Part shown: positions 1-64,000 of the stretch, in pieces
How positions within the stretch are numbered: the first letter of the stretch is position 1
Layout of the letters: each line of letters starts with the position of its first letter
From: a virus
Strand: one strand, 5' to 3'
Length of the DNA stretch: 64,000 nt
Virus record (IMG/VR): IMGVR_UViG_3300022891_000002
Location: 86,361-150,360 of that record
Translations under genes and position numbers: made by a program
The notes under the pieces: model-generated
Database searches by the model: none
Told to the model about the DNA's origin: nothing
What the model saw: the letters and a program-made list of their open reading frames with translations, nothing else

Positions 1-551
1 TCGTTATAGTCATAGGACATTACTTCTTGGTAAGTAGTTTCTTTATAATAGATATCTTTTTCTTTTAGGTACTCTACTAATCTATCTGTGTAGCTCAAGA
101 TATTTCTTTCAATTATCCACCTAACTTCTAGTTCTTTAGTCATAGTACCATTCCTCATACCAAGCATGATTATTTCCTTTTCTCCAACCTAACTCTTCTA
201 ATTTTTTTAAATCCTCATTATCAAAATCTTTAGAGTCAGCAGAAAGACTAATAATATAAGTAGGTACATAAAAAGTTTCAGTTTCTATACTCATCTCTGC
301 TGTACAATCATATCTCATAAATATAGCTATACCTTTAAGTAAGTTAGCTAGGTTAGTACATTGAGGTTCTTGTATATTAATCACTATTTTCCTCCTCTAC
401 TAACTCAGTATTTATTGAAATAATGGTATAAGACTCTTTCATGTTTTCTATAGCATTACTAAGTTTTGAGATACCATTAATTACAAACTTTTGAGTGTAC
501 TTATAGTTATACTGCTCATTTGAACCTTTACGTCTAAAAACTATAACAACT

Positions 552-1061
552 TCATACTTCATGACTACTATGCTCCTTCTCTTCACTTCTAATAGTTGAT
601 AAAATTTTTATGTCTAAGTCATAGACCTTATTTTGAGTAACATAACTAAGACACTTAACTAACCATAATAAGACTGAGTAATATAGATAAGCAATCTTTT
701 CTCCTTTAGTTACATAGCTTAGAAGCTCTTTAGTAGAGTAACTAGATGCTGACCTACCTCTAAAGATTAAGTAGAATAGTATATTTCTCTTACTTACCTG
801 TATATTAGTCTTAGTAACCTTACTATCTACTACTACTTTCTCTATTAGATACTTAGTAGGTATACTCCAACCTCTCTTATTCCTCAAAGCGAGGTTCCGA
901 CGAGCTAATAAACTAAACAACATTTTACTATGCTTCTTCTCATCTACTGACATCTGATAGAAGTAAGAAGAATACTCATCACCTCTCTTACTCACCTTTC
1001 TATAGAAGTTGGATAAGGAGTATTCATAAATAGCTAATTTATAATAGATATGACTTAACAA
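552..1061 (-). CDS. Ferritin-like (di-iron carboxylate) domain protein
   Basis: Two ExxH motifs (DEKKH, EEKEH), each preceded by a helix with a Glu (AIYEYS, KGEKIA). Confidence 0.6.
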   Translation of the reverse strand: MLSHIYYKLAIYEYSLSNFYRKVSKRGDEYSSYFYQMSVDEKKHSKMLFSLLARRNLALRNKRGWSIPTKYLIEKVVVDSKVTKTNIQVSKRNILFYLIFRGRSASSYSTKELLSYVTKGEKIAYLYYSVLLWLVKCLSYVTQNKVYDLDIKILSTIRSEEKEHSSHEV

Positions 1062-2772
1062 GAGTTTTTAACTTAGATACTACAACTCTCATTATAAAGC
1101 TGTAATCTAAGTCTTTTATATGTTCTAACTTAAGGTTCTTAGTAGAGAAGTAATACAAGTAGAGTCTAGTAAATACTCTCTTAAACCTTCTTGTCTCTAC
1201 TACATAACTATCTAACACCTTTTTTCCATTATTTACTTGAAGTTCCTTATTAGTAGATAGTGAGTTAGGTAGTTGTCTGTACGTAACTAAATACTCCTTA
1301 GTACATTTGAATGTTGCTACCTTAGCTAGTTGAATAAGGAAATCCCAATCTTCACATCCGTTATACTCAACATTAAACCTAATATTATGTTCTTCTATTA
1401 CTGAAGCTTTAACAAAGATATTAGAACCACAAGTAAGGAAGTTATACTCTAATGCGTCTTCATAAACATCTCCATTACAAATCTTACTATGATTCTTAGT
1501 TATTTCCCCATCTTTATCTATTAAAACTCTAGAATATACACAATCTATATAAGGATATTTTTTAAATGTAGCCACTGACTTTTCTACTAATGTTGAATCC
1601 CATACATCATCTGCATCACAGAAGGAGACAATATCATAAGGAAAAGGTAGACCTCTATTTCTAGCTTCTGAAACACCAAAATGGTTTTGAGTAAATACAC
1701 TAATTTTATATTTACTACTCTCATCTAATGAATTAATGTACTTATCTACTACTTCTAGACTACTATCTGTACTCCCATCATCTACTATCATTATGTATAT
1801 CTTCTGATATGTCTGATTAAGTAATGAAGATAGTGTCGCTTCTATGTACCTCTCCTTGTTATAAAGCGGAACTACTATAGTAACTAAAGGACTTTTCTCT
1901 ACTTCTATTATTTGTTTTTTAGTAACTAAGTCATATACATTAGTCTTCTTACTTGACTCACTAAAATAATTACTTATGTACTTTATCTCTTCCTTATGGT
2001 CATTAACTAAACTATTTACATTACTAAGTCTCTCTTTATTAACTACATCTACTTCTTTAAATAAGTTACTATGTTGTTCTTCTTCTAATACTTGAGGTAA
2101 TACTTTAGTTAGGTTACTTACTCTATTAACTAACAGACCTCGAATATCTGAATCACTTAGGTCAAGATGTAGCTCATTAACTAAGAAATTGTATAATGTA
2201 AAGTAAGCATCTTCAGTTAAACCTCTATAAGTTACGTGGAAATGGTAAGGTATAATTATGTTCTGATGATACCAACTAATTTTAACTAACTCATCTGAAA
2301 TATCTTTTCCATATACGTGTCTTTTTACTAAAGAGAGATTTGGTTCATGAGTCTTAGTAATTAAATTATGATATATATTTACTAATGATTCTTCATACTT
2401 CTCACAAGCTCCTAATATATCTTCTACCTCTAATACGTCTTTAGCTCTTAATATAGATAGAACTGTAGGAACTGGCGGGCGAGTAACATAGATAACATGA
2501 ATATCTCTCTTACATACCTTCCTCAGTTGCTCTATTATGTCTAAGTAATGTACGTGTTCAGGAGTTTTTTCTATTACTATCTCTTCTTGTATTGAATCAA
2601 AGATATTAGCTAAATATTCAATAAGGTCAGTAGGTGAGAAATTAAAAGGATTAGTTAGGCATTTAGTTTCATAAAGTATTTTAGTATTTTTCAATCCACA
2701 TAGGTAGCTTAGTAGAAGTGTAGTACCTGACCTTGGTGAACCCAAAATGAATATTAGTTTCTTATTATTCAT
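1039..2772 (-). CDS. Sulfotransferase fused to family 2 glycosyltransferase
   Basis: N-terminal PAPS-binding motif FILGSPRSGTTLL and EKTP; C-terminal GT2 motifs VTIVVPLYN, IVDDGSTD, GVSEARNRG, FCDADD, EDWDF. Confidence 0.9.
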   Translation of the reverse strand: MNNKKLIFILGSPRSGTTLLLSYLCGLKNTKILYETKCLTNPFNFSPTDLIEYLANIFDSIQEEIVIEKTPEHVHYLDIIEQLRKVCKRDIHVIYVTRPPVPTVLSILRAKDVLEVEDILGACEKYEESLVNIYHNLITKTHEPNLSLVKRHVYGKDISDELVKISWYHQNIIIPYHFHVTYRGLTEDAYFTLYNFLVNELHLDLSDSDIRGLLVNRVSNLTKVLPQVLEEEQHSNLFKEVDVVNKERLSNVNSLVNDHKEEIKYISNYFSESSKKTNVYDLVTKKQIIEVEKSPLVTIVVPLYNKERYIEATLSSLLNQTYQKIYIMIVDDGSTDSSLEVVDKYINSLDESSKYKISVFTQNHFGVSEARNRGLPFPYDIVSFCDADDVWDSTLVEKSVATFKKYPYIDCVYSRVLIDKDGEITKNHSKICNGDVYEDALEYNFLTCGSNIFVKASVIEEHNIRFNVEYNGCEDWDFLIQLAKVATFKCTKEYLVTYRQLPNSLSTNKELQVNNGKKVLDSYVVETRRFKRVFTRLYLYYFSTKNLKLEHIKDLDYSFIMRVVVSKLKTLVKSYLL

Positions 2773-3399
2773 ATACTTTACTTAGAATTTGGTACTTACC
2801 TATTAAGACATTAACGTTACCTACACAAGTAGTTATAGAGTCACCTACTCCTATAAGCTCTTTATTAGTAACTCTTTTCTTGAGTAATGCTAGTCGTTGC
2901 TCAACTTCTTCTATTTCAGATAATAAAGTCTCTTGAACAATACCAAACTCTTCTTGTCTTTTCATAAGTAGTACCTTGTCATTGGTGAATAACCTTCTCT
3001 AGCTCTGTCACTAAACCAAAAAGTAGTTGTTAGAGAGTCATCGTCTATCTCTTCTTCTCTGTACCAAACATACTCTACTTTATCTATATCTACTGTAGTT
3101 AACAAGAACCTCTCCTCTTCATCATTCCTTAAGTAGATACTTCCTTCCTCAATATCTTCCTTTATATGTTCACTAACTGCATCTACAAACTCTTCTTTAT
3201 CCACATGACCATCTGAGTAATAACCACAAATACTCTACATCTTCTGTACCAGTAATAGATAACTCTTGATTCTTTTCCTCTCTTAGTCTTTGTAAACCAA
3301 GGTAGGTATAGATTAAAAACAACTCTTTGTTAATAAATCCCTCGACATATATATAATCTACCTTTTTGGTTATATCATCTTCTATCACATAAAAAGTAT

Positions 3400-3792
3400 T
3401 CATAAGAAGTTCTTGTAATTTACACTGAAAAACTGACCTAATGTTTTTGCTTGAGCTTTTGATATCTCTCTCTTACCATTGAGAACCTCAGATACTACCC
3501 CTTTACTACCAATAATTCCTACTAAATCTTTCTGTTTGTAATCGTGTAAATCCATACAACCTTTTAAGAATTCAAGAGGTTCTAATTCAGGAACAGGATA
3601 ATGTTCAGTTTCATACTTTTCAATCAAGATACATAGTAGTTCATAGATAGCAATTTCTTCTGAAGTTTTCTCTTTATCGAAAAAATATGGCTCTACTAAT
3701 TTTACATATTTATCTAACTCTTCCTCTGACTCAATAGGCTTGATAATAATTTCAGAAAATAGTCTGATATATTCTTCTTGGTTGAAAGTCAT
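3400..3792 (-). CDS. higA: HigA-type antitoxin / XRE HTH protein, no adjacent toxin
   Basis: PIESEEE...LLCILIEKYETEHYPVP...KQKDLVGIIGSKGVVSEVLNGKREISK matches cyanobacterial HigA. Confidence 0.85.
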   Translation of the reverse strand: MTFNQEEYIRLFSEIIIKPIESEEELDKYVKLVEPYFFDKEKTSEEIAIYELLCILIEKYETEHYPVPELEPLEFLKGCMDLHDYKQKDLVGIIGSKGVVSEVLNGKREISKAQAKTLGQFFSVNYKNFL

Positions 3793-3809
3793 GTGATTAA
3801 TCTCCTCAA

Positions 3810-3841
3810 GTTTCTACTTTTTTAGAAATATAAGCTATAAT
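3810..3841 (+). promoter_or_regulatory. Putative sigma70-type promoter with upstream CTACTTTTTT motif
   Basis: TATAAT at 3836-3841; GTTTCTACTTTTTTAG resembles GTTGCTACTTTTTAAA upstream of the paralogous helicase at 16431. Confidence 0.5.
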
Positions 3842-3877
3842 GTTAGTATGTCCAAATAAAAAAGGTGTCTCGAATTT

Positions 3878-5557
3878 ATGTACTACTCAGACAAATACTC
3901 GGAAATTCCAAACGGAATAGTTAATAAAGCAGCTACAGGTATAGGTTTAACCAGTTTTGCCTTAGAAAATGAAGTTCCGACCGTAGTTGTTACTCCCACA
4001 GTAGCAATGATTAAAAATAAGGTTTCCCAGTATCCAAACAATAGAAGATTAGATTCAGTAATAGGACTTTACCAAGGAGTTTCTTTAAATAGCATTAAAG
4101 ACTATATAGGAAAAACTACTGTCCCAAAGATAATGGTTACTTATGACAGTTTTTATAAAGTAGCTCCTTTAATAGATAGTAGTTACCAAATAATTGTGGA
4201 TGAGTTTTCTGAACTGCTAGACGCATATAACTACAGAAATAAAGCAATATCCAAGCTATTAATTGAAATTCAGAAATTTAATAGAGTCTCTTATGTATCA
4301 GCTACTCCAACTAAAACAGAATATTTACCTCCTCAGTTAAAAGAACTACCTTATACTACTTTAATCTGGGATGATTTAACCAAAATCAATATTGACTTAT
4401 TACATAAGAAGCGTCCTATTCAAACTGTTAGAGCTTTAATTAATAAATATAAAAGTGGTTTAGTAGAGATTAATGGAATAAAGAGTGAAGCAGGCTATTT
4501 CTTTGTTAACAGCGTTCGGATGATTAAAGAAATATGTGAGAAAGCCGAACTACTAAACTCGGAAGTAAGAATTATTTGTGCGGATACAGATAAGAATAAA
4601 CGGACATTAGGAGACTATGATATCTCTACTTCTCTTGACCCAGAGACTATGTTCACGTTTATTACTTCCTGTAGTTTTAAAGGATTAGATTTCTACAGTG
4701 AACGAGGAGTAGTCTTTGTAGTATCTAATAATACTAATACTCATACATTAGTAACTATAGACACTGACATTATCCAAATAGCAGGTAGAATAAGAAATCC
4801 AACAAATCCCTTTAGAAACTATCTATGTCATATCTTCAATATCAATCCTTTAAGTCTAACAAGAGAAGAGTTCGTAAGAGTAACTGAAGAAAAGATAAAG
4901 CAAAGTAATACTCTACTACAAGGATATAGTAAGCTTACTGATGAAGAAAGAGCCTTATTTCTATCTACTCAAAACTTAGAAAACTTCTATATTTCTGTTA
5001 CAGAAGACGGAGTTCCTTACTATGATGAGATGTTGTACTTATTAGATAAACGCAGATACGAAGATATAGCCCAAGTCTATAAAGATGGTTTATCTGTCAA
5101 TAGTTATTACTCCTCTCTAGATAAAGTTGATATCTTACCTTCTACTAAACTAGACATTGATTACCTAGTTAATAACTCTTTTTATTCTCTTTGCAAAACT
5201 GCTGTTGAAGGGAAAGGTGATTTAGAAGTTATCTACGAACAATTTCCTTTAATTAAAGAGGCTATAGAAAAGCTAGGAGTAGAAAGAGTTAAATGTTTAG
5301 GATTTAATAATACTAAAATACAACATGAAATCGACGACTACAATAAGAAAGACTCTGTTAGAACAGTTGTACTAAAAGAAATAGAAAGAGATAGGTTCTA
5401 TAGTTGTAAAGATATAAAGATAGCTCTTGGATATATTTATACTCGCTTAGGGGTACGTGCAACTGCTAAAGCTACGGACATCTTAGAATACTGTAACGCT
5501 AAACTTTGTTGTAAAAAAATAAATGATAAATCTGTGAAAGGTTATCTTGTAGAGTAA
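3878..5557 (+). CDS. SF2 helicase-like protein, origin-binding/replication initiator type (paralog 1)
   Basis: Degenerate Walker A (NKAATGIGLT), IIVDEFS, SAT, FFVNS, QIAGRIR; C-terminal helical/wHTH-like region ending AKATDI. Confidence 0.75.
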   Translation: MYYSDKYSEIPNGIVNKAATGIGLTSFALENEVPTVVVTPTVAMIKNKVSQYPNNRRLDSVIGLYQGVSLNSIKDYIGKTTVPKIMVTYDSFYKVAPLIDSSYQIIVDEFSELLDAYNYRNKAISKLLIEIQKFNRVSYVSATPTKTEYLPPQLKELPYTTLIWDDLTKINIDLLHKKRPIQTVRALINKYKSGLVEINGIKSEAGYFFVNSVRMIKEICEKAELLNSEVRIICADTDKNKRTLGDYDISTSLDPETMFTFITSCSFKGLDFYSERGVVFVVSNNTNTHTLVTIDTDIIQIAGRIRNPTNPFRNYLCHIFNINPLSLTREEFVRVTEEKIKQSNTLLQGYSKLTDEERALFLSTQNLENFYISVTEDGVPYYDEMLYLLDKRRYEDIAQVYKDGLSVNSYYSSLDKVDILPSTKLDIDYLVNNSFYSLCKTAVEGKGDLEVIYEQFPLIKEAIEKLGVERVKCLGFNNTKIQHEIDDYNKKDSVRTVVLKEIERDRFYSCKDIKIALGYIYTRLGVRATAKATDILEYCNAKLCCKKINDKSVKGYLVE

Positions 5558-5564
5558 GGTTACT

Positions 5565-5588
5565 GGGAGTTTTAGGACTCCCTTTCTT
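5565..5588 (+). terminator. Intrinsic terminator-like hairpin after helicase 1
   Basis: GGGAGT-tttagg-ACTCCC followed by TTTCTT. Confidence 0.6.
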
Positions 5589-5644
5589 ATCTACTTCTTT
5601 GGTATGTTAAAGTTTACAAAGGAGAAATAAACTATCAACTAATA

Positions 5645-6949
5645 ATGAAAACAAAACTACAACCTACCAGACAATTTGAAGAACAGTTATACACAACTAA
5701 TCATTCCTCTAAGATATCTAAGTTATCTGACTCTACTATTCAAGAAATTAGTTGGGAAGGTAAGTATACTGTAGATGACTTAATCCACTTCATTCACAAA
5801 GACCCAATAGCAAAAGCTTGCGTAGATGTAAAATGTTTGAGAGCTGCTAATACATTCGGTACTTATCAACATAGTAAACCAGATATTACGGACTTCATGC
5901 AAGATATGTTCGGTAATATGAGAGATACATTAAAGAAAAGTGTAGCTGAATTATCTATTGCTCCTGCTCTTGGTTTTTCTGTAGCTGAAATCAATTTCAA
6001 GATGGATAAAGAAGGATATTTAAAACTAGAAAGTATCTATCCATTAAGTTTAGAGAGAGTCAAATTTAAGGGTTCAAAAGGATATATTGAGTGGGTTCTT
6101 TATAATGACAGACATAAATCTAACATTCATATCCCATACAAGAAAGTCATTCATGTAACCAACTCTGCTGCTACTACATTCAACGACCCATTTGGAAATG
6201 CTGAGGCTGGACTGGCTTATCCATTTTGGAAGGCTAAAGTAGCTATTTTTGGAGACATGATTATTTCTACTAGAAACTTAGCTACTGGTATTTTAGTGGG
6301 AAGAGTTGATAGTGCTGCTACTATTAATGCTACAGTGACAGATGCTTATGGTAACACTCTAATGGGAAGAGACGGTCAACCTCTTCGGAAAAATGCAGCT
6401 CAAGTAATGTATGACAAGTTAAGTAATGTAGAAAACAACACAATTATTGTTACCGATAAAGCTAATGAGATTACCGCTCTTAATGTTCCTGATGGTAGTC
6501 AGTCATGGGATATCTCTCTTAATAGATTTGATAAACTAATTCATAGAGCATTTGGAGTTCCTCAATTAATCTTTGAAGAAGGTAGCGGTTCAATTGGAGT
6601 AGCAACACTATCAGTAAAACAATCTACTTTACTTGATGCGAATATAGAAGTTGTAGTAAATCAAATTCAAGACCAAATCATTGAGAAAATCTGTAAACCA
6701 ATAATTATTAACAACTTTGGTAAACAGAAAGATTACGGTAAATTTACTATTGATTCTTCTTCCGACCCAGGAGTAGAAATGCAGCAATTGCAAAACATAT
6801 TTACTGCGGTATCAATGGGAATTCTATCAGCAGATGACCCTGTAATAAATAATAGAATTAGAGGAATACTAGGACTTCCATTACAAACTGAACAAGAGAT
6901 AGAAGAAGCAAAAGCTCTGAAGCAAATAGAACAACAAAGCCAAATTTAA
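5645..6949 (+). CDS. Phage portal protein (DUF935 / Mu gp29-like)
   Basis: 434 aa; A..LGFSVAEI, IPYKKVIH, NDPFGNA, QIIEKICKPII..NFG patterns typical of this portal family. Confidence 0.7.
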   Translation: MKTKLQPTRQFEEQLYTTNHSSKISKLSDSTIQEISWEGKYTVDDLIHFIHKDPIAKACVDVKCLRAANTFGTYQHSKPDITDFMQDMFGNMRDTLKKSVAELSIAPALGFSVAEINFKMDKEGYLKLESIYPLSLERVKFKGSKGYIEWVLYNDRHKSNIHIPYKKVIHVTNSAATTFNDPFGNAEAGLAYPFWKAKVAIFGDMIISTRNLATGILVGRVDSAATINATVTDAYGNTLMGRDGQPLRKNAAQVMYDKLSNVENNTIIVTDKANEITALNVPDGSQSWDISLNRFDKLIHRAFGVPQLIFEEGSGSIGVATLSVKQSTLLDANIEVVVNQIQDQIIEKICKPIIINNFGKQKDYGKFTIDSSSDPGVEMQQLQNIFTAVSMGILSADDPVINNRIRGILGLPLQTEQEIEEAKALKQIEQQSQI

Positions 6950-7416
6950 ACGACTAACAGGAGTTAATGCCACCAGCTATGTAGTTTTATTAGTAAGGTT
7001 CACCCGGATATTTATATTCTCTTACTTGAAGAAATAAATTTTTAGCATCTTCCAAAGGTTTCTCTAATTCTTTTAACTGCTTTTCAAATTCATCTGTCTT
7101 GTCACAAAATGTTACACAATCATCGAGAGCATCTTCTAACTTATCTAGTTCATCATATTTAGAAAATACTAAATCTAATAATAATTCAAATTGTTCCTTG
7201 GTTAAATCTAGTTCTACTTTCATTCTTCCTTTTCTTCTGGAGATTTTTCAGTATCTTTATCTTTAGGAGATAGCCGTTCCATCTCATCTAAATATCCTCT
7301 AAGTACGTGAGGGGGAAATTTGTAAGCATTAGCTATTATATCCTCATCAGAAATATAGACGATATTCTCTGAACTATCTGAATTATTTTCTTTATTTTTA
7401 TCATTTGTCATATTAA

Positions 7417-7821
7417 TTACTCTTCTTCTACTAAAGTATATGACTCACAACCACATTCAGGACACTCAATAGTATCTGCATCAAACATCCAATCATCATA
7501 ATAATCTCCCTCCTTATCGCAGATATTACATTTAACTTGTTGACTAATATATTGAAAAGGATAAAGACCACTAATACATCTTTTATCTAACGCGTTTAAC
7601 AATTCTGAAACAGTAGAAGTAGAAACATTTAGAGAATAGAGATTCTTACCTTTCTCAAAATATATGTCTACTTCAGAATGTTTACCTAATACTTCACCAA
7701 AGAAAACTGTTCTTTTATCTAGGAACTTATCTATTTCTTCCTCAGTAGCAATAAATAACCCTTCAACATCTCCCATTCTTCCGTAATCTTCTGAGAATTT
7801 CCACAATTCTAGTTGAGTCAT
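7417..7821 (-). CDS. Conserved phage protein with C-terminal Zn ribbon
   Basis: GRMGDVEGLF and FGEVLGKHSEV motifs common in phage proteins; CxxC..CxxC at the C-terminus. Confidence 0.5.
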   Translation of the reverse strand: MTQLELWKFSEDYGRMGDVEGLFIATEEEIDKFLDKRTVFFGEVLGKHSEVDIYFEKGKNLYSLNVSTSTVSELLNALDKRCISGLYPFQYISQQVKCNICDKEGDYYDDWMFDADTIECPECGCESYTLVEEE

Positions 7822-8081
7822 ATTAGTTCCTTCCTAATTTGCTAATGATTCTAACCAAGCTTGAACTTCATCTCTACTTATTTTTCTTAAGACTCTTTCT
7901 TTAGATTCAGGTACGTATTTTATGTACGAGACTGCATCTTTTATTGCTGCTTGTAGTTCTATTTGAAATTCTGGATTACCTCTTTCTACTTCTTCTAGTT
8001 TTCTATTAATCTCAACCTCATCATTTAGGTTAGTTACACCGATACTTAGTAAATAGTCTTCCCACTCTTTATCTTTGTTAT

Positions 8082-8885
8082 TCATGGTTTTAGCTTCTTG
8101 TAATTGTTGTTCTTAACTAACTCATAAACTCCAAATTTCTCAAGAACTAATCTATCTAGTAGATGTATATCATAAGCATCTTCAAAGTTAAACAGACACT
8201 TAGATATAATTGGACACTCCATCATGAAACAATCCCTAATAGCTTCACATACTAATCTAGTTTCTTTTTGAGCGGTTTCATGCAGTCTTTGATTGAGAGT
8301 AGTAATCCATTCTCTTAAAGTCCCATTGAAAATAATTTTAGTAGTTGCACATTCCGGAAGTAACATTCTAGAAGTTTCGCGACTTACTCCACTAGCTAAG
8401 CACTTTTCATAAGTAGATTTAATTTGACTAAGTATACTTCTACTTTCTTCTGTAGCCTCAGCTAAAATACGATTTTTTTCTTCATCAAACCAATTATCGT
8501 CTGATTGATAGGTAATAGTAGCTAACACTTCTTCACTACTTTGTCTATTATTTTTACATTGTTTTCTAAATTCTACCTCTTCAAAACTGGCTATCTCTGC
8601 ATATCTTTGACTTAATTCCTGTGGACGTAGTGACCAATGCCGTAACAACTGTCTACCTACAGCTCTACTTGTAACAATCTCAATCCCTAAGTTAGTAGTT
8701 GTAAATACACTCCAATGTCCTTCTGAAATACAATGTCTTAATAACTTATGTGGCTCATTAAATAACTCATTAATTTCTCTACTAGAGCTGAGTCTTGCTA
8801 TTCCTACAGTTATCTCATCTAAAGATTTACCTTCGTACTCTGTCCCTTTATAACCTTCTGTCTTAGTTATTAATCTTACTTGCAT
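8082..8885 (-). CDS. thyX: FAD-dependent thymidylate synthase
   Basis: GHWSVF, SRAVGRQLLRH, ELSQRY, ETSRMLLP, AQKETR. Confidence 0.95.
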   Translation of the reverse strand: MQVRLITKTEGYKGTEYEGKSLDEITVGIARLSSSREINELFNEPHKLLRHCISEGHWSVFTTTNLGIEIVTSRAVGRQLLRHWSLRPQELSQRYAEIASFEEVEFRKQCKNNRQSSEEVLATITYQSDDNWFDEEKNRILAEATEESRSILSQIKSTYEKCLASGVSRETSRMLLPECATTKIIFNGTLREWITTLNQRLHETAQKETRLVCEAIRDCFMMECPIISKCLFNFEDAYDIHLLDRLVLEKFGVYELVKNNNYKKLKP

Positions 8886-8897
8886 TAGTTTAGCTCC

Positions 8898-9656
8898 TTA
8901 TAGGTCATACATTCTTTCCTCTACTATTTGGTAACAATCATCGTAATATCTAGCTTCTCTTTCATCTAGCATCGGATTATATTGATTCCAACATTCATCT
9001 TCTTTTCTTTCTCTTTCTACTTCACGTAACTCTTCTCGATACTCAGCTAGTTGTATTGCCCACTCTTCTAATAGCTCTCTTTTTCTTAAAGAACTGTGTC
9101 TAGGTAATTCATCATTTTCAAGGTTAACTTCATCACCGTAAAGATTTTCAAGATATTCCCATAGCAGAGGAATGAAGTATTTAGTAGAAGTCTTACTATA
9201 TAACAGCTCCTTAAATCGAGGAAACTCTTTCTCATACATCTTATAGAGCTTGTCATTATTATCAATGCTAAACTCTGTATTTACTATTCTGTCAGCTAAT
9301 TTAATAACTAAAGCTGCTTCATTATCTTTTATCTTAGGAGCAGTCTTTTCTAATATTTCTTTACGATTAGTTCCTTTCTCATTTGTAACTGCTAAAACTA
9401 AATCTGCTACTTTTTTACCAAATTGAATTAATAGAGTCTCATAAGTAGTCTCTGTATCTTCAATGGAGTCATGCAGCCAACTAGCAGCTAAAATAGTTTC
9501 ATCAGCAATTCCAAAATCTAGTAGAGTTAGGTATACTTCTTTTAGATGAACATAGTAGTCGAGTCTTTGAGGAGACCCGTCTTCGGAAGGTAGCTCCCCG
9601 TAGAACTGATTTCTATGAACTAATTTTGCGAATTCTTCAGCTCTTTTGACTAACAT
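8898..9656 (-). CDS. HD-domain hydrolase, SpoT/MESH1-like (small alarmone hydrolase)
   Basis: HRNQ, YYVHL, WLHDSIEDT, IKLADRIVN. Confidence 0.85.
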   Translation of the reverse strand: MLVKRAEEFAKLVHRNQFYGELPSEDGSPQRLDYYVHLKEVYLTLLDFGIADETILAASWLHDSIEDTETTYETLLIQFGKKVADLVLAVTNEKGTNRKEILEKTAPKIKDNEAALVIKLADRIVNTEFSIDNNDKLYKMYEKEFPRFKELLYSKTSTKYFIPLLWEYLENLYGDEVNLENDELPRHSSLRKRELLEEWAIQLAEYREELREVERERKEDECWNQYNPMLDEREARYYDDCYQIVEERMYDL

Positions 9657-9665
9657 AATTCCTCT

Positions 9666-9965
9666 TTAAGGTAATGAATATAAATCAGATAAAAGAGAAT
9701 CCAATCTTACTTTAGTGTCTTCTACCTGAAACTCTAAATATTTTCTAAACTTCTCTAGAAAGTTATCTACCTCTTCTTTCATTTTAGCTATTAAAGGTTC
9801 TTCTCCAATTTCCCAAGTAATGACTTTGTTGTAGTAATGGTGATTAGTCCACCAAATATACTTGTCAAACTTTTTATGATAGATAGTACCTACCCAATTT
9901 TCACTCTCAAATTTACTTTCACAAGTAGATAGATAGAATCCTTTATATAAAAAAGTCTTCCTCAT
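9666..9965 (-). CDS. HicB-like module protein
   Basis: FLYKGFYL...WVGTI...MKEEVDNFL pattern shared with the HicB at 63696. Confidence 0.5.
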   Translation of the reverse strand: MRKTFLYKGFYLSTCESKFESENWVGTIYHKKFDKYIWWTNHHYYNKVITWEIGEEPLIAKMKEEVDNFLEKFRKYLEFQVEDTKVRLDSLLSDLYSLP

Positions 9966-10387
9966 TAGTCCTCTCCTAAGTTACTATCATTCATCCAATT
10001 AAGACAACTAATAACTACATCCCCATGACACTTCTCATTCTCCTTACACCAACAAGCTAGTTTAAGAGGGTACTTATCTAGTTCTTGCTTAGACTTAACA
10101 TTTCTTAATAACTCATTAAGTTCTTCTTTAGCTTCTGTGTTGTTTTGTACTTGCTCCCACAACCACCTTCTATACTTCTCTACTACTTCTTCTCTTGTAC
10201 CATCTTTGTTAATATAAAATGGATTAGCTAATAGGCTTCCTAGTAATTCTGGATAACCTTTAGCTTTGATAGCTCTACCAATGTAAATAATATCTGGATA
10301 GTCTTTGGGTTCTAATGATAACTTAGTCAGATAACTTTTTACTGATGGTTTCTTTATACAGACTCTTTTTATGTCTAGTTTATTCAT
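9965..10387 (-). CDS. DUF4326 domain protein
   Basis: YIGR, GS.LANPF, REEVVEKY, LACWC..CHGDV. Confidence 0.9.
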   Translation of the reverse strand: MNKLDIKRVCIKKPSVKSYLTKLSLEPKDYPDIIYIGRAIKAKGYPELLGSLLANPFYINKDGTREEVVEKYRRWLWEQVQNNTEAKEELNELLRNVKSKQELDKYPLKLACWCKENEKCHGDVVISCLNWMNDSNLGED

Positions 10388-10718
10388 TTTACTATCTCCA
10401 TTTCACTACTTATCCATCTATTGCTAGCATTTACAACATTTCTATCCCTAAAGAAAAGAGTAAACGATTCAGCTTTCTCAAAATTATCAAATAAAAACTG
10501 TAAATCTTCTGTATCTCCTTGGTCTGGACGAATCTTAAGTCCATAATCTGAATATTCAAATCTCACACTAAAGAAGAACCCGTTAATATAGAAACCCATA
10601 CTAACTAAATCGCTATCTTTAGCTTTATTTCTTTCCATAGTTTCAATACCAGGAAAGCTTAGATGTAAATCTTTAGTATCTAGCCTTAAAGGATATTGCT
10701 TACCCCAGATAGTTATTT

Positions 10719-11069
10719 TCATAATCTACTAATTTGAATATTTAAAATAGTGTTTCTAGATTCAATTTTTTCTATTTTCTCTACTAACTCAGGTAAACTT
10801 TCTAATAGATTTTCTACTGAATATTGCTCACCATCTGTACAAGGATATTCTTCTCCAGATTCCCAAGATAAGTAGATAGAATATTTCATCTTTTCTACTT
10901 CTTCACGAAACTTCTTTGTTAATAACTCAAAACTATCTTCCCGTACACTAATACCTAATTCTCTACAAATACCCCAATACTTATTATTTGGTTGAGCATA
11001 ACATTCTAATTCATAACCTCTAAAAGTATAAATATTATCTGTCATAGTTAAGTCTCCTAAACACAACAA
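10719..11069 (-). CDS. HicB-like module protein (probable start at the internal MTDN)
   Basis: YTFRGYEL...YWGICRELG...SFELLTKKFREEVE; AGGAG precedes the internal ATG. Confidence 0.6.
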   Translation of the reverse strand: MLCLGDLTMTDNIYTFRGYELECYAQPNNKYWGICRELGISVREDSFELLTKKFREEVEKMKYSIYLSWESGEEYPCTDGEQYSVENLLESLPELVEKIEKIESRNTILNIQISRL

Positions 11070-11138
11070 AGAGAGCTAAGAAGAACTGCCTCCTTTCAGT
11101 CATCTTTCCAACTCTCTGCTACTTCTATTACCGGATTA

Positions 11139-12089
11139 TTATTCTTTACCAGTTAATTTAAGATAAAGATTATATTGAGCTTCTAATCTATCTACATAAC
11201 TTTCTAATGATTTCTTTAAATCTCCCCAACTATTTTCTACAAATGGAGTGGGATTATCAACTCCTCTAAGAATTCCTTTACAATATACTGGGTCATCCAT
11301 TAATTCCAGGACTATTTCTTTATAAATCCAAGTCTCTTTTTCTTTCTTCAACTCTTCTAATTGAGCAGATATTCTAGCTTGTAGTTGTTCTAACTCTTGA
11401 ATCTTCTCTTGTTTAGGAGTTAACATCTTTCTTTGTACTTTTTCTTTCTCTTTTACCACTCTTTCTATTCTGCTATCACAAAGCTGCTGTATTTCTCTTG
11501 TACTACTTGCAATACATTTAAAGATAGAATTCTTATGGAACTGAACACTCCCAAAGAAACTATTACTATTAGCTCTCTCTCCTTTAATTATTACTTTGTA
11601 ACCCTGATACTCATAATCTTTTTTAATTATTACTTTGTAACCCTGATACTCATAATCTTTCCAATCTACCCAATCAGTACAATACTCATCTACAAATCTC
11701 TGAAACTTTGAGACTACTTTATCGTAATGAATACTTTCAAAACTTTTATTGTATGGTTTAAATTCTCCTATTTCTCCTATATAAAAAACTTTCTTATCTC
11801 TAGCTCTTTCTCTAGCGGTAAGAAACATTCTTTCCCCTTTATAAGTAATTATACTGGTAGTACCTCTCCAAGCTCTTTTAATATCTTCATAAGTTAGGTC
11901 TTTCATATTCTTCTCCATTAGTTTATCTACATTAGACCTAAAATATTTTAGAATCTTCTCAATATCTGAGTTACCTGAATAATACTCTTGACCATTAACA
12001 GTGTAGTTAGCGGTATAATAGTTCTCTTTCTTCTTCGTAACTGTTATAAAATGATTTTTGTACTTAAAGACTTTACCGAACTCTCTCAT
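11139..12089 (-). CDS. Protein with four tandem HicB-like modules and a coiled coil
   Basis: FKYKNH..FRSNVD, TYKGE..FQRFVD, EYQGY..CDSRIE, IYKEI..LESYVD repeats. Confidence 0.6.
   Translation of the reverse strand: MREFGKVFKYKNHFITVTKKKENYYTANYTVNGQEYYSGNSDIEKILKYFRSNVDKLMEKNMKDLTYEDIKRAWRGTTSIITYKGERMFLTARERARDKKVFYIGEIGEFKPYNKSFESIHYDKVVSKFQRFVDEYCTDWVDWKDYEYQGYKVIIKKDYEYQGYKVIIKGERANSNSFFGSVQFHKNSIFKCIASSTREIQQLCDSRIERVVKEKEKVQRKMLTPKQEKIQELEQLQARISAQLEELKKEKETWIYKEIVLELMDDPVYCKGILRGVDNPTPFVENSWGDLKKSLESYVDRLEAQYNLYLKLTGKE
11583..11660. repeat. Perfect 39-bp tandem duplication, in frame
   Basis: tttaattattactttgtaaccctgatactcataatcttt occurs twice; encodes KDYEYQGYKVIIK twice. Confidence 0.95.
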
Positions 12090-12091
12090 AG

Positions 12092-12856
12092 CTACATCTC
12101 ACTAGACAACTTCAATATCTGCTCAATAGAACTTCTATACTCCTCTTTCATAGGTAAATCCTCATTTACCTTTAACCTTCTCCTAGTAGTCAAGACTTCT
12201 TCTTTAGTTAACGGGTTATAACCAGTCTTCTCATAAGTTTCCCAATAGATTCCAGTACCTCTTCTCTGCCAAGTAGGAACCTCATTGAAATTAATCCCAT
12301 TCTCAAATAGAAGTTCATTCTTAAACTCTCTAGTCTTCTCATCTAATATATTTGTAGCTTTTCTAGCTGAATGACCTGAACTTCTTAAAGTCCAGTAGCT
12401 ATAACCATTTAACGCACATCTTGTAGCATCAGCTTGTCTCCATAAGAAATAGTCAACTACTTGAGATTTATTAACTAAAGAAATAAGTCTACTATCAAAA
12501 CTAATTATTGAACCAGATAGATTAGTAAAAGTAGAACTAGCAATACTAGCAGAGATAGACACTAACTTCTCTACACTTCTATTAAATAAATCCCAATCTG
12601 TAGGAAATAAAATAGATATCTCATCACTTTCTGTGTAACCGTAAATTCCACCTAACTCAGTAACTAATGCTTTAGTAGTCTCAACCATCCAAGAGTGAAA
12701 CGTTAAATCAAAAGGTTTATCAAATTTAGAGTTGTAGGTAAAATTAGAAAATGAACGTCCATCTACTCTAATTACTGTATAAGTCTCAGGAAGTAATTTA
12801 AGATTGTGGAAATACTCTAATGAACGCATTTTAGCTTCAAAAACATCATTATTCAT
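12092..12856 (-). CDS. tRNA(His) guanylyltransferase Thg1-like protein (3'-5' polymerase)
   Basis: VIRVDGRSFS, KPFD, YTESDEIS, FDSR, YFLWRQAD, WQRRG. Confidence 0.95.
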   Translation of the reverse strand: MNNDVFEAKMRSLEYFHNLKLLPETYTVIRVDGRSFSNFTYNSKFDKPFDLTFHSWMVETTKALVTELGGIYGYTESDEISILFPTDWDLFNRSVEKLVSISASIASSTFTNLSGSIISFDSRLISLVNKSQVVDYFLWRQADATRCALNGYSYWTLRSSGHSARKATNILDEKTREFKNELLFENGINFNEVPTWQRRGTGIYWETYEKTGYNPLTKEEVLTTRRRLKVNEDLPMKEEYRSSIEQILKLSSEM

Positions 12857-13402
12857 TTAGCTCTCCTTTTTATACAACAAATCTCTCAACTCACTAAAAT
12901 AAGGAACTAACGCTTCTATTCCTTCTCTTACAACTACCTTAATAACTTCAGCTTGACAGAAAGGAAAATAACCTGCAAAGGGGTCTTCAAAATCATCAAA
13001 ATCTTTAGCATAAACTAATTTCTGAGGATTTTCTTTTAAGTGTTTATACCACAACATTACGTAATACTGAATTCCATAATCGTCTATTACAAAACTATTA
13101 CCTTGTTCGTTAGACTTAACTGGTAGATTTAACTTTCCTATTTGCCAACTTACCTGTCTTATTCTCAGTTTTTCACAACTTTTAACATCTCTCCAACTAG
13201 AAGGGGCATCACAAGTATCAAATCTCTTTGCACATTGATAATGGTTCTCGATTGAATCTTTCTTGCCAAACGCAGTTACATAACAAAAGAAGGGACTGAA
13301 CTCTTTATTTCCTTTAGAGTGACATTGAAGAATCCTCTTACCCTCTTCAACTCTAAATTCACCTTCAAATACTTTCTTGTACATATTAATTCTCTCTAGC
13401 AA
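12857..13402 (-). CDS. NADAR-like protein
   Basis: CHSKG..EFSPF and SIENHYQCAKRF resemble the NADAR EHYxQAxKF motif. Confidence 0.5.
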   Translation of the reverse strand: MLERINMYKKVFEGEFRVEEGKRILQCHSKGNKEFSPFFCYVTAFGKKDSIENHYQCAKRFDTCDAPSSWRDVKSCEKLRIRQVSWQIGKLNLPVKSNEQGNSFVIDDYGIQYYVMLWYKHLKENPQKLVYAKDFDDFEDPFAGYFPFCQAEVIKVVVREGIEALVPYFSELRDLLYKKES

Positions 13403-13805
13403 AATGGTCGTAATATACTAACTCATCTTCTTCATTTAGAAAACCGTAAACACAATACTCCTCATTAAAATCAGAGGTACTTGTAACTTCTCTTATTTCA
13501 CTTAAATTACCAGGAACAAAAGGATAGAAACTTCCCCATTTCTTGTGATAAAACTTTCTACTATAAATTGGTCGAGTATTAGTCGTATCACTAAGTATTC
13601 GTTCTGGCCTATTAAAAGTTATATCGTCGTTCTCATTAATGACATAGCCAACAGCAACTTTTATAGGTCGGTAAACTCCAAACTCAATATTGTCTTTATA
13701 AACTGGTCTAAGTATCTCTTTTCTTGACGGAACTCTTTCTACTACTGGTTCTTCTGATTCTGGTTCACTTTTAGTTCCAAAGAAATAGCCACGAAACATT
13801 CCCAT
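13386..13805 (-). CDS. Phage paralog family B (also 19873-20166 and the C-terminus of 22591-23226)
   Basis: Shared VG(Y/I)(L/V)..N....F and G(F/Y)(L/I)N...EL.YY motifs. Confidence 0.6.
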   Translation of the reverse strand: MGMFRGYFFGTKSEPESEEPVVERVPSRKEILRPVYKDNIEFGVYRPIKVAVGYVINENDDITFNRPERILSDTTNTRPIYSRKFYHKKWGSFYPFVPGNLSEIREVTSTSDFNEEYCVYGFLNEEDELVYYDHFAREN

Positions 13806-13820
13806 AATAATTCTCCTAAA

Positions 13821-13985
13821 CTAACTACCAATCAAATCATTTACTTGTTCCCGAAAACTCTTCTCTAATCCATCCTTACTCTTACTAGATATATAAATTC
13901 CTAACTTTTCACATTCTCCATCATATTGTTCAGACATTGAGTTATAAGTAATAACTAATTCGTACCCTTTATAGCTGTAATACAT
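13821..13985 (-). CDS. 54-aa stand-alone HicB-like module (absent from ORF track)
   Basis: Hand translation MYYSYKGYELVITYNSMSEQYDGECEKLGIYISSKSKDGLEKSFREQVNDLIGS. Confidence 0.7.
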   Translation of the reverse strand: MYYSYKGYELVITYNSMSEQYDGECEKLGIYISSKSKDGLEKSFREQVNDLIGS

Positions 13986-13992
13986 TTTTATG

Positions 13993-14148
13993 CTAACTAA
14001 CAGAGTTTACGTATCTAACAAAATCTCTCTTCAACTCATCCTCATAATCAAAGTTATTACTATAATTCAATTCTCTACAAGTACCGTAATAGATACAGTT
14101 ATCTTTGAAATAAACTAACTCGTACTTTAGATAGAAATAACTATTCAT
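13993..14148 (-). CDS. 51-aa stand-alone HicB-like module (absent from ORF track)
   Basis: Hand translation MNSYFYLKYELVYFKDNCIYYGTCRELNYSNNFDYEDELKRDFVRYVNSVS; AGGAG RBS upstream. Confidence 0.7.
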   Translation of the reverse strand: MNSYFYLKYELVYFKDNCIYYGTCRELNYSNNFDYEDELKRDFVRYVNSVS

Positions 14149-14165
14149 TGTTTTTCTCCTCTCCT

Positions 14166-14705
14166 CTAATATAAATAAAATACAGGATTCATTAAATTAT
14201 AGTTTTCGTAATCTGTACCTAATATATCTAACAACTTTTGAGGTACTTCATCTCCAAATAAACTCCTAGACGTAAAACAAGACTTCTCATCTCTACTAAA
14301 GAAATACTCTAAACCTTTATTCAAAATCATTTTCTCGCAGAAATAATACCAGTTAAGAGAATATATCTCAATTAGGAAACGTAGAAGCTCGTTAATTTTG
14401 TATTTACTGATATTAAGTTCATTTAACTGAATAGACTCAACAATCTCTTTACTGTTAGATAAACAAACTACAGCAGGATAAATATAAGAAGAATCTAATT
14501 TGTACAACTTATACTCAATAGCAGTAGATAAATAATTAGGGATAGATTTATAAGTTTGCTGGTTTCTATTAGCTAACCAATGATTGCTCTTTAAATCTAC
14601 TAAATATTCAGTTCCATTTTCAGACCGAACATTTGGTGAGGTAATACTGATAGCAGGTAAACCAAACCTACCTTCTTTAGTGTCAAATATAGTGTCTTGA
14701 TTCAT
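14166..14705 (-). CDS. Hypothetical protein, paralog of the C-terminal part of 15629-16339
   Basis: Shared GTEY.VD, TAIE.KL.KL, SRDEKS.F, VPQKLLDIL.TD, NP.FYLY. Confidence 0.75.
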   Translation of the reverse strand: MNQDTIFDTKEGRFGLPAISITSPNVRSENGTEYLVDLKSNHWLANRNQQTYKSIPNYLSTAIEYKLYKLDSSYIYPAVVCLSNSKEIVESIQLNELNISKYKINELLRFLIEIYSLNWYYFCEKMILNKGLEYFFSRDEKSCFTSRSLFGDEVPQKLLDILGTDYENYNLMNPVFYLY

Positions 14706-14988
14706 TTTGTTTACTCCTCATCTAATAAATAGAATTCAATATAAGTTCCATCCGTAAAGATAAATCTATTCTTCCCCTCTACTTTTTCATTACTCTTAAT
14801 TATTTTACCTAAATAAGATTGAGATAAATTTAACTGCTCACTAACTGGAAAATAATAAGGATAAAGATTGTTACCTTTAGCAAACATTAATAGTAGATAG
14901 TAAGGAGTTCCATAACCACTATCTACAAGTAAGTCTGATACTAAGCCATACTCAATCTTGAATAATCTAGCTCCATTTAATTTATCCG

Positions 14989-15297
14989 TCATTTGATTCT
15001 CCCTCGATATTGATTATGTAACCTATCCAACACTTCAATAACTTCCGGTAAAGCTTCTGGATAATAACGAAGCATAGAGTTGAACAAATCTTGAGCTAGT
15101 ATCTCTTGACCATATTGAATCTGTTCTTTTTCTTTTATAGCATTATCAACTAATTTTTTAAAATCTTTCTTTAGATAATCTGTGTCTGAACTCGTATCTT
15201 CATACCCTAATTCTTCACATTTTCCACTGTAATAATAGCCATGAAATTCTACAACTAGAAGGTAGCCTTTATATAAGAAATTATTATTCTCTTCCAT
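14989..15297 (-). CDS. HicB-like module protein
   Basis: FLYKGYLL...YSGKCEELG...LKKDFKKLVD. Confidence 0.65.
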   Translation of the reverse strand: MEENNNFLYKGYLLVVEFHGYYYSGKCEELGYEDTSSDTDYLKKDFKKLVDNAIKEKEQIQYGQEILAQDLFNSMLRYYPEALPEVIEVLDRLHNQYRGRIK

Positions 15298-15556
15298 TTT
15301 GATTTTCCTCTTTATTTGTTAACTGACTGATAAAAATTCTCATCCCAAGAAGACAATAATTCTGCTGTATCTTCATCGTCAAATACTTGAATTAGTGCAT
15401 CTACAGCATTTGATATTTTCTCTACTCTATCTGATGAATTTAATCCCCTATCACAATCTCCTCTAAGAGCAATACTTTTACCAACACATTCCATGATTTT
15501 TCTTTCACGACGAGTTAATAACATTGTTTTCTCCTTATTAATTAGTAGAAATAGAA

Positions 15557-15616
15557 TGTAGACATTTCTTGAAATCTGTGGACTATATTTAGTACAAATT
15601 TTAGAAAAAGTCTACA
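15557..15616. repeat. 60-bp imperfect palindrome (TG...CA)
   Basis: Left arm TGTAGACATTTCTTGAAAT versus reverse complement of right arm TGTAGACTTTTTCTAAAAT; intergenic. Confidence 0.7.
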
Positions 15617-15628
15617 CTCCACTATTGT

Positions 15629-16339
15629 TTAATACAAGTAGAATAGTGGATTAGCACACATATAATTACCAAAATCTGTATCTAAAATATCTAGTAACTT
15701 TTGTGGCACCACATCTTCCTCTCTAGCACAATACGTGTCCCCAAATAAATCCTCTGTTTCAAATTTAGATTTCTCATCTCTACTAAGTAGATAGGCTAAC
15801 CCTTTAGTATTTATTATTGCTATACAAAAATCAATCCACATTTCAGGATTAATTTCCAGCAGTTGACGTAACACTTTATTTACTACTTCTCTCGTTGCTT
15901 TTAGTTCTGACTGTTGGATAGATTCAATTATCTTAGTGTCAAAAGTAGTATAAGAAGAAATACTGTACGCACCTAACTTAAACAATTTACTCTCTATAGC
16001 AGTAGCTAAATGCTTTGGTACATCTTTATTACAATTACGTCCCCACTGTAACCAATAACGACTTTCTACATCTACTACATACTCTGTTCCCTTAATACTC
16101 ACAACAGGTAAACTAAGAAACTTTTTATGAGTATCAAATATATCTGCTCCTAATTCTTCTATTCTTTCGTCTACTAATTGTTCAAATTTCTTTTTTAGGT
16201 TAGATACGGTATCTGTAGTGAAATTATACTTGTACTGGTCTACTTTTACTAACTCAACAATTTCCCCTACTAGACAATTTCTATCTAAATCAGTTGTTAT
16301 TTTAAGAGTAAAACCTTCGTATCTTAGTGTATCAGTCAT
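15629..16339 (-). CDS. HicB-like module fused to a domain paralogous to 14166-14705
   Basis: LRYEGFTL...LVGEI...DTVSNLKKKFEQLVD, then the shared C-terminal domain. Confidence 0.7.
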   Translation of the reverse strand: MTDTLRYEGFTLKITTDLDRNCLVGEIVELVKVDQYKYNFTTDTVSNLKKKFEQLVDERIEELGADIFDTHKKFLSLPVVSIKGTEYVVDVESRYWLQWGRNCNKDVPKHLATAIESKLFKLGAYSISSYTTFDTKIIESIQQSELKATREVVNKVLRQLLEINPEMWIDFCIAIINTKGLAYLLSRDEKSKFETEDLFGDTYCAREEDVVPQKLLDILDTDFGNYMCANPLFYLY

Positions 16340-16357
16340 AAATTTTGTTTCCTTTTT

Positions 16358-16419
16358 ACTGTTACTTTTTTATTATCAGCTAAATCCACTAAGCCCACAG
16401 ATTAATAAAAATTACCGCA
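16358..16419. repeat. Left hybrid palindromic site: arm A - 27 nt - arm B
   Basis: ACTGTTACTTTTTTATTA-N27-TAATAAAAATTACCGCA. Confidence 0.85.
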
Positions 16420-16430
16420 AATTATCTAGA

Positions 16431-16487
16431 GTTGCTACTTTTTAAATAATTTGTGATATACTATAAAGGTACACGAATTTACCGCAA
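16431..16487 (+). promoter_or_regulatory. Extended -10 promoter bracketed by partial copies of arms A and B
   Basis: TGaTATACT at 16454-16462; GTTGCTACTTTTT at 16431; TTACCGCA ending at 16486. Confidence 0.55.
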
Positions 16488-16491
16488 CTCA

Positions 16492-18279
16492 ATGATTATT
16501 ATCGACGCACCTCCTAATTCCCGTTATTGTTCAGAATTTATGACTGAACTGCCTAAAGGGATAATTGACAAACATGAAACTGGTGTAGGAGCATCAGTAT
16601 TAGCTCTTGAAGACCAAAATCCGTACATCTTAGCAGTTCCTACTATTGAGATTATCAGAAACAAAGTAGAGCAATATCCTAACTATAGAAGAGAAGAAAA
16701 GATATTTGGTTTTTATGGTGGAGTTAAAGAAAGAGATTTACTTTTCTATGCGAACTCTACTAAAATCCCAAAGATAATGGTTACTTATGATAGTTTTGAT
16801 AGAGTTTCTAAATTGCTATCTAGTGATAAAGATAAATATAGAGTTCTAGTAGATGAGTTCTCTGACTTATTAGATGCTTACTCTTATAGAGATGCAGCAA
16901 TTGACAGGTTACTTAATGCGGTTAAAGATTTTGATTATGTAACTTATATCTCGGCTACTCCTATTAAGTCTGAATACTACCCAGAATGTTTGAAGGGATT
17001 GGATGAGTATCAGATTAACTGGGGAGAATATACAAAAGTCAAAGTAGAAAGGAAGAAGACTAATAAACCTTACCAGTTAGCTTGTAATATTATTGAGGCG
17101 TATAAAGCTGCTGGGGATGAAGGTATTAAAATGCCTAACGGTCAGTATAGTAAGTCCGCTTATTTCTTTGTTAACTCCGTAAATTCAATTCTAAATATAA
17201 TAGAAGCTGCGGATTTACGTCCTAGTGAAGTTCGAGTTATTTGTGCTAATAACAAAGTTAACCAAAGCAAGATGGACTTATTTCAAATAGAAAAAGCACT
17301 TGACCCAGAGAAGAAATTCAACTTTATAACTTCTACGGCTTTTAAAGGATGTGACTTCTACTCCGAAACTGGAGTTATCTATGTAGTTAGCAATACTCAG
17401 AATAAGAACACTTTAATTTCTATTGACACTGATATCAGACAAATAGCTGGTAGAATTAGAACTCTTAGTAATCCTTTTAGGAAGGAAATTTATCATCTTT
17501 ACAATACTGACTCTAGCTTATTATCTCAGGAAGAGTTTGACGAATTAATTAAAACCAAGGTAGAGCAAACTACTAATCTACTATCTCTCTACCACAAAGG
17601 TAATGAATCTGAGCAGAAAGCTTTCTTAATAGATTGGGAGAGTAATACTAAATATGGTTACTCAGATGATAACTATATTAGTAAAAGTATTGATGGTGAA
17701 CTCTACTTCAATCACTATATGATGCTCAATGATAAGAGAAGATGGGAAATATCTAGTAACGTCTACAGAGATGGATTAAGTGTTAGAGAAGCTTATGTAG
17801 AAGCCGGATTTGAATTAGTAGCTAATGACCAGGACTTCGTTAACGTTCAAAATGAAAACAGTTTTATTCATAGACTAAGTAGTAAGTCTTTCAAATCTAA
17901 TTGTTTGAGCTATATTGATAATGAAAACGAGAGGGTCTACTTAGGAGATAGATTCCCTCTCATCAAAGAAAGTTATGAACAACTAGGAGCTGAGAGAATG
18001 AAAGCTGTCAACTATCTACCGGACAGACTTAAGAACGAGCTTAAGTTTAAGAACGTAGATATTCAACAGTGTATCAAATCTGAGCTAAGAAGACTACTAG
18101 CTGTAGGAGAGGTTTACACACTATCTCACCTAAAGACTGTAATTAACGATGTCTATACACGACTACACTTAAGCAAAAAAGGTAAAGCTAGTGATGTTAC
18201 CCAGTATTGCTCTACTAGAACTAAGAGTATTCGGATAGATGGAAAGACAGTTAAAGTAATGGAGATTTTAGAAGAATAA
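16492..18279 (+). CDS. SF2 helicase-like protein, origin-binding/replication initiator type (paralog 2)
   Basis: DKHETGVGAS, VLVDEFS, SAT, YFFVNS, QIAGRIR, C-terminal GKASDV; colinear with 3878-5557. ATG at 16492 preferred because the GTG at 16453 overlaps the -10 box. Confidence 0.75.
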   Translation: MIIIDAPPNSRYCSEFMTELPKGIIDKHETGVGASVLALEDQNPYILAVPTIEIIRNKVEQYPNYRREEKIFGFYGGVKERDLLFYANSTKIPKIMVTYDSFDRVSKLLSSDKDKYRVLVDEFSDLLDAYSYRDAAIDRLLNAVKDFDYVTYISATPIKSEYYPECLKGLDEYQINWGEYTKVKVERKKTNKPYQLACNIIEAYKAAGDEGIKMPNGQYSKSAYFFVNSVNSILNIIEAADLRPSEVRVICANNKVNQSKMDLFQIEKALDPEKKFNFITSTAFKGCDFYSETGVIYVVSNTQNKNTLISIDTDIRQIAGRIRTLSNPFRKEIYHLYNTDSSLLSQEEFDELIKTKVEQTTNLLSLYHKGNESEQKAFLIDWESNTKYGYSDDNYISKSIDGELYFNHYMMLNDKRRWEISSNVYRDGLSVREAYVEAGFELVANDQDFVNVQNENSFIHRLSSKSFKSNCLSYIDNENERVYLGDRFPLIKESYEQLGAERMKAVNYLPDRLKNELKFKNVDIQQCIKSELRRLLAVGEVYTLSHLKTVINDVYTRLHLSKKGKASDVTQYCSTRTKSIRIDGKTVKVMEILEE

Positions 18280-18280
18280 C

Positions 18281-18342
18281 TGCGGTAATTTTTATAAACG
18301 TCTATGACTCGTATGCCCAGAGATTAATAAAAAAGTAGCAGT
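18281..18342. repeat. Right hybrid palindromic site: arm B' - 27 nt - arm A'
   Basis: TGCGGTAATTTTTATAA-N27-TAATAAAAAAGTAGCAGT, starting one base after the helicase stop codon. Confidence 0.85.
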
Positions 18343-18344
18343 TA

Positions 18345-18416
18345 GGAGTGATAGGTTATTATTCAAGATATGTTTAGATGTTTCTAAATTTAACTCAAAT
18401 AATAGTCTACCACTCT
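18345..18416. repeat. Imperfect palindrome of about 64-70 bp
   Basis: GGAGTGATAGGTTATTATTCAAGAT versus reverse complement AGAGTGGTAGACTATTATTTGAGTT; shares GTCTAC(C)ACTC with the 15557 element. Confidence 0.6.
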
Positions 18417-18444
18417 CTATAAGTTGATTAGAAATTAGAAGTTT

Positions 18445-18822
18445 TTAAATCTTATATCCTGAGAAGAAATGTCCTTTTACTTCATCAGGACTGCTTAGAT
18501 AAAATGCGTTTTTGTAGAGATTATAGATATTATTAATTTTCATATCTATGGTAACTGCATCATAATCATTAGCATCTATCTCTTCTCTTAGTATTTCTAG
18601 CTGTCTTTCATATTGAACCATTAATGGATTGTTTATAAGCTTAAAGTGTTTTCTATTTTCTCTCCTTATGTCTAGATGTTTCTTGAATTGACTTTGTAAT
18701 CTTTCTACAGAAGTATCTTTCTTGAAGAAATAGACGTTTGAACAAATACCATAAACAAATCCATTTGCTTCAGTTACAGTCATAAAGATATCGTCATCTT
18801 CGATTAGAGATTCAACTGTCAT
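18445..18822 (-). CDS. HicB-like module plus C-terminal helical module
   Basis: FVYGIC...TSVERLQSQFKKHLD; C-terminus resembles that of 18941-19309. Confidence 0.5.
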   Translation of the reverse strand: MTVESLIEDDDIFMTVTEANGFVYGICSNVYFFKKDTSVERLQSQFKKHLDIRRENRKHFKLINNPLMVQYERQLEILREEIDANDYDAVTIDMKINNIYNLYKNAFYLSSPDEVKGHFFSGYKI

Positions 18823-18907
18823 AATTCTTCCTCTAGTTAAGATTTTGTATCAGGTATCTACAAGGGTATAGGCTACAAGAATGAGATTGTTTCTACATTG
18901 ATTTATT

Positions 18908-18930
18908 AGGGAGAAACTAATCTCCCTTTC
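18908..18930. terminator. Terminator-like hairpin
   Basis: AGGGAGA-aactaa-TCTCCCT in an intergenic gap. Confidence 0.55.
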
Positions 18931-18940
18931 TATTATCTAC

Positions 18941-19309
18941 TTATTCTTTCTTACTGGTTGATTCAAAATACTCTCGTCTAATATCTGCTTCACTTAAATC
19001 TAATAAATCACCGAATAACTCATGAATACTTTTAAGTTCTTGTGCCGTTCTACTAGCAGAAAAAGTAACAGAATCAAAAGATAAAGCTCTTAAATACGAG
19101 TAATATGTATGAAGTATTTTATCTTTGTAGGTTATTCTAGAATCTACTTCTTTCTTAAACTTGTTAAAAAGATTGTCTACATTAGTACCTTTAAAGACAT
19201 AAGTAGGTGAAAATTCTGGACAAGTGCTTTCATAATAAGTAATACCGTCATCTTCTGCTAATGTAGCTACTCTTAATAGATAGCCTTTGTACTTCAATTC
19301 GTCTGACAT
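18941..19309 (-). CDS. HicB-like module plus ELKxIHELFGD module
   Basis: LKYKGYLL...FKGTNVDNLFNKFKKEVD; C-terminus shared with 54746-55186. Confidence 0.7.
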   Translation of the reverse strand: MSDELKYKGYLLRVATLAEDDGITYYESTCPEFSPTYVFKGTNVDNLFNKFKKEVDSRITYKDKILHTYYSYLRALSFDSVTFSASRTAQELKSIHELFGDLLDLSEADIRREYFESTSKKE

Positions 19310-20633
19310 AATTTTGTTATCTGTTTTGATTTAGTTTGCTGAAATGTAGACGCACCCTATTATTTATCTACTCCTCAACTACTTTCTCATAAACCTTTAC
19401 TACTTTAACTTCTTCTCTACAAGTCAATAAATAACAAGTTTCGGTAATATCAGGTTTCCAATCTCCAGTATCATATTTACCTCCTCCAAAGTAATAAGTA
19501 AATCCTATAAAGTAATCAGATAGACCAGTTATAGGAATAGCTAATTCTTTACTTGGATATTCGTAATCGTCGTCTCTAGTACCTGTTTCTGCTCCTATAT
19601 CCACTAGGTCAGACTTCATATCCGAGATAGTGTCAGATAGAAATCCAGTATCATATATTTCGTGATATAGGTTTTCACAGAATTCCTCATCAAAGTCAAT
19701 ACTTATTATTTTCTGGATGTCTACTTCTAGAGATTTGATATCTTCTTCTAAGTTAGTATGGAATCTAATATAATCTTTATATCTATCTCTTCTTTTTATT
19801 TCTTCCCAGACTTTAAGTAGAATCTCTCTGTACAAATAGGAGGTAGCTTTCTTCATTATTCTTTCTCCTTAGTTATAGATACTGGTCATAAAATACAATA
19901 TCATCATTAAGGTCAATATAACCAATAGAACAGTTTAATCCATCAACAATAGTAGTAATCTCTTTAACTTCTTTAACTTCGGATAACCAACGATAACTAC
20001 ATTCACCATAATCCCCATTAGTATAGAAACAGATATCGTAGAGATTTACATGAGTCACTCTATTTTTAAGAGGTTTGTGGAATATTACTTCGTTGTTAGA
20101 GTTCAATATTCCAACTTCTACGAATTTATCAGTACCATCCGGGGACTTAAATACTTTTTCGGTCATTCTTTCTCTCCAATACCTTCTTCTTTCTTAACTC
20201 GTCAGAGACTCGTTCCGAGAAACTTGAAACCTAATAACAACTGTAAAAGCTCGTTAGCAGATTCAGGAGTATTCTTTAGTATTTTTTGAACTAGGAAGAT
20301 ACAGGGTTCTACAGTCCTCTTCTCTTCTACTCCTTGGACAAATCTATCTTCTATTTGTTGAACATAAATAGAATCTGCATAATCTTTAATTTCTGGTTGA
20401 TTGAGTATTTCTGCTATTGAGTTAAGTGATTCTTGTAACTGTTCTTCGTTAGTCATTTCTTTCTATTTACTATTTCTTTTCTAGCTTCAGTAGCAATTAT
20501 TTTTACAGAAACCCACTTATCTATTAAAGTGTCATCTCCGTAGTGTCCCAATGCTTCTAAGATAGAAACAGCATCCTTTTCGTCTATCTCTTTAAGAAAC
20601 TTTTTACCTATCATTTCTTCTATACTCATTTAT

Positions 20634-20855
20634 TTAATCCCGAAATGCTAAAGCTTCATTCCTAACTTCTTCCTCATATTCTCTATCTACAACTTTTATA
20701 AACTCATCTATAGCAGGTGAGTAGCTACCATAATATCCACAAAAATTAAAACATAGATTTTTACAAGTACCTTTGATGAAAGATATCCCGTTAAGCTTTG
20801 GATGAATTTCTACTTCTAATTTGTAACCTAAATACTCAACAATTAGCTTTTTCAT
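20634..20855 (-). CDS. HicB-like module protein
   Basis: VEYLGYKLEV...IKGTC...AIDEFIKVVDREY. Confidence 0.55.
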   Translation of the reverse strand: MKKLIVEYLGYKLEVEIHPKLNGISFIKGTCKNLCFNFCGYYGSYSPAIDEFIKVVDREYEEEVRNEALAFRD

Positions 20856-21024
20856 TTCTTTTTCCTCTCAATGTTCCAGATTAAGAAAATAACAGGTAAT
20901 AACAATAAAGCTGCAACAATAGGTAAGTCGAGCCATTCGTTACCCGTTAGTGAGTGATAAGTAGTTAGTTCAATCTCATCATGTTTTGAATGAAAATCTG
21001 CTCAGTGCCAATAGATAGGATTCA

Positions 21025-21261
21025 TTATCTACTCATCCAAAATAAATAACTGTTACTTTCACTTTCTCTTCGGTCATCTTCTTTCTTCCATAATCGGATA
21101 TATTCATTAACTAATCTTCTAAATTCAGGTATTACATAGTCATATCCTTTTGAAGTATTAACTGCGTAACAGATTTTATCACAGTTAGCTACTATACGAG
21201 TTCCTGCTTCTTGATGTACCTCTTCTAGTTCTAAGATGTAGTTTTTATATTCTAGTTTCAT
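21025..21261 (-). CDS. HicB-like module protein
   Basis: LEYKNYILEL...VIPEFRRLVNEYI. Confidence 0.55.
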   Translation of the reverse strand: MKLEYKNYILELEEVHQEAGTRIVANCDKICYAVNTSKGYDYVIPEFRRLVNEYIRLWKKEDDRRESESNSYLFWMSR

Positions 21262-21434
21262 TGTCTTCTCCTATAATTCCCACTTCTTTTTCATATTCTT
21301 CTTTACTCAACCATTCACTAGCTAAATCGTTCAGTAGTTCTTTAGCTAGATTTTCTAGTAACCAAGCTCTTTCTTTTAAAGGTTTCTTTTGAGCTTCTTC
21401 TAGTCGTCTTTTATATGTGTAATAGAAATCACTG

Positions 21435-21917
21435 TTAATACTCATCATCTATTTCTCCTATCATTTTATTAAGATAAATTACTTCCTTCTTCCATTTTTC
21501 TACTTCAGCTTGTAGTTGTATATTTTCTTCTGCTAACTGATTTTGATATTTATAGTTAATCTGGTTATCTACTTGTCTTTCTAATTCTGTTAGTAGATGA
21601 GTAAGGGAATCGGATTCCAATCCTATAACATCTATTTCGTCATTAAGCAATATATCCCCTACTAAAGTATTTCTCTCTGCGTCTAACCAAACTTTGAACT
21701 TGTAATCTCTATAATCAACCCAAAGAATATGGTTTTCTATTTCAGATAACAGCTTTTCTTCTTTTTTAATAGAAAGTAGTAAGTCAGCAACTAATTCTTG
21801 GATTGTTTCTATTACAGGATACTCATTACAAACCCTATCCCAACCATCATCATTAGTAATAGACTTGAAGTTTTTAACAATACTGCGATAACGTTGCATT
21901 TGCTTTTTACTATTCAT
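21435..21917 (-). CDS. Helical N-terminal module plus HicB-like module
   Basis: DYRDYKFKVWLDAERNTLVGDIL...DVIGLESDSLTHLLTELERQVD. Confidence 0.65.
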   Translation of the reverse strand: MNSKKQMQRYRSIVKNFKSITNDDGWDRVCNEYPVIETIQELVADLLLSIKKEEKLLSEIENHILWVDYRDYKFKVWLDAERNTLVGDILLNDEIDVIGLESDSLTHLLTELERQVDNQINYKYQNQLAEENIQLQAEVEKWKKEVIYLNKMIGEIDDEY

Positions 21918-23357
21918 TTCCTTCTCCGGATAAATCTAAATCATCTAATCTAACGAACTCTGAATTATCTTGTTTTGCCACTTCTACAGATACTTCAAAT
22001 GCTTCATGGTCAGGTAAATTTAATTCTTGAGTTGCAAAGTCGTAAGATGCTAAGTCAAACTCTGTTAAGTTAAGATTATTTGGGTCAGTCATAATTTTTC
22101 TCATCTTCTATTAATAGAAAATATTTAGAGCATAGTCATACTTATCTAACTCAATCTTTGTTTCTATGAATTGAGATAAATAATCTACTTGTTCTTGAGT
22201 AGTTATTTCTGCTCCATCTTCACCAAATATTAATCCTACTTCTTTTAGTTTTTTCTCGGTTATAGAGTTAGGTAATGCTTCTTCTCCTAATCTATCTTGA
22301 TAGTCTTCTTCTTCACTAATTTTGTTATACCAATTTAAGACTATTTCTTTAGTAAATTTCTCACTAAATGTATATTTATTCTCTTCTTCTTTTTGCTCAA
22401 TATAATCAAGCATTTGTTGAGCGATTCTATCTAGTTTCCTTATCGCTGTTCCACATTCAGGATGAAATGATAATCCTTTACCATCAATATAGTCTCTAAT
22501 TTCTTCTAACTGTTCACTAAATTCTTGATAAGTCATTGTTTTTCTCCCTATTAGAGAGCTTAGTTACTTTACTCTCATATAAACTACTAATTACTCTTTG
22601 TTAGCTATTTGGTTGTAGTAAATAAGTTCACCATCATCATTCAAATAACCTATTACTGAATAAGGGACTTTAGGAGAACTACTATAAGTAGAAGGAGAAT
22701 ATTGAATGGTGTTTTGACTAATTACCTCATTAATCTCTTTAGTATCTTTACCGTTATGAGAGTTAGTGATTGGTACATACTCCTCACAACTTCTGTATCC
22801 TCTAACCATGAAACCTGGAAGATATCTAACTAATGTATCTGGCTTTTCTCCTAAGAGGAGGTCTGCCGACTCTACAAATTCTGTATCTGGTTCGTTTTCA
22901 GAACGAGTCTCAGACGAGTTAAATACCATGTTGTCATTTAAATCTAAGTAACCTACTTGAACTAAAGCATTTTTAGTAGAAGAGCTATCTTTGTAGTAGC
23001 AAGAAGTTACATACTTGTATACTCCTCTTGTTTTCATTAGGATTTCTTTTTCCATTTTCTTTTCCTCAGTTTTGTTCAAAATAGATACAAGTCCTTCCTT
23101 CTCTTCTTGTTCTTTAATATGACTCAACATTTCTTTTGCTAGTTTCCAAAGTCCTTCTATATTACAATGGCTACTCCAATCTTCTTCTTGCCTTAGTATC
23201 TCACGTTCAAAATGTTTATAAGTCATTTGTTCTCTCCTTTAGTTAACAAGCCTATCGTAATAAATCACTTCTACTATTCCTGCTTTATGCTCTACATAAC
23301 CAATAACTCCTTTTCTTACCTGAAGTAATTGCTTAGATATATCTGGCATGGTTTCTC

Positions 23358-23936
23358 CTATTCGTAAATAGTTCTAAATGTAAGATTAATTCTCGGTTCT
23401 ACTTTCCTAGATGTCTTAAGAATTGAGTGTTGCCAATAATGTTGAGTTTCTCCTCTCATGACTAATAAACTTCCAGATGTAAGAGAGATAGATTCTTTAT
23501 AGTCTAAGTATTTGTGCTTTAATTTGAAGTCTCTAGTAGCACCAAAACTAATAGAAGCAATTACAGGATTTCTACCTAACTCTTTTTCATCGTCAGAATG
23601 CCAAGAAACAAAATCTTGACCATCTCGATAGAGATTTAGTAGAACACTATTAAACGGATGAACCACTCTTTCTTCTACCGCAGATTTTAGAGATAAAAGA
23701 GTTGGAGTCCAAGCATTTGGTTCTAATCTAAGTCCTGAATAAGTGTAAGGTGCGTCCCCATACCAAGCTGTTAACCTAGGAATTTGTACTTCTCTTCCTG
23801 AAAAGTTGAGAGTTTTAGTTTCCCATTTGATGTCTTTTAGTAGTTTAGTGTAGAAGTAGTGACTATCAAACTCATCAAAGAAGTTAGGATAATAAGTAAT
23901 ATCCGAGTTGGGCAAGTCATAAGTTATAGTGTTCAT
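23358..23936 (-). CDS. AlkB-family 2OG-Fe(II) dioxygenase (ALKBH2/3-like)
   Basis: PRLTAWYG, FNSVLLNLYRDG, WHSDDE, WQHSI, RINLTFR. Confidence 0.95.
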   Translation of the reverse strand: MNTITYDLPNSDITYYPNFFDEFDSHYFYTKLLKDIKWETKTLNFSGREVQIPRLTAWYGDAPYTYSGLRLEPNAWTPTLLSLKSAVEERVVHPFNSVLLNLYRDGQDFVSWHSDDEKELGRNPVIASISFGATRDFKLKHKYLDYKESISLTSGSLLVMRGETQHYWQHSILKTSRKVEPRINLTFRTIYE

Positions 23937-24724
23937 AAGAAGAAAGACTCCCTATTATTAGTAGAGAGCCTTATAAGTTGGGTAGGGAGTTAGTTAGAAG
24001 TTGAAAGGATTATCTTTCTCTTCATTTTTAAGTTTTGCTAGCGCTTCTTGATATTCTTTAGATTCTCTTACTTTAGCTACCATCTCTTCCATAGCTTCAT
24101 TTTCTGTGAGATATACTGTTTTCTTTACTATTTCTACCTCAGGAGTTCTAGCAAAGATGTTTAACTTAAGAAATGCTCGGACAATAGATTCTCTTACGCT
24201 CATGAGTTATTCTCCTATTTTGAGTTTAGATATAAAACTATAGTAGTTTGCTTTATCTACATCATCTCTTACACCGTTTTCTGCTTCTTCCTCTTCTTTA
24301 CTTATTTGAACTACTCTAGGGTCTTCAGGATATCCATACCAACCTCCAGATACTAATTTAAAGTAACTCTTACATTCCTCACATTGAATAGTAATAGCTT
24401 CCCAACCCGATTCTACTAAACTAGAACTTTCATATATTCCTACGTTTTCAGTTTTACAGATAGGACAAATTTCTAGTTGATTGCTTATTATTTCGTTGCA
24501 AACATCACAGCAAATGTCAGAATCTAACTCTACTTCATAAACTTTTCTTACTTGCCAGGTACTAAGAGTCTCTCTATACTGAGCTTTCATTAGTAACTTT
24601 TCTTCTTTAGTTTTCTCTCTGTATTTCTCATCTATCTCTTTTTGTCTTTCAATTTGGTTAAACTCCCACTTCTGCATTATGTCAAAGATATTATCTGGAA
24701 GTATACCCATAACTATTCTCCTCA

Positions 24725-25249
24725 TTAATCGTAAGTCACATCTCTAGCTTGTTTATATGTAGGTCTTAGCTCTTTTAAACCACTACTTCCCCACCCTTTA
24801 TCACCTCTGTCTTTATTTGGCAAGTCTTCTACTAGATTGAAGTTAATATCTGCTCGACTAGCTACTTGAATTTGAGCTACTCTGTCTCCAACTTCATAAG
24901 GAGGTAACTCAGGAACTACATGATAAAAGACAATTGAGTATTCTCCAGTATATCCTTCATCTCCCGTTCCAATCCCGTTAGATAGAACTAATCCCGTTTT
25001 GGAGATAGAACTACGTGAACGAATTTGTAGCTCTGTATTTGGAGGAAGGTCAAGAGCAAAACCTAAGTGATATTTATATCCGTAAAGTTTATTACCTAGA
25101 TAAACTCCTTTTTCTTTTATTATCGGAAATAATAACTCTTCTCTTCCAACAGCTACAACATCGTAACAAGAGTCAGATGGATTAGCTTTTGTGGGGACTT
25201 TAGCATTTGGATGTAGAAGTTTGATGCCTACTTGATGTGTTTGTGTCAT
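24725..25249 (-). CDS. dut: Trimeric dUTPase
   Basis: RSRSS, G.GDEGYTGE, GDRVAQ, RGDKGWGSSG. Confidence 0.95.
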   Translation of the reverse strand: MTQTHQVGIKLLHPNAKVPTKANPSDSCYDVVAVGREELLFPIIKEKGVYLGNKLYGYKYHLGFALDLPPNTELQIRSRSSISKTGLVLSNGIGTGDEGYTGEYSIVFYHVVPELPPYEVGDRVAQIQVASRADINFNLVEDLPNKDRGDKGWGSSGLKELRPTYKQARDVTYD

Positions 25250-25252
25250 ATT

Positions 25253-25696
25253 TTATTTTAATGAGTTTAACCAATTCTCACGTAATTGAATAGACGTAAG
25301 TAAATCCTCTAAATCAATTTGAATGTCTAACTCTTCCCATTGAATTGCCCTGTCACCTAAGAGACTTACTTTTTCTATTTGTTCTTCAGTTTTACCTTTT
25401 AAACATTTAAACTCACTAATTTCTACAGTAAACCCGGTAAAGTGTTTTTGACCTGAGACTCTATATTCTTTCTCTAATTCAAAGAGTAAGTTTAGACTTT
25501 TAGTAGATTTCCAATACTCTACTTCAAAGATTTTCCAATATATTTCTTTGTGCTTTTCCTTAGCTACTTTGATTTGGTCTTGTAGTTCTTGGTTATTCAG
25601 CCAAAAAGTATCATCTAACTCAGGAATATCAGACGTATCAATGGCAGATTCTGGAATATTCTCTAATTCTTCAAGTCGTTTGCGCGAGATAGTCAT
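25253..25696 (-). CDS. Chimera of a BrnA-type antitoxin N-terminus and a DUF2442-like domain
   Basis: IDTSDIPELDDTFW at the N-terminus; LKGKTEEQ...AIQWEELDIQIDLEDLL at the C-terminus. Confidence 0.65.
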   Translation of the reverse strand: MTISRKRLEELENIPESAIDTSDIPELDDTFWLNNQELQDQIKVAKEKHKEIYWKIFEVEYWKSTKSLNLLFELEKEYRVSGQKHFTGFTVEISEFKCLKGKTEEQIEKVSLLGDRAIQWEELDIQIDLEDLLTSIQLRENWLNSLK

Positions 25697-25772
25697 CTAC
25701 TCAACTCCAATATAAAGATAATCCACAAAACTAAGATAATAACAAAAGCTACAACTGTTATTAGTGTTTCTG

Positions 25773-26066
25773 TCATACTAATCTCTCATTGTCTAACTCT
25801 ATAAAATCCGGATACTTCTTCCAATTATCTTTGTGAATTCCGTAAGCTTTATCTATGTTTATTACTGCTCCTTCATAGTCCGCACTTATCATCAAGTTAT
25901 AACCGGAACAAAAAGATAGAACTACTAAGAAAATAGAAGCAGTAGAAGTAGTAATCACATAAGAACTACTATCCTCTACTAAGAACTTCTCTAATTGTTT
26001 CCTTACTTGATATTCAGAATGAGGTAAGCTATCTCTCTTGTAAGAAAATACAACTATCTTGTTCAT
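25773..26066 (-). CDS. Hypothetical protein, paralog of 27105-27446
   Basis: Both begin MNK.V.F.YKRDSLPHSEYQV and share TSTA.IF. Confidence 0.7.
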   Translation of the reverse strand: MNKIVVFSYKRDSLPHSEYQVRKQLEKFLVEDSSSYVITTSTASIFLVVLSFCSGYNLMISADYEGAVINIDKAYGIHKDNWKKYPDFIELDNERLV

Positions 26067-26305
26067 AATCTAGGAGTCTGTTCGTGTAAAATATAAAGCC
26101 AACTTTCATCACATCTATATACCTGAGCTAAAGTAGGTATTAACCAACAGTAGTTACCTTGATTATTTTCCATTTCTTCCACTTGTTCAAAAGTTAGAGC
26201 TATTCCATGAATGTCTCTTAAGACTTTTATCAAATCACCAATACTCATACAATGCTGAGTTCTAGCTTGGAAGATGATATTACCGAAATAGATTGGTTGT
26301 TGCAT
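26063..26305 (-). CDS. Probable XRE-family HTH protein
   Basis: FGNIIFQAR...MSIGDL...QVEEMENN...LAQVY. Confidence 0.5.
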   Translation of the reverse strand: MQQPIYFGNIIFQARTQHCMSIGDLIKVLRDIHGIALTFEQVEEMENNQGNYCWLIPTLAQVYRCDESWLYILHEQTPRL

Positions 26306-27747
26306 TTAAATTACCTCTAAGAGAACTTTAAGAGAAACTATGATTACCGTTATTACTATTCCGAAAAATCCAGCTATCAAGAAAGGGGAGATGTCATAGT
26401 CAACTTTAGATATCCAATCAATGACAAAAGCAAAGAGAATACTATAAATAGATAAAGCTAGAATTCCTGTGACTATTAATTCAAGAGATGTCATCTTCAC
26501 TCACTAATAGAGAAATCATAAAACCGATTGAAACTGCATAAAGAGTAGCAGTAAATCCAAAGAAAGCTAGGTCTATTGCGTTCATACAATTAATAGAAAT
26601 AGAAGATAAGCAAAACTTATAATATAGACAAAACAGATAAGTCCGATAAATAAAAGCATTAGCTACCTTCAATAATCTCAATTAACTTAAGAATTCCAAA
26701 GATAAGAAAAAAGAAAAATCCAACCCAATAAAAGAAAGCCATAATTTTACTCCAAATTTAATAAATAATACCCAACAAATAGTCCTAGAAAAAACGAGAA
26801 AATAATAACTACTGCAATTTCAAAAGGAAGGATTATCAATAAAGCAGCCATTACAAAACCTGTTAACAATCCCGGAATAGAGATGTACCAGTTGTTTCTC
26901 ATACTTTCTCCTTGAAGACTTCACTACAGTAAACCCAGTCTTCTACTGTATCCCCAGCTACATCAAAAGTATTGCTACCGTGATATGAGTACCATCGTTT
27001 ATCCCAGACATCATAGTAAACTACTTCATGCCATCGTGATAACCCTAATTCAGATATTCTACTGATAATAGCTAGTACAGGTTCAAACTCTTCTGGTGGT
27101 TGTTTCATTTCAAAACCCAAGTATAGTTCTTAAGGTCATCTTCAGAAGTCAAAAATAAGATTTCAAACGCTTTGTCTTCAATTTCAAAATCAAAACAGTT
27201 AGACCAATCGTTCATTTCCATACTTTTATCTAGTTTTAATTCCAAATCTTCGTAGTAAGTAACTAGAGATAATCTATGAAGACGACAGAAAGCTCTAACT
27301 ATGCTAAAGATTACCGCAGTTGAAGTAGATATCTTATATTCTTTTCTGTCTTCATCTTCTAGAAACTTATTAAAAGATTGTACTACTTGATATTCAGAAT
27401 GAGGTAAACTATCTCTTTTATAGTAGAAATAAACTGTTTTGTTCATAACTTATTCTCCTAGTTATATAAGAGGAGCTTATAAGAAACCCCTCTTAGTTAT
27501 TGTTTACTTATAAATCCATCAAACTCTCATCTAATTCATCAGTATCTATTCGGATTTTTGCTACCTCTTCTAGAAAGTTAGCTAAACATACACCTTCACT
27601 ACCGAAATTATCTTTTGATTCTAGCCATTCATTTTTAGTAGAATCTAAAAGATATCTCCAAGTATAAGTGTAGTATCCGTAAACATCTCTAGTGCTAATA
27701 ATCTTAAATACTTCTGTCTCCATTATCTTTTCTCCGGCAGTAAGCAA

Positions 27748-28476
27748 TCAGTAATAAGAAGGAAGATTTTGATTATCTAACTCAAAAAAGGCAGGCATTA
27801 CGTAATTGGCTGTGTCTGATAATTCAGAGGCAACTCCTTGATATAGCAATGTGTCGCTAGATTTCAACCACACATCAGGAAAACCGAACTTACCAGGAGA
27901 ATTTAGAGTTTCTACAATCCACTCTACAGTACGTTTACGTAAACTATCAAGCGATTTAGAATAGCTATATCCTAAGTCCGCAGCAATTTGTCTGTTAGTA
28001 GAGACGTGAATATTTTCATCGTTAGAAATATCACGACTAACTAATCTTAAACCTGCGTCACCAAATTTACGGAGGATAGGAAGGATTACAAAAAATACAC
28101 TATTCTCAATCACCCAAGCTTTTACTACTGGGTGGTCAGGATGGTCAATCCATTCTTTAGTTATAATACTCGCTTCATTCTCCATATTCTCATCTGTCAA
28201 CTGATATACAGAATGAGCCATATTTAAGACTTCATCGTGACGAAATTCATCTTCAATATTAGATTGCAATAGTTTAATAGCATCCTCGGATAGTCTTGAC
28301 ATCTCACGTTTACATCCTAATAGAATCCAATCTCCTACAGGAATTTCTAATGTTCGTAACGCGATTGCACGTCCAATAGTTTCTTCTGACCCTTCCATTA
28401 CGGGAGATGGTTTACCGACGTTAGGTGTCCAAGGCTTCTTTTTAGCCAATAATTCAGAATAGAATGTATTTGTCAT
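27748..28476 (-). CDS. nrdB: Ribonucleotide reductase class I beta subunit, cyanophage P-SSP7 type
   Basis: Ferritin-like ligands LEIPV, DEFRH, IENSVFF, DENIH; adjacent to the alpha subunit. Confidence 0.85.
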   Translation of the reverse strand: MTNTFYSELLAKKKPWTPNVGKPSPVMEGSEETIGRAIALRTLEIPVGDWILLGCKREMSRLSEDAIKLLQSNIEDEFRHDEVLNMAHSVYQLTDENMENEASIITKEWIDHPDHPVVKAWVIENSVFFVILPILRKFGDAGLRLVSRDISNDENIHVSTNRQIAADLGYSYSKSLDSLRKRTVEWIVETLNSPGKFGFPDVWLKSSDTLLYQGVASELSDTANYVMPAFFELDNQNLPSYY

Positions 28477-28503
28477 TATTTTATATTTTATAGTTAGTTA
28501 GCG

Positions 28504-29880
28504 TTATTCAGCACAAGAAGTACATAACCCATCAAGGTTACACGACTCTACAGCAGTTGAAATATTATCCTCTGTGATTACACGACTCTTATCTAGAAAA
28601 TCTTGCTCAATAGGTAAACGATAGTAAGTAGTTTTAAGTGGAGATGCCAACCAATCTGCAATGAAATCTTTATCTACTGTACAAGTGTTCCAAATGTTGA
28701 AACTAATCGCATGAGCCAAACCTGTTCTATCCATCATACTTTGCCATGCTTTCATCAATCGATATTGAACATCCCAACCAACCTCTCTTGCTGTTTCACC
28801 TTTAGGGTTATGTTCATAATTTGTAACTCCAAAAGTACCGCTATCCCGGTCAACTATATTGTTAATTGGAGGGCTAATTTCTGGAGCAGTAGTAAACATC
28901 TCTCTGTCACGGTTACGATAAGCCACAGAGGCAGTAGGAGCAATTGTAAAAGCACGTTGCATCCCATGTTTACACGCTACAATCTTAGCTTTATCAAACC
29001 CCTCTAATAAAGCATCTACAATAGCAACAGCATTAGATGATAGGGAAGTAGATGAATTTTCAATATTGTATACTCTATTTTCTAACGCATCTACAAACTC
29101 TGAATATTTAACTTCTTCAATAGCGAGCAAATTAGCTAATCCTAACACTCCTAAACCCACTTGCTTATCCTCGTTAGGTGATAAATATAATCCTTGTTTA
29201 TCCACACCAGTTTGAGGATGTAACTCACATAGAAATTTCATTCCATCTTCAAAAGCCTGGGCAATTTCATCAATCTTACACTTACCTAAATTAGTGTGGG
29301 AAAGTAGGCAAGAAGCTCTAGACGAAATTATTATTTCCATGCACACGTTAGAGTAGAGACGATTACCGTCTTTATCCCATTGTTTCTTAGCTAACCATAC
29401 TGACCCGTCTCTAACTTTCTGAATAATAAGGTCAATATGAGGTGATTCTAATAAATTTTCATCTACATACAGAGATTTCTTAGCCCAAGGTAAATCTTTA
29501 GGAGTAGCATTTAAAAAATCAACTAGGTCACTGTGATTGTAATCGAGATATACAACAACAGCCCCATTCTTATAGATACCTCCACGTCTTAGAATCTCGT
29601 TGAGTTGGCTATAGATTTGAGCAAAACTAACTGCACCACTCGCAACCAAACCTTTGCTATTAGTCGTACCTTTTGAACGTATATTAGACAAGTTAATTGC
29701 CACACCAGCACCATATCTTAGAGCGCCACTGGTAAATAACCAACTTTGTTCAATCCCGTCTTTCCCTTCCATACTATCTTGCACATCAAACACGGTACAG
29801 GATACTGGAAGCCTGCCATCTGGGTTTTTCATCCAATCAGATACGCGACCTGTAACAGCAATATTTTTAGGTTTTTTCAT
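28504..29880 (-). CDS. nrdA: Ribonucleotide reductase alpha subunit, short cyanophage P-SSP7 type
   Basis: RLPVSCTVF, LRRGG.YKNGA, NVCMEI, GLGVLGLAN, IAPTAS, C-terminal CTSCAE. Confidence 0.9.
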   Translation of the reverse strand: MKKPKNIAVTGRVSDWMKNPDGRLPVSCTVFDVQDSMEGKDGIEQSWLFTSGALRYGAGVAINLSNIRSKGTTNSKGLVASGAVSFAQIYSQLNEILRRGGIYKNGAVVVYLDYNHSDLVDFLNATPKDLPWAKKSLYVDENLLESPHIDLIIQKVRDGSVWLAKKQWDKDGNRLYSNVCMEIIISSRASCLLSHTNLGKCKIDEIAQAFEDGMKFLCELHPQTGVDKQGLYLSPNEDKQVGLGVLGLANLLAIEEVKYSEFVDALENRVYNIENSSTSLSSNAVAIVDALLEGFDKAKIVACKHGMQRAFTIAPTASVAYRNRDREMFTTAPEISPPINNIVDRDSGTFGVTNYEHNPKGETAREVGWDVQYRLMKAWQSMMDRTGLAHAISFNIWNTCTVDKDFIADWLASPLKTTYYRLPIEQDFLDKSRVITEDNISTAVESCNLDGLCTSCAE

Positions 29881-30564
29881 AATTCTATTTCTCTTCTTTA
29901 ATTGGTAAGTAAGTATTTACAATCCCGGCAGTAAAATCAGTCAAACCTAGCTGTATCAATTTCTCTTTTACATAACTTCTATCAATTTTTTTATACTTAA
30001 CCGACACTAACTCGTTTTGTTCAAATTCATACAAAGCTTCAAGAACTAACCAGATTCCTTCATATTGACCAGAGAAGAAAGCAATTGTAGCACTATCCAT
30101 TTAGTTAACCTCTCAGCTCACTAATAAATCGTTTGTATCTAAATAGTCTTGTACTAAATCTAGAATCTTGGAAGCTAAAGGTAATTTCCCCTGTACATAA
30201 GATTCATCACCTTTATAGGGATTATTAGTAATAAGCTCATTAGCTATTAGTAAAGCTATTTTCTTTTTTAACTCCTCTTTAGTTATCTTGTAGTAGTTAT
30301 TAATGATTGGTTCGACATACTCAGTAAGTTCTAATTCAGTTAATTTATCAATTACGTACTTTTTAGTTGGATAGACAGTAAACCCATCTTTCTCACTAAG
30401 TTGTTGCAATACTTCCATTACACCTTCTACTTTGGCAGATTCATAGTTACTCATCTCATTCACCTACACTGGTTTTGATATTTTAACGTTCTTATATTAG
30501 TAGATTACGACTGATAAGCTATTCATTATTCTCTAAGTCTTTCTATTAGGTTTGTTTATGACGA

Positions 30565-32715
30565 TTATTTCTCATTCCAATTTTTACAAGTTAGTTTGTT
30601 AGGGTCAAAACATACATCTACCGGAATTGACTTAATCCAGTATCTCAATTCAGTATGTAAACAATTCATTACTGCACTATTAATCTCAAATGAATATTCA
30701 GATAAACCAATCCAGTTAAGTTCATCGTGGCAGTTATTACAAAATCTAGCTTTCCAATGAGGATTATTAAAGAACTCTATCTCTGCTTTACCTTGAGCAA
30801 ATTTAAGAATATCTGCTTCTCCACAGAGCCAAATTAGAGAAATAGAATCTGTATAAGGAACTTCATAAGTAGTATAGGTTTTACCTGTTTTAGTTGTAAA
30901 AGTCTTCTCTTGCTTTTTTAAATGTACCGTTCTATTAGTAAAAGTCTTACATTTACCGTAATGCCCTGAAGTAGGTTGACCATTAGCATTAAAGAAAGGG
31001 AATTCTATATTATACTTGTTACACTCTTTAACATAGTTTTGGATAAATTCGTAGAGTACATTATAAGTTTTTCTATAAGCTTGCTGAATTAATTTACATT
31101 GTTCTTCACTTACTTCTACCCCATTCTTTCTAAAGCTTGTTTGTATAGTTTTAGCTCCTGCCTGATTGAGACCTGAGTAATTAGCTTCCTTCCCGAACTT
31201 CCTGTACTTAGATATTAGTGGGTCAGGATTATCTTGTTTATATAAAGTTACTGCTTCGTCATACCCAAAATTGTGACCATCATAAATAGCAATAGAGTTA
31301 CCCATAATAATATGAGCATCTTTACCATTACCATAAATCTCTAATAATGTGGGGTCTTTAGATAATTCAGTACAGATTCTATAGTGACTCTGACTTAAAT
31401 CCATAATTCCCAAAAAATAACCTTCTGGGGCTTTAAAGAATGTTCTAAAGTCAGGTAATCCTTCTTCTTTAAAAAAACTTGGTGTTTTAGCTGGGTTCTG
31501 AAGTTGAGCGCCAATGTTAATAGCTTTCTTACTTCCCTTAGAATTTTTGTATTTTAAAGTACCATTACAACTTGACCTACCTGAACCTGAAGGAGTCATT
31601 TGTCTATAATTAGTACGAACAGAATAGAAGTCTTCCTCAGGATTCTTCCAAGCTACATCTCTTATACCTTCTGCATATTGAATAAGAACGTTCAAAGTCC
31701 TCATCCTTAGTAGAGCTTTAGCTTCTGGATACTTAACTCTTTTTAGTGCTTCTACGTCTAATGACTGTAATTTAAGCTCCGGCCATTTCTCATTAAAAGC
31801 TTGTCTTAGTAACTCTACTTGTCCCCAATTTACATCTGGAAAACTAACTGTGATAATCTCTTTATATTCTTCTAACTTTTTCCTATACTCAAAAACATTC
31901 TTTTCTAATAAATCCTTATCAATAGGAAAACCAAATACTTCCATTTCAATAAAAGCAGGAAGTACAAGAGATTCTGCCATTACGGAGTAATATAAGTCTT
32001 CTCTTATAACTAACTCCTGAATATATGGAAATAATTGTAGAGGTAAGATTGAGTCATTTCCTGAATAATTATACTTAGCATTTGAAATTCTCCATCCCCA
32101 ATCTTCTTTCTGTTCACTCTTATCTATTTCAAATTTAGTGTTGAAAAGAATGTTTACTCGTTCAGTAATAGCTTTAAGAGAGTGAGATAATAAACATCTA
32201 TCTTCTCTATTTTTAGATTTATTACCAGGGATTACTTCTACTCCTGCCCAAATTACTTGCGAACATAACATTAAATCTCTACAGCACAGTATTTTAATAC
32301 CTAAATGGTAGAGTAGAAAGTTACCATCAAACTTTAGATTAACCCCTACTACCGGGACTTTTAGATTCTCACATCTCTCTTTAAATACTTGGTAGAATCT
32401 ACTAGCAAAAAACTCTTTCTTCTTTTCATCTATATTATCTAAGTTTCCACCTAAATCATATATTAGTGCATAATATTGACCATCTACCTTGATTCCTACT
32501 GAGATAAGTCTTATTAACCCAAACTTAAAATATAATGCGCTATATTCTTCGTCACCATGAGTTTCTAAGTCAGTAGAGAATATCTTAGCAACTGAGAACT
32601 TATCTACCCATTCATTCCATACTTTATCTTCTACTTTGCCATGAACAATTATATTTGGCTCAAGAGGAACATCTTTTGCTAGTATATCTGACCACTTTAA
32701 CTGTAGAGTTTTCAT
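30565..32715 (-). CDS. polA: Family A DNA polymerase with 3'-5' exonuclease
   Basis: Exo DLET, NLKFD, YSGND; SGRSS, LQNP; motif A DLSQSHYR, motif B RKFGKEANY, motif C HDEL. Confidence 0.95.
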   Translation of the reverse strand: MKTLQLKWSDILAKDVPLEPNIIVHGKVEDKVWNEWVDKFSVAKIFSTDLETHGDEEYSALYFKFGLIRLISVGIKVDGQYYALIYDLGGNLDNIDEKKKEFFASRFYQVFKERCENLKVPVVGVNLKFDGNFLLYHLGIKILCCRDLMLCSQVIWAGVEVIPGNKSKNREDRCLLSHSLKAITERVNILFNTKFEIDKSEQKEDWGWRISNAKYNYSGNDSILPLQLFPYIQELVIREDLYYSVMAESLVLPAFIEMEVFGFPIDKDLLEKNVFEYRKKLEEYKEIITVSFPDVNWGQVELLRQAFNEKWPELKLQSLDVEALKRVKYPEAKALLRMRTLNVLIQYAEGIRDVAWKNPEEDFYSVRTNYRQMTPSGSGRSSCNGTLKYKNSKGSKKAINIGAQLQNPAKTPSFFKEEGLPDFRTFFKAPEGYFLGIMDLSQSHYRICTELSKDPTLLEIYGNGKDAHIIMGNSIAIYDGHNFGYDEAVTLYKQDNPDPLISKYRKFGKEANYSGLNQAGAKTIQTSFRKNGVEVSEEQCKLIQQAYRKTYNVLYEFIQNYVKECNKYNIEFPFFNANGQPTSGHYGKCKTFTNRTVHLKKQEKTFTTKTGKTYTTYEVPYTDSISLIWLCGEADILKFAQGKAEIEFFNNPHWKARFCNNCHDELNWIGLSEYSFEINSAVMNCLHTELRYWIKSIPVDVCFDPNKLTCKNWNEK

Positions 32716-32989
32716 ATGTATACCTATCTACTGTTTTCCAGAAATCTTTTGCATAAGAATAAGGAGACTCACCTACTACAAATATGTCCATACTTTCTCC
32801 GTTTAAATAGATACACCCTGAGTAAGGAGCATCGCAATCATCACCATACTGACTCTCTACTTTACAGACAAATCCCGCGTAATGTAAATCTTGGTTACAA
32901 AAATCTCTTTGCCATCTTATTAGCTCATCTATACCTACTAAGTTACTTAAATACTCTCGAATATCTTTGTGTTCTAAATTATTACTCAT
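32660..32989 (-). CDS. HicB-like module protein
   Basis: LHYAGFVCKV...YSGCI...GESPYSYAKDFWKTVDRY. Confidence 0.55.
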   Translation of the reverse strand: MSNNLEHKDIREYLSNLVGIDELIRWQRDFCNQDLHYAGFVCKVESQYGDDCDAPYSGCIYLNGESMDIFVVGESPYSYAKDFWKTVDRYTYENSTVKVVRYTSKRCSS

Positions 32990-33039
32990 CTTACTTCTCC
33001 TTATATGTTAAACTTTATTAGTTCCAATCAATTAGTTAC

Positions 33040-33294
33040 ATGACTCCTAAATTTTTGACCAAGTTAGAAGACTTATTTAGCTACCATCCTCCTAAGACTG
33101 ATGAAGAAAGAGAACAACATAACGTAGTCAACCAAGCATCTATTGAATACGCAAAGTCACTAGCTCAAGTAGTAAAAAATCCTGCTGAGCTAACTACTAT
33201 CCTTAGAGAAATTCAAAAGGTACGTATGTTAGCCAATGCTTCTGTATGTTACGAACGAGTAGGTATTAATTATCGAGACTTGTTCTCTGAGTAA
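33040..33294 (+). CDS. Acb2/Tad1-like small helical protein (putative signalling-nucleotide sponge)
   Basis: FSYHPPK...P.E...L.......MLANASV pattern, 84 aa. Confidence 0.6.
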   Translation: MTPKFLTKLEDLFSYHPPKTDEEREQHNVVNQASIEYAKSLAQVVKNPAELTTILREIQKVRMLANASVCYERVGINYRDLFSE

Positions 33295-33355
33295 GGTTAG
33301 TAAGAGAAGGCCTCTAGAGTTTATTAGTAGTTCTAGAGGATTCTTCTTTATCTAC

Positions 33356-33796
33356 TTACTTCAGGAACTCTTCTTCTATAATGTCTGCTATTTGTTCAAA
33401 AGATAATTTAAATCTATCATTGAGACTAATCAATGATACCTGCTCTCTATCTATATAAGACATACCTACTTTCTCCATCTGATACATAGGTAACTTAGAA
33501 TTAGTAGTTTTTATCAGAACATTATTACAGTCAATACCTAGATAACCTAACATTGAGTTAGGAAGTACGCCACTACTACCACTAAACATATAACACTCTT
33601 TATCTGTAGGCTCCAGATTCCAATCAATACCTAAGTCTTTCTTACTAATATCACAAAAGACTCCTAAGCAACAAAACTCATCATTTATATTCCTAAGTGC
33701 TTTTCTTCCTTGCTTGTATTTACCACTTCTTAAAGCATCTACACATTTCTGAATCCTTTCTCTATTCATTGTCTTGTCCTCCCTCAGAACAATCAA
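33356..33796 (-). CDS. Conserved phage protein
   Basis: ALRSGKYKQG, FCCLGV, LND...SFEQIADIIE. Confidence 0.6.
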   Translation of the reverse strand: MIVLREDKTMNRERIQKCVDALRSGKYKQGRKALRNINDEFCCLGVFCDISKKDLGIDWNLEPTDKECYMFSGSSGVLPNSMLGYLGIDCNNVLIKTTNSKLPMYQMEKVGMSYIDREQVSLISLNDRFKLSFEQIADIIEEEFLK

Positions 33797-34674
33797 ACCA
33801 ACTAATTAGATAAGACACACTTTCAGGTGTTAGTTTATAACCTAAGATTTCTTCTCTGCTATCAAACCATGCACCTCTAATACTACTTCCCCAAGTCAAA
33901 TACTGAATAAGGAACTGAACATAAACAATGTAAGTGTATTGCAACTCTTCATCATCAGGAAAAAGATAGTTTTGATTTGGCTTAGTAGGTACATCTTTCT
34001 TGTTATGGAAGTAATGAATACTCTTGATAATGTCCAATATGTATTCCCCAATCTCTAAACTAAAGTCATCACAGTAAGTAGTTAAGTCTAAAACCTCATC
34101 AACTAGGAAAATTAGTCTTTTTTCCCTTTCTGTATATTCATCAGGTTTAGATAAGCCCCAAACATAAAGGAAGTCTTCGTAACTATCTTTATGAGTAATA
34201 TTCATTGATTGTCACACATCCATCTATATAACTCCGTAACTCTTTCAATAGCTAGCTCTAAATCCGGGTCATTTTTATATCTCATTTCACTAATATGAGC
34301 AGATACTCCGTTTCTATACTGCATTCTTTTATAATCATCCATTAGATACAAGTACATAAACTTAGCAATATTATCTAAAACATTAACACTGAAGAAATTA
34401 GCTAATGAAGTTAGTGATTCATAAAAGACTATCTGAACTTGCATCCACATAATCTCAAAATGTTCTTTCATAGTTATCTCCTTGTAAGTAGTTGTCCAAT
34501 TGTAAAACTCAATCCACAAGTCAGCTAACTCAAAATCAAAATCTATTCTCAACTCACGAATTCTTAAAGCTGCATTATTTCTAGCTTCTAATCTTTCTGA
34601 TTCACACATCCCTTTATAAGCCGTCTTCATCAGCCAAAGAGATATAGACTTAGCAATCTTATCTAGTAAAGTCA

Positions 34675-35188
34675 TTATTCAACATTAAACGCATCATATT
34701 CGTCAATCCATTCACAGGCAAACTTAATTATCTCCTCTACTGAGAGATGAATGTCTATTACTTGATTAACTGACCTACCATACTTATAAATCCCAACATC
34801 ATAGATACCTTCTTGTCTTGGGGTTACGTAGATTTCGTACTCTTTGTACTGTACTAATTCCTCTTTTCTATTATCTTTGACTCCAAAAGCACATTTAACA
34901 ATATTACCTAAAGCATTTTCTAAGTATTTATTTAAGTAATTCATGTTCATCTACCCAAGTACGTCCTAACATCTCTACTATATCTCTAGTATCGTCGTCA
35001 TCACCTACCCCTCTACATACTTCTTTTCCATCTTTATTGACTTGCATAAAATAATATTTCTTCCCTGAAGTTCTCCACATAGCAGTTGTACATATCTCAT
35101 AATCTTTGTAGATAAAACATTGAGGTCTATCTTCGTGGTTATTTTCTGAAATAAACTGTTTTACTCTTCTCAACCAAACTTCTAACAT
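34675..35188 (-). CDS. Two adjacent ORFs (34675-34950, 34928-35188) with distant HicB-like modules
   Basis: YKEYEI..WIDEY and YKDYEI..WVDEH. Confidence 0.4.
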
Positions 35189-35248
35189 GAGTAACTCCTA
35201 TTCTTAGTAGAAGTGGGCATAATCAAGTACACCCACTAATAAAATAAA

Positions 35249-36043
35249 CTATTGTGCTTTTCTTGCTTTCTGTGCTTCTATAGCTGCTTCAATCTCTTTC
35301 TTGAGGTCATTAGCTACTTTGTTTAGCATTAGAATAGAGCTACCAAAGTTAACTATTTTCTTATCTACTTCTCTTCCAAGTCTAGTAGAACTTTTAATAA
35401 TCTCATCTATCTTCTTGAACTTATCGCTTTCTGTAGTAGAACCTTTACCTACATCTTCCCTAGTAAATATCCTTAGAGCTAGACCTGTATTAAGAGCAAT
35501 TACCTTAACAGCAGCTCTCATACAGCTATCATTGATGTCTCTAATATCTGGATTGTAAACTGCATCATTAGTGTTACTCATTACCGGGAATAACATAGAA
35601 GGAGTTCTAAGTCCTGTAACTACATCTACTAAGTAAGGCATAACTGCTACACCTCTATTGTCATAGTAGAGTTGGTCACTATACTCAGCAATCTCTTTCT
35701 TAAGACTCTTCTCTTTCTTCCAATCTTTCTCTTCTTTTAAGAGTTCTTGCTTTTCTACTATTAATTGTTCAAACCTGTCTTTAGCTTCCTTTTTAAGATT
35801 GTTCTCTAGTTTAAATGTAAGTAATCCACTACTATTTCTTTCAAATTCTACTACTAGATTAGGAAAATAACGCATTAGAAGATTCTTAGCAGCGCTCCAA
35901 CTTAGATATTCTAGCTCTCCTTGACCAGGTTTAACGTAGATGTGGTAAGCATAGTCGTAGTTATCGTAAGCAGCTATAAACTCTTCTTTTGAAATACTTA
36001 GATATACTGGTGTGGTTTGACTCATTTCATTCATCTTGTTCAT
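35249..36043 (-). CDS. Sak-type single-strand annealing protein (DUF1071-like)
   Basis: LEYLSWSAA, FPVM..N, IND..MRA.VK.IA..GL.L.IF..ED. Confidence 0.8.
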   Translation of the reverse strand: MNKMNEMSQTTPVYLSISKEEFIAAYDNYDYAYHIYVKPGQGELEYLSWSAAKNLLMRYFPNLVVEFERNSSGLLTFKLENNLKKEAKDRFEQLIVEKQELLKEEKDWKKEKSLKKEIAEYSDQLYYDNRGVAVMPYLVDVVTGLRTPSMLFPVMSNTNDAVYNPDIRDINDSCMRAAVKVIALNTGLALRIFTREDVGKGSTTESDKFKKIDEIIKSSTRLGREVDKKIVNFGSSILMLNKVANDLKKEIEAAIEAQKARKAQ

Positions 36044-36071
36044 GATTTATATTATTTCCTAATGTCAACTT

Positions 36072-37487
36072 TTAAGATAGTGATTTTAAACGGTCTTGTT
36101 CTTCAACTGGTAGAAGTCTAAACACAACTTCTTTATCTCTAACAGACATTCCTTTAAATGCTTCAAATACTTCTTTCTTAGTAGTAGCAGTTTGTACTTG
36201 AACTGAGATATCCTGAAGTCTTAAATCTAACTCTTCTGCTTTGCCTAAGATACCTAAGTCTCCGTAGAGTTCTAGGATATAGTTCGGGATATAGTAGAAG
36301 TTTTTACCTTTACTTCTGTTACTCTCTAAAAAAGAACTCTCAAGTAGTCTATCTAAAGCTAACTCTAACTTTTCTAGACTTTCTACTGATAGTTGTTCTG
36401 CTATTTCCTCAATAGATAAACCTAAGTCTATTACTCCTTCTCTATTCTCTTCTTGCTTTAGTAATGTGATAATCTTAACTTCTAATGTGGTTAGGTCAGG
36501 TGTTACTCCTTCTTCTTCTAGTAACTTAAGTTCTTTTTTAAAATCAACTACAAAACTTGCACCTGTACCATCTCTAGGAGTAGTCTTTATTACCAATGAT
36601 TTCTTAGAGTATTTCTCACCCTCATAGTAAGTAACATCCCAAAGCATATTAGCATTACCATCAAGAGCAGATGTACCTGATGACTTACCTCCTTTGTTAT
36701 GGTGATGTAGAAGTATAATAGCTATATTCTGCCCGTTAGCGTAATCTTGTAGAAGTCCAGAGGGATTAGCCCAATCTGCACTATTTTCAGATACACTAGC
36801 AGACCTCATAGCAGCTCTTAACGTATCTACTACTATCAAATCTACTTTATGTTTCTTAGAGAACTTCCTGACATCTCTCTTTATTTGGTCAATACCTTTA
36901 GCAATGTTAATCTGTCTAACAATGATTATCTTATCGTTTTCTATTAAGTCACGTACATCAGGATTATCATCATCATCAAATCTATTACTGAGGAATCTAT
37001 TTCTTACTATAGTCATAGGTTCTTCAGCCTGATATACTATAGTAATCCCACATCTCCTAGTAGGAAGACCTAAAAACTCCTTAGTAATGTAAATAGATTT
37101 AAGTAACGCATATATAAGTCTACTTTTACCTTGTTTAGCAGGCGCTCTTATTATAGTTACTCCAGTAGGAACTAACCTAGGAACGATAGAACCAGTTAAC
37201 TCACTGTTCTTAAAGTTGATTACTTCCTTAATTGTGTAATACTTTTTAACGTCTAAAGTAGTGTTCCTTCTACTAAGATAGTGTCTAGTAACTGTTTGAA
37301 CATCCTTTACACCTAAATTAACCCCATATATCTTGTGTATCTTATCTAATGCGTATTCTAAATCAACTTCATCAAGAATATCTTCTTCCGCTCGTAGATG
37401 TAAATTATCTAATGCTTGAAGATACTGTTCTTTTATCTCACTTATCTTGATATCGACTTGTATCTCTGAACTCATCTTCAAATACAC
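36072..37487 (-). CDS. AAA/RecA-family replicative helicase (RepA/AAA_25-like)
   Basis: APAKQGKS, YQAEE, LIVVDTL, LLHHHNK, SGTSAL; adjacent to the primase. Confidence 0.85.
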   Translation of the reverse strand: MYLKMSSEIQVDIKISEIKEQYLQALDNLHLRAEEDILDEVDLEYALDKIHKIYGVNLGVKDVQTVTRHYLSRRNTTLDVKKYYTIKEVINFKNSELTGSIVPRLVPTGVTIIRAPAKQGKSRLIYALLKSIYITKEFLGLPTRRCGITIVYQAEEPMTIVRNRFLSNRFDDDDNPDVRDLIENDKIIIVRQINIAKGIDQIKRDVRKFSKKHKVDLIVVDTLRAAMRSASVSENSADWANPSGLLQDYANGQNIAIILLHHHNKGGKSSGTSALDGNANMLWDVTYYEGEKYSKKSLVIKTTPRDGTGASFVVDFKKELKLLEEEGVTPDLTTLEVKIITLLKQEENREGVIDLGLSIEEIAEQLSVESLEKLELALDRLLESSFLESNRSKGKNFYYIPNYILELYGDLGILGKAEELDLRLQDISVQVQTATTKKEVFEAFKGMSVRDKEVVFRLLPVEEQDRLKSLS

Positions 37488-38472
37488 TCACTAGGTTACT
37501 ATCAGGAAACTCAGTTATAAAATCTGCCACATCATAACCTCTCTTAAAATCTAGTCCGCACCCTATGGGCTGTAACAGTTTAGTTCTTAAATCAAATATC
37601 TTACATGGTAGTCTCATTTCCCATACTGCTTTCTGAAATATTAATGCTTTCTGCATTCCTTTAGCGTCTAAGTCAGGTAAGTAAAGGAACTGAAGAACAT
37701 TAGGTATCTTACTTCTACTAACCTCTATGACTTCTTGTATTTTAGTAATAGATGTTGTGTAACTACCTAATAGACTCATTGCTTCTATACCTTTGTAGTT
37801 TAGGTACTCAACACATTTCTCCCCCTCAGCCACTATTATTAGTTCACTTACTAATGTTCTTTGGTTAGTAAATATAGGAAATATTCCTTCACCTATACCA
37901 TTAACCCATTGATAGTTAAACACTAATATAGAAACTACTAAGTAGATACCTAGTTGAATAGACAGAGAAATTATAAGAAATTTTATGGATACACCTTCAT
38001 TAAGTAACCTACCTGTCTGAGGTATAACTACTTTCTTACCATTAGACTTAAGACGATTAATTCTCTTAGTTCTTTGGTTAGTAGAGTATTGGTATAGAAC
38101 TATTCCATCTAAGTCTTGGTATTTATTGTTGAGGTCATTTAGTAAAGAGGGATTAGCTACTATACTTAGCTTTAAGTTACTTAGGTTAGGTACTGACTCT
38201 ACTACTTTAGGAACTTGTTTTGCTTTAGGTACATAAGTAATTCCTGAGTCTTGGTATATAAAAGCAGTTATCCTTTTAGTATCGCAGGTACATTTATAGT
38301 TCTTATAGTAAGAAGTTACCTTATTTATCTTAAGCCCTTTACTTCCACATAACGGACATATATACTCCATCCATGAAGGGTACTCTTTAACAAGTTCCAG
38401 ACGTTGCTCAAATAGTTCTATTACATCCACATATAACCTCCTTGGTAGTAGAGATAGTGAAGTAAGCTCCAT
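37438..38472 (-). CDS. DNA primase (Zn-binding domain plus TOPRIM)
   Basis: CPLC, AEGEKC, LPDLDAKG, GYDVADF. Confidence 0.8.
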   Translation of the reverse strand: MELTSLSLLPRRLYVDVIELFEQRLELVKEYPSWMEYICPLCGSKGLKINKVTSYYKNYKCTCDTKRITAFIYQDSGITYVPKAKQVPKVVESVPNLSNLKLSIVANPSLLNDLNNKYQDLDGIVLYQYSTNQRTKRINRLKSNGKKVVIPQTGRLLNEGVSIKFLIISLSIQLGIYLVVSILVFNYQWVNGIGEGIFPIFTNQRTLVSELIIVAEGEKCVEYLNYKGIEAMSLLGSYTTSITKIQEVIEVSRSKIPNVLQFLYLPDLDAKGMQKALIFQKAVWEMRLPCKIFDLRTKLLQPIGCGLDFKRGYDVADFITEFPDSNLVSVFEDEFRDTSRYQDK

Positions 38473-38515
38473 AGGTCAAAGATAACTTACAGAGCTTAGT
38501 AGATTATTTAATTAC

Positions 38516-39807
38516 TTATGTTTCTAACGAGACAATATAAGAAATACTTAAGCCTTTGTCTTCTTGCTCTTTCTTCCATTTATAGAAGTCTTTTAAAGAA
38601 CATTCCGTAAACTTTTCACCCCATTCATCTTTATTTAATGTATAGCCTTCTTTTTCCTCTAATCTTTCCTCAATCCACTTAGCTGTAGGTGTTAAATAGG
38701 TTTCTTCCCAATAGTTATGCTCCTCATCTAGTAATTCTATGTTTCCCTCAATATGGAGAATTACAGGGTAAACCTCTCTACAGTAAAACCAGTCCTTTTC
38801 TAAAGACCTTCTAGTGTAGTAATAGACATTATTCCACCAACTCCTTTTAGAAAAACTAGAATCAAATACTGCACTTCCAAAGAAATACTTAGAATTTGAA
38901 AAGAATTGTTTAGTAGAGGTTTTAATTGCTTCCCAAAGGTAGAGTCTTAGTAGATTAGGAAAATGTGAGTATTTATCGTCAGCCCCTGTTTTTAAGTAGA
39001 AATCAATAAAAGGAGGGAACTCAGGAGTGTTGTATAATCTTAGTCTATTTCTATCTTTAGGCTCTCCCCAGAAATCATGGGGCATATAACTTACAGGAGT
39101 TACCCAAAAACCTTCACCATCAAAGTTTCTAAGTTTAACTTGAGTAGATATAACGTCTTTCATTTTTATGTCTCCAGTGATGTAATATAATAAACTTCAT
39201 AACCTTTATCTATTTGTTCTTGTCTCCACTTCCAGAACTTCTCTTCAGCTACTTTATCTTCTTCCTCATCAAACGTCCAAACATGAAATCTTTCTTTTAG
39301 TCTCTCTTCTATATATAAAGAACTTGGAGGTAAGTAACCTATATAAGAGTCATCTCCCCAACTAATGTACTTGTCTACATTTGACCAATCTACTTCTATA
39401 TTTCCTTCAAGATGTAGAGTATGGGAAAAAACATCTGCTGCATAAAACCAACTATGAGTTAGTTCTCTATCTACTAGATATTTATCCCACCATTCCCAAG
39501 TTCTATTAGGAAACCAAGAATCAAAAACATTTGAACCCGTAAAACTTTGAATGTTATCTAAAAAGATGTCTACAGGAACTCTCGCTGCTTTAACTAATTT
39601 ACAAAATCTAAAACACCAGAGTTGTAAATAGTGATATTTCTTAGTATACCCATCATGTTTTAACGCCCAAGGAATTCTTGGTAAAAACTCGATAGTATTG
39701 TATCTACGGAACTTACTATCTTTGTTGTGGTATTGATAACTTACAGGAGTAATATAAAAAGCTTCTCCACCATGTAGTTTAACTTCTAGAGATATGATGT
39801 CTTCCAT
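38516..39807 (-). CDS. Tandem paralogous hypothetical proteins (38516-39163, 39166-39807)
   Basis: Shared TPVSY, YNT.EF.P, GS.VFDS, LH.EGNIE, IEERL, YI.SLET. Confidence 0.75.
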
Positions 39808-39808
39808 A

Positions 39809-40681
39809 TTAAAATAAGACCTCTTCTACTACTAATTCTTCTTGCTTCTTCAACTCAATTCTGTCAGGTAGAAAGTTGTGTGTAGCTATTCTTGGATAGC
39901 CTCTCTCATCCTCAAATATTCCTAACTCTTCTTTTAGCTTTGTCCAATTAACCTTTCTTTTTGAGTAATACCCTTCAAGTAACTGTTTATATAATCCCCA
40001 GTATTTACCTAACTTTTCAGGTGAGAGATAGTAATAAGTAGTCATCTTAGGAGAAACTACTACAAGTAACGCTTTATTAGCTCTCCAAGTAAGTAGAGTA
40101 GAGAAATTAAAAGCTGCGGTATAAGCTGCTAATTGAAGGCAATAGCTTATAAGATGTTCTGGTTTCTTTGCTTTTGTAGGGTTTTTGTAATCTATTATAA
40201 ATAATTCTTCTGGATTTTTGAATACTTGCTTGCTTGTCTTATAGTAAACAAAGTCAGTAGTTTTAAGGACAGATACGTTATCTAATTTACCTCCAAAACC
40301 TATTTCTGTTTCTGGGTCTAAATAAGCAACTTTAGTTTCTAAATAAGGAGGACGATTAATAGTTACTTCTAATAAACTGTTATAACCTTGTAGATATTTA
40401 GTATCTTCATCACTAAACTTTTCTACAGTTTGAGTAAATTTAGCTCTATCAGTATGGTAATAGTAAAGAGCTTGATGTATCCGAGTACCCCTCATTCTGG
40501 CAGAAGAAGAAGTTTTATCAGCTTTTAGTGGATTCCGGTTCTTCCAATCATCTAGAAACTTCTTGTCTTCGTGATAAGCAACCACCTGAGTAACACTAGG
40601 ACACTTAACTCCTTCTTCTTTACCGTTAGGAGTAATTTTGTAATATCTCTCGAACTGCGTCTTTACTAACTCAATTTTCAT
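39809..40681 (-). CDS. PD-(D/E)XK exonuclease (Cas4/RecB-like)
   Basis: PSVT, RGTRIH, GKLD, IIDYK, LQLAAY. Confidence 0.85.
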   Translation of the reverse strand: MKIELVKTQFERYYKITPNGKEEGVKCPSVTQVVAYHEDKKFLDDWKNRNPLKADKTSSSARMRGTRIHQALYYYHTDRAKFTQTVEKFSDEDTKYLQGYNSLLEVTINRPPYLETKVAYLDPETEIGFGGKLDNVSVLKTTDFVYYKTSKQVFKNPEELFIIDYKNPTKAKKPEHLISYCLQLAAYTAAFNFSTLLTWRANKALLVVVSPKMTTYYYLSPEKLGKYWGLYKQLLEGYYSKRKVNWTKLKEELGIFEDERGYPRIATHNFLPDRIELKKQEELVVEEVLF

Positions 40682-41030
40682 GTTTTCATTTTATTATTCT
40701 CCTTCCTCATTGTACTTCTTGTTCTATCTAGTACAGAGTCTTTGCCTAAAAATCGCTCTTCTATATAGTGAATTAAGTCTTCTATTACTCGTCTCTCATC
40801 TACACACAAGTCGAGAGCAATATCTAAAATGTTGGATTCTTCTGTGGTATTAAAGCTACCTACAAAATCAGTACATGGGAAATCAAGCTTTCGTAAAGTG
40901 TCTCTCAGCAATATAGGATTAAGTTTTCTTTGAGGATGTTTAAGGTCAAAGTCTACTCTTAAACTATTTCCGTTTCTGTGGTTAGGAATTAGGTAAATAG
41001 TTAGAGGTTTTGAATATTCAGTAATATTTT

Positions 41031-41381
41031 TCATTTCTTATTTATGTACATTAAGGAAACTTCGGTATATCCAATAGCTGTAAAAGTTCGGAACAGGTTT
41101 AAGACATACTCGTTAGGTGTTTTACTTTCATAAGCAAAATACTCCATCATACAAATTACTACCCAATGAGGTATCTCTGAATTGTCAGTTAAAGAGTGCA
41201 TTTCAAAACCAGAAGCAAGAAGTTTCTTACAAAGCGCTCTAGACCTAAACAAAAGCTTAGTAGAAATACCTAATAAATTGGAAACTTCAGATAGAGGGAT
41301 AGTTACTCTACCTTCAGAATCTACCTTACTCTTTGTGAGTACACCTTTTAACTTATCTAGAACTTCTGTATTCTTAAGCAT
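41031..41381 (-). CDS. Putative DNA-binding protein, short paralog of 49906-50664
   Basis: Shared VD.EG, LLGIS, KKL, IP, EY.A, LFR.F.A.G. Confidence 0.6.
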   Translation of the reverse strand: MLKNTEVLDKLKGVLTKSKVDSEGRVTIPLSEVSNLLGISTKLLFRSRALCKKLLASGFEMHSLTDNSEIPHWVVICMMEYFAYESKTPNEYVLNLFRTFTAIGYTEVSLMYINKK

Positions 41382-41466
41382 CTTTCGTACCTTAATTACT
41401 AAAACAACAAAATAGAGCCAGCTACCCTAGAGCAACTGACCCTAAAACCTAACTAACTATAAACTC

Positions 41467-41967
41467 TTAAGAAAGTAGTTCTAGTTCTTCACCTTCTACT
41501 CCCAAAGGCATCTGTTTCATTCGTTCATCCATTTTCTTATCTTGAGAAGGAGGAATCAACTCATCAGGAGGAAAGAAAGACTCAGGAGAATCTATAATGT
41601 CTTCCACTGTTTCTTCTGTTTGAGGTTTGGCATCTCCTTTTTCTTTAGGAGTATCGAATGTACCCCAATCCACACCAGTAACTTGAAGCTTTATACTGAA
41701 AGACTTCTTTTCGGGCTTATGTGAAAAAGTATACTCATCTAATTTAAAAGCAAACTTTCCAAAAACTTGGAGTGTAGCACCTTTTTTAGCTTTCTTTAAT
41801 ACCGGATGATTACGGTCAGCAAAGAAAGAGAAGTTAGTCCAAAGAGATGACTCGTCTGCATGGTTTTCTGCCATAGTGAAATTCCAAACAGCAGTCCCAT
41901 CATCAAGTATCTTTACTGTAGGGTCGCCTGTAAGATTGCCGTTGGTAATAGTAACTGTTTTAGTCAT
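41467..41967 (-). CDS. ssb: Single-stranded DNA-binding protein
   Basis: GNLTGDP, NFTMA, KKG..LQVFG OB-fold motifs and an acidic tail. Confidence 0.85.
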   Translation of the reverse strand: MTKTVTITNGNLTGDPTVKILDDGTAVWNFTMAENHADESSLWTNFSFFADRNHPVLKKAKKGATLQVFGKFAFKLDEYTFSHKPEKKSFSIKLQVTGVDWGTFDTPKEKGDAKPQTEETVEDIIDSPESFFPPDELIPPSQDKKMDERMKQMPLGVEGEELELLS

Positions 41968-44900
41968 GATTGTTTTTTCTTGTTTTCTAAGTAGTTTATT
42001 AATTCTATCTCGGTCTTAGTCTAGAATTACCCAGCGTTAAATGAGGAAATAATAACTTTTTCGACTAAGCTATTAGATTCTCCTATGTATTCCACTTTTA
42101 TGTTTTCTTTAGATGTCCATCCACTGTAGTGTCCCCAGCTTATATCCTCTTCATCTAAGTAGTCTTTTCTTCCTATAGGGTGAAATTCTAAAGCGCTTTC
42201 TTCATTCTCAGCAGCTACTACAAAAGCATCAAAATCATCATAACCCCAATTATCCGTTCTACTAATCAGATACAATTTCATACTTCCTCCTCTGGGAAAA
42301 AAGAACTATTCTCTTGAGTTTTTTCTTCTACGTCTTCAGACTTAGAGCTTCTACTCTTAGTATTTAGATACGTTTTCATTGCTTTGGAATTAAATTCTCC
42401 TAAACTAATAGCTTTTTTAAACCATTCAAGACTTACTTTAACTGCCTCGTCTAAATGTAATTCATCTAAAAGAGGGTCAACTTTATTTCTCCATGTTTCT
42501 ACTAACTCTGCATTTAATCCTCCTCCTGCTTTCTGCATTCTTTCATATAAGACAATTGCTAAAAATTTAATAATATCTGGTATTTTAGCATCGCTCTTTA
42601 TCATATACCGTATTTGGTCATGACCCGCCCAGTTTGCAACTCTAGGAGTAATAGAAGGTGTAATCTTTCTGCGTTTGTCATCTACATCTATATTAGCTGG
42701 TGGTAAATTCAGAGTATCCTCTGTAAACTTTCCTGAATCAATTAGACTTTGACAAAACTGCTCAAAGGTTAGGTTAGGTTTAGTAGTCTCGAAAATGACT
42801 TGAGCCAATGTTTTCATATTTATCTTTTTCTTTATAAGTGAAATAAAAACTATCTAGCAGTTTATTACTAGATAGCTATAGAGAGTTGAGTTGAAATGAA
42901 ACTAGAATCCTACACCAGAATCTTTTTTACTAAGAGTATAGGTAGATGTTTTAGTAGAAGGTACTTTGATTGACCGTTCAACTTCTTTTCTACCTTGAAG
43001 CAACTCTATTCCGTCTAAACAACCATTATTAAAAGCTGTTACTGATTCTGGGTCACGCATAGGAACCTCTACATGAAAAGTTCCTCTAGTCAATACAGTT
43101 TTAAGTCCTAACCTATAAGAAGCGAATAACCAAGTATCTTCTTCTCTAGGATAGACATCTTTAAATAAATCTTTAATTTCTGTAGTTGGTAGAATCATAA
43201 CGGCTAAGAGAGACACTACTCTAATTCTACATCTTCTTCATCGTCATCAGATAATTCATACCTAAGTTCTTTATTTAGTAAATATTCTGAAACTAAACCC
43301 ATCAACGATACTGCCTCATCCTCAAGTTCTAAACTGTTGAGTTCTTCGCTATTAGTAAGCATTTTCCCTAATTCAGTAAAGAAAATACGAAATGCACTGG
43401 GATAAAGCTCTTGATGTTCAGCTAGCTCAGTGACTACTTCTCTTAAAGCAGATATAAATCTCTCTTTGACTTCTTCACTCAAAGGTAACAAATCAAGCAT
43501 ATAAGGAAAGTAAATGATTGTAGCATAAGTTATAAGCCATATATATATCTCGAATGTGTTTTTCCCTTCTACTCATTAAGGTACTTGTTCCGGGTTCAGT
43601 TGCATAAAACATTTGAGCGTATTTCTCAGAATCAGATACTAATAAAAGTTCTAACTGTTTTCTAGTTAAATGAGAGTTATACCTTATCAACCCAATAGCA
43701 GTTAAGTAAACGTGAAGGTCGGGTTCTTCTTTCATAATTCAGTGAGAAGGAGATGAGTTACCCCACCTCCTAAGATTCTACTACTCTCTAAGACGAGTGT
43801 TCGCTATGCTCGGTTATGCAGCTAACATTGCATTAGTGATTCGGTTATACTTGCTCTCTAAGTCATGAGGCACATCATAGACCTGTTTTCCATCATCTTC
43901 TAAAATGTCACGAAGGAACATCCGAAAATCTACTGACTTGGTTAATAGAAGCATAAACAGGAACTTCCGGCTAAATAGATATGCACCTCCTGAACGGTAA
44001 TGTTTATGGACTTTCTTACAAGCTTCTTTCAATTCTAGTCCCTCATCAAAAACTAAAGCAAGTCCAGTAGAGAGAACATCCTTATTACCAATCTTCAAAT
44101 CTTCATTAGTCCGGAAGATGAAGTTCCTTACTTGTAGATAATGAGCTTGATACTGATTACCAAAGCAATAAGTAGCCAAATCGTTAATGTTGAATGACTT
44201 AGGTAGTTCTTTCAACTCCTCAAATTTAGAGATAAGAAAGTCCTCCATTAAGTTGTTTCTTTCTACTACATCAGATTCTTTGTCAGAAATAGCCAGTTCA
44301 ACGATAGGAGAGATGAAAGGTAAAACGGTCAAAGTAGTATTAGCCATGAGTGATTTTGCTCCAGTTGTTAGGTTGTAATCTGTAAATCAATGCGAGAAAC
44401 TCTTCTTCAGTACAATCCGGATAAGTAATTCCATCAAGTATAGGAGTTACTAACCTTTGTCCTTTCGTTTGTGTTGAGTCTGACATAACCACTCTCCATC
44501 TCTATAGGATAAAAAACACTTAAGCCTGAAACTGTCTCCATTACATCTCTACCAAAGATTGACTCGAGTACCTGAGAAGTTACGTGTTTCTTAGTAGCTT
44601 TAGTTCGTAAAAAAGCTATTAATGTTTGATACTTCTTTTGTACAGGACAGTTGAGCCAAGTAGATAGCTCAGAAAGAAACAAGGCTAAAGTATCATCCCC
44701 ATAAGTAGTGTTAAGGTACATTACTCCAGGTGCTAAGTAAGAGTCTTCAATGCCACCAGGTTTATCCTGTTTGTTATCGTTACGAAAATAAATTCCTGCT
44801 TTTCTACCAACATACTTGTCTACATATTCAGTGGCAGCTACCTCACCTGCTTTAGTTTGAAAATAGAAGACTTTATCTCCTTTCTTGATTACTAGGTTAG

Positions 44901-45206
44901 CTCGAAGTCGGAGTCTCAGTATTGAATTTTTAGGTGTCCTCAGTACCTTATCTACTTGAAGTAACTTACAAGCATTAAGTATTTGTTTTTCAGTACGAGT
45001 ACCTTGTTCAGTACCTACTTTCCTTCCTAAGAACATGAAGTAGTCATTATTAGGTACATAGTTGTGAGAGATACTTCCATCATCTTCTAATCCAATTGAA
45101 GATAGAATGTTGTACTCTTCTAAACTGATAACTGTAGGTTTGTGGTAAAATCCAAAGCTAACCATGTTTTCCTCCTGAGTTAATAAAGTTGTTGCACTTA
45201 GATAGC

Positions 45207-45239
45207 AAAAAGACCTAGTAGATAGTTACTAAGTCCTTT
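45207..45239 (-). terminator. Intrinsic terminator-like hairpin
   Basis: Minus strand AAAGGACTTAGTA...TACTAGGTCTTTTT. Confidence 0.55.
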
Positions 45240-47262
45240 CTACTTCCCTAACATTCTTTACTTATCCAAGCTGCTCTTTTAAGAAATAACAACTCCCAAA
45301 TGCACTCTCATAAGAAGGTTGTTCTTGATTGAACTTCTCTTTGAGGTTAGGTACTGAGTTAAAAAGAGAATCAGATGACTCAAAAGATTGACCGTATCTT
45401 TTCATCTGTAACTCATAATCAGCAAACTCAGGATGATGCTGCATAGGAGGTTCAGTCCAAGTCATGTCTTGAGACTGCCATTGAATAAATCTCTTTTGTC
45501 TCTTTCTTTCAGCTCGAACATCATCTAGTTCATGTAACACCTCTAACAAGCTAGTACGTAAACCTAAGACTTCTTCATCACAACCTAAGTAAAGAGAACC
45601 TTGGTACTTATTGAGAACTTCTGCCCAAATTCGTTGTTCTTTCTTATTCTCTACTATTACTAGCCAGACTTCTAGCTTAGAGAGAAAGAGTTCAATACCT
45701 TCAGGAGTAGTAGAAGCTTCATCAAGTAAGAACAAGATAATCTGTTGAGTTAATCCACGAGTAGTTTGAGAATTGTCTAGTAGATATTGGTAGTCTTCTA
45801 CTGCTTTTTCTAACTGATTATTTCTTCCTTCATCCATCAGTCCTAAGTGAGTGAGAGTAATAACAGACTCTACTTCTGCTAGTTGAAATTCATTGAAGAT
45901 TGCCAAGACATTGTAGTAACTCATGATGAACTCCTAAGTTAGTTAGTTGTGCTACTTACAAGGTTAACTAGGTAGCTGGGTTTAACCTACTAAACTACTC
46001 TTCTCTACCAATCAGTTTCTCTTTCATCAATACTTCATACATATCTTCTATAGTGATAAGTCGGTTGTAAAGGTCTAAAGCTATACCTTTCAAAGTATGA
46101 AACTCTTTTTCTGTAGCGTTCTCAATTGCTTTCTTATCACGTATCCTTGCAAAGTCTTTAGCTAAGTTACTCATCTTCTACCTCAATACGTAATTAAACT
46201 CGTTATCAAATAGTGGACAGTACTCATCCCAATATACTAATGGGTCACGATAAACCCACAGACAAATTTCTCGATACTCAGGTTCAGTACACTTGAACTC
46301 TAGTATAGGCTTTCTCTTAGCTTCTATTACAGCTTTTTGAAAAGAAAACTCTTGCTCATAAATACTCTCTACTAATTCTCTAGTATCAGTTAAGTAAGGT
46401 TCGTAGGGATAAAGACAAGTGGTTGCTTGAGGTACATTACTATCTGGATGTAACTCTACTAAAGCAAGTAGGTTAGTAGATAGTCTTAGAAATCTGTACT
46501 CAACTCTAATGATATTCATGGAAAGTCCTTTAACTAGAATTACTTAAGTAGAAGGCATCTATTAGTTCTTTACTTTATTCGTAGTCCTCTAAGTTTTCAC
46601 CTCTAAAAGTAAGAGTTCCTAAATTTTTCTTTCTTTTTTGGATTTTTCTGACGTGTTGTAAGGTATCAATACACCAATCTAATTCATTCTCCGTCAGCGA
46701 ACATTCAAATACTTCTTCTTCACCTTCCTTTTGGATTTTGAGATATAAGTCATCGATGTGCAAACCAACTTCAATGAATCCTTTATTACTGCTCATTAGA
46801 ATACCTTCTTCTAGTTAGTTGTATCTTCGATAGATGACCCTAATATCTCCTACTTCATCAATATATTCAGTCTTATTCCAAGTAATTCCTTTATGGTCAA
46901 CTGTTTGTGAAGACCTTAGTAGATTACCCTTATTACTATTTACTTTTTCTTTCCAATCGGGGTACAAGTCCTCCTTCTCAATGTGCAAGACTTTATTAAT
47001 ATCTGTTACTGAAGAAACATCTTCTAAAAGAACACAGTAAATCCAGTTATGTAGGATGATTCTAACCCTAATCTTTATTACTGGTTCTGTCTGGTCTACT
47101 AAAGAGAAGATACTTAGTATCTCATTTTCTTTTCTTAGTTCTTCCTCTAATTGATTAGACAAAGCTTCATAACCTCCGTCTATCCAGTGTTTCTGAGCTA
47201 ATTCTGCTTCTAATAGTGCTTGTTGAACGTTAGAAAGAGTAGACATCCTAATCTCCTAAAAA

Positions 47263-47553
47263 TTAAAGAACTTCTAACGCATCTTGGGTTGTAACTATGC
47301 TGTAATCTAAAGATAAGCTATCAACATTATCTATAAACTCCGATATCCAATTAGGATTTGTTAACTCAGAACTGTCATCTAACAGAGTATATGAACCTAA
47401 AACACTTACTACTTTAACTCCTTTCTGATTCAAACAATAAAAGATAGGACAAGAGTGACTGGAATGTTGATAACCTACAAAGTCTTCCGGTTTCTTAGAT
47501 AATAACCAGTCTTTGAATTCTTCTTGAGTTAGTGGGTAGTCGTTAGTAGTCAT
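47263..47553 (-). CDS. Phage paralog family C (also 48651-48962, N-terminus of 49203-49832, 50727-51122)
   Basis: F..WL.SK.....VG......CP(I/L)...NP.W...F...VD...ALEVL. Confidence 0.75.
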   Translation of the reverse strand: MTTNDYPLTQEEFKDWLLSKKPEDFVGYQHSSHSCPIFYCLNQKGVKVVSVLGSYTLLDDSSELTNPNWISEFIDNVDSLSLDYSIVTTQDALEVL

Positions 47554-48204
47554 TCACTTGTTCCTCATTAAGTACACAGTTATAGCTATTGAAGTTACTA
47601 GAATAAGTAATCTCATAGTCAGGTAACTCTTTTCTTAGTTCTAGTAGAATAGATAAACCTTCTATTTCACATTTAATTTGGTCTACTTTCCACCACTTAT
47701 ACCTATAAGCTTTAGTTGCGCGAAGCTTCCAATCTCGGAGTCTTAATACTAAGTCTTCTTTTATACCTAAAACTTCAATAACTTCTTCCCAACTAAGATT
47801 TAAAGAGTATCTCCAAAAAGGACTTCCACCAACAGTAACATTTCCAGAATCATCTGAGACAGAAAGTTTAATTTTCTTCATTAGTTATCCTCTGAGTCAT
47901 GTTCTAGAAAACAACCTAAGTATCTACTGTAATAATCCACGGAATACTTACCTTCTAACTCCTCACGTAACCTTAGTAGAAGTTCTAATCCATAAATCTC
48001 AAAGTCAATAGCTACTTTTTGACTAGCTCGATAAGATAAAGTATTGAACTCATCAACCCACCTGACTAAATCTAAGTAGAGTAGTCTATCAGATTCTACT
48101 AACTTTTCTATTTGGAACCAACTGAGATTACTACCTTCTTCCCAGATAGGTGTAAGTCCTGACTCACAATCCTCATCTACTAAACACAATTTAATTTTCT
48201 TCAT
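47543..48204 (-). CDS. Tandem paralogous hypothetical proteins (47543-47881, 47881-48204)
   Basis: Both start MKKIKL and share P.W, NLSW, L..W, EI.GL..LL.LR.EL. Confidence 0.65.
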
Positions 48205-48649
48205 ACTTTTCAGCTCTCCAAAATTGGCAGTGAATCTCAGCTTCAGTAGCTAACCAAGAAGAATAAGGTTTCTCTAGTGACTCAACTCCTTTAGTTATTG
48301 CTTCATCAAAGAAGTAGACTTCAGGGTCGTCACCCCCATCTAATAGAAAGTAACTAAACTGATAATTTTGACGGAAATGGAAAACAAATGCGTTGTTTGG
48401 TAGAAGTGGGTATCCTTTTTCTTTTAGTAACTCTTTAGCTCTAACTTGAAGTTTAACTAAATAACTATATTCAGCGTAACAATGTAAGAGAAATTTCCTA
48501 GTAGATTTACCCATCCAAAGTAGAAACTCTTTATAAGCTTCTGGAAGAAATATATCTAACTCTTTCTCTAAATCAACTATTTCATCAATTCTACATCCTG
48601 ATACTTTAAGGTCACGTAATAGATGCTTAGCTCTAGTTAGGTAGACCAT
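48191..48649 (-). CDS. SMI1/KNR4 (SUKH) family immunity protein
   Basis: GC..DEI..LEKEL...LPEAYKEFL..MG, DDPEVY. Confidence 0.9.
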   Translation of the reverse strand: MVYLTRAKHLLRDLKVSGCRIDEIVDLEKELDIFLPEAYKEFLLWMGKSTRKFLLHCYAEYSYLVKLQVRAKELLKEKGYPLLPNNAFVFHFRQNYQFSYFLLDGGDDPEVYFFDEAITKGVESLEKPYSSWLATEAEIHCQFWRAEKYEEN

Positions 48650-48951
48650 ACTACAATCCCTCTTCTATTTCATACAAAACTTCCAACGCTTTTTTAGCAC
48701 TAACTTCTGCACCACTCACGTTATAGTAATCTACTCTACGTGTAAACTCTTCTACCCAATCTGGATTAGTATATGTTATCCATTTTTCTATCTGAGTAGC
48801 TGTGGTCTTGTAATCCACGTTAACTTCCTTGTAACTTTCTTTTAAAACAGTAGCTATGGGGCAGCTTTCAGAGTTACGTACTACTCCTACTGTTTCATCC
48901 TCCTCTTTACTTTCTAACCAAGTCCGAAAATCTTCAATTGTCAAAGGATAA

Positions 48952-49832
48952 TTAATAATCATAAGAACTATATCTCCAAAAAATTGACTGTACTTTATGT
49001 CTCAAATATCTATCTTCTGTGTTCTCAGCTAAGATATGTACTTGAAATGTATATCTCTTAAACTGATATCGCTCTCTATCAGATAAATCATTCCAAGTTA
49101 AGCCACACAAACAAGATAGTAACTCTGTAGCTCTCAACACTAATCTATCTTCCACGTTACTATCTAAGAAACGTAGAATAGCTTTTAACATCCAACCTCC
49201 AGCTAAGGTTCTCCATTTTCCATCTCTCTCTCTACTTTTACAAATAAAGGTTGTGAAGGTAAGTCTAGGAAAATAGATTCTATAAATTCATTTTGCTGTG
49301 TAACTGAAGTATACGAGCTATTAGTAGAAACAACTAATTCTTTCTTCTCGTATAAAGAGAGAAGTTCTCCAATAGACATAGAGTAAGAATCTTTAGAAAA
49401 TAATTCTTTAGCTTTCTCGATTTCTTGCATCCTTTCTATATCTACTGCTTTCCCCACATCTTCTTCTACCTCAGTTAAAACTTTTAATGCTTGTTTAGCT
49501 GTGATATTTACAGGTTCATCTCCTAAAGTATCTCTGTCTATCTTTTCTATAAATCTATTTACCCAACGAGGGTTACTGATACAGAAATTAGTATTTAACC
49601 TTGTAGAACTCTCCTCTGAGTCTATTACTACTGTTTCCCATTCATTTTCTTTCTCATTGCTCGAAGGCGAGGTCTTACTAAGCTCGACTATAGCTGTTGC
49701 AATTGGGTCATTTCCGTAAACAAGACTTTGACCAACTACAACATTTTCCTCTTTAGACTCTAGCCAAGCTCTAAACTCTTTCTTAGATATTTGATACCGT
49801 TCCTCTGACAATTTCTCACTAATCACAGTCAT
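48952..49832 (-). pseudogene. Family C module fused to a degenerate DUF262 domain, split by a 2-nt frameshift in an (AG)n run
   Basis: YSMSIGEL..LY, FIESI.L.LP..PLFV, then in the shifted frame DGKWRTLAGGWMLKAILRF running into ORF 48952-49191. Confidence 0.7.
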
Positions 49833-49905
49833 ATGTTTATCTCCTTACTAAAAGAAATGCTCATACTGTCTCCAATACAAGCACTTCTAATTCATCAACT
49901 ATTTA

Positions 49906-50664
49906 CTAAGAACCAAATCCTAACTCAATCGCGTTCTCAATTACAGGTAGAAAGTCTACTGGGTAGCAAGCTATGGGTGCGGTCTGCTGTTTACCACTCT
50001 TGTCTACATAACGTTTAACTGTTTGAGCAGGTTTTTTCCCTGTTAGATTCCTATAACCAACCGCTGAAAACATTCCTATGGCTCTACGTTCATCATTACT
50101 AAATTCTCTGTCATAACGGGCAAGTACGTCATCTAATGTTAGAAATCCGGGCAAAGCTTTCTCATTCTCTGGATTAATTGCAAAGTTATTAATTCGTTCC
50201 TGGCCGGGTTTATCTGCTGCGTACTCCATAACAGCAATCATTTTTCCCATATACTCATGTGCCTGTTTAGCTCGTTCTAACTCTGTTTGTGGTTTAGGTT
50301 TTTCATAACCAGAGACTTCTTGAAACCATGCACGAATACCTACGGCAGCAAAAGCCCTAAATAATGTAAGTGCTACTTCTGATTTATCTTGAGCATCAAA
50401 AGCATAGTATTCTATTATACATTGAACAGCTACGTCTGGAATACCGTTTGAAAGCTTCCGGTCTACACCTAAGAACCCTTTAGCAGTAAGTGTTTCAGCT
50501 AATTTTTTAGCCATACGGTCTACACTTAAAACACTTCGGGAAATACCTAGAAGCTCAGCTAAACCTTTCTTTGTAATACTGGCTTTCCCTTCTTTATCTA
50601 CAGTAATCTCACTACGGATACCTTGAAGAACTTCAGTCATCTGAGAACTAAGATTGTTAGTCAT
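49906..50664 (-). CDS. Putative DNA-binding / antirepressor-like protein
   Basis: N-terminal HTH-like GLAELLGISRS, IIEYYAFDA, GIRAW; own extended -10 (TGGTATCAT on the minus strand near 50702-50710). Confidence 0.55.
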   Translation of the reverse strand: MTNNLSSQMTEVLQGIRSEITVDKEGKASITKKGLAELLGISRSVLSVDRMAKKLAETLTAKGFLGVDRKLSNGIPDVAVQCIIEYYAFDAQDKSEVALTLFRAFAAVGIRAWFQEVSGYEKPKPQTELERAKQAHEYMGKMIAVMEYAADKPGQERINNFAINPENEKALPGFLTLDDVLARYDREFSNDERRAIGMFSAVGYRNLTGKKPAQTVKRYVDKSGKQQTAPIACYPVDFLPVIENAIELGFGS

Positions 50665-51091
50665 GAAGAAAATCTCTTTCGTTATGCTATTACTATTCTA
50701 TATGATACCAGCTAATTAGTCAAGAGTTACCAAGGACAATTATCTTTCTTTCCGCAATTAGTTCCTTCTGGATTGTACTGATTGCAAACTGTACAAATAT
50801 AGAGATTGTTAACTACTTCCAAAGCATCTTTAACTGTTATAGTATCTCCTACTTGTCGATTGTTATCTATTTTAGATACAAACTTCTTTACCCAGTCAGG
50901 ATTATCAATCCAACTTCCAGCAGCCACAGGATAAGCATAAGTTCTATTTGAGTAGACTTCAACTTCGCTATTACCTTTATCTAGTAAATAATTAGCTAAG
51001 GGACAGTATCCACAAACGAGAGCTTCCCCTACAACTTCATTTTCATCTTTACTTTTTAACCAAGTACAAAACTCATCTAGATTTAAAATAG

Positions 51092-51565
51092 TCATAAGTA
51101 AACCTCTACATCGTATTTGCAATTCGCGAACTCCGAAGTAAATACACCCAAAACCTTATCTATTTCCAATCCACCTTTTCCACAACCTAACATTGGTAAA
51201 GCTAGTAACGGAGTTGGGTATTTCCCGTCTGAATACTTCTCTTCAAAAATAGTAACTAACTGTTTAACTCCTTTCTCAATCCATTCCAACTTAGAAGGTT
51301 TCTTCCAATCCTCTTTAGTACAGAAGTTGATAATAGAACGCTCACCGTTAATTACTTTAGAAGCTTCAGGGATATACCAAATTAAGTCTCCTCCTTTTGG
51401 TGAAGATTTAGAGCAATACTCGTGATAATACTTAAAGTTCTCTGGGAACCTCTTCTTCATTTCTAGCGCTAATCCAGCTCCCATAACTCCTTTACAATTA
51501 ACAGGGTTAACGATAAAAGCAGCAGAACTATCAAAAATACTTTCATTTCTTCTGTAAATAATCAT
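51092..51565 (-). CDS. Macro domain ADP-ribose hydrolase, DarG/Poa1p-like
   Basis: IVNPVNCKGVMGAGLA, IINF.TK.DW, PMLGCGKGGL. Confidence 0.9.
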   Translation of the reverse strand: MIIYRRNESIFDSSAAFIVNPVNCKGVMGAGLALEMKKRFPENFKYYHEYCSKSSPKGGDLIWYIPEASKVINGERSIINFCTKEDWKKPSKLEWIEKGVKQLVTIFEEKYSDGKYPTPLLALPMLGCGKGGLEIDKVLGVFTSEFANCKYDVEVYL

Positions 51566-53706
51566 TTAGGTCACACTTTGATTTTTCAACTTTTCGTTTG
51601 TTAGAAACAGTCTCACCTTTCCAAGACCAGCTATACTTAGACCACTCGTACTTACCTCTATAAATAAACTTTCTAATAGAATTTTTAAAGAATCTGTTAT
51701 TTATTTTGTTAGTGTTAGGTTTGAATAAGATGTCTTCAGGATACTCACCTTCTATTCTATTCTGGTTTTCAGGTAGAAGCTTACTATATACTTTATTAGC
51801 TACTTTTTGAGGAATTACTTTCTTCATGTATATCTCCTTTTCAAATTAGAAGGACTCTCTAAATTATCCCAATCATCTTCATAGATATCTCTAGCTTTAT
51901 CTCCTAATCTTCTATTACCTACTGACTTACTAGAGAACTTATGATTTTGTTTCTTTCTACCTGTTGAGATAACAGCAGAAGGAGGAGACTTAAATAGCTT
52001 ATTACTTATTACTAGAGACTTGTGATTATAGAGAATATCAGATGAGTTACCTCCATTCCCACGAGCTTTGACTAACGCTTTAATAACTGTTCGTCTTTTG
52101 TTGAGTAATCTAGGTAGTGTTTTCCTATTCATCTTAGTCTCCTTATTAGTAGATGTTTATACTTACTCGCTAATCCATTCCCAAAACTCAGTTAAGTCAT
52201 TCTCAATATTGATGTCTCCTGATTCTGTTTGTCCTGTCCAATCATCTTCTTTCATCCCCCACTGAGCATAGTAATCTATTTCCTCATCAAGTGTGTAGAT
52301 ATGTAGTTTCTTCCCATTATTCCACCATTCTAAAACTATTGCGTCATCTACGTTACTCTTAAATATGGAAGGAGGATACCACCATAATTTATTAGCTTTA
52401 GCAGTGGAGTAAAGTTTATTTACTAGGTTATTAGCAGTAATGAAAGTTTGGTCAGAAAGGAAATTGTGCTTCTCTCTTAACTTAAGTAGTTCAATGGATA
52501 TCTTACTAATGTCACTCATGTTACTCTCCTAATCAAAGTTTATTTCAAAATGGTAATCGTCAAGACCTACTAAATACGCTAACTCTTCTTTTAAAAACTT
52601 AGAGACATATCCTAGTTGTTCTGTTGTTCTTACATAGTAATCATCCCCACTTAAAGAATATAGTCCTAACTCATGTAATCTAGTAAAGTCAGGATTCTCT
52701 AAAGATTGTGTACCTACTAAGTGATTATCTTTAAAACAACTAATTACCGGGTCTTTAGTTATTCTTGGATAGAAAGAACTAACTTCAAGAGGCACATTTC
52801 TCCTAAGTAGGTACAAAGAGCGTTCGGAGGCAAGTAACTTAGCTAACAAATCTTCTGCTAAGTCCTCAAATAAACAATTATCAGCAAACTCAGTATCTTG
52901 TAACTTCTCAAATCTTTCTTTTAGTTCATGATATGACATAGTTTTAATGGTTATATGGGTAGAGTTGGTATACTAATGCAAGTAACGTAACTCCTAGAAC
53001 TACTTGAAGCACACTATCTACCGAGTAGTCCTTAGTAATAGAGTTAATAGTTCTGTCACTAATCCCAAATAAAAGACTAGACACTGTAATCCACCAGCAA
53101 TTTAGCTTACTCATAAAAACCTACTTTATTAGGAAATAAGGGTTCTAAATATAGAAATAGTTTTTCAGCTACTTCTCTTATTACTACTTGACTTCTTGGA
53201 AATTCAAAATACCAGCTTTGAAAATATTTATCATTTTCAGCAGTAAAGTTACCTTTTACTTCCCAGCTATAATCCCACAAAGCTTTTGCTAATTTACTAA
53301 GTTCTTCTTTATCAAGTCTCAAAAACCCACCGATAGTTACTTCAACATAGTAATCTTCTAGCTTTACATCATCATGAATCTTAATTAGAATTTTGTTGTA
53401 TTTGTCCATAAGATTAGTCATCGTTTTTAATCCCAGTTAATTCTTACTGATTGTGAAGGTAAGAGTTTATTAATTAGTTGCTCAATATCAAACGCTAAAT
53501 ACTCTAAGTTTGATGAGGTAGTCTCAAAAGTCCAATATTGTGTCTCTTTAGACTTATAAGCAGTTAAACTACCTTCTATATCTTCACTAAAATCCCAGAA
53601 AGCATTAAGTAATGAGGTTACTTCTATTTTGCTTAAGAAAACTTTAGTAATACCTACTTCAATCTCATTTTTGTTGCAATTTACAACTAATAAGATAAAT
53701 TTATTA

Positions 53707-54177
53707 CTACTCATTTTTGTTCTTTCTATCTACTAAATAAAGACCGATAGCATCAATAGTATCTAACTCCTTTTTAGGAATCTTAGATGTATCTATCTCT
53801 TTAGCAACCCAGTACCTAACATCATCTTTACTAGCGTTACCTTTACCAGTAAGCTGTAATTTCATTGATTTAGGAGAAATACACCTATACTTAGTAGAAT
53901 GTAAGTAACAAAGCATCTCAATTAAGCCAACTACTTTACTTAAGTTAGAGCCATTAACTCCTGCTAATACAGGTAACTCTACTAAACAATCTTCTATCTC
54001 ATGAACAAGAAAAAGATTAGATAAATATTTGTAAATACTATCTAACCTTTCTCCATTATCTTGTTTAGGTGAAGTATGATAAGTACCGTAACTAATGAGC
54101 TTAGTATCCTTACTTATTGCCCAACCTAATCTAGAAAAACCAATATCACAGTAGAAGGTAGGTAATTTGTTACTCAT
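53707..54177 (-). CDS. ruvC: Holliday junction resolvase RuvC
   Basis: DIGFSRLGWA, LVE, P...K..LTGKGNASK..V, DAIG. Confidence 0.9.
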   Translation of the reverse strand: MSNKLPTFYCDIGFSRLGWAISKDTKLISYGTYHTSPKQDNGERLDSIYKYLSNLFLVHEIEDCLVELPVLAGVNGSNLSKVVGLIEMLCYLHSTKYRCISPKSMKLQLTGKGNASKDDVRYWVAKEIDTSKIPKKELDTIDAIGLYLVDRKNKNE

Positions 54178-56058
54178 GTGGCTGTTTTGTTTTCAGCTTA
54201 ACATGATTATTCTTCTTCTATCTCTTCAAGGACATCTAACAGCCAGTCAGGATTATCATTTTCAAACCGTTCTAAATAAACCCTCATGATATCTTCGTAA
54301 CTGTCATAACCATCATAATCATCTCTAGAAATTCCTATCTGTCTAGCAATCTTCCAAAAAGCATCGTATATCTTATAAAAACAACGCTCTCTGTAATCTG
54401 TATCATCTTCCTGTGTATCTGCTTGTTGGTTAGCAGCATTTAGTAGCTTATGTAATTTCTCTAACTCCTTCTTTGTAGATTGAACTTCTTCAGATTTAAG
54501 AGTCATTGATTTTCTCCTAAGTAAATACGTAAAGAACTAGAACTAACTAATCTACAATAATAAACGCTATTCTCGAAGATGAACTATTTTGTCATTTGTA
54601 AAAATACATTCTACATCTTGCTCTGTAATAATCCTGATTTGAGTATCCGAGAACTTTTGAAGTTTAGTAACAATATTTTCCTCTTCACAGTACGGAAGAA
54701 AAACAACTTTATCACCAATGCACAAATCTCCTACCCTTTTTTGTCCTAGGTAACTCTTTTTTTACCCATCTTCCTTTCAAAGTAAAAAGTTTTCACTTCT
54801 CCCAATGTAAGCCCAAGAACATCTCCAAATAATTCATGAATATTTTTAAGTTCTCTATTTAGATAAGAAGGTAAATCTAACACATGAATATTAGGTTCAC
54901 TCTCTAGTAGGCTGTCTAAATATGGATATAGGGCTGAACAATCTACCTGTTGAGTCGTCATAGTTTCTTCCTCTTTCTTGTTGTTACATATATAAGTAAC
55001 TTCTGCGTCACCTAAATAAATTAAAGGTTTTTCAGTTTCTTCTGTAAAAATTACAAATAACAGATATCTACTATATGCTTCATCTTCCTTCGTTTCGATA
55101 CTAGAAATAGTGCTAATCCCTTTACTTCCAGCGAATATTACTACATCTCCAACTTCTAACTCATCTACTCTCTTAGTATCTGTCATGGTTTTCTTCCTTT
55201 TAGTTTGGTTAATAGAGGTTAGTTACTTCCCTCTAAAATGGATTACTTACAGTATCTCTCTCTTTCTTTTTGTTGTACTATTTTCACAAGGTCAAGTAAT
55301 TCTTCTAAAGTTTCTTTATCAGTGACAGAAACTCGTAACTCAGTATTGTCATCTTGTAAGTAATGAACCCTATCAACTACTTTATCTTGAAAATTAATAC
55401 AACCTCCTTTGTAAAAAAGCTCATAATCAACGTAATCCCCTATATTAGGAATACATTGAGTCTTCCCTTTAAACTTAGGGTCTAAATAAGAAAGATGAAA
55501 GCCAACTTCAATGAAATAGATATCGTACTTCATGGTTTCTCCTAGATAAGTAGTAATTTAACGTCGTTGCGGACAGAAAGTTTATTAGAATTTAGAGTAG
55601 AGTTCTTTTTTCCAATTCTTTCTACTAACAGCGTTTTCCCAAGCTTCTTCTTCTGTATCTCCAAAACCTATAAGCTCATACATATCCACGTAATTAAAAT
55701 CTCTTGTAATCCCCTCAATACCCTCGTGTGTTGAATTTAAGTGGGCAATCTCATCCATATCTGATTTACAGATAACATAGTCATATATACCTGTGTGACC
55801 TGTTCTACATTCATATCCTTCTTTTTTCAAGCTAAGAATTGTGGCTTCTACTTCTGGTTTTTTAACCTCTCTTTTTAACTGCCTGACTTTATTTTCTAAT
55901 TGATTCATAGTTTCTCTAGCTTCTTTAACAGCCTTATATTCAGGAGTTTTCATTAGAAAATTCTGTAAAGAATGAAATATACGTTCTGCATCACGCAAAT
56001 CATCTTCAGCTTTATCTAAAGGACTAAGTGAATCTTTATAGTCAGTCATAACTTTCTC

Positions 56059-56256
56059 CTACTTTGGATAAACTTGATTGGTTAACGTTAATCTAATTCT
56101 TTCTAACTTCTCAATGACTTCTTTCTCAAAAGTCATCTTCTTACATTTACTACAGATATAAGTAGGAACTCTTAATGTTAGAGATTGGTCACTACCTTTG
56201 ATAGTTAGTAGAGTTTTAGTTAAGTAGATATCTCCTCTACACTTAGGACACTTCAT
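56059..56256 (-). CDS. YgiT/MqsA-type zinc finger protein
   Basis: MKCPKC...VP...CSKC....F...V.EKLE. Confidence 0.75.
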   Translation of the reverse strand: MKCPKCRGDIYLTKTLLTIKGSDQSLTLRVPTYICSKCKKMTFEKEVIEKLERIRLTLTNQVYPK

Positions 56257-57716
56257 CTAAGGAGTCTCTATAATCCAAATTACTAGGATATTTAATTTCT
56301 AGTATCTTTAACCAACCTACTTTTTCTTTGTATATTACAGGTAATAAAGCTTTTAGTCTATCTTCCCAATACTTCTTCATAGTTTCGTACCTAGAGAAAG
56401 GTATATTCTTCTCTAGACAGTAAGTTCGTAACCAAGTAAGGTAGTTTACACAACAGCCCCATTCATCTTCTACGTTTTTCTCAAAATAGTAATCATTATC
56501 CGAGCCATCAATAGGGATAGTCATAATAGCTAATCTCCCCAGTAAACCCAGTTGTTTCCTGCTTCCCTTTTTATATAGTAATTCTCAAGCATATCCATAT
56601 AAGTAAGAACCTGATGTAAGAAACCTTTGTTAAGTGCTTCATCTGCTCCTATCACATCTTCTGTAATATCCCAAGCTAGATTAGAAGTAATAGAACTAAT
56701 ACCACAGTTACCTAGGTCAGATAGAAATAATTCCTTGACCTCCGTTACTAATTTAGTCTTCTGTTCTAAAGGTGTAGGTTCTTCAATGTCCTTCTCGTAC
56801 TTACCCTCTTTGATTAGTAGAGTAATGTGAGAAATAGCTTCAGTTAAGTTACTCATTTTCAGTAAACTCCATAATATCATTAAGTAACTCTACATATTCA
56901 TCCGTATATTCAGAATCCGGTATTAGTTCATCTACTTCAGTTTCTTTAACGCCAAGTTCAGCTATTACTTCTTGAGGTGAGGTACTCTGTCTTATACTTA
57001 CTTCTACCGGGCATATAACTAAAGTAGAGTTAATGCCAGAAGTATCTACTATAGTGTAGTCTCCATCCTTTGTACCTACACTACTACCCCAATACTCAAT
57101 AGGTTCTTTATTGATAGTAATGGTGCTGAGGTCTATAGGTGAGTCAAAATTCTCATGACTAACAGGACTTGTATCTTGTATCTCAACTACTTCCTTAACA
57201 AACTCTATAACTGAGCTATCTAACTCATCTACTTCCTTAAGTGGGATAGATAGAACATACTTATCTACTTCTTTTTCCTTTCTTTCTTTCGTACTCATCT
57301 TAGAAGGAAAAGTATCCTCGAATAGTAGATATATAGTATCTTCTCTAGCTATTATTTCTAACTTACCTTTCTTACTACATAAGATACGTAGATAATGGAT
57401 GACCTCAGTAGGTAGTTCTTTAGTAACTTCTAATATCTGGTAGTCACACTGAAAGTCTATGAAGAAACAAGATGAGTCTAAGATATAGTAAATTCTAGCT
57501 ATACTATCTCTTACTTCTAGAACTACTGATTTAAGTGTCTTATCTACTCCTAACTCTTTAAGACAAAAGATAGGTTTATAGATTCTAGGGTCGTTCCAAA
57601 TTACTCTTGCTACTATTGTTTGAAGTTTATCAGGTGAGTAAGTGTGAACAGGGGTAACGTAACCTACTCCTAAACTATCTACCTTACTTTGAATTTGCTC
57701 TTTTAAAGTAGGCATC

Positions 57717-58391
57717 TTATTCTTCTTCCTTTACTAATGACCAGCCCTTAGCAGATTTTCTTCTTCCGCTTATTAAATGACCAATTTCATAATGTTTTAA
57801 ACCAAAAGTATCTACGAATTCTTTTTGAAACATAGTAACTGTCCCATGAGTTTTATGGCTTAGTGTAACTATCTTCTTAGGTTTACAATTCCTCTTAGTA
57901 GTAACTTTTACGTACTCATCTTTGTTTTCTGCTAGAACCCAACCTTTTAAGCACTTATTTCTTTTACTTAGCAGCCACCTAACGTCAGCTAAATCAGGAT
58001 ATAGACTAGCTAATTCTGCTCTAGTACTAGATATAGTACCATAAGAGGGATGATATAGACTTACAATTTCAGGATTGTAGCTAGGATTGGCTTCTCCTTC
58101 AAAGGAATTATCTGCTAAAGTGTTGTAACCTTTGAGAGGATTGCAAGTATCTAAATCTGCAATAAAATACTTTTCATAGAAATCTACTTGGTCATACTCG
58201 ACTTCCTTTAGGACGTACCATTTCCAAAACTCAGAAGAATAACATCTAAGAGCTTTAGCAAATTTATGATTCTGTTTAACGGTTTTTCTAAAATGTTCTT
58301 CCTTTCTAATATCTAGCGACCTGATAGTTCTGCCCACGTACTTCTTACCACTGAGAATATTTTCAGCACAATAGATAACAGCAGTAGGCAT
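57717..58391 (-). CDS. GIY-YIG homing endonuclease
   Basis: VIY...N...GKKYVGRT, R..EH, E..FI, GYN; repeated KGW C-terminal DNA-binding units. Confidence 0.85.
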   Translation of the reverse strand: MPTAVIYCAENILSGKKYVGRTIRSLDIRKEEHFRKTVKQNHKFAKALRCYSSEFWKWYVLKEVEYDQVDFYEKYFIADLDTCNPLKGYNTLADNSFEGEANPSYNPEIVSLYHPSYGTISSTRAELASLYPDLADVRWLLSKRNKCLKGWVLAENKDEYVKVTTKRNCKPKKIVTLSHKTHGTVTMFQKEFVDTFGLKHYEIGHLISGRRKSAKGWSLVKEEE

Positions 58392-58406
58392 GACTTTTCT
58401 CCTTAA

Positions 58407-58964
58407 CTAATTGACAAACTTAACTAACTGATTAATCAAATTTTCATTCTTCCGGTCATATATTTCTTTTCTATTGTTGATAATTACACCATCATTGTTT
58501 TTCTTGAAGTAACTATGAACATAAGACTCTGTGTATATTTCAGGATGAGGCTCGGATAAATCACTCTCTATATAAACAGATTGAAATCTTACGTCTGCAC
58601 ATTGTCTAAAAAAAGTAGCTTCATAAGGAAACCTGACCCCCACAATGACAAAATTAGTTCTGCCTAACTCTACTAATTCCAACATCTGAGTTCTAACTAC
58701 TTTACAGTGAAAGTTAATATCTAGCTCTTTTAACTTCTCTGCAATAGTTATAATCTCAGGTCTAAAAAATTCTTTAGTTTTTCTATCTTTTAATTCTTCT
58801 ATCTTTAGACCTGTTTTCTTACATAGAATCTCTTTAGCTAATCCAGCTAGTTCTAACTTTTTATAACCCCAATTCTCTACTAATAAATCAGCAACTACAT
58901 CTTTACCGCTTTTTCTATTTCCAGTCAAACCAATAACTTGAATTCTTTTCTTAGTCATACCCAC
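58407..58964 (-). CDS. Deoxynucleoside monophosphate kinase
   Basis: IGLTGNRKSGKD P-loop, VRFPYE, TES. Confidence 0.8.
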   Translation of the reverse strand: MGMTKKRIQVIGLTGNRKSGKDVVADLLVENWGYKKLELAGLAKEILCKKTGLKIEELKDRKTKEFFRPEIITIAEKLKELDINFHCKVVRTQMLELVELGRTNFVIVGVRFPYEATFFRQCADVRFQSVYIESDLSEPHPEIYTESYVHSYFKKNNDGVIINNRKEIYDRKNENLINQLVKFVN

Positions 58965-59538
58965 CTACCTCTTGGATAATAGAACTGACTTTTCTAAGAC
59001 TTTCTTTTCTTTGTTCTTTTATTAGTAACTCTTTAACTCTATTAATCTCTTCATCGGTGTGAACAACTCCACCAGTATTTAAATCTAAGTAGAACTGTAA
59101 CAACTCTTTTCTAGTAGATAGGTCATTAATGTAAAACTTAAAATTTAGTTCTGAGCTTAGTCGTTTAATTCTCTCACCTTCTCTAGTGAAGTCTTTTCTA
59201 TAAACTCCATTGAAGATAGGTAACTCATCTCTTAGAAATCTTCTTACTGACTCTAATCTTTGCTTACCATCTACTAAACTCATTTCTCCTTTGAAGTCAG
59301 AGAACCAACCGGGATGGTTAAGTATGACGTGTCTATTGTGTTTCCCTCCTTTTAAGACATACTCAACATAAGCAATCCTTTTATCTTCAGACCAAACGTG
59401 TCCTCTTTGAAAATCAGGGTCTAAATTTAAGTTATATTCACTGATGTATCTTTGAATTTGAGCTTCTAAATCATTCCAAGTAACATCACAAGAATATTTA
59501 CCCCAAGCTGAAAATCTAGGAATATCTGACCATTCCAT
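58951..59538 (-). CDS. DUF262 (ParB-like/GmrS N-terminal) domain protein
   Basis: PDFQRGHVW, VDGKQRL, LNTGG. Confidence 0.9.
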   Translation of the reverse strand: MEWSDIPRFSAWGKYSCDVTWNDLEAQIQRYISEYNLNLDPDFQRGHVWSEDKRIAYVEYVLKGGKHNRHVILNHPGWFSDFKGEMSLVDGKQRLESVRRFLRDELPIFNGVYRKDFTREGERIKRLSSELNFKFYINDLSTRKELLQFYLDLNTGGVVHTDEEINRVKELLIKEQRKESLRKVSSIIQEVGGYD

Positions 59539-61397
59539 ATCTACTCCTATTCTTTACTATTTTGGTCTAGAACCCAGTTGTAAAAGCGTGACCACATCTC
59601 TTTATCACAATTCATTCCCATATCCCGGTCATTATCAAATTCCCAAGCTAAGTCTTTTTGAATTATGACCCTATCATTCTTAGTTAGAAGATGCCAGTTA
59701 GCTTTAGTCGCGTCTACTATTAAAGACGGCATATAACTCATCCGTCCAAAACAATAACGTAAAGCACAAACAGTCAAAGAACCAAATTCTTGAATTTCCA
59801 TAGTTATCCCCAAATATCTTGTACATCTTCAGCATTGTCTAAGCATAAATGCCTAGGATTTTCAAACTCCTCCTCTACGCCTGGCTCGTCATTAAAAGAT
59901 TCGTAATAGCTAAGGTCTATTACAAAATTCCCGTATTCTTTAGTAGAGTGATACCAACTACCTTCTCTCCACCAAGCAAAATAAGCAGTTTTACAAGTAG
60001 GACAATCCCAGCGAGTACCTATGACTGGAGGACTTTTATAGTATCTACGAAACTCAATAGGTTTACCTCTTAAGTCAGATAAACGAAGAATGTTACCACA
60101 GCATTTAGACTGACAAAGATTTCTACTCATATTTACTCCTTAATTTCCGTATCTCTATACTCTTCCGGTAAAGTAGTAACTAACGACTTTATTAGGTCAG
60201 CCCTTTTTACATCTTCTTGGTACTCAACATCTTCCTCTTCGTTTTCTCTTTTACATTCATCAGGATAAAAGATAATCTTCTCCATTCTCAAGTCATTATG
60301 AACAATTAGTAGATGTGTCCAAGGTTCTCCTTTCTTTTGTTCTATTACTGCTTTATCTGGATAAAGTGCTTTTTTAGCAACTACAACTTCACCATCTTCA
60401 GATAAAACTCCATATTTAACTCTTACAAAATCATAGAAGTCTAGAAAGTCGTAAGAATAGACTTCTAGCTCATATCTATAGCCTGTAGTTAATCCCGCTG
60501 CTTCTAGCTTTTGATGATTATTTAGAGGTAATTGGAATGCTTTCTCTTTAACTCCTAGTAAGAAAGTAATGTGTAGAATATCTGGATTCATTGACTCATA
60601 TCCTCAATAAAGAACAACCTCCACCCATTAAGAGCAAAGGTATATACTAATCTTTATAAATTTCCACCATCAAAGCTTTTAAGACATCAGAATTCAGAGT
60701 TAGAGAACAGTATTCTCGTATCAGACTAGCGACTATTTTTAAATCTTTTTCAGCATTGCCCGTAGGATTAGGTACAGGTATACTAGCTAGTTTGTAATCC
60801 AGTAGTTCTTTTTCATTTGCTTTATTTGATGCTTTACCAAGTTGAGTATAAGCTTTTACAATTTGCTCGTCTGGAACATCTGCAAGAGTAGATTTCATGT
60901 TAGTAAATATATAGGTTGACTGAATAGTTTTAGGTCATTTCGGACACGAATCCACTAAACTTCTCTAAGTTACTACATACCTCATATATTTCTGGTACTT
61001 ATCTACTAACATTTGTCCTACTCGAGGATTACTTTTACATAGCTCTCGAATACGTTTCATCTGTTCTTGATTAGGTAAACTACCTTCCGTACTATTCAAT
61101 TGTATTAGTATGTGTCTATTGTGTTTACTCATGACTTTCTCCTTAAGGTTATCCACTTTACCACCGTTAACTAACAAAGACTAACTCAGACTCTACTACT
61201 TGGTAATGTTCCTTCAAATGTCTAAGCAACTCAACTTTTCCACACTGATTATACTCTCCTAAACATTCGTGATTAGCATCTCTTGAGTCAACAGCTTCCA
61301 CTAAGTAACTATCAAGAAAAGAACAATCCGCTAAACCATCTGGATTCCAAGGATAAGTAGTTACTTTGAATCTTCTTTCTAGTTCAGTCATAGATTC

Positions 61398-61694
61398 CTC
61401 CTGAGTTAGTTTGACCTAGGTTAGTAACCTCCCTAGATATTGAGACTTCTAACGTACTAACTTAGCAATCTCTTCTTCTAAGATTTCTACTGTATAGGGA
61501 AACCTCTCGTAGTGTCGCTTTGCTCTTTCAACTACTAAAGAAACTTTATCAATAGGTACGTCAGGAGCGTTACCCCAAACTCTTTTAACGTGATTGATAT
61601 GAGCTTGAAAGAAAATCTCATCCGAAACATCTTTATAAGAAATCATAGTTCTTCTCCTGAGTTAATTATTAATCTAGGTTAGTCACTCCCCTAG
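61398..61694 (-). repeat. Duplicated intergenic hairpin plus RBS leader (61398-61436 and 61654-61694)
   Basis: CTCCTGAGTTA..CTAGGTTAGTAACCTCCCTAG and CTCCTGAGTTA..CTAGGTTAGTCACTCCCCTAG on the plus strand. Confidence 0.75.
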
Positions 61695-61703
61695 TAGAAA
61701 GTA

Positions 61704-62273
61704 TTAATCAAAAACTACTTTACATCCTGGTAGTACACCAAATAACGTATCTACATCTTTCGGAGTAACAGAAGTACCTGATAAGTTAATAGATACTAGA
61801 TTAGTTAGCTTACTAAGACTACTAATATCAGATACTCTACTATTACCTCTAAGTCCTAGACATCGTAAATTAGTTAGGTTACTAAGAGGTGTCACATCCT
61901 TAAGTAGGTTAAGACCTATATATAGTTCCTCTAATGTTCGTAACTTATCAATACTTTCTACGCTACTAATGTTATTACCTATTAGATTTAAGTGTTGTAG
62001 GGGTAAGTCATATAAAGGAGTAAGGTCACTTATCTCATTATCATCTAAGACTAGGACTTTGACTTTAGTTAAGTACCTCAGTGGCTCTAAAGACTTAACA
62101 CTAGAGTTTTGAATCACTACCTTATCTAGATTTTCATAATAATATGCAGTATCTTCAGGAATAAAAGCTGGTGATTTACTGAACATCACTTCTAATGTAT
62201 GTTTAATATCATCTTCTTGAGAATCAATGTTTCTGAATAAGTCTAGTAGATTAGTCATTATTTGGCTCTCCAT
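61704..62273 (-). CDS. Leucine-rich repeat protein (internalin-like)
   Basis: Repeated LxxLxLxxNxIxDLxPL units. Confidence 0.9.
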   Translation of the reverse strand: MESQIMTNLLDLFRNIDSQEDDIKHTLEVMFSKSPAFIPEDTAYYYENLDKVVIQNSSVKSLEPLRYLTKVKVLVLDDNEISDLTPLYDLPLQHLNLIGNNISSVESIDKLRTLEELYIGLNLLKDVTPLSNLTNLRCLGLRGNSRVSDISSLSKLTNLVSINLSGTSVTPKDVDTLFGVLPGCKVVFD

Positions 62274-62646
62274 GTATTTCTTTTAAAAAGTTAGCAAATT
62301 CTTCTTGACTTTCTTTTCTCTTTTTAATGTAATCTGAGAAGTATAACTCTACTTCTGATTGAGATATTTCAATAGCAGTGTCCTCATCTTTAGGCATAGT
62401 TACTTTAAAAATTTTATAGTCTAAGTCTAAGTAGAAATCGGGAGTATTTAGTAGAAAATTAACTAAAGCTAAAATACTAGAGTCTTCTACTAAAGCAAAT
62501 AGATAAGTCAAAGGTTCACTATCTACTGCTAGACCTAAGTAGATTTGTTCTTTCTGATTCTTACAAGAAAAGAACTGAGGAGTATCATAGAAGTCGTAAA
62601 CCTCAATATACTCCAGAGTTCCTAATATAGTGTTTTCAGGTAGCAT
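62251..62646 (-). CDS. DUF6575-like protein
   Basis: LGTLE..EVYDFYD.P..FSC.N....YL. Confidence 0.55.
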   Translation of the reverse strand: MLPENTILGTLEYIEVYDFYDTPQFFSCKNQKEQIYLGLAVDSEPLTYLFALVEDSSILALVNFLLNTPDFYLDLDYKIFKVTMPKDEDTAIEISQSEVELYFSDYIKKRKESQEEFANFLKEIHGEPNND

Positions 62647-63184
62647 TAAAAAGCAGTCTCAACTAAACGATAGTTATTAGATATGAGTAGAACTACTAAC
62701 TTTTTAGTACATTCTCTGCACAGCTCAATAGTTTTATGTCCAGTAGGTAACTTAATCTCTCCGTAAAAAGGAGAACCATTCCACTTATTATCTAGAATTC
62801 TTTCTCTGCGTTTATCACATTCAGTATATTCTTCTACAATTTCTACTTTCTTAGTTACTTGAACTTCCATTATCAGTTACCTCTTTATAGCCAAACACAT
62901 AGTAGCCCCAACCATTAGAAGAGTTACATCCACCTATTACACACTCAATCTTCACGGGTTTATTCAGAGCTGCTTTTAACACCTTTTCCCAGTAATCAAT
63001 ATCAGACTCCCCAGGTTCTTGTCTCATCTTGTAAGACCAATCAATCAACCTATCGCTGTAATTCCAGCTTAAGCTTTTTAAAACTTCAGAACTAGAATTT
63101 GCTCCATAAACAATTTCTTCTTTACCGTTTTGAAATCTGGGATTGGAGTAGTGAATGAAAGGTAAGTTAGTCATTATAGTTCTC

Positions 63185-63694
63185 CTAAGCTTGTAGTTGT
63201 TCTAATGCCTTCTTTACAGATTCCCTTAATTCAACTTCTGTTACATCAAACTCAAGGTCAAACAATTCACTTTCCTCATCACAGTAAGCATCTACATCTC
63301 CAAATAACTTATCTAAAACTTTGAACTCCTTATCTGAACTAAACTTCTTTTCCTCTTTAAACTTTTCTAGAAAACTCTCTCCAAACTTATCCACTGAAAT
63401 TCTTTCTTCTAAAAACTCAGTAAGCAACTCTACATAAGACATAGCAAACTCCTTTTGACAACTAATGTACTTATAACCTAGTTCTAGATATCGTTGAGCA
63501 GTTGCAAACCCTCTACTGTTTCTAACTCCGGGTATTTGAAAATCAGGTTTTTTATGAGTAGCTTGAGCATAGCTAACCCAAGCAAGCTTATTCTCTGAGT
63601 TCGTCTGTAATACTTGTAGAAATAGATATCCGTCTGAACCGCGTTTCCATCTTAAAAGCTTGAGATTCTTATCGAAAGCAATTAACTTTTCCAT
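63185..63694 (-). CDS. Unknown N-terminal domain plus colicin-D-immunity-like domain (internal start at 63442)
   Basis: Y..LL..FL...IS.D.F...FL..FK.E...LD.LF.DVDAY...E.ELR..V..AL; AAGGAG 6 nt before the internal ATG. Confidence 0.7.
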   Translation of the reverse strand: MEKLIAFDKNLKLLRWKRGSDGYLFLQVLQTNSENKLAWVSYAQATHKKPDFQIPGVRNSRGFATAQRYLELGYKYISCQKEFAMSYVELLTEFLEERISVDKFGESFLEKFKEEKKFSSDKEFKVLDKLFGDVDAYCDEESELFDLEFDVTEVELRESVKKALEQLQA

Positions 63695-63695
63695 T

Positions 63696-63971
63696 TTAGT
63701 TAGGCTCTTTATTCAATTCTTGACAAAACTCCAGATAGTCCTCAACAGATTTAGCAAATTCTATCTTGGCTTGTCTAACGGTGTCAGCTTTGAAAGTAAC
63801 TACATCTTGAATGTAAAGAACTCTACCATAAATAGAATCCGTCTCTACATCTACTTCCATTGCTCCGGAGTAGTTTTTGTACTTAATAGTTTGAGTAGTA
63901 ATTCTTTCTGCATGACCTGAGTTAGTTACTTGAGATAATAAAGCTTCATCTTTTAGATAACTATTTACCAT
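63696..63971 (-). CDS. hicB: HicB antitoxin N-terminal domain, truncated before the DNA-binding domain
   Basis: KYKNYSG..EVD..TD..YGRVL.IQDVVTF.ADTV.....EF..SVEDYLEFC.ELNKEP. Confidence 0.9.
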   Translation of the reverse strand: MVNSYLKDEALLSQVTNSGHAERITTQTIKYKNYSGAMEVDVETDSIYGRVLYIQDVVTFKADTVRQAKIEFAKSVEDYLEFCQELNKEPN

Positions 63972-64000
63972 TTCAGCTATTTTTGGGTATGCCTTTCTAT

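Follow-up and report, generated by a model that had tools for sequence, protein, structure and literature searches.

Single stand-alone relatives of bacterial antitoxins have been proven to act for other phages. The orphan macrodomain AdfM, a DarG2-like protein of the chimalliviruses (gp104 of PhiKZ), and the orphan NADAR protein AdfN of T-even, T5-like and Vequintavirinae phages have already been published, each experimentally shown to serve in phage counter-defence (PMC13309987 and PMC11825919, respectively), and an antitoxin mimic of ICP1 provides a further precedent (PMC11481870). Toxin-less clusters presumed to be active immediately on entry are also known on mobile elements: conjugative plasmids carry orphan antitoxins and anti-defence genes in their leading regions (PMC11541004), and bacteria have orphan immunity islands. 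Lastly, Macro, NADAR, SLOG, Nudix and DUF4326 domains form a viral NAD+/ADP-ribose network (PMC9503650).

The DNA analysed here is a stretch of 64,000 nt (the window; positions 86,361 to 150,360 of IMG/VR record IMGVR_UViG_3300022891_000002) from a phage genome of ~150 kb, recovered from a leaf litter metagenome. The contig ends overlap, the last 126 nt repeating nt 11–136, and the genome is therefore complete; when the ends are joined, the database protein P0001 is restored exactly. A relative, G001, is likewise a complete phage, with direct terminal repeats at 146.5 kb. Neither six-frame nor ORF-by-ORF Pfam searches of the whole genome revealed an integrase, and the best explanation, somewhat favoured when taken as a whole, is a lytic phage of an uncultivated soil and leaf-litter clade. 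No evidence points to the cyanobacterial host assumed in the original prediction.

That prediction also described a broad set of antitoxin and immunity homologues. The set stands at about a dozen stand-alone genes, an unusual number of families for one phage, and the genes originally named are genuine minus-strand ORFs, lying in long arrays of small genes on that strand. Added to them here are DUF4326, the N-terminal half of DUF6575, a leucine-rich repeat (LRR) protein and a weak Acb2/Tad1-like gene. The features are as follows.

3400..3792 (-): HigA-like protein, N-domain and C-terminal HTH; first gene of a minus-strand array (PDB)
8898..9656 (-): MESH1/small-alarmone-hydrolase-type HD domain, residues ~8–145 (Pfam, PDB, PHROG 990)
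9965..10387 (-): DUF4326 protein (PF14216, 64.9 bits)
10719..11069 (-): probable diverged HicB-like module, cluster C (BLAST cluster, hhalign)
12092–12856: Thg1-like gene, abutting the next
12857..13402 (-): divergent NADAR-fold protein (AF2 model, Foldseek)
13821..13985 (-): probable diverged HicB-like module, cluster C, 54 aa (BLAST cluster, hhalign)
14989..15297 (-): probable diverged HicB-like module, cluster C, N-terminal (BLAST cluster, hhalign)
15629..16339 (-): HicB-like module, residues 5–66, fused to a C-terminal domain common to 14166–14705 (profile hmmsearch)
18941..19309 (-): HicB-like module, residues 5–69, plus C-terminal extension (iteration 1, E 6e-4; hhalign 98.7%)
21435..21917 (-): HicB-like module, residues 67–132 of a 160-aa protein (external profile, E 4e-4; iteration-stable)
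25253..25696 (-): DUF2442 domain, residues 89–135, with novel N-terminal part (PF10387, 28.8 bits)
33040..33294 (+): 84-aa protein, weakly Acb2/Tad1-hairpin-like, candidate signal sponge (PF24729)
48191..48649 (-): SUKH-1 (SMI1/KNR4) immunity-type protein (PF09346, 35 bits; also SUKH_6, SUKH_5)
51092..51565 (-): stand-alone DarG-type macrodomain (AdfM-like), 157 aa (Pfam, 40.8 bits; PDB)
56059..56256 (-): CxxC...CxxC zinc ribbon, 65 aa, weakly YgiT/MqsA-N-domain-like (TIGR03830)
61704..62273 (-): LRR protein, end of immunity-like cluster (PF12799 matches at window 61782–62132)
62251..62646 (-): DUF6575, N-terminal half (PF20215, 54.2 bits, model 3–109 of 218)
63185..63694 (-): colicin-D-immunity-type domain, residues 85–167, after an 84-aa N-terminal extension (PF09204 Colicin_immun, 55.4 bits)
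63696..64000 (-): HicB N-domain protein without RHH (PHROG 9151, homologues with PF05534, fold)
Left arm of the genome: MazG (Pfam census)

No cognate toxin of any of these genes was found in the phage, as had been proposed for the window. Six-frame and ORF-by-ORF Pfam searches of the complete genome, the census covering 262 of the 266 ORF calls, returned no HigB, HicA, DarT, BrnT, MqsR, colicin D, DUF4160 or other toxin family. The Pfam E-values, 5.5e-7 to 9e-15, lie far under the chance expectation for 266 ORFs. Eight of the nine domains originally named have tool support, that for HigA being weaker, whereas the MqsA/YgiT call is weak and the BrnA half of a supposed BrnA–DUF2442 chimera is unsupported.

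The macrodomain is specifically of the DarG type: its best PDB matches are the DarG macrodomains 5m3i (8.6e-21) and 5m31 (7.6e-19), while other macro families reach ~1e-3. Its bacterial homologues are DarG proteins of 365–390 aa with DarT directly upstream (PF14487, 112–116 bits), and the motif FCTKEDW is invariant across four phage copies. As a phage macrodomain standing alone without DarT it resembles AdfM, although it is just 33–40% identical to the listed isolate-phage copies, belongs to another phage lineage and comes from a phage for which no nucleus is known. Relatives turn up in 263 phage records, with many Pseudomonas and Erwinia phages among them. The NADAR-like protein has no Pfam match, NADAR PF08719 included; its AF2 model (pLDDT 95.2) has one significant Foldseek match, 8bat, the DarT1-associated NADAR of Geobacter lovleyi (E 1.3e-5, prob 1.0, TM 0.56/0.47), followed by YbiA. 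Two homologues, P0044 and P0061, score 26.7 bits with PF22397 (NADAR-DarT1), just under the cut-off of 27, and in some bacteria other homologues carry a fused Macro or SLOG domain. Like AdfN, the phage protein is toxin-less and of predicted NADAR fold, but it is too divergent for the Pfam family, belongs to a distinct and well-conserved family with invariant C, H, E and H, and is encoded beside a Thg1-like gene. This tRNA-repair neighbour suggests an RNA-repair context. The HD protein, whose C-terminal ~100 aa are uncharacterised, matches Pfam HD_4 (29.9 bits, cut-off 27.2) and, in the PDB, MESH1 (3nr1, 2.6e-9), the small alarmone hydrolase 6z3o and Rel hydrolase domains; it could merely reset the host stringent response. 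DUF4326 is a rhodanese-phosphatase clade tied to the Macro/NADAR/SLOG network in viruses, and nucleotide signals are a possible alternative target for the HD, macro, NADAR and DUF4326 proteins (PMC9503650). Like that network, this medium-sized phage brings together Macro, NADAR-fold and DUF4326 proteins, yet the network lacks its HicB, HigA, SUKH, colicin-D-immunity and DUF2442 members.

The HicB gene at 63696 spans the contig junction, the full protein P0001 (145 aa) starting at genome nt 269. It matches PHROG 9151 'HicB-like antitoxin' (3e-18), its domain is 44–51% identical to HicB proteins with an adjoining HicA, and its fold superimposes on solved HicB N-domains (4p78, 6g1n, 5yrz) with Z 5.6–6.7 and rmsd 1.6–2.0 Å over 57–60 residues. 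In the homologue P0020 the HicA gene (39 bits) overlaps by 4 nt; this, together with the DarG beside DarT among the macro homologues, identifies the bacterial counterparts as genuine toxin–antitoxin components. The phage protein shares the N-terminal fold of HicAB-module HicB but has neither RHH nor HTH, stopping exactly where the RHH domain starts in the bacterial homologues, and carries a novel N-terminal extension of 80 residues; the genome has no HicA, and holds four to seven copies with varied fusions. Loss of the RHH fits a protein with no need of autoregulation. A predicted complex with a bacterial HicA scored 0.78 (best of three controls, 0.01), a mark attained among solved complexes by 58 of 80, and among mismatched pairs by 2 of 110; runs agree in at least 98% of contacts, with partner pLDDT of at least 89. 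The model supports HicA binding as a likeness and not as proof, since HicAB complexes have already been solved.

A HicB-domain profile was built from database homologues and then iterated. The module at 15629 was found at E 5e-4 with full model coverage before phage sequences joined the profile, and is iteration-stable. Cluster C (10719, 13821 and 14989, a BLAST cluster) is assigned by a single hhalign result against the profile (prob 87.5%, E 3.5e-6, 47 columns). The 'many' HicB-like modules first proposed therefore come to about seven, four of them robust and three probable, not ~19. No precedent for a toxin-less HicB was found.

The sole PDB matches of the HigA-like protein are to E. coli antitoxin HigA (5ifg/5ycl, E 0.004) over residues 73–125, which are the HTH; it has no Pfam or NCBIfam match, and PHROGs 11202 and 1373 annotate it as 'transcriptional regulator'. 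DUF2442 is described as 'often found in antitoxins' (10.1101/2023.12.08.570793); BrnA found no support in the N-terminal part of that protein, PF14384 giving nothing at E<=10. The zinc ribbon matches TIGR03830 below the family cut-off (E 0.015, model 1–52 of 127) and not PF15731, and its nearest Atlas clusters are 'YgiT-type zinc finger' (0.92). The SUKH gene is interspersed with a four-member paralogue family (47263, 48651, 49203, 50727) and tblastn across 50,697 phage records retrieved nothing for it; the colicin-D-immunity gene likewise had no match among phage isolates. The Acb2-like protein scores 26.2 bits with PF24729 (E 9.4e-6, model 1–56 of 58), just under the cut-off of 27, and has no PDB sequence match.

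Nine of these genes (HigA, HD, DUF2442, SUKH, macro, zinc ribbon, colicin-D-immunity, HicB and Acb2-like) are syntenic in G001, where the HigA-like, Acb2-like and SUKH orthologues are 79, 83 and 67% identical and the colicin-D-immunity orthologue scores 56.4 bits. Identities to bacterial homologues of 34–51% and the shared synteny point to old, inherited acquisitions, not fresh captures, and the idea that the phage systematically captures host antitoxins is not supported. Trimming is apparent in HicB and the DarG-like protein (157 versus 365–390 aa), whereas the HigA-like protein retains its HTH. Retention of the toxin-binding part with loss of DNA binding describes HicB; by sequence comparison the DarG-like protein is the reverse, its enzyme domain retained and its toxin-binding C-terminus gone.

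Several genes may be read differently. We consider it unlikely, though worth serious weight, that there is no unified library, just a heterogeneous set of accessory genes that serve host takeover in unrelated ways: the HD hydrolase and MazG tuning nucleotide alarmones; Macro, NADAR and DUF4326 clearing immune signals derived from ADP-ribose or the by-products of RNA repair; the HigA-like protein a phage transcription factor; and the HicB-like proteins generic dsRBD-like nucleic-acid or protein binders. The Macro/NADAR/SLOG/DUF4326 network occurs in many phages, where soluble ADP-ribose signals are favoured over DNA adducts (PMC9503650), and the Thg1-like neighbour, the presence of MazG, the HTH and regulator PHROG of the HigA-like protein, the resemblance of the HicB-domain fold to dsRBDs as well (Z 4.3–4.9) and the varied domains joined to HicB-like modules all agree with it. 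Against it count the DarG type of the macrodomain with DarT beside its bacterial homologues, the closeness of the HicB domain to antitoxins with cognate HicA, and the joint presence of toxin-less SUKH, colicin-D-immunity and DUF6575 genes, which metabolism explains poorly.

These last members, with the LRR cluster, might instead guard the infected cell or phage against toxins of competing bacteria, rival phages or satellites, much as acquired orphan immunity islands do in bacteria, and not counter the host's own defences; we regard this as improbable. SUKH and colicin-D immunity are polymorphic-toxin and bacteriocin immunity families, classically directed against interbacterial toxins (PMC3482391), and orphan immunity genes against interbacterial antagonism are cited in PMC11825919; the cluster of HicB-like, DUF6575, Colicin_immun and LRR genes recurs in another large contig (L008), and the litter and soil from which the phage comes house a dense community. 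However, lytic infection is short, so it is not obvious what immunity to neighbours' toxins would gain, and colicin-D-like tRNase, HNH and similar nuclease folds are also abortive-infection effectors. Very improbable indeed is that some genes are halves of complete phage toxin–antitoxin or exclusion modules whose toxins are novel small adjoining ORFs, such as 3197–3403 after the HigA-like gene and 56243–56524 before the zinc ribbon. Overlaps of 4 to 14 nt with small neighbours of no assigned function, and the complete HicAB pairs of temperate coliphages mEp234 and HK106, speak for it; yet direct neighbours of the antitoxin-like genes have no Pfam match even at a relaxed E of 0.5, G001 retains the HigA-like and zinc-ribbon genes but has neither of these neighbours, and known toxin families are absent from the complete genome.

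We therefore lean, with slightly better than even confidence, towards a heritable panel of stand-alone antitoxin and immunity descendants neutralising host abortive-infection and toxin–antitoxin effectors, a counter-defence role that is plausible from sequence. The panel would work in two ways, and we infer that it would be expressed early in infection. Some members would undo toxin effects enzymatically: ADP-ribose would be stripped from DNA by the DarG-type macrodomain and the NADAR-fold protein, toxic alarmones or tRNA pyrophosphates would be broken down by the MESH1/SAH-type hydrolase, and DUF4326 would process ADP-ribose products. Others would act by stoichiometric binding: the RHH-less HicB N-domains (four to seven genes) would sequester HicA-type RNases, while the HigA-like, YgiT-type ribbon, DUF2442, SUKH-1, colicin-D-immunity and DUF6575 proteins may each bind their own toxin class. 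It differs from the plasmid leading regions in belonging to a probably lytic phage and in mixing type IV-like enzymatic antitoxins, type II binders and polymorphic-toxin immunity domains, and such multi-family breadth in one phage appears to be new.

The record (150,360 bp, 33% G+C; the window is its last 64 kb) ends in 126 nt (window 63875-64000) that are identical to genome nt 11-136. Joining the ends at this overlap rebuilt letter for letter P0001, a 145-aa database protein corresponding to the full HicB-like protein, the gene for which spans the junction. Given the end overlap and the reconstituted P0001, we conclude that the contig is circularly closed and the genome complete. The IMG/VR record, labelled linear and 49% complete, is thus a closed complete genome in which the P0001 gene was split by an arbitrary contig break. 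The CheckV completeness of 49% was rejected, since G001, the closest related complete phage, has direct terminal repeats at 146.5 kb and is rated at 48%, and the ends of the contig overlap. The genome encodes a terminase, Mu-like portal, E-type capsid protein, DNA polymerase A, DnaB-like ATPase, Sak, RuvC and SSB, together with ThyX, ribonucleotide reductase (RNR), dUTPase and a deoxynucleotide kinase; a Pfam census of its ORFs found no integrase, and we take the phage to be lytic and tailed. When 20 kb were compared by megablast with 50,697 phage records there was no match, and the only protein-level relatives in this collection are Pseudanabaena phages, with a portal identity of 24-26% that we consider insufficient for assignment as a cyanophage. 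The phage DNA is found in a leaf-litter metagenome run that is probably its source; two soil metagenome runs contain part of it (0.37 and 0.21 of words), and no RNA sequencing runs containing the phage sequence were listed.

The stand-alone antitoxin- and immunity-type genes of the window lie mostly in minus-strand arrays of small genes. Four of them (DUF4326, DUF6575, LRR and Acb2-like) were added by a Pfam census of all small ORFs:
3400-3792, HigA-like protein
8898-9656, HD_4 hydrolase of the small alarmone hydrolase type
9965-10387, DUF4326 protein (64.9 bits)
10719-11069, 13821-13985 and 14989-15297, probable HicB-like modules
12857-13402, NADAR-fold protein
15629-16339, 18941-19309 and 21435-21917, HicB-like modules
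25253-25696, DUF2442 protein
33040-33294, plus strand, Acb2/Tad1-hairpin-like protein of 84 aa (PF24729, 26.2 bits, just under the cut-off of 27)
48191-48649, SUKH-1 protein
51092-51565, DarG-type macrodomain
56059-56256, zinc ribbon protein
61704-62273, LRR protein (Pfam census)
62251-62646, N-terminal half of DUF6575 (54 bits)
63185-63694, colicin-D-immunity protein
63696 to the end and across the junction, HicB-like protein

The originally named genes had been noted for their lack of recognised cognate toxins, and this holds for the complete genome: six-frame searches detected no HigB, HicA, DarT, colicin D, DUF4160, BrnT or MqsR at E<=1, and Pfam scans of 262 of the 266 ORF calls detected no toxin family at E<=1e-3, the other four, left-arm ORFs crossing locus boundaries (585, 277, 3228 and 417 aa), being covered by the six-frame named-toxin searches only. 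ORFs directly flanking the antitoxin-like genes match no family even at E 0.5, and G001 does not conserve them together with those genes.

The HicB-like protein at the junction matches PHROG 9151 'HicB-like antitoxin' (3e-18), and over its last 63 residues it shares 44-51% identity with bacterial proteins that carry PF05534 (HicB) and PF08681 (RHH). The phage protein terminates exactly where the RHH of its bacterial homologs starts, and one of these homologs is preceded by a HicA gene with a 4-nt overlap (PF07927, 39 bits). Compared with a HicB antitoxin, the phage protein thus has the N-terminal, HicA-binding domain but neither the C-terminal RHH/HTH DNA-binding domain nor an adjacent hicA. 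The Pfam HicB families PF15919 and PF05534 gave no six-frame or direct match in the phage, PDB sequence searches (single sequence and profile) returned nothing, and Foldseek of the 145-aa model gave no match at E<=0.001. The AF2 model, however, has a pLDDT of ~90 across the domain, and VIA-align over 48,161 chains placed HicB structures at ranks 2-7 (rmsd 1.6-2.0 Å over 57-60 residues), with Z values of 5.6-6.7 that are middling, though the matches are concentrated in one family. PHROG, the PF05534 homologs and this fold match together bear out the HicB call. In complex modelling, phage residues 78-145 with the HicA encoded beside that bacterial homolog scored 0.78, whereas the highest-scoring of three controls reached 0.01. 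Of 80 solved complexes, 58 attain the mark used, as do 2 of 110 mismatched pairs; between runs, 98% or more of the contacts agree, and pLDDT for the partner is 89 or higher. Because HicAB complexes have already been solved, this result indicates a HicB-like interface rather than proving that this copy binds.

A profile built from database HicB homologs alone recovered two more ORFs, 21435-21917 and 15629-16339, at E ~4e-4 with full model coverage; iteration added 18941-19309 and then converged, also when three related genomes were included. A BLAST cluster of three further genes (10719-11069, 13821-13985, 14989-15297) aligns to the HicB profile in hhalign (87.5%, E 3.5e-6). The observation of many HicB-like modules is thus borne out in part, with four robust and about seven probable genes, although iteration stops at four; a count of ~19 copies was not reproduced by iterative HMM searches. 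The modules are fused to differing extra domains. By tblastn, a HicB-type domain occurs in just 13 of 50,697 phage records; for coliphages mEp234, HK106 and mEp506 the annotated records show a hicA/hicB pair, and no toxin-less copy was found among the matches listed.

The macrodomain protein matches Pfam Macro (40.8 bits), and its best PDB matches are DarG macrodomains (5m3i, 8.6e-21; 5m31, 7.6e-19; 7omu), compared to ~1e-3 at best for non-DarG macro families, in agreement with its DarG-like designation. The motif FCTKEDW is invariant in four phage copies, and its Lys is, by DarG/TARG1, presumably the catalytic residue. Bacterial homologs (34-44% identity) are DarG proteins of 365-390 aa with DarT immediately upstream (PF14487, 112-116 bits), whereas the phage protein of 157 aa is the catalytic macrodomain alone. 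It shares the DarG/TARG1-like macrodomain with DarG of DarTG2 but lacks the C-terminal DarT-binding domain and an adjacent darT. On account of this difference in length and of the absence of DarT from the genome, we class the gene as an orphan resembling AdfM, the published phage macrodomain antitoxin, and not as a DarTG module. DarG-like macro relatives are present in 263 phage records. Searched with the macro alignment as a profile, genome contigs from many phyla yielded DarG genes (27-44% identity); because of this spread, the search is uninformative on the host.

The NADAR-like protein had no match in Pfam (PF08719 included, six-frame), NCBIfam or a single-sequence PDB search. Its AF2 model (pLDDT 95.2) gave a single significant Foldseek match, the Geobacter lovleyi NADAR 8bat (E 1.3e-5, probability 1.0, TM 0.56), with E. 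coli YbiA at rank 2 and PnNADAR at rank 40; a PDB profile search of the family also ranked 8bat first, but with E 0.91. The predicted structure, with 8bat on top, hence supports a NADAR fold as proposed. The family is well conserved, some cyanobacterial members being fused to Macro and one member to SLOG, and two homologs are borderline matches to PF22397 'DarT1-associated NADAR antitoxin' (26.7 bits against a cut-off of 27). Directly abutting the NADAR-fold gene is a gene for a Thg1-like tRNA-His guanylyltransferase (12092-12856, minus strand; Thg1 110.8 bits, plus Thg1C), which is in G003, another related genome (73%), and absent from G001; it could provide tRNA 5'-end repair against tRNA-targeting toxins.

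Three other calls were upheld by family matches. In the PDB, the SpoT/MESH1-type HD protein (HD_4, 29.9 bits) resembles MESH1 (2.6e-9), the hydrolase domains of Rel and small alarmone hydrolases; like the latter and MESH1, it has a single HD_4 hydrolase domain without a synthetase domain, and the Pfam census found no synthetase family in the phage. The SMI1/KNR4 protein scores 35 bits with SUKH-1 (PF09346, gathering score 25.4), its top PDB match being a Smi1/Knr4 family protein (E 0.098), and the colicin-D-immunity protein scores 55.4 bits with Colicin_immun (PF09204, gathering score 22, model 3-88 of 88). PDB sequence searches were empty for the latter and for the Acb2-like protein. Relatives of the SUKH and colicin-D-immunity proteins were absent from the 50,697 phage records by tblastn, and IMG/VR pattern scans gave just one relative for SUKH and none for the colicin-D-immunity gene.

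Three calls survive in reduced form. At 25253 the DUF2442 part of a proposed BrnA-DUF2442 chimera is present (residues 89-135, 28.8 bits) but BrnA is not (PF14384 six-frame, nothing at E<=10). The HigA-like protein has E. coli HigA as its only PDB matches (E 0.004, 53 residues, over the HTH) but no Pfam or NCBIfam match; in contrast to E. coli K-12 type HigA its gene has no adjacent higB, the neighbour 3197-3403 having no family and not being co-conserved. The supposed MqsA-type zinc finger, of 65 aa with a CxxC...CxxC arrangement, weakly resembles YgiT-type zinc fingers (TIGR03830 with E 0.015, under the cut-off; 'YgiT-type zinc finger' is also the name given to its Atlas neighbours), but compared with MqsA it is a zinc ribbon only, with no C-terminal HTH, no mqsR and no PF15731 (MqsA) match in a six-frame search of the phage. 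NCBIfam gave nothing useful for the HigA, HicB, NADAR and DUF2442 genes.

Other genes of the genome were also noted. At the genome junction the order is HicB-like, colicin-D-immunity, two unknowns, DUF6575-N and LRR, and a similar set (HicB-like ... DUF6575, Colicin_immun, LRR) occurs in a 308-kb JGI contig. Four paralogs of ~100 aa (47263-47553, 48651-48962, 49203-49832 and 50727-51122, minus strand) are interleaved with the SUKH-1 and macro genes; their Atlas neighbours are viral hypothetical clusters only, and they may be another immunity or anti-defence family. Among ten ORFs scanned around this island, RuvC alone matched. An eight-member paralog family (13386-13805, 19873-20166 and 22591-23226, minus strand, and five genes at genome 15146-19160) shares a C-terminal module of ~100 aa with beta-hairpin motifs 'GY.D.N...V.Y' and no family match. 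A 195-aa protein (58951-59538, minus strand) has GmrSD_N (DUF262, 40.7 bits) as its sole domain; in type IV restriction enzymes this forms the N-terminal half, and a nuclease half was not detected in the phage protein. Three paralogous DEAD-like helicase genes (560-608 aa, 30-39% identical; window 3878-5557 and 16453-18279, genome 19462-21219) each lie on the plus strand within minus-strand arrays. The true large terminase gene is located at genome 30144-31772. An AlkB-type 2OG-Fe(II) oxygenase (23358-23936, minus strand, 114 bits) possibly repairs alkylated nucleic acids. A 458-aa ORF (28504-29880, minus strand) matches the RNR barrel partially (best stretch, model 1-98 of 523), has no ortholog in three related genomes, and may be a split or intein/intron-interrupted RNR. 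In the structural/lysis region of the left arm, genome 44040-45599 (plus strand) encodes a 519-aa protein with two PAS domains.

G001 has 170 of the 266 ORFs in common with the phage, and syntenic counterparts include the HigA-like (79%), HD (53%), DUF2442 (45%), SUKH (67%), macro (88%), zinc ribbon (76%), colicin-D-immunity (64%), HicB-like (59%) and Acb2-like (83%) genes but not the NADAR-like and DUF6575 genes. G003 retains HD, DUF2442, macro, HicB-like and part of the colicin-D-immunity gene. Since panel proteins are just 34-51% identical to their bacterial homologs and are retained in G001 and G003, sequence comparison indicates that the panel is an old, vertically inherited and fast-diverging feature of the phage clade, with some turnover. 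The same data give no support to the original proposal of a systematic capture of host antitoxins, the panel not being a recent sweep of host genes. The accompanying idea of trimming fits HicB, which lacks the RHH, and DarG, which has lost the toxin-binding C-terminus and kept the enzyme, but not the HigA-like protein, in which the HTH is still present and which could just be a regulator.

We favour reading the set as a counter-toxin panel whose members would act in two ways. The enzymatic ones resemble AdfM (PMC13309987) and AdfN (PMC11825919), which reverse DarT2 and DarT1 DNA ADP-ribosylation, respectively, and also SAH-type antitoxins of toxSAS systems (PMC7229694). The RHH-less HicB would sequester toxins stoichiometrically, and the missing RHH would suit a protein relieved of TA-operon autoregulation; stoichiometric toxin binding is perhaps also the role of the zinc ribbon, DUF2442, SUKH, colicin-D-immunity and DUF6575 proteins. 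An alternative is that the macro, NADAR and DUF4326 genes act on soluble ADP-ribose signals instead. According to Iyer et al. (PMC9503650), Macro, NADAR, SLOG and DUF4326 are widely found together in phages of medium and large size; these authors favour such signals as substrates. The position of the NADAR-like gene against a Thg1-like tRNA-repair gene suggests an RNA-repair context. Resetting of the stringent response could be the function of the HD hydrolase and MazG, and the SUKH and colicin-D-immunity proteins may guard against toxins that bacterial neighbours deliver.

That orphan antitoxins can serve phages in counter-defence has been published already, proof so far being limited to the enzymatic AdfN and AdfM and to a few mimics; the macro and NADAR genes add to known classes. 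The breadth and composition of the set are another matter: neither a multi-family panel nor an expanded RHH-less HicB family was found described for any phage in the literature searched. We offer only tentatively, and rather doubt, the full proposal that this phage lineage turned the toxin-binding HicB half, without its RHH, into an expanded modular family which, with SUKH-1, colicin-D-immunity, DUF6575 and enzymatic orphan antitoxins, forms a multi-family 'antidote kit' against toxin-based immunity. If phages do also use binder-type type II antitoxin domains and interbacterial immunity proteins in multi-family panels, the anti-defence catalogue would widen, and a toxin-less antitoxin or immunity domain minus its DNA-binding part would be a simple genomic signature for new anti-defence genes. 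The panel would then be a source of natural toxin inhibitors for study, and phages of soil hosts would seem to face genuine obstacles in TA systems such as HicAB, HigBA, toxSAS and colicin-D-like tRNases.

Follow-up and report, generated by a model that had tools for sequence, protein, structure and literature searches.

The window, the whole stretch of 64,000 nucleotides at positions 86,361 to 150,360 of the IMG/VR record IMGVR_UViG_3300022891_000002, raises the question of which family a short protein module recurring in many of its genes belongs to, and what its copies might do for the phage. The record stems from an uncultured phage of about 150 kb, whose host is probably a cyanobacterium. 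The genome is probably complete, since the contig closes on itself. It is AT-rich and its proteins are rich in Lys, Glu and Tyr. The phage is part of an uncultured clade whose members measure 146 to 150 kb and resemble cyanophages. Genes are named here by their lower coordinate in the window.

Copies of the module and their statistical support

The repeated module comprised about 55 residues and was present in the window with 15 well-supported copies in 12 genes (Table 1). Nine mutually significant core copies were identified by an iterative HMM search of the window's own ORFs, which converged. They were located in ORFs 10719, 11139 (residues 77-141), 13821, 13993, 14989, 15629, 18941, 20634 and 21025, and their inclusion steps had E values between 4e-5 and 4e-4, each against 214 ORFs. 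Core copies scored 40-59 bits, compared with less than 13.3 bits for shuffled and reversed controls, and pairwise phmmer E values between copies were as low as 1e-7. Six copies were added to the core, three more repeats in the 316-aa protein and those in 21435, 18445 and 63696; support for them comes from an AF2 model and from profiles that were deeper or built from orthologues. The deeper profile, for which 144 domains were taken from database relatives, gave E values of 1e-8 (63696, 30 bits), 5.6e-7 (21435, residues 64-125) and 3.4e-4 (18445, 15.8 bits). Gene 21435 had a further profile E value of 1.8e-4 and an hhalign E value of 4e-5 at 70% probability, and 18445 an hhalign E value of 8e-4. 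A sixteenth copy was found outside the window (G000 73776-74000, minus strand; deeper-profile E 2.4e-4). As a chance control, the ORF set of the genome was shuffled 20 times; hits of at least 12 bits arose 0.05 times per genome, of at least 10 bits 0.15 times and of at least 6 bits about 1.1 times.

Table 1. Module genes, repeats and related features of the window
Feature	Coordinates	Strand	Remarks
99-aa gene	9666..9965	-	probable module with 15-20-residue insertion
116-aa gene	10719..11069	-	module DNA 10872-11042 and C-terminal tail; core copy
316-aa gene, four modules	11139..12089	-	coiled coil at residues 205-250
11139, repeat 1	11901-12074	-	
11139, repeat 2	11667-11861	-	core copy
11139, repeat 3	11481-11666	-	
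11139, repeat 4	11166-11342	-	
54-aa stand-alone module	13821..13985	-	core copy; orthologues P0068, P0049
51-aa stand-alone module	13993..14148	-	core copy; orthologue P0035
179-aa stand-alone domain X	14166..14705	-	partner domain, not module; module genes on both sides
102-aa gene	14989..15297	-	module DNA 15124-15291 and helical tail; core copy; orthologue P0044
236-aa gene	15629..16339	-	module DNA 16148-16339 and 170-residue domain X; core copy
125-aa gene	18445..18822	-	module DNA 18649-18822 and tail; first strand pair degenerate
122-aa gene	18941..19309	-	module DNA 19124-19309 and tail; core copy; AF2 pLDDT 85
73-aa stand-alone module	20634..20855	-	core copy, inclusion E 7.6e-5
78-aa stand-alone module	21025..21261	-	core copy, inclusion E 4e-5; orthologue P0031
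160-aa gene	21435..21917	-	N-terminal extension, module DNA 21546-21734, coiled coil
109-aa gene	32660..32989	-	upstream of PolA; possible module, not significant
Gene 63696	63696..64000	-	module DNA 63699-63899; closest copy to canonical HicB; without RHH part

The module had been proposed to occur four times in 11139, and all four repeats held. Column blocks of the orthologue profile were compared by hhalign with the eight other core copies, giving probabilities of 95.6% for repeat 1 (E 1e-8), 95.1% for repeat 4 (3e-8) and 83% for both repeat 3 (9e-6) and repeat 2 (8.5e-6). The AF2 model contained four units, each of four strands and a helix. Repeat 3 includes a perfect 39-bp tandem duplication at 11583-11660.

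A preliminary description of the window had listed about 19 copies in about 16 genes. The motif recurred at the listed positions far above chance, and the HMM built from the copies confirmed the supported ones as mutually homologous by profile comparison. The 15 copies in 12 genes stood, whereas 32660, 34675 and 34928 were left unsupported. Gene 9666 was marginal with the deeper profile (12 bits, E 0.005), and its hhalign match (E 0.0017) was full length and in register; by these alignments it is probably a copy. For 32660, with 6 bits in the deeper profile, an in-register hhalign alignment (E 0.007 to 0.011) and one homologue found, the sequence comparison suggests a possible copy. Genes 34675 and 34928 were rejected as family members, their match being restricted to the short YK-x-YE start. 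They are weak paralogues of each other, and chance resemblance remains the default reading for both.

For the family as a whole, chance or compositional resemblance in an AT-rich, Lys/Glu/Tyr-rich genome, with no real family behind it, is hardly credible. The module is indeed short, only F and V are near-invariant, and when all 16 proteins were scanned with Pfam and NCBIfam, the only HicB-type match was a 12-residue PF05534 edge on 63696. This is countered by the phmmer and control values given above, by 91 relatives of the nine-copy profile outside this genome and by a confident AF2 fold that is repeated four times in one protein. Chance resemblance was refuted for the 15 copies.

Related 146-kb phages kept orthologues of individual paralogues, such as P0035 for 13993 on a 146.5-kb contig, and carried similar arrays with up to six modules per polypeptide. 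P0069 is an orthologue of 10719. In relatives, copies were counted within 20-kb loci only; L010 had about 15 copies, counted partly by eye with three spot checks. The module was multiplied by duplication, fusion and fission within the 146 to 150 kb phage clade, and each paralogue has kept a separate line of orthologues. Among deposited phages, no match was obtained either by megablast with the region or by tblastn with the four-module protein.

Relationship to HicB antitoxins

The nine-copy profile retrieved 95 proteins at E<=1e-3 from 1.84 billion sequences, canonical HicB-RHH antitoxins included. Among the 91 non-self matches, 12 carried PF05534 (Pfam HicB), reached at E values of 4e-5 to 1e-3, and two carried PF21748 (UPF0150-like). 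Annotated non-HicB families were absent from the profile matches, except for fusion partners. PF21748 covered the module region of relative P0059 with 37.8 bits, above the cut-off. Its direct matches were relatives P0059 and P0045 and no window copy, and the sequence link of PF21748 to the phage module is indirect, via P0059 only. PHROG 9151, named 'HicB-like antitoxin', matched three copies, 63696 (E 1e-18), 15629 (E 2e-5) and 18941.

The copy in 63696 was 34-46% identical to YKGY-type HicBs. By tblastn it matched, with an E value of 4e-8, the HicB that phages mEp234 and HK106 encode next to hicA. The domain also matched a bacterial HicB, and the gene upstream of the latter is a Pfam HicA (39 bits). 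Gene 63696 had been regarded as a canonical HicB, which was rejected because the RHH part is absent. The protein and 16 relatives stop directly after the '...EFCQELNKEP' linker. The gene spans the contig junction and yields the 145-aa product P0001; Pfam found no match on the N-terminal extensions of its relatives. No DNA-binding domain (RHH/HTH) was detected by Pfam on any copy. A search of the 150-kb genome for HicA (PF07927) gave nothing at E<=1, with positive controls.

Sequence homology places the module as a diverged branch within the N-terminal domains of HicB antitoxins of the 'YKGY' type, without their DNA-binding part, and the preliminary description of a diverged HicB-like module was borne out to this extent. 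The N-terminal domain of PF05534/COG4226 'YKGY' HicBs is homologous in register (Y-K-G-Y, G, F-x3-V-D-x-Y). In contrast to these antitoxins, the phage copies lack an RHH/HTH part and a hicA partner and have tails unrelated to DNA binding. The phage genome has at least 15 copies, and up to six modules per polypeptide occur in the clade. A conserved Cys takes the place of Ile or Val in canonical HicBs.

Predicted fold and structural matches

AF2 predicted an E-E-E-E-H topology, four strands followed by a helix, with a pLDDT of 85. The expected beta-beta-beta-alpha core was included in the predicted fold of the supported copies. Model residues 8-62 superposed on HicB N-domains with 2.0-2.1 A over 49-50 residues. 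The HicB N-domains 6g1c, 6g1n, 1wv8 and 2yzt reached Z scores of 4.3-4.5 (2.0-2.9 A), far below the discriminating level, and none of the structural Z scores was high enough to tell relatives from chance folds. Foldseek against the PDB returned nothing at E<=1e-3 and the ESM Atlas had no match to the module query. The predicted fold is compatible with HicB, not diagnostic of it. The conserved positions Y-K-G-Y, G and F...VD look like fold determinants and do not mark a HicA interface.

Stand-alone beta-beta-beta-alpha domains, as predicted for the phage module, are found in HicBs without a DNA-binding domain, encoded in compact hicBA operons (Gerdes 2024, PMC10865869), and in UPF0150/TTHA1013-like proteins (1wv8, 2yzt, 6g1c). 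Structures of this type fitted the model with 2.1-2.9 A over 49-51 residues. Their genes are single-copy and, in hicBA operons, stand beside the toxin, neither of which applies to the phage module. The phage module also has an extra N-terminal strand and lacks their strand after the helix. PDB sequence searches with A1, A3, 63696 and the canonical relative P0113 gave no match, and no YKGY-type HicB with a solved structure was found, so that its mode of HicA binding can only be suggested by analogy with UPF0150-type structures.

The best solved match was not HicB but the N-domain of AcrIF24 (7dtr, 7elm; residues 1-72; Z 5.8-6.0 over 60-61 residues, with rmsd 2.9 A at Z 6.0). It was full length and included the extra first strand, but had 7% identity, no sequence signal and a Z score below 8. 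AcrIF24 is a phage protein whose N-domain binds a host defence complex, contacting Cas7f subunits in the solved complex (PMC9001735). As in HicB, a DNA-binding domain follows; unlike the phage module, the N-domain is single-copy and consists of five strands with a helix that is bent. The fold was also common to many small uncharacterised phage proteins, with TM scores up to 0.77. These matches (for AcrIF24, Z 6.0 over 61 residues), together with the strong divergence of the copies (20-38% identity to the reference copy) and their varied and mobile tails, would suit a repurposed scaffold, no longer tied to toxin-antitoxin function, that binds or inhibits other host proteins in general, for example CRISPR or other defence complexes or host enzymes, with targets differing by paralogue. 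We consider this unlikely, as sequence homology leads to HicB alone, the AcrIF24 match is weak in identity and Z score, and the 63696 copy is still near HicA-paired HicBs.

Double-stranded RNA-binding domains (dsRBDs) of Dicer, TRBP, Loquacious and RNase III matched with Z scores of 4.5-5.6 and rmsd values of 2.0-2.6 A, equal to or better than HicB. Tandem arrays, as seen here, are typical of dsRBD proteins. A module that uses a dsRBD-like beta-beta-beta-alpha core to bind structured host or phage RNAs, not proteins, is nevertheless improbable. The model begins with a strand and lacks the N-terminal helix which a dsRBD needs, the Z scores are within the range of common arrangements, and the sequence searches gave no connection with dsRBD families. 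Membership of the dsRBD family was rejected on the missing first helix and on matches covering only the beta-beta-beta-alpha part. PUR repeats, tandem units of beta-beta-beta-beta-alpha topology, are likewise an unlikely family for the module. Foldseek gave TM scores of 0.40-0.46 at rmsd values of 5.8-6.8 A, and the VIA lists of structural matches had no PUR entry.

Possible function and gene neighbourhood

The toxin-binding domain of HicB is its N-terminal domain. Because neither a toxin gene nor a DNA-binding part is present, the phage appears to be equipped with a kit of binders directed at toxins or defences of the host. The role that we favour, tentatively and at slightly less than an even chance, is stoichiometric binding of HicA-type toxins or of other defence proteins of the host. 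The module genes would constitute a dozen early genes in one long leftward operon, from which the proteins would be made early and neutralise host proteins by stoichiometric binding. The likeliest targets would be HicA-type RNase toxins of host toxin-antitoxin defences, and each paralogue may have its own specificity. Tandem proteins of four to six modules could act as multivalent sponges, and the variable C-terminal tails could provide a second contact or a localisation function. The earlier suggestion of HicA decoys or general binders fits the lack of a DNA-binding domain and of HicA, as well as the orphan immunity and repair genes nearby.

The same logic, in which the phage brings the neutralising part of a host toxin-antitoxin pair without the toxin, underlies T4 Dmd. 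It also underlies the DarG-like and NADAR-like phage proteins directed against DarTG (PMC11825919, PMC13309987). Such orphan antitoxins or mimics are encoded by one or two genes and their target has been demonstrated, whereas here a whole diversified family is present, with putative targets. Acquisition of antitoxins, or of proteins mimicking them, is documented for phages (PMC11594946, PMC11825919), and cyanophage antitoxins were proposed to block dormancy of the host (PMC6293099). In hicBA operons, HicB often lacks a DNA-binding domain; the part of HicB that packs against HicA is helix alpha1 (PMC10865869). A role of HicAB in phage defence has only been proposed (PMC10865869, PMC11594946).

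A literature search found no published description of such an expansion of the HicB domain. The HicA-binding domain may even have become a combinatorial library, in which modules occurring singly or in rows of four to six would jointly act as multivalent sponges and neutralise a broad, fast-changing set of HicA-type or other dsRBD-fold toxins of the host, a possibility that we regard as doubtful. If true, a single antitoxin domain would for the first time have given rise to a broad-spectrum arsenal against toxin-antitoxin systems. To our knowledge, no antitoxin combines coiled coils with four to six modules in a row, which speaks against the HicA-binder reading, and the poly-domain forms have no counterpart among antitoxins. 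HicAB is among the least understood type II toxin-antitoxin families. More than 15 copies of its toxin-binding domain under selection would suggest indirectly that HicA-type toxins matter in infection, and the phage copies would be natural inhibitors available as a ready-made panel. Should the targets be other than HicA, the module would represent a small scaffold for binding, new among early proteins of phages.

The partner domain X of 15629 was 45% identical to ORF 14166. This module-X fusion and the free X gene amid module genes form a Rosetta-stone pattern, as would be expected if the modules were cognate antitoxins of the phage's own toxic domains, acting in cis (15629) or in trans (14166). 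A protein language model placed X with AlwI/FokI cleavage-domain clusters at a score of 0.90, a lead only, within the range reached by 4-10% of shuffled proteins. The homologue search with X returned the query itself and no other protein, and no catalytic motif conserved between the two X copies was recognised by eye. Relative P0060 keeps the module with just the last 30 residues of X. With X present only twice, accounting for two to five of more than 15 modules, and HicA absent from the genome, cognate pairing has a small chance of being correct.

The preferred reading as binders of host proteins also draws on the wider neighbourhood. A gene with a colicin-immunity domain adjoins 63696, and genes for an HD_4 hydrolase, a DUF4326 protein and a Thg1-like protein are interleaved with the module genes. 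PHROG scans of neighbouring small genes matched unknown-function families only. The tail motif of 18941 was also present in ORF 54746.

Copies of the module

All-against-all phmmer searches linked the copies 10719, 13821, 13993, 14989 and 18941 (named by their lower window coordinate) mutually with E-values of 1e-7 to 5e-4. Iterating a HMM over the window's own 214 ORFs brought in 21025 (4e-5), 15629 (7e-5), 20634 (8e-5) and part of 11139 (residues 77-141; 4e-4), with convergence at these nine core copies. Mutual homology by profile, as proposed beforehand, was thus found. The alignment of the core copies (A1) yielded 95 matches at E<=1e-3 in 1.84 billion representative proteins, many of them with two to six matched stretches. 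A deeper HMM of 144 domains taken from these matches was used to score further ORFs (Table). For the doubtful copies, hhalign against A3, a 29-row alignment of phage and canonical sequences, gave a near-identical ranking. Among 20 shuffles of the genome ORF set, 12 bits were reached once and 10 bits three times, and the reversed ORF set never exceeded 7.5 bits.

The preliminary description had counted about 19 copies in about 16 genes. The recurring module is real, with 15 copies in 12 genes well supported inside the window, but 34675 and 34928 were unsupported and 32660 is only a possible copy. A sixteenth copy was located 12.4 kb upstream of the window. Of the three copies ranked as least certain, 9666 is a probable member, whereas 34675 and 34928 were rejected from the HicB-like family, as their hhalign matches were limited to the first 10-19 residues and the HMM did not match them. 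The latter two overlap and are weak mutual paralogues (27% identity over 59 residues) with the common pattern 'YK-x-YEI ... W-x-DE'.

The four modules ascribed to 11139 were confirmed. Its product (316 aa) was aligned over its full length with seven database relatives, and the column block of each repeat position was matched by hhalign to the eight remaining core copies. The AF2 model (11-row alignment, mean pLDDT 73) comprised four units, each made up of four strands followed by a helix, and a long helix at residues 226-252. Its pTM was 0.32, and therefore no fixed inter-domain arrangement is predicted. Repeat 3 is split by a tandem duplication in which a 39-bp unit occurs 2.0 times at 100% identity. 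It adds 13 residues in frame and corresponds to loop 161-174, where the model has low confidence. The duplication is recent, because it is absent from the 11139 orthologues.

Module copies with profile scores and further features of the region (window positions unless stated; hhalign against A3, for 11139 against the eight other core copies)
Feature	Position	Strand	144-domain HMM	hhalign
Copy 63696	from 63696		E 1e-8, 30.3 bits	
Copy 21435	from 21435		E 5.6e-7, 24.7 bits	E 4e-5
Copy outside the window	contig 73776-74000		E 2.4e-4, 16.3 bits	E 5e-4
Copy 18445	from 18445		E 3.4e-4, 15.8 bits	E 8e-4
Copy 9666	from 9666		E 0.005, 12.0 bits	E 1.7e-3
11139 repeat 1			E 0.012, 10.9 bits	95.6%, E 1.2e-8
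11139 repeat 2				83%, E 8.5e-6
11139 repeat 3				83%, E 8.9e-6
11139 repeat 4				95.1%, E 3e-8
Copy 32660	from 32660		E 0.34, 6.2 bits	E 7e-3
34675 and 34928 (rejected)	34675-35188	-	no match	E 0.12 and 0.15
39-bp duplication in 11139	11583-11660			
HD_4 hydrolase	8898-9656	-		
DUF4326	9965-10387	-		
Thg1-like tRNA-His guanylyltransferase homologue	12092-12856	-		
Domain X, free	14166-14705	-		
Domain X, module-fused	15629-16142	-		
Colicin-type immunity domain	63185-63694	-		
608-aa gene	16453-18279	+		
Second paralogous family	13386-13805, 19873-20166, 22591-23226	-		
Same motif in L010	4027-4608, 6920-7213, 12565-13098			
Tail of 18941	18941-19060	-		
Tail of 54746	54746-54860	-		
Tail motif in L010	11142-11525			
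Overlap of the contig ends	contig 11-136; window 63875-64000			

Relationship to HicB

Module copies were not recognised in Pfam and NCBIfam scans. PHROG 9151, 'HicB-like antitoxin', matched 63696 (1e-18), 15629 (2e-5) and 18941 (0.008). The external A1 matches carried PF05534 (HicB) in 12 of 91 cases and PF21748 (UPF0150-like) in two; in the relative P0059, PF21748 falls on the module itself (37.8 bits). When the sequences were read, typical HicB-RHH antitoxins were recognised, among them P0072, P0073, P0090, P0104 and P0113. The 63696 domain matched the HicBs of mEp234 and HK106, two phages in which the gene lies beside hicA, the HicB of Burkholderia phage ST79 and bacterial HicBs, the last with 40-46% identity. 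At one matched bacterial locus, the upstream ORF was a Pfam HicA (39 bits). In A3, phage modules and canonical HicB sequences share one register. Judged from sequence, the module is homologous to HicB, as had been suggested, with four independent links (PHROG, Pfam-bearing relatives, 63696 matches and A3 register).

The designation of 63696 as a canonical HicB was rejected, because it lacks the RHH part. In canonical HicBs a linker leads into the RHH; the 63696 protein and 16 relatives stop immediately behind this linker. None of the module copies contains an RHH or HTH domain, and no HicA gene was found in the genome.

For the 18941 module, AF2 gave a model (pLDDT 85) with strands at residues 2-7, 10-20, 23-30 and 37-41 and a helix at 44-61. 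From residue 8 onward, it superposed on HicB N-domains and TTHA1013-like proteins. Matches were 6g1c (Z 4.4, rmsd 2.1 A, 49 residues), 6g1n (Z 4.3, 2.0 A, 50 residues), 1wv8 (Z 4.3) and 2yzt (Z 4.5). These scores are non-discriminating, as MMOD (Z 6.4), the AcrIF24 N-domain (6.0) and dsRBDs (about 5) equalled or exceeded them. The model is thus compatible with the beta-beta-beta-alpha HicB fold named earlier, in a weak sense only. No solved structure of a YKGY-type HicB was found in the PDB. In BFVD, the fold was common to many small uncharacterised phage proteins (TM up to 0.77), one of them annotated 'HicB family'.

Genome, host and related phages

The virus record is 150,360 bp long, and the window takes up its final 64 kb. 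GC content is about 32%, and almost all genes are on the minus strand. According to its label, the record is linear and 49% complete. Except for the first 10 bases, the contig starts with an exact repeat of the last 126 bases of the window. Gene 63696 reads across the junction, giving a 145-aa product (P0001) that is also present in a public gene call on a 150,365-bp contig. Because the ends overlap exactly and 63696 reads through, the genome is probably complete and circularly permuted with about 150.2 kb, despite its label. Relatives on 146.5-kb contigs (P0035, P0060) and on a 140.9-kb contig (P0117) are consistent with a genome of that size. A cyanobacterial host seems likely, since the portal-like protein matched only Pseudanabaena phages (24-26% identity) and PolA was nearest to Nodularia phages (25%).

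On Logan and JGI contigs, syntenic regions contained HD_4, DUF4326 and ThyX, together with the four-module protein and, on the opposite strand, a gene of about 600 aa. Seven module matches lay within 3 kb in the related locus L002, and five within 2.7 kb in L001. L010, part of a 146.5-kb contig, comprised about 15 copies, counted partly by eye, including a three-module protein and orthologues of 21435, 15629, 13993, 13821 and 11139. P0031, P0035, P0044, P0068 and P0069 were likewise orthologues of single paralogues. The duplications are therefore old, with each line kept. Architectures differed between genomes. P0062 and P0098 combine a module with a domain that this genome encodes in a gene of its own (20202). 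Of domain X, a partner domain of about 170 residues, P0060 retains just the final 30 residues, and in L010 the 14989 tail follows another N-terminus.

The 608-aa gene, without Pfam match, is the sole large plus-strand gene and breaks the minus-strand operon. Its counterparts occupy the same place on the opposite strand in L002 (597 aa) and L010 (595 aa).

Neighbouring genes and possible function

The module genes are part of a long early-type operon. Genes for the HD_4 hydrolase, DUF4326 and the Thg1-like homologue are interleaved with them, the first two keeping their place in L002 and L010. Directly downstream of 63696, a 169-aa protein carries a colicin-type immunity domain (PF09204, E 9e-15); no toxin gene was found beside it. 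On L003, a 308-kb metagenome contig, a Colicin_immun gene lies 1.1 kb from the HicB-like gene. Enzymes of the kinds encoded by these neighbours can undo toxin damage, and may do so here. From the descent from a toxin-binding domain, the loss of the regulatory half and the toxin, the early-type operon and these neighbours, we infer a putative decoy or inhibitor role for the modules. The logic of phage antitoxins is provided by the literature (PMC11594946, PMC11825919, PMC6293099), in which no such HicB-domain expansion was found described. A less likely alternative is a general binder, with the fold serving against other targets: the AcrIF24 N-domain, similar in fold to the module, is used against a different defence and binds Cas7f (PMC9001735).

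For a few copies, the module-X fusion and the free X gene (14166) standing among module genes hint at a phage-internal partner. The two X copies were 45% identical, and a homologue search found none outside this genome. Language-model features pointed weakly (0.90) to AlwI/FokI nuclease-domain clusters.

The tail 'ELK-x-IHELFGD...YFE' was shared by 18941 and the end of the non-module protein 54746 (56% identity over 27 residues). Such short C-terminal motifs are mobile among proteins with and without modules and may be docking motifs. A second paralogous family carries the usually C-terminal motif 'GY-x-D-x-ND-x-x-VFY', which in L010 also occurs at the end of a 471-aa HTH protein.

Follow-up and report, generated by a model that had tools for sequence, protein, structure and literature searches.

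What function is served by a single helicase-like gene that lies between two matched palindromic sites in a phage genome? We examined this question for a cassette at positions 16358-18342 of a 64,000-nt stretch of viral DNA (hereafter the window, taken from a 150-kb contig, IMG/VR record IMGVR_UViG_3300022891_000002). A previous interpretation made from the letters alone (the sequence-only reading) had described a helicase-only cassette whose flanking sites looked like the attL and attR products of a crossover, and had proposed an initiator-plus-origin unit that inserts into a phage palindrome. Our analysis favours, with a probability of roughly 0.5, a portable module of the Rep-ori type, in which an initiator-helicase and its cognate origin and operator sites are inherited together.

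One gene, one promoter and three matched sites

The cassette consists of one gene with its own promoter, bracketed by two AT-rich quasi-palindromic 60-bp sites, U1 and U3 (Table 1). A single long ORF and no recombinase were found inside it, in agreement with the sequence-only reading, which had also given the coordinates and letters of the four arms (A, B, B' and A') and of the 27-nt spacers correctly. The pairings proposed between the two sites, A with A' and B with B', were each recovered by a repeat finder as 18 nt with 94% complementarity. The direct repeat proposed for the spacers, GCCCA(C/G)AGATTAATAAAAA, matched at 18/19 positions and extended to 45 nt at 73%, with a spacing of 1922. 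The statement that each site alone is a poor palindrome was only partly true: pairing occurs between the inner TTTTTATTA/TAATAAAAA tracts within U1 as well as within U3, and in U3 AACTGC and GCAGTT pair in addition (DNA fold z -2.9). Site U2, the solo site X and hairpin Y (Table 1) had escaped the sequence-only reading.

Table 1 Features of the cassette and its surroundings (window coordinates)
Feature	Position	Strand	Details
Helicase-like paralogue	3878-5557	+	559 aa, 39% identity; directly 5' of Mu-type portal gene
Solo site X	15557-15616	.	full 60-bp palindrome TGTAGAC...GTCTACA; U1/U3 geometry; core ATCTGTGGAC, orientation opposite to U1/U3
Site U1	16358-16419	+	left cassette limit; gapless alignment with 16 other sites
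U1 outer arm A	16358-16375		ACTGTTAC + T tract; then 27-nt spacer, core GCCCACAGAT
U1 inner arm B	16403-16419		A tract + TTACCGCA
Site U2	16431-16491	+	promoter/leader; third site with U1/U3 design
U2 -35	16432-16437		TTGCTA; then 19-nt spacer
U2 extended -10	16454-16455, 16457-16462		TG (16454-16455), TATACT (16457-16462)
U2 leader copy of inner arm	16479-16486		TTACCGCA; just 5' of ATG
Helicase-like gene	16492-18279	+	595 aa; ATG 16492
Site U3	18281-18342	+	right cassette limit; begins 2 nt past stop codon
U3 inner arm B'	18281-18297		TGCGGTAA + T tract; then 27-nt spacer
U3 spacer core			GCCCAGAGAT, oriented as in U1
U3 outer arm A'	18325-18342		A tract + GTAGCAGT
Hairpin Y	18346-18415	.	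AT-rich palindrome, ~66 nt, between U3 and convergent 125-aa gene; z -3.1

In both U1 and U3 the opposed arms span 60 bp, and their T and A tracts point inward, towards the AT-rich spacer. The inner arm TTACCGCA recurs on the right side of U1, on the right side of U2 and, as its complement, on the left side of U3. We placed the gene start at the ATG instead of GTG 16453 because the N-termini of the family are conserved. The promoter in U2 is missed by a simple scan because of its long spacer, and its TGTG(Y)TATACT element is kept across all clade-A orthologues.

A further site, X, lies upstream, in the order X, 236-aa gene, U1, helicase-like gene, U3. X, U1 and U3 each span exactly 60 bp from TG to CA, and they account for the only three occurrences of ATCT[GC]TGG[GA]C in 150 kb. 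Site X forms a predicted minus-strand DNA hairpin (z -4.6, DNA fold) and is kept in the sister phage L004 at 5461-5521; hairpin Y is conserved in L004 too. Over 30 nt, Y and X are 70% complementary (repeat finder), the right half of Y approximating the inverse of X. Hairpin Y may be a two-way terminator; a terminator scan identified no canonical terminator there.

When the arm patterns and core were searched with 0 mismatches, the window held only the U1 and U3 places, and 0.06 spacer-core copies were expected from shuffles. Exact sub-motifs of the sites are unique across the 150-kb contig. The match between U1 and U3 is not due to chance. We rejected the idea that the sites belong to a general promoter or terminator class: neither the arm motifs nor the core motif were found elsewhere in 150 kb, and TACTTTTT shows no enrichment. 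Across the genome, palindromes of 50-71 bp were not over-represented, nor were TG...CA sites that carry T/A tracts. GC-rich coding hairpins made up most of the signal in an MFE scan, and GC skew gave no origin signal, tracking gene orientation only.

A predicted SF2 core with a C-terminal winged helix

The 595-aa protein had no match in Pfam, PHROG, NCBIfam, PADLOC or PDB sequences, and none among defence-system models. An AlphaFold model (pLDDT 86) placed two RecA-like SF2 domains at residues 1-340, followed by a helical region and a winged helix at residues about 536-595. Alignment of the model with VIA-align gave Z 20.5 to eIF4A1 (319 residues aligned, rmsd 4.2), about 20 to eIF4A/DbpA, and 18-20 to many DEAD-box, RecQ and DinG chains, and the tandem RecA-like domains that characterise the SF2 superfamily are present in the model. 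Its motifs read TGVGAS, DEFS, SAT and QIAGRIR. Motifs II (DEFS; D121, E122), III (SAT, 154-156) and VI (QIAGRIR, 317-323) are invariant in the family alignment, including Q317, R321 and R323, as are Y425 and several Arg residues. The SF2 motif I (Walker A, GxGKT) is absent, its place being taken by TGVGAS here and by a TGxGxT/S consensus without Lys across the family; K27, six residues upstream of the motif-I position, is invariant in 35 sequences. Because the Walker-A Lys is missing, ATPase activity is only putative.

Whole-chain fold matches include the HSV-1 origin-binding protein OBP (9hgj, rank 22, TM 0.42). The best matches of the C-terminal winged-helix model are DNA-binding domains, namely the RFX DBD (Z 6.2) and the P4 origin-binding domain (Z 4.5), both of them weak. 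No recombinase-like fold occurred among the structure matches and no RNase-H-like domain was present, the fold comprising the SF2 core and the winged helix. The suggestion that the protein is initiator-like agrees with this predicted architecture and with the co-variation of the arms and the winged helix described below.

Conservation and possible mobility of the cassette

The sequence-only reading had suggested a look for similar flanks at homologous genes, and we compared the flanks of 34 homologous loci. Own-flank repeats scoring above the 95th percentile of cross-locus pairs were found at 15 of the 34, although not at a significant level in the most distant homologues. These included a 61-nt inverted repeat in L017, a repeat matching at 28/29 in L016, and direct repeats of 50-59 nt at the own flanks of L012, L015 and L018. 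A gapless alignment could be built from 17 U1/U3 sites of 9 lineages, all with the fixed 60-bp geometry. Similarity between cassettes from different contexts begins at the U1 outer arm and stops at the U3 outer arm, and in 8 contexts these limits are sharp to within a few nt. The claim of a self-contained unit bounded by arms A and A' held in at least eight different gene contexts. Orthologues at 74-83% aa identity occupy other map positions, and an apparent fixed syntenic position (ThyX < hel < dUTPase) was overturned by further orthologues. The cassette is inherited as a unit at different places in related phages, with its anatomy conserved. Positions and copy numbers are patchy among relatives; a metagenome scan recovered 6 loci only, and blastn found no match in known phages.

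The inner arms are alike within a lineage and different between lineages (CCGCA, TCTACA, GTAAACA, GTAACAC and TGTCAA), and the winged helix, the most diverged part of the protein, tracks the arm type among 10 orthologues. For example, the L006 protein is 87-98% identical to the window protein over residues 1-300 and 50% identical over residues 536-595, and its arms differ, while orthologues with CCGCA arms retain 60-74% over residues 536-595. Arms and winged helix thus change together. This co-variation partly follows shared descent; it may reflect a cognate protein and site pair whose specificity changes jointly.

The transcript was also considered as the level at which the sites act. In L012 a terminator sits between the stop codon and U3, while in the others the terminator follows U3, and the position in L012 implies that the site acts as DNA instead of as a 3'UTR element. 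Pairing of the leader arm with the post-stop arm between the 5'UTR and 3'UTR of the mRNA was rejected, as mismatches are uncompensated and the L012 terminator precedes U3. An apparent spacer inversion in L005 U3 was likewise set aside, since the 17-site alignment fits a direct copy minus the right core equally well.

Related genes extend the range of contexts. Three paralogous modules are present in this genome and five in one relative. A homologous promoter and leader precede the paralogue at 3878, which lacks U1/U3-type flanks, and the third paralogue here has a promoter site of ~60 nt with an inverted copy past its stop. GIY-YIG genes lie directly 3' of helicase paralogues here (genome 21327-21767) and in L017, and an L020 protein joins a GIY-YIG domain to a C-terminal domain of the helicase type, 64% identical to that of L033. 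The C-terminal 168 aa are used again in a GIY-YIG endonuclease, where they form the part that targets DNA. In two Pseudanabaena genomes, a distant homologue lies directly 3' of a tyrosine integrase in small islands, with a motif before the ATG and its complement past the stop, as in the window. On a 35-kb Acinetobacter plasmid, a homologue is found between an iteron-like array of AAAAAAGTGTA (~6 copies, both orientations) and a parA-like ATPase gene. The homologue region in Acinetobacter covers about 13.9-21 kb of NZ_CP123920.1. This plasmid has no typed or annotated Rep, but replication regions on plasmids of Acinetobacter may escape annotation (PMC11142715), so the absence of a Rep from the annotation proves little. 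Two published systems were compared and rejected as matches: the replication region of an Acinetobacter NDM plasmid is a different region without a helicase (PMC11142715), and CyRepA of cyanobacterial plasmids contains DEXDc in a different architecture, DUF3854 + DEXDc (PMC10079941).

We consider it unlikely that the sites are control elements only, that is, operators or insulators of an autonomous 'moron' that are bound by its own product or by another regulator, with the protein working elsewhere (e.g. in repair, recombination or transcription) and the copies being shuffled passively. Such a role would fit the bracketing of the conserved extended -10 promoter by U2, the reuse of the promoter site downstream in other paralogue classes, either as a direct copy (L014, L022) or as an inverted copy (L016, L017 and the third paralogue here), and the frequent antiparallel orientation of the gene to its neighbours, with terminators after it. 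However, U1 and U3 have no usable -10 at the U2 position, and the site motifs are absent elsewhere in 150 kb and therefore do not form a promoter class. Passive shuffling also predicts no limits with the observed few-nt precision in 8 contexts, and the integrase-island and par-adjacent plasmid contexts would be left unexplained.

An integration and excision cassette, the mechanism suggested by the sequence-only reading, appears improbable. Here a circle carrying B'-spacer-B would recombine with a phage A-spacer-A' palindrome to yield hybrid attL (A-s-B) and attR (B'-s-A') sites, with strands exchanged by the helicase-like protein or another enzyme. The arms do pair better between sites (17/18; 15/15 exact for ATAAAAATTACCGCA) than within them, the spacers are direct repeats, and hybrid sites sharing a direct core occur in the window, L004, L039 and L005. 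Four lineages have the specific arm at U1-right and U3-left with generic outer arms. Nothing but solo site X, which has generic TGTAGAC arms on both sides and the same geometry and core, matches the predicted empty form. The precise limits without target duplication and the invariant Y425 and Arg residues would also fit this model. Against this, in L040-L042 and L006 all arms are of one type, so that U1 and U3 are plain direct repeats and hybrids are indistinguishable; in most orthologues there is no arm exchange, and a crossover as the rule for the family is not supported. The A/A' pairing is lost in the 83% orthologue L039, and B/B' complementarity decays to ~11/17 in the 95% sister phage (counted by eye).

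The comparison of occupied and empty loci argued in the same direction. One orthologue, L042, and the window genome differ by a clean 2.1-kb presence/absence, and the one clean empty locus (window -10016..-9972) is a 45-nt gap without a palindrome or site, instead of the A-spacer-A' palindrome that had been predicted; the L042 insert has 41 and 84 additional nt outside U1 and U3. The position of site X corresponds to no known empty locus. An IMG/VR scan for the site core returned the sister phage and chance matches only, and neither solo nor hybrid sites. The 150-kb contig, which is possibly incomplete, gave no match to Tyr or Ser recombinases (PF00589, PF00239) in a search that was positive on control genomes, and the protein itself lacks a recombinase-like fold. 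At 27 nt the spacer far exceeds the known crossover regions, such as those in serine integrase sites, Cre/lox and Xer/dif. The two outer arms form an inverted pair, starting with TG and finishing with CA, but a DDE-type transposon or IS was rejected, as no consistent target-site duplication was found at 8 junction pairs and no transposase fold was seen.

We give little credence to a related idea, in which the cassettes would be new selfish 'initiator plus ends' elements that enter and leave X-like 60-bp phage palindromes, with DNA broken and joined by the helicase-like protein or by partner GIY-YIG enzymes, and with the extra origins aiding the carrier in mixed infections. Very doubtful is homing-endonuclease transfer, in which the 60-bp sites are or contain targets of GIY-YIG enzymes sharing the helicase DNA-binding domain, and cleavage of unit-less genomes followed by repair copies the cassette: the adjoining GIY-YIG genes, the L020 fusion and the patchy positions and copy numbers would agree with it, but no endonuclease gene adjoins the window cassette, and the process would explain spread and not the three matched sites kept around every gene.

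A candidate Rep-ori module and its known counterparts

The portable initiator module is the reading that we prefer. The sequence-only proposal of an initiator-plus-origin unit is reasonable in view of the initiator-like fold, the co-variation of arms and winged helix, and the integrase-island and parA-like plasmid contexts, although its insertion by an attL/attR crossover is not supported. We infer binding of the protein to these sites and a role of the sites as origins. Most likely, the winged helix recognises the lineage-specific inner arms of the three sites around its own gene. Binding at U2 would bracket the -35 and -10 elements and lead to autoregulation, while at U1 and U3 the bound protein would have its putative ATPase core over the spacer flanked by T and A tracts, allowing DNA loading or melting. 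This working mode would resemble that of SaPI Rep with its ori behind the gene, of P4 alpha, and of HSV-1 UL9 on the oriS boxes. For movement of the module, neighbouring GIY-YIG homing endonucleases or ordinary inter-phage recombination would be enough.

Opposed sites around an AT-rich stretch beside the gene, as in the SaPI, P4 and UL9 systems, are present here at U1 and U3, and the helicase core with a separate DNA-binding domain that those systems share is present in the predicted structure. The UL9/oriS pair likewise combines an SF2 helicase and a separate C-terminal DNA-binding domain with two inverted boxes flanking an AT-rich spacer. However, no sequence relationship to UL9 was detected, and the match is of the general SF2 fold (9hgj, TM 0.42); in UL9 the GKT motif is normal, and the UL9 gene does not lie between binding sites of its product. 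P4 alpha is an initiator that contains a helicase and binds direct and inverted octamers through a C-terminal winged helix, and its origin-binding domain (1ka8) matches the C-terminal model over 64 residues at Z 4.5, a weak score that is typical of winged helices; alpha differs in being a primase with an SF3 helicase.

In iteron plasmids (P1 RepA with incC/incA, F RepE and pSC101), initiator sites lie both upstream, at the origin and autoregulated promoter, and downstream, and the operators consist of inverted half-sites overlapping the promoter. Their initiators differ from the window protein in being small, with two winged helices and no helicase core, and their iterons are direct repeats of 17-22 bp. 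Integron attC sites ('59-base elements') are also imperfect palindromes of ~60 bp between genes, with variable sequence and fixed geometry, but the window cassette has its own promoter and its sites are limited to this gene family; IntI or any other tyrosine recombinase was absent from the 150-kb contig, and RYYYAAC/GTTRRRY attC cores were absent from X, U1 and U3. Morons and free-standing homing genes share the autonomous promoter-gene-(terminator) organisation, the often antiparallel orientation and the patchy presence, position and copy number, but they lack matched, co-varying end sites, and the window protein is not a nuclease.

The SaPI system offers a further parallel. SaPI Rep combines a helicase with a winged helix at its C-terminus; its ori, with opposed iterons around an AT-rich centre, lies directly 3' of rep (PMC9371898). 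The likeness would extend to a self-loading initiator helicase whose C-terminal winged helix reads short repeats, to Rep-ori pairs that are cognate and differ between elements, and to the integrase carried by the element (PMC9371898), as in the Pseudanabaena islands. In contrast to the hexameric SF3/AAA+ SaPI Rep, the window protein has an SF2 two-RecA core without the Walker-A Lys; its sites flank the gene on either side and also cover the promoter, each 60-bp site has two arms in place of 6-12 iterons, and modules of this type sit inside phage genomes in 2-5 diverged copies.

Several points weigh against the initiator reading. The number of modules, three here and five in a relative, is odd for origins, a winged helix acting on the inner arms explains neither the outer arms nor the conservation of the spacer core, and the model-based winged-helix matches reach Z 6.2 at most.

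If the initiator reading holds, the cassette would represent a family, so far undescribed, of SF2-type replication starters that are guided by a winged helix and occur in bacteria and their viruses; each member would be a 2-kb unit that carries its own sites and moves among phages, integrase islands and probably plasmids. Such a family would provide candidate origins for many uncultured AT-rich phages that are distant relatives of Nodularia phages, and a possible replication protein for Acinetobacter plasmids without a typed replicon. The diverged lineages would form a natural series of protein and site pairs for studying how DNA-binding specificity evolves. The GIY-YIG fusion of the same DNA-binding domain would link origin modules to homing endonucleases and could explain how the modules spread.

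Paired sites around an initiator-like helicase gene

The cassette (window 16358–18342) had been described in the sequence-only reading as a helicase gene between two sites whose arms are exchanged as in attL and attR, and this feature is real and was precisely seen. The site coordinates were exact, a lone long ORF lies inside, and a repeat finder confirmed both the inverted pairing of A with A' and of B with B' (18-nt pairs at 94% each; A and B being the outer and inner arms of left site U1, B' and A' the inner and outer arms of right site U3) and the direct spacer repeat, which extends to 45 nt (73%) at a spacing of 1922. Within the window, both arm patterns and the 19-nt core (0.06 occurrences expected by chance) had zero-mismatch occurrences at U1 and U3 only, and these arm/core sub-motifs were unique across the 150,360-bp IMG/VR contig. 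Sites X, U1 and U3 are exactly 60 bp each, from TG to CA, and ATCT[GC]TGG[GA]C is found at three places in 150 kb, namely these three sites. Flanked by X and U1, which are in inverted orientation, is a 236-aa gene (window 15629–16339, minus strand) with a HicB-like N-terminus (PHROG 9151, E 2e-5), whose slot is taken by a 100-aa relative in the 95% sister phage (L004).

The start of the cassette gene was placed at ATG 16492 because the N-terminus MxxxIxAP..S.YCSEFM is conserved, giving a product of 595 aa. This protein had no match in Pfam, PHROGs, NCBIfam, PADLOC or a PDB-sequence profile search; its AlphaFold model (pLDDT 86) contains two RecA-like domains, with Z 17–20 against SF2 chains that include DEAD-box and RecQ proteins. 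Motif I reads TGVGAS, without lysine, and DEFS, SAT, QIAGRIR and K27 are invariant in the family alignment. The C-terminal 256 residues, modelled separately (pLDDT 86), end in a winged helix, for which the best structural matches were DNA-binding domains, all weak (RFX, Z 6.2; P4 origin-binding domain, Z 4.5).

Features of the cassette and of related loci (window positions unless a locus or record is named; negative positions lie on the same contig before the window start; L-numbers are loci with homologues of the window gene)
Feature	Position	Strand	Description
U1	16358–16419		A-27 nt-B; left limit of cassette
U2, promoter and leader	16431–16491		same design as U1/U3
U2 left arm			GTTGCTAC and T tract; doubles as -35 TTGCTA
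U2 promoter	-10 at 16457–16462		19-nt spacer after -35, then TG, then -10 TATACT
U2 right arm			TTACCGCAAC; ends 5 nt upstream of ATG
U3	18281–18342		B'-27 nt-A'; right limit of cassette
X, solo fourth site	15557–15616		full palindrome TGTAGAC...GTCTACA
Y, AT-rich hairpin	18346–18415		downstream of U3
L042 orthologue	between genes at -10.3k and -9.97k		place on this genome's map
L012 orthologue	between -30.7k and -30.4k		place on this genome's map
L040 orthologue	between -30.7k and 20.5k		place on this genome's map
L033 orthologue	between -4k/-12k and 33.7k		place on this genome's map
L020 fusion ORF	L020:4624-5415	-	263 aa; contig IMGVR_UViG_3300027850_000003
L020 fusion domains	residues 13–85; 89–246		GIY-YIG; helicase-type C-terminal DNA-binding part
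Pseudanabaena islands	L043:4607-7746; L044:4238-7749		integrase, Arm-DNA-bind_2 and Phage_integrase
Acinetobacter locus L070/L071	13969–21000 of record NZ_CP123920.1		

Sites and winged helix across the family

Metagenomes contain hundreds of members of the helicase family; a related 130-kb phage has five paralogues, and this genome has three (window 16492–18279, window 3878–5557 and genome 19462–21219). Similar flanks recurred around homologous genes, as had been proposed for checking: when 160 nt 5' of the ATG was compared with 110 nt 3' of the stop, 15 of 34 non-redundant loci had an own-flank repeat, direct or inverted, that exceeded the 95th percentile for cross-locus pairs. Flanking repeats include a 61-nt inverted repeat in L017, 28/29 in L016, and direct repeats of 50–59 nt in L012, L015 and L018. 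In the clade of the window gene (74–95% aa identity), 17 U1/U3 sites from nine lineages aligned without any gap in a common layout (TG arm, T tract, tCTA, C.A.AgATTaaT, A or T tract, GT...CA), and the spacer core followed the gene's orientation in all 17.

The third paralogue (585 aa, 31% identity) has, directly after its stop, an inverted copy of ~60 nt of its own promoter site. The second, on the plus strand, lies directly 5' of a Mu-type portal gene on the same strand (window 5645–6949; PF06074, E 5e-13), the pair (window 3878–6949) forming a plus-strand island amid a minus-strand region.

Inner arms are alike within a lineage and different between lineages (CCGCA, TCTACA, GTAAACA, GTAACAC, TGTCAA), and the winged helix (residues 536–595), which is the protein's most diverged part, tracks arm type. 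Identity to the window protein in this domain was 60–74% for L039 and L005, which keep CCGCA arms, 48–55% for L040–L042 (GTAAACA arms), and 50% for L006 (TCTACA arms), compared with 87–98% for L006 over residues 1–300. In L012 the terminator comes after the stop codon but before U3, whereas in L005, L006 and L039 it comes after U3, which argues for a role of U3 at the DNA level and not in the 3'UTR.

Arm exchange and cassette movement

The exchanged arm pattern (A..B / B'..A') was present in the window, L004, L039 and L005, where a CCGCA-type special arm is at U1-right, U2-right and U3-left and the outer arms are of a generic TGTnnAC kind; it was absent from L040–L042 and L006, where a single arm type is used throughout, making U1 and U3 simple direct repeats. 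An attL/attR-type crossover in the spacer predicts an A-spacer-A' form, and solo site X, the sole positive item, has it. Against such a crossover stand the one-type arms of L040–L042 and L006, the loss of A/A' pairing in L039, B/B' complementarity decayed to ~11/17 (counted by eye) in the sister phage, and a 150-kb contig in which no tyrosine or serine recombinase was found. The arm data and the lack of any tyrosine or serine recombinase match in the contig thus leave this model unsupported as a family rule and give it a low probability overall.

The limits originally drawn for the cassette agreed with the comparison of cassettes in different gene contexts, where similarity runs from the U1 outer arm to the U3 outer arm, with no consistent target duplication at the junctions. 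A fixed syntenic position was dropped, further orthologues mapping elsewhere on this genome. L042 and this genome differ by clean presence/absence, with 2,132 nt versus 45 nt between flanks of 82–84% DNA identity; the L042 insert has 41 and 84 nt extra outside U1 and U3, and the predicted empty site, a 60-bp palindrome, was missing from this genome's matching empty locus. At the L012/L040 cassette locus, this genome (window about -30700 to -30640) has only a terminator and then ATTTTTATGTCAAC, similar to an L012-type half-site and so perhaps a remnant or a favoured junction.

Homing-type gene conversion could plausibly drive module movement, because GIY-YIG genes lie directly 3' of helicase paralogues both here and in L017; the window cassette has no such neighbour. 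The gene in this genome (genome 21327–21767) is about 100 nt 3' of the third paralogue (pair at window about -66898 to -64593), and the pair recurs at the orthologous locus L017 (L017:4946-5242). An L020 ORF joins a GIY-YIG catalytic domain (Pfam E 2e-9) to a helicase-type C-terminal part 64% identical to residues 424–591 of the L033 helicase, indicating that this part of the helicase is a portable DNA-targeting module. This fusion ORF is convergent with a class-2 helicase paralogue, and the two overlap by 57 nt. A second GIY-YIG ORF in the window (57717–58391, minus strand, 224 aa) showed no similarity to the helicase family in its C-terminal part.

Distant homologues and a proposed Rep-ori type module

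In two Pseudanabaena genomes, where the homologue is 44% identical, the helicase gene comes directly after a tyrosine integrase within small islands amid housekeeping genes; TACAGAAAAA precedes its ATG, and the complement of this motif follows its stop. These islands, about 6–9 kb, also have in common a 228-aa gene (weak MotA/ZorA-like match) and a 101-aa gene, and may be satellite-like integrative elements. Phage Phab24 has three copies of the TACACATA motif in the 0.9-kb gap 5' of its homologue. Full-length homologues (23–26% identity) occur on 16 Acinetobacter plasmids; on the complete 35-kb A. bereziniae plasmid NZ_CP123920.1, without typed replicon or annotated Rep, the homologue has a parA-like ATPase on one side and, upstream, an iteron-like AAAAAAGTGTA array (~6 copies, both orientations) on the other. 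Also upstream is a 245-bp repeat in 5.3 copies. As a hint of replication, the plasmid context is suggestive only, because Acinetobacter plasmids can hide replication regions (PMC11142715).

The cassette fits best with a Rep-ori type module, in which an initiator-like helicase comes with its own putative sites; the initiator-plus-origin part of the sequence-only reading is thus reasonable, while its attL/attR insertion route does not hold as a rule. Of the worked examples, SaPI Rep comes closest: this helicase has its winged helix at the C-terminus, and in its ori, immediately 3' of rep, opposed iterons surround an AT-rich centre (PMC9371898). Among SF2 proteins, HSV-1 UL9 on oriS is the analogue, and 9hgj was among the fold matches of the cassette protein. 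We infer site binding and origin function: the helicase would bind its own promoter site, giving autoregulation, and the two flanking 60-bp sites, whose opposed arms around AT-rich DNA could serve loading or melting. The cassette probably joins an initiator gene and its cognate sites in one package.
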